A DNA stretch of 32,000 nt from contig BAAFHK010000003.1 of the NCBI GenBank assembly GCA_042852035.1, forward strand, positions 90,001 to 122,000. Direction: 5' to 3'. Positions 1 through 32,000 of this stretch are shown one piece after another. This stretch comes from Candidatus Saccharimonadota bacterium. GTDB taxonomy: Bacteria; Patescibacteriota; Gracilibacteria; BD1-5; UBA2023. The stretch's first letter is position 1. Every line of letters begins with the position of its first letter. A program made the position numbers and the translations under genes. The notes under the pieces were generated by a model. That model made no database searches and had not been told where the DNA came from. It was given only the letters and a program-made list of their open reading frames with translations.

Positions 1-1
1 A

Positions 2-424
2 AAAAAACCAGGAAAAATTCTTGATACCCATGGAAAAATAATCGGAGAACATGAAGGCGCTTTTTCATATACGATTTGACAAAGAAAAGGAATCAAAGTA
101 TGAGGATGACCTGCACTTTTTGTTGTTGGAAAAAATATAAATGAGAATACTATTACCGTAGGAACTGAGGGTGATCTGAATCTCTACTCGAAAAATTGTA
201 TTTTGAGTGGGTGGGTGTGAACAAATATCACAAGTGATAGAATCTGTTCCGCAAAGATACGATATCGCCAAGAAGATCAAGCTTGTACAATACAAAATAC
301 TTGATCCTCTTGAGACTATAAGGAACTTCATTTTAACTCTCCGCAAAGAGCTATAACCCCCGGTCAAATTGCGGTTCTATATGATGATAGCTTAGTGATC
401 GGAAGTGGAATTATTATCGGGTAA
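2..424 (+). CDS. mnmA: tRNA-specific 2-thiouridylase MnmA, C-terminal part (5' end lies outside the window)
   Basis: Frame 2 read with TGA=Gly gives ...GKIIGEHEGAFSYTI[G]QRKGIKV[G]G[G]PALFVVGKN...SPQRAITPGQIAVLYDDSLVIGSGIIIG, ending at TAA 422-424. The YTIGQRKG motif is characteristic of MnmA and its Gly is the TGA at 77-79. There are six in-frame TGA codons. Confidence 0.8.
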
Positions 425-461
425 CTTGCAGATTTTTTTCTTCCAAAATACAATTTACTCT

Positions 462-1151
462 ATGTTTGGTCTACTTATTTCCATCATCACGTTTTATCAA
501 GGAATCTCACCAAAAATTGAAATAATCCGTGCTCCAAAAGCCCCCATAAATGGAGTATCAATTACATTCGATGATGGGCCACACCCCACCAATACTGATG
601 AAATTCTCGATATACTCAAAGAAAAAAAAGTACATGCAACCTTTTTTCTTATTGGACTTCATATTCGGCGGGATGAGAAAGCAATACTTAGAGAAGTACG
701 AGAATGACATACTATTTGAGGACATAGTTTCTCTCACCAAAACTTCTCAAAATTAAATTTGCCCCAAATGGCAAAAGAAGTATTACTTACCCATATCAAA
801 ATTGCCTCTCTTACAGGAAAAATTCCACAGTATTTTCGTTTTCCTTATGGGGTAGATGATGTACGTATACGGTATTTTTATAGTGGTAAAATAATTGGTT
901 GGAATGTGGATGCTTACGATTGGAAGGCAAAAAACCCAAAGCTTCTTGCCGAAAAAATAATCGCACAAACACGTACGGGGAGCATTATACTTCTTCATGA
1001 TATTAAGCCTGATACAGTGAAAGCACTTCCTTATATTATTGATGGAATTCGGGCAAAGCACCTAGAGTTCACCCCTCTTCCATCGTTAATAGCATCCATA
1101 GATGAATCAGATAAGAAGGCTATAATTTACTACTCAAAATATAAAACCTGA
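462..1151 (+). CDS. Polysaccharide deacetylase, NodB homology domain (peptidoglycan/chitooligosaccharide deacetylase family), with a hydrophobic N-terminus
   Basis: Track ORFs 405-707 and 759-1151 are in the same frame and join through TGA at 705 and 717: ...VSITFDDGPHP...LREVRE[G]HTI[G]GHSFSHQNF...FRFPYG...IILLHD. The TFDDGP and H-S-x-x-H NodB motifs are present. ATG 462 precedes MFGLLISIITFYQG. GTG 405 is an alternative start. Confidence 0.85.
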
Positions 1152-1248
1152 TCCCTTCATGATCATAAAAAATCAAGAAAAAATGAAGCTCCTTCAACAG
1201 AACAATTATTAAGCCCTCTTATAATCACAGAACTACAAAGTTGGTAAA

Positions 1249-2343
1249 TTATCTATTTCCATATTGGGAAGGCACTACTTTTTGTTTCGATTTTGATTCG
1301 AGATACCTCGAAAGCCTTCCTCACCATCAATAGTGCCAATATTCACCCATAAGGGGCTGGAACCCAGCTCATGTCATTACATGATAGAGCAACCTTCTTC
1401 ACTCGATTGATTGTAGATCTGTGGGGGATAGATACTTTCAAGAAGATAGGATTTCTTCACCATAGAGTAAAGACTTTGTTTTAGGAGAATTATCGCCAAG
1501 CGCAAGGTTTATTTTCTTTCCATCGAATCAGAGAAGGATAACATCTATAGCTCCTCATGTATGGTGATCACTCTTTCATTCGTCTGCATAAAGCCTGTTC
1601 GCATCAGTCCGTCAAAAGGTTCTTGCATGATTTTCTTTAATAACCCTCTGCTCAGCCATAGATCGATGCCCTGTCTCTACACCAATTGCATAACCAAGGG
1701 GTCTTAGTTTAGAATTTATCTCCTGAAGGGCTCAAGCAATTGATTCACGAACTCGAATATCCCCATTTTTCTCAAACACACTCCCAAGCGCTTGATTTCC
1801 AACATAAAGAGATAATGCTCGACGTACTCATTCTAAAGAATGAAAGTCCAATTCTTTTTGCATGGAATATCCAAGTTTTCACAACTCCTCTGAAATAACC
1901 TCCTTCTGCCTCGCTGGGGAAAGCAACTGAAAAACATCTTTTAATAAATTAAACGTATCAGGCTGGAAAGTATTGATTCCGGTTCATACTCTCAAAATGA
2001 GTCATTCAATTTTTTGAGCCATTACAATCTTCTCAAAGTCAACTTGAGAATATCAGTAATATACATCCTGTGACACAACTCAATACTTCGACAAAAGCAC
2101 AAGTGGTTCATTTGACTCCATCTCTGGATGTCTATAGTAATCTCGATAGCCATCAAATAAAGACTGATTTACATCAATCTTTTTTTTCTTCAAAGCTTCA
2201 ATAGTTTCAGGCGATAAAGTATCGAGGAAGGCTTTTCTTTGGAGTTCCCATTGAAAAATCCTAAGCGCAGGAAATGCCTCACTGTAAACTCATTCGAGTT
2301 GCTCGATAGACCTTCCTATGGTTTCTAAATCAAGACGAGACAT
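1249..2343 (-). CDS. M15-family zinc metallopeptidase, VanX/DdpX-like D-Ala-D-Ala dipeptidase fold, with an N-terminal extension of about 190 aa
   Basis: No track ORF exists here because the frame carries about 20 TGA codons. Hand translation from ATG (2343) to TAA (1249) gives 364 aa with ...[G]KSDHHT[G]GAIDVILL[G]FDGKK...RRLLYHVMT[G]AGFQPLMGEYWHY[G]W[G]. This matches the S-x-H-x-x-G-x-A-x-D and E-x-W-H signatures of LAS/M15 peptidases. The length is divisible by 3. Confidence 0.6.
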
Positions 2344-2388
2344 AAAAAAATTTTGGTATATGCTACCATAATTTTTCTTTGCTTGCAA

Positions 2389-2988
2389 TTAGAAAAGTCG
2401 CATAAGATTGGTTGTTTCTGGTTCTATAACTTTCCTATCAAGAAGTTCAACGAGGCATCTCATAGTAGCCTCTACGTCAACCATAGCGTCGTGGGCTCAT
2501 TCAAACCATTCTCCAAAAAGGTGTTTATATAATTCTGAGAGTTTTGGTGGTTTATAAGAAAATCATCGTCCTTGGAGTTTACAATAATCTGTGGATCATC
2601 TCATGGTACAAATAGTGCTTTGAGGAACGTACTCCCCCCTTCGTCCGAGTCTTTCAAGTTCATAAGAAAGGATTTCTTCATCATACTCAATATTATGTCA
2701 TGAAAGTATTTCTGCACGATTCAGAACTCGAATTATTTCATCAATATGATTTCTTATTGGATTTTTATCAGCAACATCCTTATCGTAAATTCAATGAACC
2801 TGCGACGCTCAAAAAGGTATAGAAACTGGTGGCTTCATAAGAAAATTATGTCTCGCAAGCTCTCTAAATTGACCTTCGATATACTCCCCCTCGAGTGCCG
2901 CAAATTGAATAATGTATGGCTGTTGAGAAAGGTCTCAGCCTCGAGTTGCGAATCCTGTAGTTTCCGTGTCCCAAACAGTTATTTTCAT
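2389..2988 (-). CDS. DEDD-family 3'-5' exonuclease (DnaQ / DNA polymerase III epsilon-like)
   Basis: Hand translation with TGA=Gly gives MKITVWDTETTGF (Exo I), ...AEILS[G]HNIEYDEEIL (Exo II) and ...FE[G]AHDAMVDVEAT (Exo III). It is 199 aa, running from ATG 2988 to TAA 2389. Confidence 0.8.
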
Positions 2989-3102
2989 TGAGTAAAAGAA
3001 TTATTTCTAAAAATGTCACTCCCCGCATAGCAGGAATCTTACACTTATTCAAGTAAGACTCCGTGACAGGCACGGAATGACAAAAGAATTATTGAGAGCT
3101 TT

Positions 3103-4419
3103 TTAGTAGAATTTCTTGTAATCAAAGCTCTTCATATCAGTGTCTATACGACGAATAATATCAAGGATAACTCAAACAACGATGATTAGACCTGATCCAG
3201 ATATGAGAAAGTCAATTTGACTTGTCCCGGTTGGAAAAATAGCAAATTGGTTGTTAAGCTTAGTAATAACGTAAGGAAATATAGCGATAAGAGCTAGAAA
3301 TCATCCTCCAAAAAGATTTAAATGATCTGAAACTTTCTGAAGAAAGTTTGCCGTCTCCTTTCCTGGGCGAACTCCTGGAATATATCATCCTCTTTTTTGT
3401 ACGCTTTCAGCAACTTCAGTGGTATTAAATGTGATTGAAGTGTAAAAAAATGAGAATCCAAGAACTAAAAGTCAGTAAACTAAAATATATGTCCAGCTTG
3501 GATTTTGGAGAGAGAGATGTGTAACAAGCCAGTCACCTACAGTTTGTGACATTCCTGTACCTCTACGTTGCATAATTTGCCCAATTAATGACGGAAAGGT
3601 AATAAGCGATACGGCGAAAATAATTGGCACCATTCAAGCCTGATTTACTCGGATAGGAAAATATGAACGCTCATCTCGACCAGTACGTGTATAAATAAGA
3701 GGAATTTTTCTATACCCTTCTGTGAATTTGACTATAACATAAACTACAGCAACAGTGAGAATCGCAAGAATAAAAAGCAGTGAATAGCTTTGAGTTGCTA
3801 AATAGCCAAGAATATGCTGAGGAACTCCTGCAAGAACTCAAGCAAAGATTATGATTGATGTACCGTTACCTATTCCAGACTCAGTAATAAGATCACCCAG
3901 CCAGAGAAGAATCATTGTTCCTGCCGTAATGAAAATCATTGCTGGAAGGACTACTCCTGTAAAATTTTTCGTATCAATAATATCAACCCCACTTCCTGTT
4001 CCAATAACACTATTAAGAAGGTAAATCATTCCATAGCTTTGTGCAAGAGCTAATGGAACCGTAAGGTAACGTGTATAATTATTCAGCTTCTTCTGCCCCT
4101 GCTCACCCTCCTTCTTAAGTGACTCAAGTGAGGGGATAATTACAGCAAGGAGTTGAATAATAATTGTAGCATTGATGTATGGGGCAAGTCCCATAAGAAT
4201 TATTGAGAACTGCTCAAGACCACCTCACATAAGTGAACCAAAGAAAGACAGCTGAGAATTCAAACGAAGCTGAGTCGTAAAATTATCAAGAAGTGTTACA
4301 TTAACCCCTGGAACAGGAATTGTTGCCATAATTTTATATACTATGACAATTGCAAGGGTAAAAAGTATTTTTTTTCTTATATGTTCAGTAGCCCAGACTT
4401 TCTTAAGATGAGGTATCAT
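3103..4419 (-). CDS. secY: Preprotein translocase subunit SecY
   Basis: Track ORFs 3838-4194 and 4225-4470 are in the same frame and continue through several TGA codons to TAA 3103. The N-terminus is MIPHLKKVWATEHIRKKILFTLAIV...ATIPVPGVN and the C-terminus is ...ISGSGLIIVV[G]VILDIIRRIDTDM. It is 438 aa and sits in the conserved position after rplO. Confidence 0.92.
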
Positions 4420-4442
4420 AGGATATATATTAAATCTCGCGT

Positions 4443-4470
4443 AGTATAGAGAAAAAATAAAAAAACGCAA
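4443..4470 (-). promoter_or_regulatory. Candidate sigma-70-type promoter for secY (TTGCGT-16 nt-TATACT on the minus strand)
   Basis: The minus strand reads ...cTTGCGTttttttattttttctcTATACTacgcgag..., about 25 nt upstream of the secY ATG and downstream of the rplO terminator. Confidence 0.3.
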
Positions 4471-4517
4471 AGAATTGTAGTAAAATTTGACGGAAAGTAA
4501 TTCTCTTTAATATTAAT

Positions 4518-4544
4518 AAAAATCCTCATATAATGAGGATTTTT
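4518..4544 (-). terminator. Rho-independent terminator immediately after rplO
   Basis: The minus-strand RNA is AAAAAUCCUCAU-UAUA-UGAGGAUUUUU followed by AUUAAUAUU. The perfect inverted repeat begins 5 nt after the rplO stop. Confidence 0.6.
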
Positions 4545-4548
4545 ATAT

Positions 4549-4998
4549 TTATACATTTGCTGTACCACCTGCCTTTTCGATTGCTGACTTTGCTGAAGAT
4601 GAGTAAGCATCAGCAGTTACCTCAATCTTTGCAGTAAGAGAACCAGCCCCAAGAACCTTAAGAAGCATTCCCTTTTTTCGAATAATTCTTTTTTCAAAAA
4701 GTACTGCGTAATCGATTGTTGTAGCACCTGAATCAGCTAACTTCTGTAGATCAGAGAGATTAACTGTTACATACTCCTTTGGAGCATATGCAGTAAAACC
4801 ACGCTTCTTTGGAGTACGTCTAAAGAGTGGGGTCTGTCCTCCTTCGAAGGTTGCATAACGCTTACGGCCTGTACGAGAGTTTTGACCATTCATACCACGA
4901 CCAGAGGTACCACCGATTCCTGAGCTCACTCAACGAGCAACTCGAGTTTTTCGAGTTTGAGAACCTGGTGTTGGTTTTATACTTGAGAGATTTGTCAT
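4549..4998 (-). CDS. rplO: 50S ribosomal protein L15
   Basis: Track ORF 4549-4929 extends upstream through one TGA: MTNLSSIKPTPGSQTRKTRVAR[G]VSSGIGGTSGRGMNGQNSR... This is the typical L15 N-terminus and the gene is in its conserved position. Confidence 0.92.
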
Positions 4999-5016
4999 AA
5001 AGAGAGATTTAGAGGA

Positions 5017-5745
5017 TTATTCTGCTTTTTTCTTAGCTGGAGCTTTTTTTACTGATTTTTCTGACTTTGCTTCAGTTTCAGTCTTTTCTGCACTATTCTT
5101 TTTAGAGGCAAATGAAACATTCATACTTAATGGCTTTAGTGCCTTGAGTGCCTTGAGAGCTACACGTGCATTGGTAATCATATTTGGAGCTCAATGTTGC
5201 TTTGCGATTACATCTTTAATACCAGAAACTGCAAATATTTTACGAACAGCGCCTCATGCAATTATACCAGTACCAGGATGAGCTGGATGAATATAGAGTG
5301 CTGAAGACTTAAAATTCACTGCAACATCGTGTGGGATAGTACCATTAATAATAGGGAAGGTAATAAGATTCTTCTTAGCATCTCGTATTGCCTTTTCTAC
5401 AGCCGATTGAACTTCACCTGCCTTTCCAGTTCCAAGTCCTATACGACCCTTTCCATCACCAACAACAACCGAAGCACGAAATCGAATTTGTCGACCTCAG
5501 GCTGTTACACGAGTAACGCGATCAACCGAGAGCATTTCCTCTTGAAATTCCTTCTCTTCTTCTCTCATACCATCACGACGAGGTCCTCGTTTGTCGCCTC
5601 GAGGTGGACGTCCACCCTCACGACCACGACCATTATTTCGTGCACTGTTATTACCAGTAGCTCCTGCTTGAGCTGGATTATCTTGGCTTGATCCTTCTAC
5701 TGAAGTAGAAGTCTCTTCGATTTGAGTGTTCTCTGTTTCTGACAT
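5017..5745 (-). CDS. rpsE: 30S ribosomal protein S5, with an Arg/Gly-rich N-terminal extension and a Lys/Ala/Glu-rich C-terminal extension
   Basis: Track ORF 5497-5763 continues through three TGA codons: ...LSVDRVTRVTA[G]GRQIRFRASVVVGDGKGRIGLGTGKA...HPGTGIIA[G]GAVRKIF...AKQH[G]APN...KKAPAKKKAE, ending at TAA 5017. All three TGA codons fall on Gly positions conserved in S5 (GGR, AGG, YGS). I chose the start at MSETEN (5745). ATG 5763 is an alternative start. Confidence 0.9.
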
Positions 5746-5765
5746 AGAAAAAATTATAAACAAAA

Positions 5766-6107
5766 TTAGAATTGAAGTCCTCCTTCACGAGCCCCTTCGG
5801 CAAGAGCCTTAACTCTTCCATGATAAAGGTATCCTCCGCGATCAAAAACGCAGGTCTTAACCCCCTTTTCTATAAGAGCTTTTGCAATAGATTCACCTAC
5901 TTCTTTTGCTCGTTCACTTTTAGTTCCTGACTTTACATTCATGTCATGCGCTGAAAGAAGAGTCTTTCCTGACTCATCGTCAATAGCTTGAACAGAGATA
6001 TGTGTATTACTTCGGAATACTGAGAGACGAGGCTTTTCTGCAGTTCCAATGATTCGTGCACGAACACGGTTTGCACGATTGAGTCTATTTTGTACTTTCT
6101 TAAGCAT
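5766..6107 (-). CDS. rplR: 50S ribosomal protein L18
   Basis: The intact 113-aa ORF reads ...[29 protein letters not shown]...[25 protein letters not shown], a typical L18 sequence in its conserved position. Confidence 0.93.
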
Positions 6108-6137
6108 AAGAGAAATGTAAAAGGAGTTTTTAGATTA

Positions 6138-6689
6138 TTATTTACCTGCGGTCTTACCAGCCTTTCTTCGTACATATTCACCAACATATCTGATACCCTT
6201 ACCCTTATATGGCTCAGGCTTCTTGAGGGATCTTACATAAGCTGCAAAATAACCAAGAAGTTGTTTATCATGAGACTTGATATGAATTTTATTTTTATCA
6301 TCTTTATCTGGCTCTATTGCAATACCTTCTGGTGCATCAACGTTTACTTTATGGGAAAATCCGAGTGCAAGTTCAAGTTTTCTTGGTCCTTTAACATCAA
6401 ATTTATACCCAACTCACTGTATTTCAAGTGACTTAGAATACCCTTCTGAAACACCTACTGCCATATTTTGAAGCATAGCACGAGTGAGACCCCAGTAGGC
6501 TCGCTGTTGTTTATCTTCAGCGTTATCTACTGTAACAATAAGAACATCTTCTTCTTGCTTTACCTGAACTCCAGGAAGGATATTAAAACTTAATGCGCCC
6601 TTTGAGCCCTTAAGGTTAACATGACTAGCCGTAATTTCTGCAGTAACACCGCTTGGGAGTTTTACAGGTTGTTTACCAATTCGAGACAT
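6138..6689 (-). CDS. rplF: 50S ribosomal protein L6
   Basis: Track ORF 6414-6689 (MSRIGKQPVKLPSGV...) continues through one TGA: ...SLEIQ[G]VGYKFDVKG...KPEPYKGKGIRYVGEYVRRKAGKTAGK, ending at TAA 6138. Confidence 0.92.
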
Positions 6690-6733
6690 AAAATAAAATT
6701 AATAATTGTAATCAAAAGTGGAATATCAGAATA

Positions 6734-7120
6734 CTAGAATACTTCACAAAGAAGCTCTCCACCAACTCCGAGAGTATGTGCTTCATACCCAGTTACGATT
6801 CCCTTTGGAGTAGAGAGAATAAAAATTCCGACTCCATTTCTTGATTTCTTAATATCACCAGTTTTTACGTAGATTCTCTGTCCAGGTCGAGAGATGCGAC
6901 GGAAAGATGGAACATACTTCGTTTTGCGAACATCTTGGAGAGTGATAATAAAATTTCTTTTATCTTCGGAAACAGCGTATTCTACAATATAGCCATTCTT
7001 CTTTAGAATACGAAGAATTTCTGCTTTAATCTTTGAATATGGAGCCTCTATCGTCGCAAGACGAGAAAGATAACCGTTTCTAATACGAGTGAGAAGATCT
7101 GCTATTGGATCGTGAGTCAT
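6734..7120 (-). CDS. rpsH: 30S ribosomal protein S8
   Basis: The intact 128-aa ORF reads MTHDPIADLLTRIRNG...GVGGELLCEVF, a typical S8 sequence. Confidence 0.95.
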   Translation of the reverse strand: MTHDPIADLLTRIRNGYLSRLATIEAPYSKIKAEILRILKKNGYIVEYAVSEDKRNFIITLQDVRKTKYVPSFRRISRPGQRIYVKTGDIKKSRNGVGIFILSTPKGIVTGYEAHTLGVGGELLCEVF

Positions 7121-7175
7121 ATAATGATTTTATAGATTATATAGTTGAGAGAATCGAGTAAACACTCGCTAAAAA

Positions 7176-7400
7176 TTACCAGCTTGATTTTCTTACGCCC
7201 ATAAGCTCACCAGCGTTTGCTTTTTCACGAATACAGATACGACAAAGATCAAACTTTCCCATGTAACCGTATGAACGGCCACAATGTGAACAACGATGGT
7301 AAAGTCGTGTAGAAAACTTTGGTTTCTTTCCGTTTGCGTGAGCACGAGCAGCTTTTGCTTGTGCGCGAGAACATTTTACGACGATTGCAGTACGAGCCAT
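7176..7400 (-). CDS. rpsN: 30S ribosomal protein S14, zinc-binding (type Z-like)
   Basis: The 74-aa ORF carries C-x2-C...C-x2-C ([20 protein letters not shown]) and ends in RKSSW. It lies in the conserved position between rplE and rpsH. Confidence 0.9.
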
Positions 7401-7427
7401 AAAGGATAAATGAAGAATTACGAGAAA

Positions 7428-7973
7428 TTACTTAGTGAATGGGAATCCAAGCTTATCAAGGAGAGCCCGAGAATGAGCAGCGCTTTCAGTTTTAAATTTT
7501 ACAGTTACTTGGAGTCAATGTGGCTTTACCACATCAAGTTGTGGAACTTCTGGGAAGATAGTATGCTCTTTAATACCAAAATTAAAGTTTCCTGCCTTAT
7601 CAAACCCGCGTCCAGATACTCAACGAAAATCACGTACGCGAGGAAGAACGATAGCAATAAGTTTTTCAAGAAAAGCATACATTCTTTCTCAACGGAGAGT
7701 TACCATCATACCAACTGGCATTCCCTTTCGGAGTTTAAAATTTGAGATAGCAAGACGAGAATGATTGATGCGAGGAAGCTGTCCAGCAATAAGTGCAAGA
7801 TCACTTTTAAGACTTGAGAAATCCTTGTTCCCAGCAGCAACATAGCTTCCTATACCCATATTGAGAACAATCTTCTCAATGCGTGGGATTTGCATTGGGT
7901 TTTCTATTCCGAGCTCCTTTGCGAGTTCTGGAAGAATTTTTTGAGTGTAGTTTTCTTTAAATGACTTTGACAT
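7428..7973 (-). CDS. rplE: 50S ribosomal protein L5
   Basis: Track ORF 7689-7973 continues through three TGA codons: ...GMPVGMMVTLR[G]ERMYAFLEKLIAIVLPRVRDFR[G]VSGRGFDKAGNFNFGIKEH...KPH[G]LQVTVKF..., ending at TAA 7428. Confidence 0.92.
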
Positions 7974-8018
7974 ATATAATTGGACGAACCGTTAGAAGTA
8001 AAAGGGTTCTTAGTAGGA

Positions 8019-8321
8019 TTAAAGAGTGGTACCTGACTTTTTTGCAACTCGAACCTTTTTCCCATCTTTAGTGAGATAACCGATACGGGTTGGCTTTCCA
8101 TCTTTTGGATCAACCAGCATAACGTTTGATGCGTCAATAGGTTTTTCGAAAGTAACTTTTTGTCATGGAGTAGTACCTTGTCGTTTCATATGACGAGTAA
8201 CAAGATTTACTCCCTCAATAAGGACTTTATTATCATCAGTATATACACGAGTGACCGTACCTGTCTTTCATTTATCTTTTCAGGCGATTACGATAACTTT
8301 ATCTTTAGTGTGAATTTTCAT
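8019..8321 (-). CDS. rplX: 50S ribosomal protein L24
   Basis: This gene is absent from the ORF track because it contains three TGA codons. Hand translation gives [13 protein letters not shown][G]KDK[G]KTGTVTRVY...RQGTTP[G][29 protein letters not shown]... The KOW motif G-K-D-K-G-K uses TGA for both glycines. Confidence 0.9.
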
Positions 8322-8367
8322 AAACAGAGAGTTAAAAGTTTTTTATATTCAAATTTCGAATGGGATA

Positions 8368-8736
8368 CTAGACAACTTCAGGAGCAAGAGAGATAATCTT
8401 TTGGTACCCGCGAGCCTTGAGCTCTCGGAATACTGGCCCAAATATACGAGTCCCCTTTGGTTCGAGCTTATCATCAATAATAACACAAGCGTTATCATCT
8501 GAGCGTACGTAAGAACCATCATCACGACGAATTTCTTTTGCTGTACGAACAATTACCGCTTTACAGACCGCCTTCTTCTTAATGTTTCCATTTGGAAGAG
8601 CCTTCTTTACTGAAACAACGATAATGTCACCAACGCTTGCATAACGGCGCTTTGATCCTTTCAAAACTTTAATACAGAGAACTTCTTTTGCTCCAGTATT
8701 ATCTACGACGACGAGTCTTGATTCTGTTTGTATCAT
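8368..8736 (-). CDS. rplN: 50S ribosomal protein L14
   Basis: The intact 122-aa ORF reads [28 protein letters not shown]...[23 protein letters not shown]. Confidence 0.95.
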
Positions 8737-8774
8737 AATGAAAATTTTAATTGTGAATTGGAGGAGGAGAAAAA

Positions 8775-9023
8775 TTATTCAGCAGTTCCACTCTTAATAG
8801 AATCTTCTACAAGAGTCCATCTCTTAAGACGAGAAAGTGGACGAGTCTCAGAAATAGTGACAGTGTCTCCAACTTTTGCGACACCATTTTCATCGTGTGC
8901 ATAAAATTTTCATGAAGACTTATATCTCTTCTGATATTTTGGGTGCGTTTTGTACGTATCGACGGTAACAACGATAGTCTTCTGCATTTTTGTACTGGTA
9001 ACGACACCGGTCTTAGTACGCAT
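8775..9023 (-). CDS. rpsQ: 30S ribosomal protein S17
   Basis: Hand translation gives [37 protein letters not shown][G][35 protein letters not shown]... Track ORF 8807-9007 is in a different, spurious frame. Confidence 0.9.
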
Positions 9024-9041
9024 AGGGGAATTTTTTAGGAA

Positions 9042-9251
9042 TTAGACAGAAAGTGAATTAAGAGCTGTGGAGAGTTGAGCAACAGTGCGTCTTGCCTTAC
9101 GAATAAGGTGAGGCTGTTTAAGTTCTCCAAGAGAGTGTTTCATTGAAAGAGTAAAAAGCTCTTTTTGAGTCGAACGAATTTCATTCATGAGTTCAGTTCT
9201 ATCAAGAGACTTTATGTCTTTCTTCTCTGTTGATTTTTTCGCTTTAGCCAT
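9042..9251 (-). CDS. rpmC: 50S ribosomal protein L29
   Basis: The intact 69-aa helical ORF (...LDRTELMNEIRSTQKELFTLSMKHSLGELKQPHLIRKARRTVAQL) lies in the conserved position between rplP and rpsQ. Confidence 0.9.
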   Translation of the reverse strand: MAKAKKSTEKKDIKSLDRTELMNEIRSTQKELFTLSMKHSLGELKQPHLIRKARRTVAQLSTALNSLSV

Positions 9252-9277
9252 AAAAGTTTTAAATTAATAATGGAGGA

Positions 9278-9694
9278 TTAGATTTCATTTTTTGACATAA
9301 GAATCTTTGTCTTTACTGGAAGCTTATATGAAGCAAGAGTAAAAGCTTCCCGAGCAATTTCTGGTGATATATCTCCCATTTCGAAGATAATGCGACCAGG
9401 TTTTACCGGGGCTCTATACATCTCTACACCTCCCTTTCCACCTCCCATTGGGACTTCAAGAGCCTTCTTGGTGTATGGTTTATCTGGGAAAATACGTATC
9501 CAGAGCTGTCCTCACTTTTTAAGAAAGCGGACGATAGCCTTGCGGGCACTCTCGATTTGACGAGATGTTATATAACCAGATTCAGTTACTTTGAGAGCAT
9601 ACTCACCGAATGATACGGTAGATCCGCGAGTAGCAAGACCCTTAATCACTCAACGATGTGCTTTACGATATTTTGTTCTGCTCGGTTGTAGCAT
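9278..9694 (-). CDS. rplP: 50S ribosomal protein L16
   Basis: This gene is absent from the track. Hand translation gives [14 protein letters not shown][G][21 protein letters not shown]...FLKK[G][27 protein letters not shown]..., running from ATG 9694 to TAA 9278. Confidence 0.92.
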
Positions 9695-9739
9695 GAGATA
9701 GAACGTTAGGAGTATAAATAATTTTTTGAAAATGCAAGT

Positions 9740-10378
9740 TTATTTCTTGAACACGTCACCTTTGTAGATCCAGACCTTAAGACCGATAGTTCCAGCTGGA
9801 GTTTCAGCTCGTTCATAAGCAAAGTCAACATCAGCACGAATCGTTTGTGTTGGAATTGAACCATCCTTATATGTTTCTCGACGAGCGATTTCAGCTCCAT
9901 TGAGACGTCCACCGAGTTTTACCTTAATTCCGAGACCACCTTTTTCAATAGTTTTTGCGATAGCATTCTTGATTACTCTTCGATATGGCATCTTTTTTTC
10001 AATCTGGCGAGCAATAGAATCAGCAACGAGAGTAGCTGAGAGCTCAGGTTTCTTTACTTCTTTAACTTCAAGCTGAAACACATATCCAGGAAATCGTTTT
10101 ACAAGATTTTCTTTAAGTGCATTTACATTTTCGTCATTCGTACCGAGTATAACTGCAGGACGAGAAGTTGAAATAGTAATAGAAACGGTACTGTTTCCTG
10201 TATGCCCTATAAAAATATTGGCAACTGGAAGGTTCTTGAAGTGCTTCGTTACGAGAGTTCTGATAGCAACATCTTGAGCAGTATGTTCTGCGTAGTTCTT
10301 CCGATCATAGTAACCGGTAGTACGCCAAGTCTTAATGTATCAGATTCGAAATGCAAGAGGTGAAACTTTGTGTCACAT
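9740..10378 (-). CDS. rpsC: 30S ribosomal protein S3
   Basis: Track ORF 9740-10081 is the C-terminal half. The N-terminus reads M[G]HKVSPLAFRI[G]YIKTWRTT..., so codon 2 (10373-10375) is a TGA at the invariant Gly of the MGQK start of S3. Confidence 0.92.
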
Positions 10379-10396
10379 AGGGTGATAGAAGAAGAA

Positions 10397-10723
10397 TTAT
10401 TTTACAGAAAGAGAAAGATCAATATGAGAAGTCCGTTTAAGGATTCGGTGAGCTCGACCTCGAGAAATCGGATTAATGCGACGGTAAACAAGACCTTGAG
10501 TGACAATTACTGAAGCAATAGAAAGTTCAGCAACATTTTGTGAATCGTTGTGAGTCGCGTTTGCTACAGCACTTGCAAGTACTTTGTACATAATATCAGC
10601 ACCCTTCTTTGGCATAAAACGAAGAGTATCGAGAGCCTCTTTTGCTCTCATATCACGGATAATGTAGGCGATCACATTGAGTTTTTTTGGGGAGATGCGA
10701 ACGTTTCTAACAGAAGCTTTCAT
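10397..10723 (-). CDS. rplV: 50S ribosomal protein L22
   Basis: The intact 108-aa ORF reads MKASVRNVRISPKKLNVIAYIIRDMRAKEALDTLRFMPKKGA... Confidence 0.93.
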   Translation of the reverse strand: MKASVRNVRISPKKLNVIAYIIRDMRAKEALDTLRFMPKKGADIMYKVLASAVANATHNDSQNVAELSIASVIVTQGLVYRRINPISRGRAHRILKRTSHIDLSLSVK

Positions 10724-10771
10724 AAAAGTTGAATTAATATTTGAGATAACAGGTATTCAATGATTCGTCTA

Positions 10772-11035
10772 TTATTTATTTCCAGAGTGAGCACGGAAGA
10801 CGCGAGTAAAGGAGAACTCTCCGAGTTTATGTCCAACCATGTCTTCAGTTACAAATACTGGGACATGTTGTTTTCCATTGTGAACACCGAAGGTGTGACC
10901 AACGAATTCTGGAGTAATTGTACACGAACGTGACCATGTTTTGATAACATTCTTGCGTCCTGAGGTATTAAGTGTTTCCACTTTTTTAACGAGACGAAGG
11001 TCGATGTAAGGTCATTTCTTGAGACTGCGAGTCAT
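10772..11035 (-). CDS. rpsS: 30S ribosomal protein S19
   Basis: Track ORF 10772-10981 extends upstream through one TGA: MTRSLKK[G][15 protein letters not shown]...[25 protein letters not shown]... The SLKKGP motif uses the TGA at 11012-11014. Confidence 0.92.
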
Positions 11036-11072
11036 AATTGTGAATTAAAGGTTGAAATATTTCATAGGGGAA

Positions 11073-11915
11073 TTAGCCTTGGAGCTTTCCTGTGCGAGTT
11101 CTGAGAATCCAACGGTCAGTTGATTTTCTTGATCGAGTCTTTACTCCACGAGCAAGTTTTCCTTTTGGTGTTTTTGGACCCTTTCTTTGTCAGACTGATT
11201 GATGTCCTTCACCTCAACCATGTGGATGATCTACTGGGTTCATTGATGAACCAAGAACGGTAGGACGACGACCCATCCAACGTGAACGCCCTGCCTTACC
11301 TATAGTAATTTGATTCCAATCAGCATTTGAGACAACGCCGAGAGTTGCAAAACATTTCTTATGAACAATTCTAATTTCTCCACTTGGCATTTTTACTTGT
11401 GTATACTCACCTTCTTGGGAGATTACCTGAGCACTTGATCCAGCTGATCGGATAGTAGAAGCTCCTTGTCCGACAATCATTTCAACGTTGTAAACACTCA
11501 TTCCAGTTGGGATATTTCCGATTTCCATTCTATTTCCAGCAACTGGTTTTGCAGTAACTGAAGTTACAATTTCATCACCAACTTTCATCTCAGAATGAGC
11601 AAGAACATATCGACGTTCTCCATCTCGATAACATACAAGTGCAATAAATGCGCTGCGATATGGGTCGTATTCGATAGTTTCTACTTTTGCTGGAACATCA
11701 AGTTTATCAAAAGCAAAGTCTACAATACGGTAAAGTTTCTTATGACCCGCACCTTGATGACGAACCGCAAGACGACCGAGATTATTTCGACCAGCAGACT
11801 CTTTTATGTAGCGAGTAAGTGGCTTATATGGTGTATTTGTCGTAAGCTCTTCGTAGGTAAGACTGGTCATGAAACGACGAGATGGGGTGGTTGGTTTATA
11901 CTTTTTGATTCACAT
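11073..11915 (-). CDS. rplB: 50S ribosomal protein L2
   Basis: Track ORF 11214-11870 extends both ways: M[G]IKKYKPTTPSRRFMTSL... at the N-terminus and ...SSMNPVDHPHG[G]GEGHQSV[G]QRKGPKTPKGK... down to TAA 11073. The TGA at 11214-11216 lies inside the universally conserved HPHGGGEG motif. Confidence 0.93.
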
Positions 11916-11953
11916 AGGAGTGAGATTAGTGATTGATTCTTTTTAGGAGGGGA

Positions 11954-12247
11954 TTACTTTGCAACTTCGAAGTTCGCGATTTTTTGACCTTTTTTGAGTG
12001 TTACCATTGCCTTCTTCTCGATTCGACGCTTTTGAGCTGCACCGAACTTTGTATTATGGTACTTTTCACGAGTAGCTGTCATGTTTACCTTCTCTACCTC
12101 TACTCCGTAGATGGTCTTGAATGCATTTTTTACATCGATTTTTGTCGATTCTGGAGCAACCATACAAGTATATACTCCGCGGACTTCGCCGTCGGTTGAC
12201 TTATTAGTAACAACGAATCGTTGGATGACAGAATAGAGAGAATTCAT
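11954..12247 (-). CDS. rplW: 50S ribosomal protein L23
   Basis: The intact 97-aa ORF lies in the conserved position between rplD and rplB and contains ...KIDVKNAFKTIYGVEVEKVN... Confidence 0.9.
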   Translation of the reverse strand: MNSLYSVIQRFVVTNKSTDGEVRGVYTCMVAPESTKIDVKNAFKTIYGVEVEKVNMTATREKYHNTKFGAAQKRRIEKKAMVTLKKGQKIANFEVAK

Positions 12248-12276
12248 AGGAGTGATTTTACAGAATTTGAAGAAAC

Positions 12277-12900
12277 TTATTTAGAAAAATGTTCGTAAAG
12301 GTGCTTGAGGGAAGCCTCTGTGAAGACAAGATCCGTATACTTTAAAAGTGAGTGTGGATTAAGGTATTCTACATTGACAACCTTTACTTCTGGAAGATTC
12401 CATGCTCCGAGAACGCTATCTTTCTCTTCTCGAGTAATAGCAAGGAGAGGCTTTTTCGCTTCCATAGTTGAAAGAAGTTTTTGCATGTCCTTTGTTTTTA
12501 CAGTTTCTTTTCCGAGTTTTTCAAGAACTTTTACGTTTTTTGCAGAAGCCTTAGTTGAAAGAAGGGAAAGGAGAGCAAGACGACGCTCTTGAGCGTTCAT
12601 AGCTACTGTCCAATTTTGTTCATTTCGAGGACCAAAGACCACTCAACCACCACGACGCATTGGAGAACGGCGATCACCCATACGAGCGTTACCAGTACCC
12701 TTTTGCTTGAAGAGCTTTCGAGTAGAACCATTAACTTCACCGCGATGCTTCACGTGAGCAATAGCGATACGACCATTTGCTTGTTGAAGAACAAGAAGTC
12801 GGTGGATAAGCCCAGTGTTTGGTTCTACACCAAAGTGAGTTTTTTCAAGGTCGACGGTTCCTTTTTCTTTTCAAGTGATGTCGAAGAGAGGAGCTTTCAT
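12277..12900 (-). CDS. rplD: 50S ribosomal protein L4
   Basis: Track ORF 12277-12642 extends upstream through two TGA codons: MKAPLFDIT[G]KEKGTVDL...KQKGTGNARMGDRRSPMRRGG[G]VVFGPRNEQNW... Confidence 0.9.
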
Positions 12901-12934
12901 AGAGAATTTTTAGTAATTTTGATTTGGAATGGAA

Positions 12935-13489
12935 CTAGAAGGAGAGAGTCACAAGAGAGTTACGAGCACCAGGAACAGGTCCTTTTACAGCAATGACCCT
13001 AAGATCCTTATTAACGAGAACGAGTGGAACCTCTTTGAGAGTAACTTTATCCACACCCATATGTCCATGCATCTTCTTTCCAAGTTTTGTTCGGCGTGGT
13101 TTACGATTACCAATAGAACCAAGGGAACGAACATATTTATGTCCGTGTGAAGCAGGAAGACCTGAGAAGTTCCAACGCTTCATCGCACCAGCATATCCCT
13201 TACCCTTTGATATAGAAGAAAGATTAACTTTTTCAACTCCTTCAAGGACATCGAGAGTGATTTCTGCACCCTTCTCAAGAGAAGAGAGAGCACCATCATG
13301 AGCTACCTCACGAAGAGTTTCTTGCTTTCCATCCTTCATTGATACAACGATTGCAGTATATCCATCCTTCTCTACAGTCTTTACTTGAGCAACCGTAAGA
13401 GTAGGAACCTTGATGAGGGTAACTGGCGTGAATGCTCCATTATGAAGCACACGAGTCATTTCGAGTTTTTTTCCGATAATTCCAGCCAT
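12935..13489 (-). CDS. rplC: 50S ribosomal protein L3
   Basis: The intact 184-aa ORF reads MAGIIGKKLEMTRV...SKGKGYAGAMKRWNFSGLPASHGH...HMGVDKVTLKEVPLVLV... and ends at a TAG stop. Confidence 0.9.
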   Translation of the reverse strand: MAGIIGKKLEMTRVLHNGAFTPVTLIKVPTLTVAQVKTVEKDGYTAIVVSMKDGKQETLREVAHDGALSSLEKGAEITLDVLEGVEKVNLSSISKGKGYAGAMKRWNFSGLPASHGHKYVRSLGSIGNRKPRRTKLGKKMHGHMGVDKVTLKEVPLVLVNKDLRVIAVKGPVPGARNSLVTLSF

Positions 13490-13520
13490 AATTGTGGGTG
13501 TGATTATATGTAAATGAGAG

Positions 13521-13607
13521 GTTGTGCGGAGGCTTTCTATAAGAAAGGTTACCGTACAACGTCACTATTTTTCTGTTCTCGAGGTTTCTCTGCAGGTCTA
13601 CCTCGGG
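13521..13607 (-). promoter_or_regulatory. Structured 5' leader of the rplC operon, with two hairpins between the promoter and the rplC ATG
   Basis: The first inverted repeat pairs 13521-13529 gttgtgcgg with 13552-13560 ccgtacaac and has an inner ctttc/gaaag stem. The second pairs 13578-13585 with 13600-13607 (ctcgaggt / acctcggg). Both lie inside the predicted 5' UTR of about 130 nt. Confidence 0.35.
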
Positions 13608-13626
13608 AAATATTAAAAGTAGCGGG

Positions 13627-13654
13627 ATTATAGAAAAAAGGAAATGAATGTCAA
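13627..13654 (-). promoter_or_regulatory. Near-consensus sigma-70 promoter of the ribosomal protein operon (TTGACA-16 nt-TATAAT on the minus strand)
   Basis: The minus strand reads attcttTTGACAttcatttccttttttcTATAATcccgct. The -35 hexamer is at 13654-13649 and the -10 hexamer at 13632-13627. Both hexamers are perfect and oriented toward rplC. Confidence 0.55.
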
Positions 13655-13733
13655 AAGAATTTCTTAAAGAAAGACAAAAATAAAAAGAGAAACGAGAGAA
13701 AGAGCAAGGGAAAAAGAAAAATACGTATACAAT

Positions 13734-14042
13734 ATGTGGACGAAAAAATGGAAAAGCGTTTGGAGAATGAATGAAGTTATTGGTAATTACACCCCTTCAA
13801 TTGAAGTAAAAAAATATAAGAATCTTTCTAGATTACCTCATTTCACTCGTGAGTGACGGGGGCCAGTATTCTTTGCTTCTTTCTTTGTCGAATTTTTAGA
13901 TTTTGTCCGCGAGCGTTTTCGTATAAAATCGAAACTGTCTCTTGAGTGAAACGAGGAGTTTTTCGATTTTAGAAAACTGAGCGATAACAAAATCAGAAAT
14001 GAGACAACAAAAGAAGGACTTTTTGGTACTTTTTGGTTATAA
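13734..14042 (+). CDS. Hypothetical small protein (102 aa, visible only with TGA=Gly)
   Basis: The frame is open from ATG 13734 to TAA 14040-14042 and contains two TGA codons: MWTKKWKSVWRMNEVIGNYTPSIEVKKYKNLSRLPHFTRE[G]RGPVFFASFFVEFLDFVRERFRIKSKLSLE[G]NEEFFDFRKLSDNKIRNETTKEGLFGTFWL. I recognise no family. It ends 16 nt before the rsmA ATG. Confidence 0.25.
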
Positions 14043-14058
14043 AAAGTACATAAATACT

Positions 14059-14877
14059 ATGAAATCTATTAAAGCCAAAAAATCTCTCGGTCAAAACTTC
14101 CTCATCGATGAAGAAGCCCTCACCGATATAGCTCGCGCGAGTATTCTCGCAGAAAAACATGTCATCGAAGTCGGACCTGGGTATGGCGCATTGACCGAAT
14201 ACATCCTCTCCCATCATCCTGCGAGCCTCGACATGGTTGAGCTTGATCCTGATATGGTCGAGATACTTGATGCGAGATTTATGGCAGATGAGAAACCTCC
14301 AGAAATCAGCGAAAACTTTCATCGTATCGTGAAGGCAACTCCGATTGCTCTCCATCACCAGGATGTCCTCACGTTCACTCCACCCTATGAGGAATACGTC
14401 GTCATAGCCAATATCCCCTACTATATCACGAGCCCCATTCTCTTCCATTTCCTCTATGATATAAAAAATCCTCCCGAAGAAATGGTCATCATGATGCAGG
14501 AGGAAGTCGGAGAAAAAATACTCGAATGACGTGAGAGAAAACCCCATCACTCCTACCTCTCCCTCGCAATGGAACTTGCCTGTGAAGATATAGAGATTGT
14601 GCGATATGTTGGCAGAGAGAGCTTTGACCCTCCTCCAAAGGTGGATTCCATCGTTCTTAAATTCACGGTAAAAAAAGAGCGCGACCGATCAAAAGAAGAG
14701 AAACTTCTCAAACTCTGGCGACACGCCTTCATCCAACCACGTAAGACGCTCCTCTCAAATATGCGAGGGAGCCCCTATGACTCCGATACGGTCAAAGCGT
14801 GGATCCTCGAATGTGGATATAATGAGAAAGTGCGAGCTGAGGCAGTGGGATTGGAGGATTGGGAGAAAATACAATAA
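14059..14877 (+). CDS. rsmA: 16S rRNA (adenine1518/1519-N6)-dimethyltransferase RsmA/KsgA
   Basis: Track ORFs 13999-14529 and 14569-14877 are in the same frame and join through one TGA. The sequence reads MKSIKAKKSLGQNFLIDEE...HVIEVGPGYGALTE...VIANIPYYITSPIL... I placed the start at ATG 14059, giving the usual short N-terminus before the GQNFL motif. Confidence 0.9.
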
Positions 14878-14945
14878 GACTGTATTCAAATATTTTCTTT
14901 TCTCATTTTCTCCGTATATTCTCGGAGATATTTTCTCCTATTCTT

Positions 14946-16229
14946 ATGCAAAACCTCCCTCCTTCTCTCAGACTTCCATGTTCAAGCGAAGTCATAAAAA
15001 AAGCCATCGAAACAAATCATGGTATAACTCCTTTTCACCTCTATAGCGAATCGAGAATGCGAAAACAATCAGAGAATCTGAAACTCGCTTTTGAAAAAGT
15101 AGGACTTCCATTCAAAAATCATTTTGCCGTGAAGGCACTCCCAAATCCACATGTCATGGAAATACTCAAAAGTGAAGGTATGGGAATGGACTGTAGCTCA
15201 GTCGCGGAACTCATGCTCTGTGACCGCATCGGGCTTTCTGGTACAGATATCATGTTCACCTCGAATAATACGAGTGAAGCAGAATTTCGAGAAGCAATGG
15301 ATCGAGGAGCCATCATCAATCTCGATGACATTACCCATATCGAAACACTTATGCGAGTTGGGATTCCTGAAGTCGTCTGCTGTCGATACAATCCTGGGAC
15401 TGAGAAAGTCGGAACAGGCATCATCGGCAATCCTGTCGAGGCAAAATATGGGATGCGCAAGGATCAAATAATAGAAGCCTATAGAAGACTTAAAGAACTT
15501 GGATGCAAACGATTCGGACTTCATGCGATGCTTGTTTCGAATGAGCGCGATGAAGCAAAGCTCATCGAAAATGCTCGAATCCTTTTTGGTCTTGCAAGTG
15601 AAATATATACCACTACGGGGGTAAGTTTTGAATTTATCAATCTAGGTGGAGGTATCGGTATCCCTTACCGACCGACTGACCACGAAGTCGATCTTGATAT
15701 ATTCGCAAACTGAGTAAAACACGAATATGAGAAAAGTTTTTCCATGCTTGATATGAAACCAAAAGTCTATATGGAAAATGGTCGATATATCACGGGACCA
15801 GCAGGAATACTCATAACCCAAATACTTAATATCGCTGAAAAGCACCGAAAGTTTATCGGAGTTGATGCTTCGATGGCGAACCTCATGCGACCAGGAATGT
15901 ATACGACAAAAAATCCTGATGGAAGCTGGGACGAGTGCTATCATCATATCACTATCCTCTGAAAAGAGGATGCTCTTCTTACGGAATTTGCAAATGTCAC
16001 AGGAAGTCTCTGTGAGAATAATGATCAATTCAGTCGCGGCCGAAATCTCCCAGAGGTAATAAAATGAGATATTATGATCATACATTCGACGTGAGCACAC
16101 GGCCAATCCATGGCCTTCCAATACAATGGAAAACTTCGATGCGCGGAACTTCTCGTAGAAGCAGATGAAAATATCAAGAAAATCAGACGCGCGGAAACCT
16201 ATGAGGATCTTTTTGAGACCATTCTCTAA
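14946..16229 (+). CDS. lysA: PLP-dependent group IV decarboxylase, diaminopimelate decarboxylase (LysA) type
   Basis: Track ORFs 14859-15713 and 15744-15962, plus downstream pieces, join through four TGA codons. The sequence reads ...FAVKALPNPHVMEILKSEGMGMDCSSVAELML...INLDDITHIE...CCRYNPG...FINLGGGIGIPY...CENNDQF...IIHST[G]AHGQSMAFQYNGKLRCAELLV...RRAETYEDLF. It resembles the Bacteroides/Clostridium-type LysA as I remember it. Confidence 0.75.
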
Positions 16230-16261
16230 TTTCGAGTATCAAAAAATATTTCATGAATCCT

Positions 16262-18109
16262 CTAATGTGCTTGGGGTTTTACGTTATCAACCGGCCGAAG
16301 AAATACATGCATCGCATTTTTCCCCTCTAGCGCCGTAAGTATTACTTTCTTATCTTTGAGTCATTTGAGTTCTATATTGAGCCACTTTTGTTCATCTTGA
16401 GTAAGGCGAGAGATTCCAATATCAAATGCTAAACCATGCATGTGGGAAGTTTTTCCATCTTTTGCTTTATGGTTTCCTCTTGATGGAATTTTATCATAGT
16501 ACTCTTGAGGTCGAGCGAGACTCGTAATCGGAAGTTTTTTTCATGGGAATTTCATATCAAACCTTCCTGCAATTTCTTGGAGAAGGCGGAGGGTTGGAGG
16601 ATCGAGTGCACGAAGAAGATTTTTTTTGGAAGGATCAGACTCATATTCTCCGATCTCTGTTAAAATATATCCTCTTCCTGATTCAGGAACTAAGATAAGC
16701 TTTGACGATTTAATCCCGTCAGCAATATCAGAATACGTCTGAAAGGATTTTCGTAATTGCATCTCGCTTCTCTCTCGTTTGAGTTCGGGAGTTTTTCCAT
16801 CAGATCCTACTTTTCCTTTTCCTGTCCTTCTATTAGCAGAAATAATTTTCTTATCTTCCTGAAATTCAAGTTCTACTTTAGCAGTATTGGGACTTAGTGG
16901 AACCTTCAGACCATAGTGCTTCTCAAGCTCCTGTCGAACATAGCGTGTTTTAAGGAAATAGATCTGTGATTCGAGAGGGAGACCCTCAAAGATATCCCCC
17001 CATCTTTTTCCATTTCTTAAATCCGCAGAAATAGATGTTCCCTTATTGTATGATGCACCTAAAATACCAAGAATATCTGATTTCTGGGGCTTTCCTTGAA
17101 TATAGAGAAGATAATTTTCTTTAAAACCAGCGGGGAATGTCTTGAGTACATCATCAAACCAGAGAATCTGAGCCATCATAGCATTCGTATGATCCTGCAT
17201 TCAGGCAATAAAATCTGGATTCAGTTTGGCAGATGGATAGTGTTCATTGGCGAGTGTTGTATAGGGCCCCTTTCTCATCTGAGCCGTTCCGAGTGCTCAA
17301 ACGCCTGGACTTAGGGAATAGTTATAGGCGGAACGTTTATTATTTGCATACTGATTGAGTGTCTCACCCATCTTGTCTCCCATAATTTTAAAGACCTCTG
17401 CACGAGGCTTTAAGGTATGAGTAGCAAGACTTCCGATATAAATATCATTATCCATATGCTCAACGATATTAAATAACATCGGAAGCCAGTATGGGATGAC
17501 TTCATGAACTTTTTTTCCTGGAAATGCTTGCGAGGGAACATTGGCTCACTTAATTTTTTCATGAGCCTGTCGGAAGCTTGATTGTAGATATTCAAAACCA
17601 TTCTTTCTCTTCTCTATGCCATCACGGAGTGGTTCATAAGGGACATAAGAGACGAAGCTATAGGGCCTATTTGTTTTATAAGATCCTGCATACTGTGATG
17701 TTACTGGAAATGAGATTCCATAAATCTGATATCCAACAGGAAGTGCCGCACTAAATTGTTGATTTACTCATACTCATTCACGAAAAGTAATGCGAAATAC
17801 CTTCGTTTTATCTGGTGAGGTGTACTGAAATATTTTATCTCCAACTCGTTCCAGTTTCAGAAGAGTAAATGTTCCACCCTTCTCTGATTTTGTAGCAATA
17901 TAAAATGTCTGTTGATTGTCAGCTCCTTTTTCTCTCTTTGCAACTTCTTCATCGAGAAACCGAATCACATCAGTTCCTCATCGTTCTATACTTTGTCTGA
18001 ATCAAAGTCTTTGCTTAAGACCATCAAGCCAGCTTTCAGAATATTCAGACTTCGCCTCTTTGGGTGAATCTGGTGACAGATTATGTTCGAGATTTGGATT
18101 TCTTGTCAT
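16262..18109 (-). CDS. Large hypothetical protein (615 aa) with a C-terminal LAS/M15-like zinc peptidase domain
   Basis: Track ORFs 16541-17200, 17297-17479 and 17774-17968 share one frame and join through about 10 TGA codons, from ATG 18109 to TAG 16262. The C-terminus reads ...LPITSLARPQEYYDKIPSRGNHKAKDGKTSHMHGLAFDIGIS...ALEGKNAMHVFLRP, which fits the H-x-x-G-x-A-x-D...H metal-ligand pattern of M15/LAS peptidases. I do not recognise the N-terminal roughly 500 aa, and there is no obvious signal peptide. Confidence 0.6.
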
Positions 18110-18162
18110 AAAAGCCTCTTTCTATGAGACTATCAGAATTTATGAAGAAATACAAATTCTAC

Positions 18163-19101
18163 TTATACAAGTTTTGAAATTTTTGCCATGAAAAATCCTT
18201 CAGTTTCAGTGCTTGGAAGTATTCGTACGGTTTTTTCCATTTGTGCACCATATTCCTTTCATTCAAAAGCAGTTATTCCACTTTTCCACCACGCCTTCTC
18301 TGAAAGACCAATATCAATTGGTTCAAGAATTAGGTCTTGATATTCAAGGAGCACCCTTGAGATAACTCATTCATTTTCTTCTGGGGCTAAGGTGCAAGTA
18401 GAGTAAACGATTGTTCCGCCCCTTTTAAGACGTTTTACAGCAAGAGAGAGAAGCTCATACTGAAGATCGGCCTTTTTCTCTATATTTTCTAAAGACCAGA
18501 ATCCGTAGGATTTCTCATTTCGAAGGTTGATTCGTCATTCTGCACTACAAGGAGCATCAAGAAGAATAGAATCAAAGAGGTCTTGAGATGATTCAAGAAA
18601 TTTTCTCGCATCAATTTTCCTCCCTTCTATAATTTCCGATCCCTGAAGGCGAGCATTATAGAGAAGCTTATCAAAACGAATTTGGTTTTGTTCAAGAGCG
18701 ATAATAGATCATTGATTTTCCATTATCATTGCCATTTGAGTTGTTTTTGATCCTGGAGCGGCACAAACATCGAGAATCTTTCTTCACTTTTTGGGCTGAA
18801 GAATCAGAGCTGGAAGCATCGATGAAAGCGACTGGAGATACATTTTTCCTCCATAAAAAGCATTCGTCCCTTTTATGGCATAATCATGCTCATTCGAAAA
18901 AATGAAAACTCCTGAAAGGGATTCATATTTTTCGAAAAAAATCCCTTTTTGATTCATTTCATCAAGCACTTCAGATTCATTTGATTTCAGGGTATTTATC
19001 CGAAAAGAACCCTTTCTTTCCGATGAATATGCTCTAAGAACCAAATCAAAATCACTCCCCAGTATTGCCTTAAGGCGAGATGTAAGAAGAATTGGAAGCA
19101 T
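18163..19101 (-). CDS. SAM-dependent rRNA cytosine-C5 methyltransferase, RsmB/RsmF (NOL1/NOP2/Sun) family
   Basis: Track ORF 18784-19119 continues through TGA codons: ...LQPKK[G]RKILDVCAAPGSKTTQMA...ILLDAPCSAE[G]...GGTIVYSTCTLAPEENE... I chose the start at ATG 19101 (MLPILLTSRLKAILG) because it overlaps the upstream gene's stop as TAATG. ATG 19119 is an alternative start. Confidence 0.8.
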
Positions 19102-19712
19102 TATTTTGGGAGAAAACATTTATCCCCATAGGAATCAAGAAATACCTCCCCTCTGTTTTCCATCTTTTCATTCCACTCTTCTGGACTTCCATAATCAGCA
19201 AAATCCTTATACCATCAGTGGGAGAATTTTGGACGATGAGCTGCTTTTATCGGACACCAATAACGTTCCGTGCGAGCCCCAATTTCGACTGCATATCCTG
19301 CAAGGCCATTGAAATAACTACAATAAAGACAATTAATCTTTTGGATAATATTAAGATAATCAAGAAATCGTCGCTCGTAGATGAAATAGTCCTTTCGCTT
19401 AACACAAGGAATCCGATACAGTGGAAAACAAATCCACTGATAGAGGCTTATGGCAATATCAAAAACAAGAGCAAACAGGAATACTCCATAAATAAACGGA
19501 ATGGAGAGAATATGACGCACATCGGCTGGAAGAACATATTTCCAAGTAGGGAGCTTAAATCAGCGATTTCGTTTTCGAAATTCCTCGAGAAAGATAACCT
19601 TTCGCTTTCGAAGCTCAAAACCATATTTATCTGCAAGCCTATCATATTCTCATCGGAGTTCACTGTTTAGCTTTTCGATTTTCTCAAGGAGCTCCTTAAT
19701 TGTTGAACGCAT
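19101..19712 (-). CDS. Hypothetical membrane protein with a conserved-looking Cys motif (C-x2-C...WCP)
   Basis: Track ORF 19215-19520 extends both ways through TGA codons: MRSTIKELLEKIEKLNSELR[G]EYDRLADKYGFE...SIPFIYGVFLFALVFDIAISLYQWICFPLY...INCLYCSYFNGLAGYAVEIGARTERYWCPIKAAHRPKFSH[G]WYKDFADYG... It is 203 aa with at least one clear transmembrane helix. Confidence 0.65.
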
Positions 19713-19802
19713 AGAAAGTAGTGTTACGAAAGATTTCTGAAACCTTGGATGTCTTCTCTGCTTCCCCTATAAGCGTTCATCCTGATTAAATAGATAGGAG
19801 GC

Positions 19803-20327
19803 TTACTCCCCCGACCCGACGACAACTTTAGCATGACGAAGAACTCTGTCTCCTATAGTATACCCCTTTTCAAATTCTTGAACAATTTTTCCCTCTGGTC
19901 CAGGCGCTTGAGTCATCACATCATGCCTATCAGGATTCACCTCTTCACCTACTGAATTAAATGACTTCACTCCCTGGGATTCAAGGTATTTCTGCATTCA
20001 ACTAAGGACAGTACGAACCCCGTCAATGAATCCATCTCCCTCAATTCATTCCTTAAGTTTCACTGCCCGTTCGAGATTATCAACCTCCTTAAGGAGTGGG
20101 AGGACAATTTTTGCTGAAAGAAAAGAAATCATCTCAACCTTATCACGATCAACTCGCATAAGAAGATTTTGGTAGTCAGCCTGCGATCGGGCAAGTGCAT
20201 CTTTCAGTCGTTGTACCTCATCTTCACTGGAAGGAGTAGCGCCTTGAGCATCAGGCTCTTGAGTTACTATTTCCTCAAGGACTTCTTCAACGTTTTTTGG
20301 ATCTGTATTTTGTGTTTGATCAGACAT
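19803..20327 (-). CDS. grpE: Nucleotide exchange factor GrpE
   Basis: Track ORFs 19803-19997 and 20046-20327 are in the same frame and join through two TGA codons. The sequence reads ...QRLKDALARSQADYQNLLMRVDRDK...LLKEVDNLERA...FNSVGEEVNPDRHDVMTQ...GYTIGDRVLRHAKVVV. Confidence 0.9.
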
Positions 20328-20466
20328 ATATGCGTATTATTTTAATGATATTATAGAAGTATTAGAGTGAAAAAGAGAAATCCCTTTTAGGATCATTTCA
20401 TGAGAACGGAAGTTTGAAGCTCTCACAAAAGAAAGAAAAAGGGACCCTTAGAGATACAGAGTAAAA

Positions 20467-21054
20467 TTATACTTGTGGCTTCTTAGGAGAAACCTTCTTT
20501 ACTGGAGTTTTTTTGGGAGCCTTATTATTTGCTGGAGAAGCTGATGAAACCGATTCATTTTGTGCCTGAATCTTAGACTTCATTGTATCTCTCAGTGAAG
20601 TGAGTTTCGATCTTGCAACATCTATCCAAGCAACCACTGTATCTGTAGTGGTATCAGCAAGGGCCATACCCTTTTCTTTCGCTTCATCGAGAAGGGCTTC
20701 TTTTTCTGAGAAAAATTCATCAACCTTTCCTTCAATCACATCTTTTTTTGTTTCTCATCTATTTTTTAGAGAATCGAGAAATGCTTCTGCCTCATCAGCT
20801 ACACCATCGATGATACTGCTCACTTTTACTTTAAGAGAATCAAAATCATGCACATCTGAAAAATGGGTTGAGACATATGCCTTTACATCCTTATAGGTGG
20901 TCTCATGAATATCTTTTACTTCTTCAACGAGTTTATCAAGCGTGGTTTTACGAGGATCTGTAGAATCAAGTTTTGATTGTCCAGCATCTTTACGCACCTT
21001 CATCGCAACCGCAAGTCAGGCAGCATATCCTGCAAGGAGTGTAAAAAGTCTCAT
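20467..21054 (-). CDS. Hypothetical membrane-anchored helical protein (YtxH-like) with a Lys/Pro-rich tail
   Basis: Track ORFs 20467-20739 and 20755-21003 are in the same frame. The frame extends upstream to ATG 21054, giving MRLFTLLAGYAA[G]LAVAMKVRKDAG... The rest is charged helical sequence ending in ...NNKAPKKTPVKKVSPKKPQV. Confidence 0.55.
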
Positions 21055-21120
21055 ATTATTTACAGTTAATAATAAATGCTTCGTATGTACGGTTTTTTCA
21101 CCATGATTTGAAGTGACGGC

Positions 21121-21148
21121 ATTATAGTGAAAAAGTGGATTTTTTCAA
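21121..21148 (-). promoter_or_regulatory. Candidate sigma-70 promoter (TTGAAA-16 nt-TATAAT on the minus strand) for the YtxH-like gene
   Basis: The minus strand reads tgaTTGAAAaaatccactttttcacTATAATgccgtc, starting just downstream of the pepP stop and about 65 nt upstream of ATG 21054. Confidence 0.4.
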
Positions 21149-21151
21149 TCA

Positions 21152-22327
21152 TTATTTCGGGATTTCACGAGAGAGCACTTCACACCCATCTCGGGTAATA
21201 AGGATATCGTCTTCGATTCTTACGCCTATAGCTTCATCTCTCAGATAAATTCCTGGCTCCACAGTGATTAGCATTCATGGTTCTAAGATACTGGAACGAT
21301 CCCCACTATCATGAACATCCAATCAAAGAAAGTGACTCATACGATGGGGGAAGTATTTTCTCGAAAGCAAGTCCCGTTCTTCTCGATTGATATTCTTCGG
21401 AAGAAATCAAAGTTCTTCTAGATGTCTATTCATAATTTCTCGCATAATACCCTCATGTTCATCCCAAGTTCTTCATGGCTTTATAGAATCTATTGCCTCT
21501 GATTGAACGTGTTTGACGGCATCATAGATTTCTCTCTTACGAGCAGATATTTCTCCTTTCATAAAAGTGCGAGTAATATCAGCGGCATATCACTCAAATT
21601 CTGCACCCGTATCAATAAGTATAAAGTCTCCCTCATCAATCTTTCTCGAATATCATGTATAATGAAGCATACAGGCATTTGATCCACTCGCAACAATAGT
21701 AGAATAAGCTTCGGTACAACCATGACTTCTATAGATTGAGGCTATATCTCCCTCAATTTCTCGTTCAAAAGAGTATGTATTGATATTCTTCTGGATAACA
21801 TCAAGGGCTATCTTTGTCACGGTAATTGCTTGCCTCATTTTCTCAATTTCTTCTTCTGTTTTCCTCATACGAAGAGGAAGAATAAGATTATCTAGGGTAA
21901 CGAATTTATTCCTATATTTCATAAATCATTGTTCGAGTAATTTTTCGTCACTTCTTCTTACATAGATGCTTCCTGCATCTTTCATGGCATTATCAATATC
22001 GCCTTCCCATTCATCGAGACTCCGAACCTGAGAAATTCATGATTTTTCTCGGATTTCTTCATAAGAAATACGGTTTGTGCCCCAAATTTTTTCTTTTTCA
22101 GATATTGGATCACTGTAGATTATCCATTCAATTTTTGATCCCTGATTTCGAGCAATGACTTTTATATCAGGGATATTTAATCCCGTAAGAAGGAGAAAGT
22201 CTGAATCTTGCCTAAAAGGATAAAAAACATCTCCATTTCGGAGAATTTCACCTTTCCCGATTAATAGGAGAAGTGAGTTATTGGGGAGGCTTTTCTCAAG
22301 TATTTTTCGCTTTTTGTCAGCTATCAT
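21152..22327 (-). CDS. pepP: Xaa-Pro aminopeptidase (M24B family, PepP-like)
   Basis: Track ORFs 21653-21922 and 22037-22516 are in the same frame, and the gene continues through TGA codons to TAA 21152. The sequence reads ...[14 protein letters not shown]...[12 protein letters not shown][G][20 protein letters not shown][G]YAADITRTF...HFL[G]LDVHD...ITVEPGIY...[12 protein letters not shown] placed the start at ATG 22327 ([10 protein letters not shown]), not at the track's TTG at 22516. Confidence 0.85.
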
Positions 22328-22388
22328 AGTCTTGATACTACGAAAAAATAAGTAAAATGGAAGAGCTTTATCTATTATGAGCCATTCT

Positions 22389-22694
22389 ATGGATACCGTT
22401 TCTGGAATAAATGAAGGACCCAGAGAAATCGAAAGAAGAAGGTTCCTTACCAAAGCCTTAGGTGGAATGGTAAGTGCAATAATCTCCTCACAAATAAAAG
22501 CCTGAACTTTACCCAAAGAGGAGCCTGATTATATTAATTGACTTGCCAAAGCAGAGGCATGAGCTGAGCTTATAAAACTCAGTGATGAGGAGCTCGAATC
22601 TGCTCGAAATGGAAAAAGAACTCCAAAACTCGTAACATCCATCCTTGAGCGGGTCTTGTTAAAATTAAAACGTGGAAGCCTAACATCAGCATAA
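22389..22694 (+). CDS. Hypothetical small protein with a twin-arginine (Tat)-like signal sequence
   Basis: With TGA=Gly the plus frame is open: MDTVSGINEGPREIERRRFLTKALGGMVSAIISSQIKA[G]TLPKEEPDYIN[G]LAKAEA[G]AELIKLSDEELESARNGKRTPKLVTSILERVLLKLKRGSLTSA. The RRRFLTK motif plus a hydrophobic stretch resembles the S/T-R-R-x-F-L-K Tat motif. In-frame ATG codons at 22356 and 22377 are alternative starts. Confidence 0.35.
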
Positions 22695-22703
22695 ATCTAA
22701 AGT

Positions 22704-22736
22704 TCTTACTTGACTCTTACCGGAATGTGATAGAGT
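22704..22736 (+). promoter_or_regulatory. Box A: direct-repeat operator plus -10 (TCTTAC-N5-TCTTAC-N10-TAGAGT) upstream of the adaptor/ABC operon
   Basis: The site reads TCTTACttgacTCTTACcggaatgtgaTAGAGT and ends 22 nt before ATG 22759. Three other sites share the same architecture (26886, 27392, 28182). Confidence 0.55.
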
Positions 22737-22758
22737 AGAACCATCATAAAAAAACACT

Positions 22759-24975
22759 ATGCGTAAATCACGTTGGGCTATCGCATGAGCGATATTGCTC
22801 ATATGAGGTGGGGGATACTGGTACTATGCTTCGAAAAAGACAACAACCAACCAGAGTGGAACACAAGTCGCTATAGTCAGTCGTGGAAGTATTTCAACTA
22901 CCGTAAAAACAACTGGAAAAATATCACCCGTACAAACAAGCGTCCTTTCTTTTACACGACAGGGCACTGTAACAAAGATAAATAAAAAAATTGGTGAAAA
23001 TATTAAAGCGGGCGATGTTATTGCTGAGGTAGATGCGACTGATGCTTACATGGACATCAAAAGCGCACAGATATCCCTAGATAATGCCAATAACAACTAC
23101 ACTAAACTTTTTGATAGCGCAACAGAATGAGACAAAACTAAGGCAAAAAATACCCTCGAGGAGAGTCGCAATACTCTTAAACTTCTTGAGGCTGAATATG
23201 AGAATTTTCTAGTGTCACAAAAGAATGCAATTATTGAAAATGAACTACAAATTTCCCTCCTCGATGAAAAAATGAAGCTGGCTGAAAGCGATTTGGAATA
23301 TACAAGAAAAAATCTTGATACCACCAATGATATCTCGAATCTTGAGCGAGATATTGCAAACTCCTATATTTCTATAGAGGAAGTTGCTCGATTTTTTCCG
23401 ACTACATTTTCGAGTATTAAAAACCTTACCTACATCGACAATAAATCGGCTGAACGTTATGGCGATTTCGGAAGTAAAAATAGCTATCAAAAAGTTCAGA
23501 TGGAGAAACTTACTCTAAGTATCTCAGGGAGTCTTGCAAGTTTCGAGAAAAATCTTTCTTTGCTGAGAACGAAAGAAACACATTGACTCGATGAAGTTCT
23601 CGCTCTTCTTACGACGAGTAGAAGTTTACTTCAAGATATGAATACGCTGTCGGCTCAGGCTGTTGAAACCTATGACAATACCCCCACTGGTATACCATTT
23701 TCTGACACCGATATAGATGATGCTCAAAGCGAACTTCGCACCCTCTGATCGAGCATCTCTACAAAATTATCATCCCTTAATTCTACCTATACCACTCTCA
23801 AAAACTATTGATCAGATGAAATAGAATCCCTTTCCAATAAAAACACCATCGCAAGCAAAGAACAATCTCTTCAGAGTGCAAAAAATGAATTAGCAAAAGC
23901 AAAAAGAAGTTTGGAAGCCCTAAAATCCTCTCAAAATACAGATCGTATCTCAAAACAGAATGAAATAACTCGAGCAAGAAATACTGTTACTTCAAATGAG
24001 CTTACTTACAATGAACTAATGAATGGACCTACTTCTGTAGACCAAAAAAGTGCAAGAAACAATATCGCAAGTGCGAATATATCTCTCTCTAAGGCATATC
24101 TCTCACTTAAAGATTATCAAATCGTTGCTCCATTTGATGGGATTGTGAATGATATTCCTTGGAAAATCGGAGACACATCTACAACCAATGAATGAATACT
24201 CATTGAAAACAAAAATGCCTATGAGATATCTCTTCTTCTCGATCAAATTGATATCGTAAAAGTTACAGCATGAATGAATGCAAAAATTACCTTAGATGCA
24301 TTCCCAAGTGAAACATATACAGGAACCATAAGTCGTGTAAGCGCTGTTCCTACTGAAACTTCTGGTGTAGTATCTTATGAAGCAATTGTAGAACTTTCTA
24401 TACCGAGAAATGATGTTTACTCAAAAATGAGCACCACCGTGGAAATAATTCTTACTCAAAAAGATAATATTCCCACTCTTCCATCTTCGGCAATTACAAC
24501 GTCTTGAGGGAAGTCCTATGTAAATAAAGTTACTGATATGGAGTCACTTCGCGGAACCATGATGAATGGCTCACAAAGTGGAAGTGGAAGAATGCGGCCC
24601 GAAGGATTTTCTGGAGTAACGAGATTTGGAAGTGGAAAAACCGTTTCATGAGAAAAAAATGTGTGAGCCCCTGAATCAAAGACTCTCACATGAATGAATA
24701 TATCTTGAAGTGGAAATTTAAGAAATCGTAGTTCCTCACGATCAGATACTATTAATATTGGAACCGTAACAATTCCAACCGAAAAAATCGAGGTAACTCT
24801 CGGAGTAACCAATGGTGAGAAAACAGAAATTCTCTCATGACTTTCTCTCTGAGATGCAGTAGTTCTCCCAACAACCACTTCAACATCTAAAAGTGCCAGT
24901 TCAAGCACCAAAAGTAGTACCTCTACTACTCGTTCACAATGAGGACTTGGCGCCTGAGGACCACCACCATTCTAA
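22759..24975 (+). CDS. HlyD/MacA-family periplasmic adaptor (membrane fusion protein), unusually long at 738 aa
   Basis: Hand translation with about 20 TGA=Gly codons gives MRKSRWAIA[G]AILLI[G]GGGYWYY (membrane anchor), ...VSRGSISTTVKTTGKISPVQTSVLSF...GTVTKINKKIGENIKAGDVIAEVD (lipoyl half), then about 360 aa of helical sequence. It continues ...YQIVAPFDGIVNDI (second lipoyl half), a beta-barrel region, ...EILS[G]LSL[G]DAVVL, and a Ser/Thr/Gly tail ending at TAA 24973-24975. Confidence 0.85.
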
Positions 24976-24981
24976 AATCTT

Positions 24982-25650
24982 ATGCTCGAACTCAAAAACA
25001 TAACTAAATATTTTGATCTCTGAGATTCAAAGATACAAATACTTAAATGAATCAATCTAACTATCACTGATGGTGAATTCGTTGCAATCATGTGACCATC
25101 TGGAAGCGGGAAATCTACTCTCATGAATATTATCTGACTCCTCGATAAGCCCACTACTGGTACCTATCTTCTTGATGGAAGGAATACGCTCAACCTCTCT
25201 GATAACGAAGAGGCAGAATTTCGCGGAAAAAAAATTGGTTTCATCTTCCAGGGATACAACCTCATTCCCCGGCTTACTGCCCTCGAACAAGTTATGCTTC
25301 CTCTTGATTATCAATGAATAGGGGCAAAAGAAAAAGAACAACTCGCCAAGCATGCTCTCGATCGTATGTGACTTTCAGAAAAATATTACAGCATACCAAC
25401 AAAGCTCTCATGAGGTCAACAACAACGTGTAGCAATAGCTCGAGCTATCGTAACTTCACCTTCTGTTCTTCTCGCTGATGAACCCACAGGCGCTCTCGAC
25501 TCAAAAACTGGAAAAGAAGTTCTCGATATTTTTGAGTCCCTAAATAGGGAAGGTCGAACCGTTATACTTATTACGCATGACCCAACTGTAGGTGCACGAG
25601 CAAAGCGCGTGATTAAGCTTTTCGATGGAAATATAGAAACTGACAATTAA
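24982..25650 (+). CDS. ABC transporter ATP-binding protein, MacB/LolD type
   Basis: The sequence reads [11 protein letters not shown]...GEFVAIM[G][13 protein letters not shown][G]LLD...[10 protein letters not shown]...LS[G][11 protein letters not shown]...[11 protein letters not shown]...ITHD. The Walker A Gly (25093-25095) and the signature-motif Gly (25411-25413) are both encoded by TGA. Confidence 0.92.
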
Positions 25651-25659
25651 CTGATTATT

Positions 25660-26877
25660 ATGCAACTTACACGCATCCTCAGCCATGCATTTCGTAATAT
25701 GAGAGCCAATAAGCTCCGAGCTGGACTTTCATCCCTTGGGATTATAATTGGGGTATTTTCTGTCGTAGTACTTCTAGCAGTTGGGCAAGGAGCTACAAAA
25801 AGTATCGTTGATCGCGTCTCTTCGCTCTGAACGAATCTTCTTACAGTAAGACCATGAAGTCAGAATTCTTGAGATGTTCGCAGACAATGATGAGGAAATC
25901 AGAAAGTATTTACCCTAGAACATATTGATGTTATTAAAAATATTGACCATGTATCGTGAGTCTCTCCGATAGTGAACACCTCTAAACAAGTTATCTATGA
26001 AAACGCAAACTCAACTGTTACAATTTATGGTGTAGCACCCCAGTATGAAACAATTAACAATACCCCGGTTACAAACGGGACATTCATTACCGAAAATGCT
26101 TATAATAATCGAGAAAAGGTTGCTGTTATAGGCCCTACCGTAGTTACAAATCTCTTTAGTGGTACAGATCCTATATGAAAAACTATTCGTGTTTGAAATG
26201 TTCTTTTTACTGTGGTAGGAATCACAAAATCGAAAGGAACGAGCGGTTTTAATGACCCAGATAATGCTCTCTATGTTCCTCTTACTACCGCTCAAATCTC
26301 ACTTCTCGGATCAAATTATCTTTCAACCATCAATGTTCAAATCGATAGTGAATCGAATATGGATAGTGCAAAGGAAGCTATCAATACAGCTCTTCTTGGT
26401 GCACTAAAAATTACCGATACCTCAAAGGCAAATTTCACAATATCAAGCCAAGCTGATACTCTTGATACACTCTCAAGCATTACGACAACACTCAAGACAT
26501 TTCTTTGAGGAATAGCCGCTATTTCTCTGATAGTATGAGGAATCTGAGTCATGAATATTCTTTTAGTTACTGTTTCAGAACGGACGAAAGAAATTGGAAT
26601 CAGAAAGGCCATAGGAGCAAAAAATCGAGATATTATTGAGCAATTTCTTGTGGAATCGGTTCTCCTTACCGTTATGGGATGATTTATTGGGATTATTCTT
26701 TCATTTGGAATCGTGAAAATCATCACCCTCGTAACTACAGCAATTACTCCAGTTATTACGAGCTCTCAGATTCTTCTTGCTCTATCATTTTCTATAGGAA
26801 CTGGACTTTTTTTTGGGATTTTTCCAGCATACAAGGCAGCAAAAATGCGACCAATAGATGCACTCAGAAGTGAATAG
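25660..26877 (+). CDS. ABC transporter permease, MacB/FtsX type
   Basis: The sequence reads [36 protein letters not shown]... followed by a large extracytoplasmic domain. It then continues ...TFL[G]GIAAISLIV[G]GI[G][29 protein letters not shown]...[18 protein letters not shown] and ends at TAG 26875-26877. Confidence 0.9.
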
Positions 26878-26885
26878 TATTTTTC

Positions 26886-26918
26886 TCTTACTTTAAACTT
26901 ACTCAAATTCGATAAGCT
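26886..26918 (+). promoter_or_regulatory. Box D: direct-repeat operator plus -10 (TCTTAC-N5-ACTTAC-N10-TAAGCT) upstream of the lipoprotein gene
   Basis: The site reads TCTTACtttaaACTTACtcaaattcgaTAAGCT. It starts 9 nt after the permease stop and ends 21 nt before ATG 26940. Confidence 0.5.
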
Positions 26919-26939
26919 GGTATTACCTTAATAATTAAT

Positions 26940-27368
26940 ATGCTTATGAAAAATACAAATTTTTCCCCAATACTTCTCTTCGTTCTCTCATCTATAATTC
27001 TCACTTCTTGTACAGGCACTGGAAGTAATACCATAGGAACAAGCAATACAACCCCTTCAAATACTTCTAGCACATCGAACTCCTCTTCGTCTTCAAGTAC
27101 AAAAAAAACCATAAGCTACCGCACTGATCATGGAAAACACTCAGTAAATGTAACCTTTGATATATCGACAACAATTGACGGAACTATTACTGGAGTAAAA
27201 GCGAATATGAACAGTGGTGATCATGAAAGCGCTGAATATATTGCTCGATTCAATAATGCTGCTACCAAAAAAATTGTTGGCCAAAAAATTTCTTCACTCT
27301 CTCTCTCAAGTGTTGGTGGAGCAAGTGATACAACAGATGCATTCCTTAGTGTCATACCTTCAATCTAA
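26940..27368 (+). CDS. Lipoprotein (142 aa) with a Ser/Thr-rich linker and a possible FMN_bind-like C-terminal domain
   Basis: The intact ORF begins MLMKNTNFSPILLFVLSSIILTS-C (signal peptide plus lipobox) and is followed by TGTGSNTIGTSNTTPSNTSSTSNSSSSSS. It ends ...IVGQKISSLSLSSVGGASDTTDAFLSVI, which resembles the SGA[ST] end of FMN-binding domains. Confidence 0.7.
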   Translation: MLMKNTNFSPILLFVLSSIILTSCTGTGSNTIGTSNTTPSNTSSTSNSSSSSSTKKTISYRTDHGKHSVNVTFDISTTIDGTITGVKANMNSGDHESAEYIARFNNAATKKIVGQKISSLSLSSVGGASDTTDAFLSVIPSI

Positions 27369-27391
27369 AATCCCTCTCTTCGAGGGATTTT
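27367..27391 (+). terminator. Rho-independent terminator after the lipoprotein gene
   Basis: The RNA is AAAAUCCCUC-UCUUC-GAGGGAUUUU, overlapping the TAA stop. The T-tract is short. Confidence 0.55.
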
Positions 27392-27424
27392 CCTTACCCC
27401 TCTCTTACGAAGAAATCTTATAAT
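27392..27424 (+). promoter_or_regulatory. Box B: direct-repeat operator plus -10 (CCTTAC-N5-TCTTAC-N10-TATAAT) upstream of the secreted repeat protein gene
   Basis: The site reads CCTTACccctcTCTTACgaagaaatctTATAAT and directly follows the terminator. The predicted leader to ATG 27536 is about 105 nt. Confidence 0.5.
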
Positions 27425-27535
27425 TGTTTATGTAATCTCGATATCTCACTGACGGAAGGAACAATATACTATCGTTCATATCTTCCCGAGAGATCTCTAC
27501 GGATTACGGGATTTTATTACTTAACTTATAATCAT

Positions 27536-28111
27536 ATGAATACAAAAATCCTTGTTCCCGCCGTCCTCGTCACAGCACTTACTGTCGCAGTAGCAGGAAC
27601 ATTCGCCGCCACTGGTTCAAATTCTTCTAATTGAAATAGTTCAGTTCCTGGACAAATTTCTGAAAATGGTTGAGAAAGAATGGGGTGACATAGAGGTGGA
27701 CCAATGGGAGGTCCGATGAACGAACTTTCCGATGCAGAAAAGACATCCCTTGAGTCTATGACCAATACTGAAAAACAAGCCTTTTTTCAAAAAAAACGAA
27801 CTGAAGCTGAAGCAAAGCGAAGCGCTCATGAAGCAGTCATCGATAAGCTTCTTGCAGGTACAGCACTCACGACTGACGAAGAATCACTAAGGCAGGATAT
27901 AATCAAAGAAAGGGCTGAGATGAAAACAAAACGCGCTGAGATGGAAGCAAAGCGTACACAATTTGAGGCAATTCTGGAAAAACAAAAGGCAGGAACTACA
28001 CTTACTCAAGACGAGCAGAAAATTTTAGATGATATGCCAAAAATGCAATGACCTGGTTGAAGAGGCGGTCATATGAAGTGAGAAACGGATACAACCTCAT
28101 CTGCTGAGTAA
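27536..28111 (+). CDS. Secreted helical repeat protein (191 aa), function unknown
   Basis: Track ORF 27704-28051 extends both ways through TGA codons. The N-terminus is MNTKILVPAVLVTALTVAVAGTFA (signal peptide), followed by a Gly-rich stretch with several TGA codons. Two related repeats follow: KRSAHEAVIDKLLAGTALTTDEESLRQDII and KRTQFEAILEKQKAGTTLTQDEQKILDDM. Confidence 0.65.
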
Positions 28112-28148
28112 GTACTCAGTCTCAGGAAAAACGGAAGAAATATATAGG

Positions 28149-28177
28149 AAAATCCCACAATCTTGTGGGATTTTTAT
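28149..28177 (+). terminator. Rho-independent terminator after the secreted repeat protein gene
   Basis: The RNA is AAAAUCCCACA-AUCU-UGUGGGAUUUU followed by UAUUUCUUC. Confidence 0.7.
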
Positions 28178-28181
28178 TTCT

Positions 28182-28214
28182 TCTTACTCGGCTCTTACAA
28201 ATTCAGCGTACAAT
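28182..28214 (+). promoter_or_regulatory. Box C: direct-repeat operator plus -10 (TCTTAC-N5-TCTTAC-N10-TACAAT) upstream of the small ORF / response regulator / kinase operon
   Basis: The site reads TCTTACtcggcTCTTACaaattcagcgTACAAT. The -10 ends 6 nt before ATG 28221, so the predicted transcription start coincides with that ATG. Confidence 0.55.
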
Positions 28215-28220
28215 AATATC

Positions 28221-28364
28221 ATGAAGAAAATCATACTTCTCATGTTTATAGGATTTCTCTCGATCATCTCTCAAGAAGTTTTTCTAACCGATTGACTCGA
28301 TGATGAAACCTCTGAAATCCAGGTTTATAAAAGCCGAATTGAATCTTTCCAGTTTGAACTATAA
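28221..28364 (+). CDS. Small ORF (47 aa) with a signal-peptide-like N-terminus, possibly leaderless
   Basis: The sequence is MKKIILLMFIGFLSIISQEVFLTD[G]LDDETSEIQVYKSRIESFQFEL with one TGA, ending at TAA 28362-28364, 22 nt before the response regulator ATG. Confidence 0.3.
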
Positions 28365-28386
28365 TATATAATATAAAATCAATTAT

Positions 28387-29055
28387 ATGAATACCCTTCT
28401 TATCGAAGATAATATTGCTCTCGCTCAAACCGTCACACGCTATCTTGCAACTCAAAATATAACCTGCACCCTTCGAACCGATGGGAAAGAAGGACTTATG
28501 GAAGCAATGAATAATAACTTCGATGTTATTATTCTTGATATCGAGCTTCCGAATATGGATGGGATAGAAATCTGTCGAAGGCTTCGAAATGAATGAAAAA
28601 ATACTCCAATTATCATGCTTACCTCACGTGGTACGCACGATGATATTGTAAGTGGACTTGATTATGGGGCTGATGACTATCTCTCAAAACCTGCTGATTA
28701 TCGAGAGTTAGTGGCTCGAATTCGGGCACTCAGCAGAAGAAATTTTACTGAAAAAAGCACCGAAATGATTCGTATTGGAAGCCTTGAAATCAATCAAACT
28801 CTTCACCAAGTAAGATGGAATGGTAATGAGGTTGAACTCTCAAAACGTGAATTCGAACTTCTTTTGTACTTTGCACAAAATGGAGATAAGATTATTACAA
28901 AAAATGAGCTGGCAGAGAAAGTATGGGGAATTTATGACGTATGGGAAGATGGAAAAGTTGTAGAAGTTTATATCGGATATCTCCGAAAAAAAATAAATAA
29001 AAATATTATTGAAACTCAAAAATGATTCTGATATCGACTAAACTGTTGAGAATAA
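28387..29055 (+). CDS. OmpR/PhoB-family response regulator (receiver plus winged-helix DNA-binding domain)
   Basis: Track ORFs 28387-28596 and 28615-29025 join through TGA. The sequence reads MNTLLIEDN...DVIILDIELPNMDG...MLTSRG...GADDYLSKP...LSKREFELLLYF...VEVYIGYLRKKI...IETQK[G]F[G]YRLNC[G]E. The C-terminal G-x-G-Y-R-L motif uses TGA twice. Confidence 0.92.
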
Positions 29056-29109
29056 ACCTCTCTTAGGTGCATCCAAAGTTCCCTTCTTTCTAAAATACCC
29101 TCACGAATC

Positions 29110-30297
29110 ATGAAAACGTCATTAATACATACGGAACGAAAACTTATCGCTATATTTCTTGGATGAGCATTTTTATTTCTTCTTTTATTTGAAGGCTTTT
29201 TTCTCGTATCTCGGTTCATCTTTGAAGAAAAAATGTCTCGAACTGGATTCACCAATGAGGTAACTCGAATAGAGAATCATGCTCCGGATTCACCAAGAAA
29301 ATCAAGGGATTTTTGACCAAAGATTGGTATGTCGGTATTTTCAATTGATAGAAGTGGTGCCGTATTTCAAGATCGTTGAATAGAAAATCCACTCGTCGAT
29401 ATCGAAGAAATAACTTGAGAATTTCTCAATGAACTTGAGGTAGGGGTTGTCACAAAAAAAGACGATTTACTCATCTATAAAAGAATTCGCCCAGAAAATC
29501 CCGAACTCTATCAGGTTTTTATAAGAAGATCGGGGTATCCCCTTGAAGATCTTTTGCGAGATATTCTTCGCTTTCTTATTTTAGATATACTGATTATTGT
29601 CCCATTTTATTTTATGGGAAGATACTTTGTACGGAAAACTCTTGAGCCTGTTGCAGAAAATATTGATATAATGTCTCACTTTATTCATGATGCCTGACAT
29701 GAACTTAAAACGCCACTTGCTATCGTTTCATGAAACCTTCAGATTCTTCGGGAAACTAAACATATAGAGAAGTGACTCGTTGAAGAAAGCATTGACACTA
29801 TTCACTCAATGTCAGATTCTCTAGATGGGTTACTGGAACTCTCGAGTACTATGAGTTGAGAAAAAATCGATAAAATTCATCTTCTAGAAGCATTCAATGC
29901 CGAATTTGAAAAAGAAAAAACAAGAATTGAAGAAAAGAAAATAGTCGTAAATATTCATATTGAACCAAAATCAAGTATTGATATGGATCGAAAACATTTC
30001 TCTTTGCTTTTCGGAAACCTTATTAGAAATGCTATCACCTACAATAAAAGTGGAGGAACGATTGATATTAATGAAAAGGATGGAATGATATCAATTACTG
30101 ATACTGGTATCGGAATCGATGAAAAGCATATAAAAAACATTTGGGAAAGATTCTATAGAGTTGAAAGAACTGGTAAGAATCCTGGAACTGGGATAGGTCT
30201 CTCGATAGTAGAAAAAATAATACATCACTATGGTTGGGAAATACGTGTAACATCTAAAGTAAATCAGTGAACTACTTTTAACATAAAAATAAAATAG
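29110..30297 (+). CDS. Sensor histidine kinase (two transmembrane segments, HisKA and HATPase_c domains)
   Basis: Hand translation gives MKTSLIHTERKLIAIFL[G]GAFLFLLLF..., a loop of about 120 aa, and a second transmembrane segment LRFLILDILIIVPFYF. The H-box is FIHDA[G]HELKTPLAIVS[G]N (TGA at 29695-29697), the N-box is LIRNAITYN, and the G-boxes are DTGIGI and GTGIGLSIV. It ends at TAG 30295-30297. Confidence 0.9.
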
Positions 30298-30352
30298 CTT
30301 GCAAATGTTCGAAAAAATATAGTATATAACTATTATCATTACTTCATTCCTT

Positions 30353-30817
30353 ATGCGAAGAATTTCACTTCTTGCTGCTCTTCTTATGGTTATGCTTTCA
30401 AGTTGTGGAAGCTGAACGAAACAAGGCCCTCAGGCAACTCAACCAAGTCCTTATCCAAGTGTTCCCATGAACGAGGTGGTTTGATCTGGATGAGAGAAAT
30501 CATTCATCCCAACACCAGAAGCAGAGGTTATTCCTGCCTTCACAGTCAAATGAACTGAACCATTTTGGTCAGTGGAAATTGAAAAGAACACCGCAACACT
30601 CACTCGTCCTGGAACAGGAAGCACTTCTACAGAGACCTTCAACATTATCTGAAGCGATAAGTGATCGACTATTTCTCTACGCTGAGTAAAATGAGATTTT
30701 TTTCTTACTCTCATAAAATGAAGCTGTAGCGATGGAGCAAGTGATACGAAATACGCATTTAATGCAACCCTCAATGTGTGAGCTGAGGAACTTCATGGAT
30801 GTGCGAATAAAAAATAA
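30353..30817 (+). CDS. Lipoprotein (154 aa), function unknown
   Basis: This gene is absent from the track because it contains about 13 TGA codons. Hand translation gives MRRISLLAALLMVMLSS-C (lipobox), then ...TVK[G]TEPFWSVEIEKNTATLTRPGTG...LIK[G]SCSDGASDTKYAFNATLNV[G]AEELHGCANKK, ending at TAA 30815-30817. Confidence 0.65.
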
Positions 30818-30824
30818 GAATTTT

Positions 30825-32000
30825 TTATATCCTCTCCATTCTTACTACCGTTTCGATATGATGAGTATGGGGAAACATATCTACTGGGGTAATATCTGTG
30901 ATTCTATACCGAGGAAGTCCCTCGGTTTTTTCATCGCGATTTTTTCCTATGAATACTTCAAGATCTCGAGCGAGAGTTGCAGGATTGCACGAGACGTAGA
31001 TAATCTCATTCACTGAAAAACTTAAGAGTGTTGCATATGTCGATGGATGCATACCATCACGAGGAGGATCAAGAATAATTGTATCGGCCTTTCCTCAAGT
31101 TTCTAGAAATTTCTTTGCGAAATCCTCAACTTTTTCGTTCATAAATCGAACATTCTTAATTCCATTGTTTAAAGCATTCTTCATTCCATCATTTGATGCT
31201 GATTCTACAAGCTCCACAGAATAAACCTCTTTAAAGTGCTCAGACAAAAGTAATCCAATAGTTCCAGTTCATGCATACAGATCAAGAAGAACTCACTCCT
31301 TATTGTGGATAAAATCGATGGCTACTTGGTAAAGCTTTTCTGCTCAAAACGTATTAACCTGAAAGAATGACTTTGGTTGAATCTCAAAGTGCATTCCAAA
31401 AAGTTCATCCTCAATAATAGGATCTCCGTAGATGCATATCGGATTTCCCGTAACAATATCTGCCCTTCAAGTATTTTCTAAAAAGTATATAGAACGAATA
31501 TTCTTATATTTTTCGGTCAATTCTTGAACCATAAGCGTAAATAAATCTTGTATTTTCTGACTATTTTCTGGAGGATTCCAGAGTGAATGAATCGAAAAAA
31601 TAATCATTATTTCATCTGTTTTTCTTCCTTTGCGTACAACAAGATGCCGCCAAAATCCTTGTGCAGTTTTAGGATCATATGTAGGAAAATTTGAAGCTCG
31701 TGAGAGTTTATCCACATCCTTAAAAAGAGCATTTGTCTGCTCATCTGCAAGAGCACAATATTCACAATTATCGATTCGATCAAACTGTCACTGAGCATGA
31801 AATCAGAAACGGAAATCATCATGAATTCCTTCTCGAGCGGAAATATACTTTCACCATGAAAACTCAACCTTATTTCGATATCCATATATTTCTGGCGAAG
31901 GAACAATCGGATGAAAGACTGGTTTTATCTGATTTGTCTCGAGATACTTTGATATATGATAAAAGGCCTCCTCAATCTGTCATGCCTTAATTCTAAGTTG
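30825..32000 (-). CDS. 23S rRNA (uracil-C5)-methyltransferase, RlmD/RumA (TrmA) family (N-terminus outside the window)
   Basis: Track ORFs 30825-31052 and 31467-31715 are in the same frame and join through TGA codons up to the window edge. The sequence reads ...GYRNKVEFSW[G]K...F[G]FHAQ[G]QFDRIDNCEYC...FFQVN...LDLYA[G]TGTIGL...IILDPPRDGMH...IIYVSCNPATLARDL...DMFPHTHHIETVV. Confidence 0.85.

Follow-up and report, generated by a model that had tools for sequence, protein, structure and literature searches.

UGA as a glycine codon in a 32-kb window of Gracilibacteria (BD1-5) type DNA

What does TGA mean in this stretch of DNA? The window (the whole stretch of 32,000 nucleotides analyzed here) has a low to moderate GC content of 38.5%. 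Under translation table 11 its genes are broken into fragments or invisible. A preliminary description had proposed that TGA is a glycine codon throughout, as in translation table 25, and not a tryptophan codon.

The table-25 clade of Gracilibacteria (BD1-5) corresponds to order BD1-5 of the GTDB class JAEDAM01, and automated methods by now predict UGA=Gly in hundreds of genomes. Table 25 was reportedly described in Gracilibacteria by Rinke et al. in 2013 and in Absconditabacteria (SR1) by Campbell et al. in 2013. Its use in Absconditabacteria was described by Kantor et al. in 2013 (PMC3812714), and UGA=Gly in BD1-5 was proven by proteomics (Hanke et al. 2014, PMC4032931).

Results

Effect of freeing TGA on the reading frames

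The content of ORFs of at least 100 aa was compared with one stop codon freed at a time. With the normal stops it was 7,594 aa (longest 290), and it rose to 24,295 aa (longest 741) once TGA was freed. Freeing TAG gave 10,102 aa, and freeing TAA gave 14,683 aa.

With TAA and TAG as the sole stops, a curated set of 41 genes was obtained (9,846 codons, 92.7% coding). This bore out the preliminary description, in which the fragmented ORFs were single genes split by TGA. In-frame TGA was counted 172 times, in 31 of the 41 genes; the number is better given as about 170, because a few may sit upstream of true start codons. As had been described, the genes ended in TAA (35) or, less often, TAG (6). 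No gene closed with TGA, and neither TAA nor TAG occurred inside any aligned gene. The genes discussed below are the following.

2..424, +, mnmA, C-terminal part, 5' end beyond the window edge; 6 TGA; Pfam tRNA_Me_trans_M and _C
405..1247, +, polysaccharide deacetylase; 3 TGA; Pfam Polysacc_deac_1, E 1e-27
1249..2388, -, VanY/M15-like peptidase; 17 TGA; Pfam VanY, E 7e-6; invisible under table 11
2389..2988, -, RNase T/DnaQ-type exonuclease; 7 TGA; Pfam RNase_T, profile 2-162/164
3103..4470, -, secY; 7 TGA; Pfam SecY
4549..5763, -, rplO (L15, 1 TGA) and rpsE (S5, 3 TGA), matched to annotated E. coli genes
5766..7400, -, rplR (L18, 0 TGA), rplF (L6, 1), rpsH (S8, 0) and rpsN (S14, 0)
7428..7973, -, rplE (L5); 3 TGA
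8019..8321, -, rplX (L24); 3 TGA, two in the KOW motif; invisible under table 11
8368..9251, -, rplN (L14, 0 TGA), rpsQ (S17, 1) and rpmC (L29, 0)
9278..9694, -, rplP (L16); 2 TGA; Pfam Ribosomal_L16; invisible under table 11
9740..10378, -, rpsC (S3); 2 TGA, one at codon 2 (10373-10375)
10397..11035, -, rplV (L22, 0 TGA) and rpsS (S19, 1 TGA at 11012-11014)
11073..11915, -, rplB (L2); 3 TGA, one at 11214-11216
11954..13489, -, rplW (L23, 0 TGA), rplD (L4, 2) and rplC (L3, 0)
13942..16229, +, rsmA/ksgA (2 TGA) and PLP-dependent Orn/DAP/Arg-type decarboxylase (4 TGA); Pfam RrnaAD, Orn_Arg_deC_N, Orn_DAP_Arg_deC
16262..19712, -, DUF5715 protein (9 TGA), RsmB/F-type methyltransferase (5) and unknown protein (3); Pfam
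19803..22516, -, grpE (2 TGA), unknown protein (3) and Xaa-Pro aminopeptidase (PepP, 8); Pfam GrpE, AMP_N, Peptidase_M24
22759..24975, +, HlyD-type membrane-fusion protein; 17 TGA; Pfam HlyD_3
24982..25650, +, ABC ATPase (MacB/LolD type); 7 TGA; invisible under table 11
25660..26877, +, MacB_PCD/FtsX permease; 12 TGA; Pfam
27536..28111, +, secreted protein of unknown function; 6 TGA; N-terminal signal-like segment; no Pfam hit
28387..30297, +, OmpR-type response regulator (4 TGA) and histidine kinase (9 TGA); Pfam
30353..30817, +, lipoprotein; 10 TGA in 154 codons; invisible under table 11
30825..32000, -, RlmD/TrmA-type uracil-5 methyltransferase, 5' end beyond the window edge; 9 TGA; Pfam tRNA_U5-meth_tr, profile 170-356/357

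No rpmD was found between rplO and rpsE (4549..5763), and no rpsJ upstream of the rplW/rplD/rplC block (11954..13489).

Table 11 loses two ribosomal protein genes, the ABC ATPase, the exonuclease, the peptidase and the lipoprotein, and fragments most of the others. The longest start-to-stop ORFs under table 11 were 33 aa for rplX, 56 aa for rplP, 37 aa for the M15/VanY gene at 1249-2388 and 26 aa for the lipoprotein gene at 30353, all four of which had been described as invisible. The ABC ATPase, at 13 aa, and the exonuclease, at 31 aa, proved invisible too. When TGA was read through, Pfam domains spanned many TGAs almost end to end, such as the SecY profile (1-305/306) across seven and the L16 profile (1-131/132) across two.

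Freeing TGA also opened long spurious antisense ORFs (e.g., 9845-11263, +), so the coding strand needs to be checked by homology. One antisense ORF, 27526-28158, the pick of a greedy caller, was replaced by 27536-28111 (+).

TGA is also a sense codon in translation table 4, where it is read as Trp through a tRNA-Trp(UCA). This code is used by Mycoplasmatales, Hodgkinia, Zinderia and several insect endosymbionts. The ORFs freed by table 4 are identical to those of table 25, and ORF lengths alone therefore cannot separate the two.

TGA as a true stop or a selenocysteine codon

That most genes look broken under table 11 would also be expected if the TGAs were true stops, in pseudogenes or through sequencing or assembly errors. 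On the other hand, 19 ribosomal proteins and SecY, all essential, would then be broken. Homology ran on in frame past each TGA, free of frameshifts and of TAA or TAG, which confirmed that neighboring fragments lie in one frame. The TGAs also recurred unchanged (19 of 19 observations) in three assemblies that were made independently from other runs and differ from the window at non-TGA positions; the TGAs are no assembly artefact. In relatives they were conserved or swapped for GGN. Reading them as Gly restored a normal Gly content, 7.5% versus 5.4% without them. The pseudogene or sequencing-error reading is already refuted by these results, and we give it practically no weight.

UGA is a selenocysteine codon in many bacteria, and site-specific recoding of this kind, or programmed read-through, would leave UGA a stop elsewhere. 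Such recoding would have to act some 172 times, and in 31 of the 41 genes. No Cys column was found among the panel TGA sites (described below), at which the Cys frequency was near zero, and Rfam gave no hit to a SECIS or other RNA element in the window. None of the 17 testable genes ended at TGA: in all 17 the homology extended 22-199 residues beyond the last one. Site-specific recoding is thus extremely improbable.

Alignment of TGA with standard-code homologues

The TGA codons were compared with a panel of 80 standard-code genomes (E. coli and 79 others), which covered 29 TGA sites of SecY and of the ribosomal genes. The mean Gly frequency was 0.72 at these sites and 0.75 at the window's own GGT/GGA codons; that of Trp at the TGA sites was 0. 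Gly was the majority residue at 23 of the 29. The log-likelihood was -36.5 for Gly, -70.9 for Ala, the runner-up, and -150 for Trp.

In SecY, Gly was found at TGA positions 82 (67/71), 211 (71/71), 279 (69/71) and 362 (44/71), and positions 333, 390 and 433 fell in variable or non-Gly columns. All four TGA sites of L15 and S5 had Gly in at least 70 of 73 genomes. The single site of L6 (position 92) had it in 74 of 74, and the relative L002 also has TGA there. The three sites of L5 gave 47/78, 78/78 and 58/77, with GGT, GGA and GGT in L002. Those of L24 gave 76/76, 75/76 and 32/76, with GGN at all three in both L002 and L006. Gly counts were 74/76 and 25/76 in L16, 75/75 and 57/76 in S3, 71/73 in S19 (position 8), and 31/38 and 66/70 in L4. 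In L2, position 234 (HPHG-X-GEG) was Gly in 70/71, position 242 was Ser in 36 and Gly in 33, and position 2 was Ala-majority.

Outside the panel, 120 MacB homologues (25-51% identity) showed a Gly majority at 16 of 19 TGA sites, that is, at all seven of the ABC ATPase and at 9 of the 12 of the permease. The Walker A (25093-25095) and signature (25411-25413) codons were Gly in 120/120 each. PDB alignments also concurred with Gly, for the ABC ATPase, for the MnmA TGA at 77-79 (YTI-X-QRKG; 3/3 solved structures), for the PepP TGAs at KP-X, FL-X-LDVHD and EP-X-M (3/3 solved structures) and for the kinase G-box (4/4 solved kinases).

The preliminary description had cited eight codons by position, and each was found to be TGA on the strand given. 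Its claim that TGA falls at invariant glycines held for the examples from S3, L2, S19, the L24 KOW motif, Walker A, the signature and MnmA, but was overstated for two. The kinase H-box codon (29695-29697) aligned with Ser in 4/4 solved kinases, and the SecY codon at 3172-3174 (VV-G-V) lay in a column that varies (S 29, V 21, G 13).

About one-fifth of the TGA sites fell at columns without Gly in standard-code homologues. These include S17 position 38, which is a non-Gly site by its Lys-majority panel column, SecY position 390 (Ile), L2 position 2 and the H-box. The window's GGN codons were Gly-majority at 188 of 239 sites. This is the same rate, and we therefore attributed the non-Gly columns to ordinary divergence.

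The Trp reading of UGA found no support in these columns: Trp was the majority at 0 of 48 TGA sites (0/29 in the panel and 0/19 in MacB). TGG itself sat at Trp columns (frequency 0.57), as expected from the earlier statement that TGG is still Trp. Wherever 15 or more sites were aligned, the remaining sense codons showed normal decoding.

Codon pairing with relatives

The nearest relatives are MAGs labeled Candidatus Gracilibacteria, which also contain in-frame TGA. Their gene order is the same, and SecY and L14 are 93-94% identical. The best GTDB representative is likewise a 'Candidatus Gracilibacteria' MAG (L14 94% identical), and the highest-ranking SecY matches are named likewise; this placement is one by the names of the matches. 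The closest DNA of another species was 83% identical, and the lineage, a species-level one, was identical to no fetched genome. The name 'Candidatus Gracilibacteria' at NCBI is by itself no guarantee of table 25 (bioRxiv 10.64898/2026.05.24.727570).

In the raw DNA of six related contigs, the partners of 187 window TGA codons were GGN (131), TGA (35) and others (21), and never TGG. In the reverse direction, 51 of 72 TGAs in relatives lay opposite GGN in the window. UGA thus exchanges freely with GGN codons across relatives. The relative L007 is 70% identical over the full length of the exonuclease (2389..2988) and 61% in the RsmB/F gene. A Gly-class codon was kept in it at 88% of TGA sites and 93% of GGN sites; the figure for all codons was 78%.

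One of the 72 TGAs in relatives lay opposite TGG in the window, as a Trp meaning would allow. Against this stand the 0 of 187 in the forward direction and the 23 of 26 TGG codons that had TGG as partner. The statistics of columns and of codon pairs already refute UGA=Trp, and we consider it exceedingly unlikely. The alignment with standard-code homologues, the pairing in relatives' raw DNA and the controls by GGN and TGG codons of the window itself are three independent tests. All of them give TGA as Gly and exclude Trp, in agreement with the preliminary description.

Decoding of CGA and CGG

A further change of CGA and CGG to Trp was proposed for Absconditabacteria (Shulgina and Eddy 2021, PMC8629427), and CGG may be Trp in some Gracilibacteria (PMC8629427). 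The fairly low frequency of CGG in the window (26 per 10,000 codons) would fit such a change. On the other hand, CGA was abundant (139 per 10,000 codons) and aligned with Arg at a frequency of 0.50 over 39 sites. The columns of CGG, at only four aligned sites, were Arg/Lys or variable and never Trp. The partners in L007 were mainly CGN or AGA for CGA, and CGT (3), AGG, AAG and TAC for CGG. An additional Trp change is therefore unlikely here, though not so remote as the alternatives for UGA. The lineage retains CGA as Arg, and CGG as Arg too on thin evidence.

Use of TGA among glycine codons

The share of TGA among Gly codons was 9% in the ribosomal genes and 28% in the other genes (p ~8e-10). 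It was also lower in the ribosomal genes of 3 of 4 relatives. In the lipoprotein at 30353, TGA made up 10 of the 17 Gly codons.

Discussion

With a probability of about 0.97, we assign the window to the Candidate Phyla Radiation, to a bacterium of Gracilibacteria (BD1-5) type whose genes are read with translation table 25. As judged from the sequence, UGA is an ordinary Gly sense codon, UGG is Trp, and UAA and UAG are the only terminators. Gly is by far the most likely meaning of TGA on these alignments, and this meaning is extrapolated to lineage-specific genes with no homologues, such as the lipoprotein (30353) and the ORF at 27536.

Under table 25, a tRNA with anticodon UCA would be expected to carry the Gly identity elements G1:C72, C2:G71, G3:C70 and U73. 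From published work on the lineage, UGA would be decoded by a dedicated tRNA-Gly with anticodon UCA (PMC3812714, PMC8629427). Release factor 2 (prfB), absent from all BD1-5 genomes according to Sieber et al. 2019 (PMC6851277), would have been lost, and this loss would leave no competitor at UGA. No tRNA genes were present in the 32-kb window or in ten related loci (L002-L007 and L087-L090).

The system does not differ in kind from Gracilibacteria/BD1-5 table 25: UGA is frequent and Gly, UGG is Trp, the stops are UAA and UAG, and the GC content is low to moderate. It shares UGA=Gly with Absconditabacteria/SR1, where an extra tRNA-Gly(UCA) is known from the literature. In contrast to that group, for which fewer than 37 CGA per 10,000 codons are reported, the window commonly uses CGA for Arg, and the extended code of that group left no CGA/CGG to Trp signal in the window, as far as four aligned CGG sites can tell. 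UGA is also a sense codon in table 4 systems, with loss of RF2 as the presumed enabling step, but its meaning here is Gly and not Trp, and according to the literature it is read by an extra tRNA-Gly, not by an altered tRNA-Trp.

The UGA=Gly reassignment is real and essential to the annotation here, since all gene calls in the window depend on it. It is not new, as the preliminary description had acknowledged (PMC4032931, PMC8629427, PMC6851277). The reassignment has been known since 2012-2013; the window extends it to one further lineage of BD1-5 type and opens no new question.

It is possible, though we put it forward tentatively and think it somewhat doubtful, that UGA is not quite the equal of the other Gly codons and that selection keeps it low where expression is high. 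The bias would fit a tRNA-Gly(UCA) that decodes more slowly or less accurately. If so, UGA density could tune expression, or could serve as a mark of genes that are weakly expressed or were acquired recently, such as that of the lipoprotein at 30353.

Reading frames in the window

The window has a G+C content of 38.5% over its 32,000 bases. Under table 11, the standard bacterial code, ORFs of at least 100 aa totaled 7,594 aa, and the longest was 290 aa. When TAA and TAG were the sole stops, re-calling the genes raised the total to 24,295 aa and the longest ORF to 741 aa. In the controls, freeing TAG instead gave 10,102 aa in ORFs of at least 100 aa, and freeing TAA gave 14,683 aa. The preliminary description, made from the sequence alone, took TGA as a glycine codon throughout the window. 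All eight codons that it cited were TGA on the strand stated.

Several genes had been described as invisible under table 11, and this was borne out. The longest start-to-stop ORF was 33 aa in rplX, 56 aa in rplP, 37 aa in the VanY/M15 gene and 26 aa in the lipoprotein gene at 30353. Two further genes were lost in the same way, those for the ABC ATPase (13 aa) and the exonuclease (31 aa).

The gene set was produced with a greedy caller, followed by correction of strand choice by homology and signal-peptide evidence. The greedy caller took antisense ORFs because the freed TGA also opens spurious frames; those of the first call, in the ribosomal cluster and at 27.5 kb, were replaced on this evidence. 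Such antisense ORFs, up to 472 aa long, lay opposite real genes at 9845-11263 (+), 12352-13616 (+) and 27526-28158 (-). A length-based caller using table 25 (UGA as Gly) or table 4 (UGA as Trp) takes the wrong strand there, and homology is therefore needed for the choice. Four other ORFs without a Pfam match, at 13787-13990 (-), 13734-14042 (+), 22377-22694 (+) and 22538-22738 (+), were dropped as probably non-coding.

The homology-corrected set consisted of 41 genes with 9,846 codons, and 92.7% of the window was coding. It contained 172 in-frame TGAs in 31 of the 41 genes, a count better given as about 170 because a few N-termini are probably over-extended. The genes ended in TAA (35) or TAG (6). 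Pfam domains were nearly full-length across many TGAs: SecY matched profile positions 1-305 of 306 and spanned seven TGAs, and coverage was 1-131 of 132 for L16, 1-207 of 208 for Peptidase_M24 and 9-164 of 165 for GrpE.

Ribosomal cluster and neighboring genes

Ribosomal gene names were assigned against the annotated S10-spc cluster of E. coli. The cluster lacked rpsJ (S10) upstream of rplC, and rpmD (L30) between rpsE and rplO (4998-5017). The 450 bases upstream of rplC (13490-13940) contained no credible ORF and no Rfam match. secY was followed by the exonuclease gene, not by adk/map/infA; in the related locus L090, infA-rpsM-rpsK-rpsD-rpoA-rplQ was present further downstream.

S5 (5017-5763, -) began with about 70 extra residues of low complexity, in which Gly, Arg, Asn and Glu were abundant, and ended in a tail rich in Lys and Ala. 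E. coli S5 has neither, and the alignment covered residues 72-214 only. A protein outside the cluster had no Pfam match:

27536-28111, + strand, 191-aa protein with a signal-peptide-like N-terminus and six TGAs

Its middle is Glu/Lys-rich and coiled, its ends are Gly-rich, and a two-component system lies just downstream.

Residues at TGA sites in standard-code homologues

A scan with L14, taking one genome per GTDB species, yielded one Gracilibacteria MAG and 79 ordinary bacteria. The latter (Bacteroidota, Proteobacteria and other phyla) and E. coli formed a panel of 80 loci. For alignment to the panel, each TGA in SecY and the ribosomal proteins of the window was written as X; the panel residue was then logged for each window codon.

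At the 29 TGA sites, the mean per-site frequency was 0.72 for Gly, 0.09 for Ala and 0.04 for Ser. This was indistinguishable from the GGT and GGA codons of the window (Gly 0.75, Ala 0.07). Most panel residues were Gly at 23 of the 29 sites, and at 16 sites Gly reached at least 90%; at none was Trp the majority. The unambiguous codons of the window were used to build a cross-entropy likelihood, which also favored Gly for TGA (-36.5), over Ala (-70.9), Ser (-71.1), Cys (-137) and Trp (-150). TGG columns contained Trp at 0.57, and for all other sense codons with at least 15 aligned sites the top residue was the standard meaning.

A four-protein concatenated query of a large protein database matched mostly fused MacB proteins, and was usable only for the ABC ATPase and the permease; nothing was returned for PepP or RlmD. 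In 120 fused MacB proteins (25-51% identity), all seven TGA sites of the ABC ATPase had a Gly majority, with 120/120 in both Walker A and the signature; in the permease, 9/12 sites did. In solved structures, the residue at TGA was Gly for YTI-X-QRKG of MnmA (3/3), for KP-X, FL-X-LDVHD and EP-X-M of PepP (3/3 each) and for the kinase G-box (4/4).

Two of the TGAs cited as invariant Gly did not hold up. The one in the kinase H-box (29695-29697) was opposite Ser in 4/4 solved kinases shown, and that in SecY (3172-3174) fell in a variable panel column (S 29, V 21, G 13). The other examples stood, as did all other statements taken up. Overall, about one-fifth of all TGA sites were in non-Gly columns, the same share as among GGN codons of the window.

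Site-specific recoding, such as selenocysteine insertion, was excluded. The TGA sites were too many and included no Cys columns, an Rfam search of the window gave zero matches, and homology ran 22-199 residues beyond the last TGA in 17/17 testable genes.

Codon pairing with relatives

Short contigs from the assemblies of other sequencing runs carried the exact L14 protein. Three were 99.5-99.9% identical to the window in DNA and two were 83-84% identical. The former place the same species in at least three unrelated public runs (DRR350542, SRR14932559 and SRR14932523; Logan contigs L003, L004 and L005), and the latter a congener in SRR29974356 and ERR15663892.

Pseudogenes and assembly errors were excluded. 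In three independent assemblies that differed from the window elsewhere, 19/19 TGA observations were identical. The reading frame showed no shift, and counting TGA as Gly gave the non-ribosomal genes a normal Gly content (7.5% vs 5.4%).

In the 83% relative, the codons opposite window TGA were all GGA, GGT or TGA; TGA also stood opposite a window GGT in one case. The set was enlarged with the Gracilibacteria MAG from the GTDB scan, three contigs reached from SecY homologues and a metagenome contig. Across all relatives, the codon opposite window TGA was GGN in 131 cases, TGA in 35 and another codon in 21; TGG did not occur. Conversely, the relatives' TGA was opposite window GGN in 51/72 cases. 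Gly-class conservation in the relative L007 was 88% at TGA sites, 93% at GGN and 78% at all codons. To cover the right half of the window, relatives were sought in metagenomes with the aminopeptidase as query; a single 2-kb contig (46% identity) was returned, too small a yield for statistics, and it too has in-frame TGA. The column and codon-pair statistics together ruled out UGA as Trp (table 4).

An extended code with CGA and CGG as Trp has been proposed for Absconditabacteria (PMC8629427), but does not apply here. CGA was common (139 per 10,000 codons) and fell in Arg columns. CGG occurred at 26 per 10,000 codons, with Trp at 0/4 aligned sites, a small sample. Both were opposite mostly Arg codons in L007. 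They are Arg-like in the window (CGG on four aligned sites), in contrast to the Trp reported for this sister clade.

Usage of TGA among glycine codons

The share of TGA among Gly codons was 9% in the 19 ribosomal genes (22/243) and 28% in the others (150/538; Fisher p ~8e-10). Among four relatives, the bias had the same direction in three (L007, L089 and L090); L088 was the exception. This suggested that UGA is disfavored by selection as a Gly codon in highly expressed genes.

TGA density was very uneven. It accounted for 10/17 Gly codons in the lipoprotein gene at 30353-30817 (+) and 17/36 in that of the VanY/M15-like peptidase (1249-2388, -), and for 0/10 in the neighboring lipoprotein gene at 26940-27368. 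Codon 2, directly after the start, was TGA in rpsC (10373-10375) and rplB (11910-11912); the panel column was Gly in S3 (75/75) and Ala in L2.

Identity of the code

The window uses translation table 25. Its closest public sequences were MAGs named Candidatus Gracilibacteria, one with an L14 94% identical and the same gene order; SecY matches ranged from 62% to 93% identity. Some genomes so named at NCBI use table 11 (bioRxiv 10.64898/2026.05.24.727570), and therefore the direct tests count, not the name. Public pipelines already call the relatives' genes full-length, and the fetched loci do not yield those proteins under table 11.

For SR1 and BD1-5, UGA as Gly was predicted in 2012-2013. Proteomics of a BD1-5 enrichment confirmed it: 97 peptides matched only the Gly translation, against 3 that matched only the Trp translation (PMC4032931). 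The GTDB class JAEDAM01 (orders BD1-5 and Absconditabacterales), with hundreds of genomes, is treated as table 25 (bioRxiv 10.64898/2026.05.24.727570). UGA is decoded by an additional tRNA-Gly(UCA), not by wobble (PMC3812714, PMC8629427), and prfB was undetected in all BD1-5 genomes (PMC6851277). ARAGORN found no tRNA genes in the window or in ten related loci, and Rfam was also empty for the window. By analogy with these reports, UGA in this organism would be decoded by tRNA-Gly(UCA), and RF2 (prfB) would have been lost.

The reassignment is already known and routinely predicted, and the quantitative bias in TGA usage is the sole mildly new point. Reading UGA as glycine is correct, and it is indispensable for annotating the window.

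Follow-up and report, generated by a model that had tools for sequence, protein, structure and literature searches.

Four promoters in the window (the whole 32-kb stretch of DNA analysed here) share a tandem direct repeat, TCTTAC-N5-TCTTAC. All four sites are intergenic and on the plus strand, with a TAnnnT hexamer exactly 10 nt downstream of the second half-site (Table 1), and they are restricted to the promoters of a single module: a pump operon, a lipoprotein gene, a secreted-protein gene and a two-component operon. From sequence comparisons, we estimate a probability of about 80% that these boxes are sites for a dimer of the phosphorylated response regulator encoded in the module, which would activate all four units including its own operon.

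Table 1. Promoter sites, genes and RNA elements of the module (window coordinates)
Feature	Position (strand)	Details
Site A promoter	22704..22736 (+)	TCTTAC 22704-22709, TCTTAC 22715-22720, TAGAGT 22731-22736; precedes adaptor/ABC/permease operon; predicted start ~22743; extended -10 TG in 10-nt spacer
HlyD/YknX-type membrane-fusion adaptor	22759..24975 (+)	738 aa, code 25; HlyD_3 7.7e-13
MacB-type ABC ATPase	24982..25650 (+)	ABC_tran 5.8e-36
MacB-type permease	25660..26877 (+)	405 aa; MacB_PCD and one FtsX domain (1e-47, 5.3e-19)
Site D promoter	26886..26918 (+)	TCTTAC 26886-26891, ACTTAC 26897-26902, TAAGCT 26913-26918; internal promoter, precedes lipoprotein gene; predicted start ~26925
Lipoprotein	26940..27368 (+)	142 aa, lipobox LTSC, no family assigned
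Terminator hairpin	27367..27391 (+)	10-bp stem and T-run; abuts Site B
Site B promoter	27392..27424 (+)	CCTTAC 27392-27397, TCTTAC 27403-27408, TATAAT 27419-27424; precedes secreted-protein gene; predicted start ~27431
5' leader of secreted-protein gene	27431..27535 (+)	105 nt; two-tier hairpin
Secreted helical protein	27536..28111 (+)	191 aa; LTDAEK/LTxDEQ repeats, Gly/His/Met-rich ends
Terminator hairpin	28148..28181 (+)	12 pairs (28148-28175) and T-run; directly 5' of Site C
Site C promoter	28182..28214 (+)	TCTTAC 28182-28187, TCTTAC 28193-28198, TACAAT 28209-28214; precedes small ORF, regulator and kinase genes (putative autoregulation); predicted start ~28221
Small ORF	28221..28364 (+)	47 aa, hydrophobic N-terminus
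OmpR/PhoB-family response regulator	28387..29055 (+)	222 aa, recognition helix KVVEVYIGYLRKKI
Sensor histidine kinase	29110..30297 (+)	HisKA and HATPase_c
Lipoprotein	30353..30817 (+)	154 aa, lipobox LSSC; 55 nt 3' of kinase gene

The initial annotation had described the four sites and their common geometry, and both were confirmed. The absence of a conserved -35 was borne out as well: TTGACA, sought at a spacing of 16-18 nt, is matched in 1-2 of 6 positions at best. Sites A and D have weak -10 hexamers. Sites B and C directly follow terminators and Site D lies 8 nt downstream of the permease stop, as had been noted; no terminator intervenes at Site D, which may be redundant.

The sequence covered comprised the window and the 10-kb flanks of the relatives' loci. 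An exact search for CTTAC-N6-CTTAC gave four matches in the window, all intergenic, against 0.03 expected, in agreement with the earlier failure to find any further tandem CTTAC pair by eye; none of 100 shuffled windows contained four or more. Allowing one mismatch added just two matches, both intragenic, at 11842 (minus strand) and 22446, the latter being the near-match that had already been rejected. When all CTTAC pairs of the window separated by 40 nt or less were compared, enrichment was seen at the 11-nt spacing only. In 153 unrelated loci (2.15 Mb) the tandem motif occurred twice, in neither case with TAnnnT at N10. A scoring matrix trained on 17 sites of other genomes only, with the window sites left out, ranked the four window sites first (A 24.9, B 22.8, C 21.3 and D 20.3 bits); the next match scored 11.2 bits and shuffle maxima averaged 12.1. 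In the footprint pattern, half-site and -10 positions are invariant, and spacers and flanks are variable.

The box is conserved upstream of orthologous operons. The same box and geometry occur ahead of the same units in 8-9 related genomes, and within the ~20-kb loci of nine relatives the box is confined to genes of the module. L081, L161 and L162 carry boxes at all four junctions, like the window, and L163 at three. The Site A orthologue of L161/L162 (at 5034) likewise has TAGAGT as its -10, and the Site D counterpart in L081, L161 and L162 is syntenic with one mismatch. Orthologues of Site B were found in L081, L161-L165, L171, L002 and L106. Except for L002 and L106, these genomes also have an orthologue of Site C ahead of the regulator gene. 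Gene order is rearranged in L164/L165 (secreted protein, pump, regulator), each unit having a box in front; in L171 unrelated genes put the regulator gene at a distance of 3.7 kb, and exact boxes are present on all four units. The motif is kept among genomes whose regulators share just 66-85% identity. Since the box is conserved before the same genes in relatives, the regulator very probably binds it. The box is missing from the pump operons of L169 and L170, where no regulator is encoded within 10 kb. Two boxes precede the secreted-protein gene of L002 and L106, and none the regulator gene. Thus, autoregulation is not universal: the proposal that the regulator's own operon is a target is supported in the window and most relatives, but not in these two. 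Their tandem sites resemble a duplication that takes in downstream sequence. In L083, the box is followed by a predicted hairpin-plus-terminator transcript of ~60 nt.

All genomes with CTTAC boxes from which the regulator C-terminus was recovered have a near-identical recognition helix, K[VI]VEVYIGY[LI]RKK[IM]. In distant relatives the geometry is kept and the half-site changes along with this helix. L167 (helix RTVDVHISTLRKKL) has the box TTTAC-N6-WTTAC-N10-TAnnnT before its regulator, secreted-protein and adaptor genes (3 matches, 0.00 expected), and L168 (helix KTIDVYIGYLRKKL) has CTTAA-N6-CTTAA-N10-TAnnnT (4 matches, 0.01 expected). Counting against the regulator model, L001 and L082 have an identical recognition helix yet, in an AT-rich background, only degenerate boxes: CTTAT-N6-TTTAC ahead of the regulator gene and TTTAA-N6-CTTAA ahead of a deacetylase gene. 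Conservation, rearrangement, co-variation and absence from unlinked pumps nevertheless argue for the original proposal that the adjacent regulator would control all four units.

The window reads TGA as glycine (code 25, Altimarinota/Gracilibacteria): the Walker A and signature (LS*GQQQR) motifs of the ABC ATPase show Gly at TGA, and the genes need this reading because table 11 leaves the ORFs fragmented. With it, the initial gene assignments (adaptor, ABC ATPase, permease, lipoprotein, secreted protein, small ORF, regulator and HisKA kinase) hold. Homologues of the adaptor contain PF25990 Beta-barrel_YknX, and the lipoprotein following Site D has a 49% identical orthologue in L081. The secreted protein is a 100% match to HHAS10_10960. 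PF13801 is present in 9 of 26 homologues and JGI names place them in the Spy/CpxP family; fold and profile searches did not confirm this membership, and the protein is tentatively described as Spy/CpxP/ZraP-like, with LTxxQ-like repeats. Its leader contains the conserved sequence GTAAYCTCG ... CAYTGACGGAA ... TTCCCGAG and had no match in Rfam. The ATG of the small ORF coincides with the predicted transcription start, so that its mRNA would be leaderless; the ORF is absent in the closest relative, L081, where the regulator gene comes straight after the box. The regulator consists of a receiver and a Trans_reg_C winged helix. BasR was among its top PDB matches, and it scored 145 bits with the PmrA equivalog profile, below the cut-off of 330. 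In the kinase, two hydrophobic segments appear from the sequence to lie on either side of a ~110-aa loop, and no HAMP domain was detected. The lipoprotein gene downstream has no box of its own and is possibly co-transcribed with the kinase gene. A 155-aa gene occupies the same position in L161/L162, paired with it by size and place.

By comparison of promoter layouts, the closest analogues are the CiaR, PmrA and PhoB promoters. CiaR promoters of streptococci (CiaRH) have a hexamer-N5-hexamer direct repeat essential for activation and a -10 exactly 10 nt further on (PMC3091779), which is the repeat layout and distance seen in the window. The CiaR helix (VVEVYVSKVRKKL) and that of the window regulator (VVEVYIGYLRKKI) are alike at 9 of 13 positions, and both regulons are small and envelope-related. 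The strongest CiaR promoters drive short terminated RNAs, to which the transcript predicted in L083 may be compared. The half-site differs (TTTAAG versus TCTTAC), as do phylum, genetic code and target genes; the likeness is one of layout and helix and does not imply orthology, and the Firmicutes regulators in our scan are only ~40-44% identical. The Pho box takes the place of the -35 with tandem direct repeats of 11-bp period, leaving 10 bp to a TAN3T/A -10 (PMC1906773), and PhoB, of the same family, covers -41 to -25 at pstS (PMC10570014), against ~-39 to -23 predicted here. The initial description of the sites as Pho-box-like is therefore apt for the layout, but not for Pho identity. The sites do not define a Pho regulon: the Pho consensus is CTGTCAT-like rather than CTTAC, PhoB orthology is ruled out (TIGR02154, 175 bits versus a cut-off of 296.2) and the putative window regulon contains no phosphate uptake or scavenging genes. 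The pmra-box consists of two XTTAAY hexamers 5 nt apart and overlapping the -35, and a cryo-EM structure of the activation complex is available (PMC10570014). The CTTAA variant of L168 fits XTTAAY, whereas the window half-sites have C where PmrA (BasR) requires the second A. PmrA of enterobacteria also serves an envelope/antimicrobial-peptide response, but its targets are lipopolysaccharide-modifying enzymes. In E. coli, the OmpR-family systems BaeSR and CpxAR autoregulate and induce both an efflux pump and a small LTxxQ-type protein of the periplasm (spy, cpxP). This would be a functional analogy. The window pump is of the MacB/YknXYZ ABC type and not RND; the CpxR box, GTAAA-N5-GTAAA with a 10-bp period, differs from that of the window. 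Firmicutes BceRS-BceAB is similar in that an OmpR-family two-component system adjoins and controls an FtsX-family ABC transporter. However, BceB permeases are large, with 10 helices and without an adaptor, in contrast to the MacB-type permease and HlyD/YknX adaptor found here; the window kinase also has a putative extracytoplasmic loop. The DNA site differs too: for Bce regulators it is TNACA-N4-TGTAA, an inverted repeat (PMC9020739).

The same regulator could act on the same boxes as a repressor, or in a dual manner, its occupancy of -39 to -23 blocking polymerase. Box and polymerase footprint do overlap, and TGn, found ahead of the -10 in 12 of 23 CTTAC sites, can support -35-independent transcription; such extended -10 promoters would fire with the regulator unphosphorylated or absent. 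We consider this unlikely: activator-dependent promoters (PhoB, PmrA, CiaR) are marked by just this combination of a missing -35 and a constant 10 nt to the -10, such phasing over ~30 promoters would be needless for repressor sites, and several sites without TGn have weak -10 hexamers and would therefore be poor unaided promoters. It is quite improbable that another winged-helix regulator, encoded elsewhere, binds the boxes and that the linkage to the two-component genes is incidental. Many regulators use OmpR-family (C/T)TTA-type half-sites, but in all genomes examined no regulator other than this pair is consistently encoded within 10 kb of the boxes, the half-site shifts where its helix shifts, pump operons lacking the pair have no box, and the regulator's own promoter usually has one.

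There is very little likelihood of the repeat being part of the core promoter in this lineage, whether for an alternative sigma or as an unusual housekeeping promoter. The promoter rules of Patescibacteria are essentially unmapped and the distance from motif to -10-like hexamer is always fixed; yet just four of the many transcription units in the 32 kb have the motif, and in the ~20-kb loci of nine relatives it marks module genes only. Tandem direct repeats phased at 11 bp characterize binding by head-to-tail dimers and not the contact of sigma with a -35, and neither hexamer (~-39/-34 and -28/-23) falls at the -35 position for 16-18 nt spacing. A chance match, or an unselected relic of local promoter duplication, is refuted: the L002/L106 tandem sites look duplicated, but so few matches are expected per window, the window spacers and flanks are unrelated around invariant half-sites, and the motif survives both regulator divergence and rearrangements.

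Under the favoured activator model, a head-to-tail dimer of the phosphorylated regulator would sit on TCTTAC-N5-TCTTAC, in the usual place of the -35 hexamer relative to the predicted start, and would bring in sigma-70 RNA polymerase in the manner of PhoB, PmrA and CiaR. The kinase would sense an extracytoplasmic signal, probably a stress on the envelope or one caused by antimicrobials or metals, and thereby turn on together the YknXYZ/MacAB-type pump operon, the regulator/kinase operon (a positive feedback), the lipoprotein and the helical, LTxxQ-like secreted protein. The mechanism itself would be a textbook one, new for a phylum of which little is known (Gracilibacteria, Candidatus Altimarinota).

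At sites A to D, exactly where the initial annotation had placed them, the plus strand reads (T/C)CTTAC-N5-(T/A)CTTAC-N10-TAnnnT. The CTTAC-N6-CTTAC core occurs four times without mismatch in the 32 kb; dinucleotide-preserving shuffles give an expectation of 0.03, and none of them reached four. When CTTAC pairs were compared at distances up to 40 nt, the sole enrichment was at the 11-nt spacing; direct-repeat half-sites with this period also occur at 27 sites in related genomes. When one mismatch was permitted, just two extra matches appeared, both intragenic, one of them the previously rejected near-match at 22446. The half-site, (T/C)CTTAC, ends in C in all sites. In the sites examined, the box stands in the place of the −35 motif, 10 nt (rarely 11) from TAnnnT. 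No −35-like hexamer lies 16-18 nt from the −10 motif at sites A to D, the best candidates matching at one or two of six positions, which agrees with the reported lack of a conserved −35; over all sites the best match is usually 1-3 of 6, with a maximum of 4. Re-called gene coordinates place one plus-strand transcription unit downstream of each box, as proposed. Sites B and C do lie directly 3′ of terminator hairpins, and site D starts 8 nt past the permease stop codon. The scope of the "local regulon" is the window plus the 10-kb flanks of its relatives, stretches that contain no further site.

Translation table 11 breaks the region into short ORFs and puts TGA where the Walker A motif and the ABC signature LS*GQQQR have an invariant glycine. 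The window was therefore read with code 25 (TGA = Gly) and the table-11 calls were rejected. Table-11 ORF lists fragment nearly all genes of the window and, because TGA is a sense codon, public gene calls on several related contigs are broken up or assigned to the wrong strand (for example at locus L163 and at positions 8579-9088 of locus L171). The re-called pump genes match the HlyD_3, ABC_tran, MacB_PCD and FtsX profiles, with Beta-barrel_YknX in orthologues. With its adaptor, separate ABC ATPase and permease carrying a MacB periplasmic core and FtsX, the pump is of the MacB/YknXYZ tripartite type. The 47-aa ORF (MKKIILLMFIGFLSIISQ...) would be leaderless, since its ATG coincides exactly with the transcription start predicted for site C. 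It is missing at L081 and L161, loci of one related species in which the box directly precedes the regulator gene (gap of 20 nt in the closest relative), and could be either a small membrane peptide or merely 5′ UTR.

Coordinates of features in the window and at related loci (predicted starts are those of the initial annotation)
Feature	Sequence	Position	Strand	Remark
Site A	window	22704	+	predicted start 22743
HlyD/YknX adaptor	window	22759-24975	+	re-called
ABC ATPase	window	24982-25650	+	re-called
Walker A motif	window	25087-25119	+	TGA at invariant Gly
ABC signature	window	25408-25431	+	TGA at invariant Gly
MacB-type permease, 405 aa	window	25660-26877	+	re-called
Site D	window	26886	+	predicted start 26925
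Lipoprotein	window	26940-27368	+	re-called
Site B	window	27392	+	predicted start 27431
Shared leader	window	27431-27535		
Secreted helical protein	window	27536-28111	+	re-called
Site C	window	28182	+	predicted start 28221
47-aa ORF	window	28221-28364	+	re-called
OmpR-family regulator	window	28387-29055	+	re-called
HisKA kinase	window	29110-30297	+	re-called
Second lipoprotein	window	30353-30817	+	re-called
Shared leader	L161	9883-10000		
Shared leader	L163	9898-10000		
Shared leader	L164	9884-10000		
Shared leader	L165	9909-10000		
Shared leaders	L171	8483-8590 and 9146-9275		
Tandem boxes	L002	9032-9270		before secreted-protein gene
Tandem boxes	L106	883-1117		before secreted-protein gene
Candidate small RNA	L083	179-285		boxes at 179 and 288
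Degenerate boxes	L001	8340 and 9923		
Degenerate box	L082	8344		equivalent site also 5′ of regulator gene

The regulator combines a receiver domain (PF00072, 3.6e-29) with a winged-helix Trans_reg_C domain (PF00486, 9.9e-20), and over its full length it matches the structures of DrrD, PrrA, MtrA, RegX3 and BasR. It reaches none of the NCBIfam equivalog cut-offs for PhoB, MtrA, CseB, PmrA, BaeR or CpxR (175.3 bits against a cut-off of 296.2 for the PhoB equivalog TIGR02154; 154.7 against 270 for NF053854) and was therefore rejected as an orthologue of any of these. Related architectures are known: Pho boxes sit 10 bp 5′ of a TAN3T/A −10 motif (PMC1906773), the PhoB footprint at pstS extends from −41 to −25 and the pmra-box also overlaps the −35 region (PMC10570014), while CiaR boxes read TTTAAG-N5-TTTAAG followed ten nt on by the −10 motif, so that the hexamer-N5-hexamer arrangement and the distance to −10 are common to CiaR promoters and the window sites (PMC3091779). 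The half-sites differ, however. The CiaR half-site is NTTAAG with an invariant final G, whereas TCTTAC ends in C; Pho boxes are CTGTCAT-type repeats; and the pmra-box, XTTAAY-N5-XTTAAY, contrasts with CTTACN in the window, a CTTAA reading occurring only in the distant relative L168. Targets differ as well, phosphate uptake and scavenging in the Pho regulon as opposed to a pump, a lipoprotein, a secreted helical protein and a two-component system here. Bce-type modules have an inverted repeat, TNACA-N4-TGTAA, and a different permease (PMC9020739). A module of this type was rejected, since the window has direct repeats and, in place of the adaptorless BceB of BceRS-BceAB, a MacB_PCD permease with a single FtsX domain and an HlyD adaptor. 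By its family domains, 11-nt repeats and replaced −35 motif, the predicted layout is that of class II type OmpR/PhoB-family boxes.

Assuming that transcription starts 7 nt past the −10 motif, the boxes would lie at about −39 to −23. From this and from the PhoB, pmra-box and CiaR layouts we infer that a head-to-tail dimer of the phosphorylated regulator replaces the −35 contact. Such a dimer would activate all four units, its own operon included. Much less probably, the same regulator bound at the same boxes acts as a repressor or has a dual role. An extended −10 motif (TGn) precedes TAnnnT in about half of the related sites (12 of 23 CTTAC-type sites), which leaves room for repression or for some basal, regulator-independent activity; but TGn also fits promoters that simply have no −35 motif. 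TGn was found at site A and at all secreted-protein promoters examined outside the window. This suggests that −35-independent promoter recognition is common in this lineage.

Relatives were collected by scans with the regulator protein. Few close ones were found; each of those with enough sequence carries the box. Locus L081, whose regulator is 85% identical to that of the window, has the order permease, box, lipoprotein, box, secreted protein, box, regulator, kinase, and the full locus of the same species (L161/L162) has an additional box 5′ of the adaptor gene, with the −10 motif TAGAGT of site A. L163 has three boxes; L083, L106 and L002 have two apiece. Boxes are conserved 5′ of orthologous units at L081, L161/L162, L163, L164, L165 and L171. 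In an alignment of 13 sites, nothing varies in the CTTAC cores or in the T-A-T of the −10 motif, and spacers and flanks are nearly information-free, the classical footprint of a putative operator. A weight matrix built from 17 sites of other genomes only ranked the window sites 1 to 4 (20.3-24.9 bits), with the fifth match at 11.2 bits against a mean shuffled maximum of 12.1. The 153 unrelated loci from the same scans (2.15 Mb) contain two CTTAC-N6-CTTAC pairs, neither with a −10 motif at N10.

Gene order changes at some loci. L164 and L165 have the order secreted protein, adaptor/ABC/permease, regulator/kinase, with an exact box before each of the three units. At L171, 3.7 kb of unrelated genes part the regulator and kinase from the pump and secreted-protein genes, yet an exact box still lies 5′ of each of four genes: those for the adaptor, the secreted-protein orthologue, a further secreted protein and the regulator. 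The predicted operator tracks genes, not position. As a negative control, boxes of all (C/T)TTA(C/A) types are absent from two pump operons that lack a regulator within 10 kb (L169, L170). In the closed genome OY970170.1, the source of L002, the search for an unlinked pump operon yielded no adaptor homologue from that contig. L002 and L106 have no box 5′ of the regulator gene. Their tandem boxes lie about 150 nt apart, share the −10 motif TATTCT and similar 3′ sequence, and look like a promoter duplication, the upstream copy retaining part of the conserved leader (ccacgatcggag). At L001 and L082, 3′ of a polysaccharide-deacetylase-like gene, the regulators are 66% identical and have the identical recognition helix. 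Only degenerate boxes of the right geometry were seen there, common to both contigs in a background of 35% GC: TTTAA-N6-CTTAA-N10-TATAYT before the deacetylase gene and CTTAT-N6-TTTAC-N10-TATAAT before the regulator gene.

Half-site and recognition helix vary together while the geometry stays constant. All CTTAC genomes with a recovered regulator C-terminus have the near-identical helix K[VI]VEVYIGY[LI]RKK[IM]. At L167, helix RTVDVHISTLRKKL goes with the box TTTAC-N6-(T/A)TTAC-N10-TAnnnT, which has three matches (0.00 expected) before regulator, secreted-protein and adaptor genes. L168 (24% GC) combines helix KTIDVYIGYLRKKL with the box CTTAA-N6-CTTAA-N10-TAnnnT, which has four matches (0.01 expected) before an adaptor-containing unit, two exported-protein genes and the regulator gene. 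Short of experiment, this co-variation is the strongest evidence supporting the prediction that this regulator reads these boxes. Together, conservation, rearrangement, co-variation and the box-free unlinked pump operons uphold the proposed link and support regulation of the four predicted promoters by the neighbouring regulator.

HHAS10_10960, from a MAG of Candidatus Altimarinota (Gracilibacteria, Patescibacteria), matches the secreted protein with 100% identity. The family has over 100 members, the source-named ones from Gracilibacteria-type genomes, with LTDAEK and LTxDEQ repeats among the invariant features. Several members are named Spy/CpxP family by JGI, and 9 of 26 homologues match PF13801 (best 3.9e-6), but the window protein itself does not (E = 0.59). 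A profile search of the PDB returned nothing significant, Foldseek against the PDB with the AlphaFold helical-hairpin model (core pLDDT >90) gave no match below E = 1, and hhalign against approximate sequences aligned only the LTDAxK motif with Spy (probability 6%) and gave no significant support for ZraP. From the source names and weak PF13801 matches, likeness to Spy/CpxP/ZraP is a lead only. In the protein and its orthologues the ends are rich in Gly, His and Met (GGHRGGPMGGPM; GRGGHMKG; residues about 45-60 and 168-180 in the window protein), and ZraP has similar His/Gly-rich metal-binding termini. A homologue at L166, with a one-mismatch box (TTTAC-N6-CTTAC-N10-TATATT) at 9909, lies beside CDF cation-efflux, YknX-like and RND genes. 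The ends and these neighbours hint at a metal connection.

Secreted-protein genes driven by a box have GTAAYCTCG ... CAYTGACGGAA ... TTCCCGAG in common in their 5′ leaders, together with a two-tier hairpin. Its inner stem varies with full complementarity (GAAC/GTTC, GAACC/GGTTC, GAGG/CCTC, GAGT/ACTC, GGCA/TGCC), and RNAalifold found compensatory changes in four pairs; the z-scores for folding, between −0.7 and −3.1 apart from one of +0.4, are modest. No Rfam family matched the whole window at gathering score or the leader at E up to 1. The leader may be an undescribed cis-regulatory RNA. At L083 the first box leads into a predicted transcript of only about 60 nt, which has a hairpin at its 5′ end and a strong terminator hairpin with U-run (−21.9 kcal/mol, z = −7.3), while the second box leads to the regulator gene. 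This single instance is a candidate regulator-dependent small RNA, recalling the CiaR-dependent csRNAs.

In content, the putative regulon resembles an envelope, antimicrobial or metal stress response, comparable to BaeSR/CpxAR with spy/cpxP and pumps. A bolder and rather doubtful reading is that a CiaRH-like envelope-defence circuit, marked by the boxes, exists phylum-wide in Altimarinota/Gracilibacteria, with a co-evolving regulator/half-site code (CTTAC, TTTAC, CTTAA), an undescribed structured 5′-UTR element common to the regulated secreted-protein genes and, in some genomes, small RNAs that depend on the regulator. If true, no earlier transcriptional regulon with a post-transcriptional layer would have been defined in a Patescibacteria lineage of code 25. 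The module is of an ordinary kind, autoregulated and of OmpR/PhoB type; its mechanism is textbook, so its value lies in a clean, testable entry point and not in a new principle. In detail, it is a new predicted regulon, unusually well footprinted, in a little-studied recoded phylum; searches of a literature collection of limited coverage gave no earlier description of it in Gracilibacteria or Patescibacteria. Patescibacteria (CPR) are largely uncultured and, here, recoded, and for this reason their gene regulation has hardly been explored. The locus supplies a predicted operator, four predicted promoters with starts, and the cognate regulator and kinase, and the half-site and helix variants across genomes form a natural series for studies of OmpR-family DNA specificity. 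The findings suggest that promoters of this phylum follow the sigma-70 rules and are activated in class II style. They also point to an inducible pump and secreted-protein response, which may matter for an episymbiotic or predatory lifestyle.
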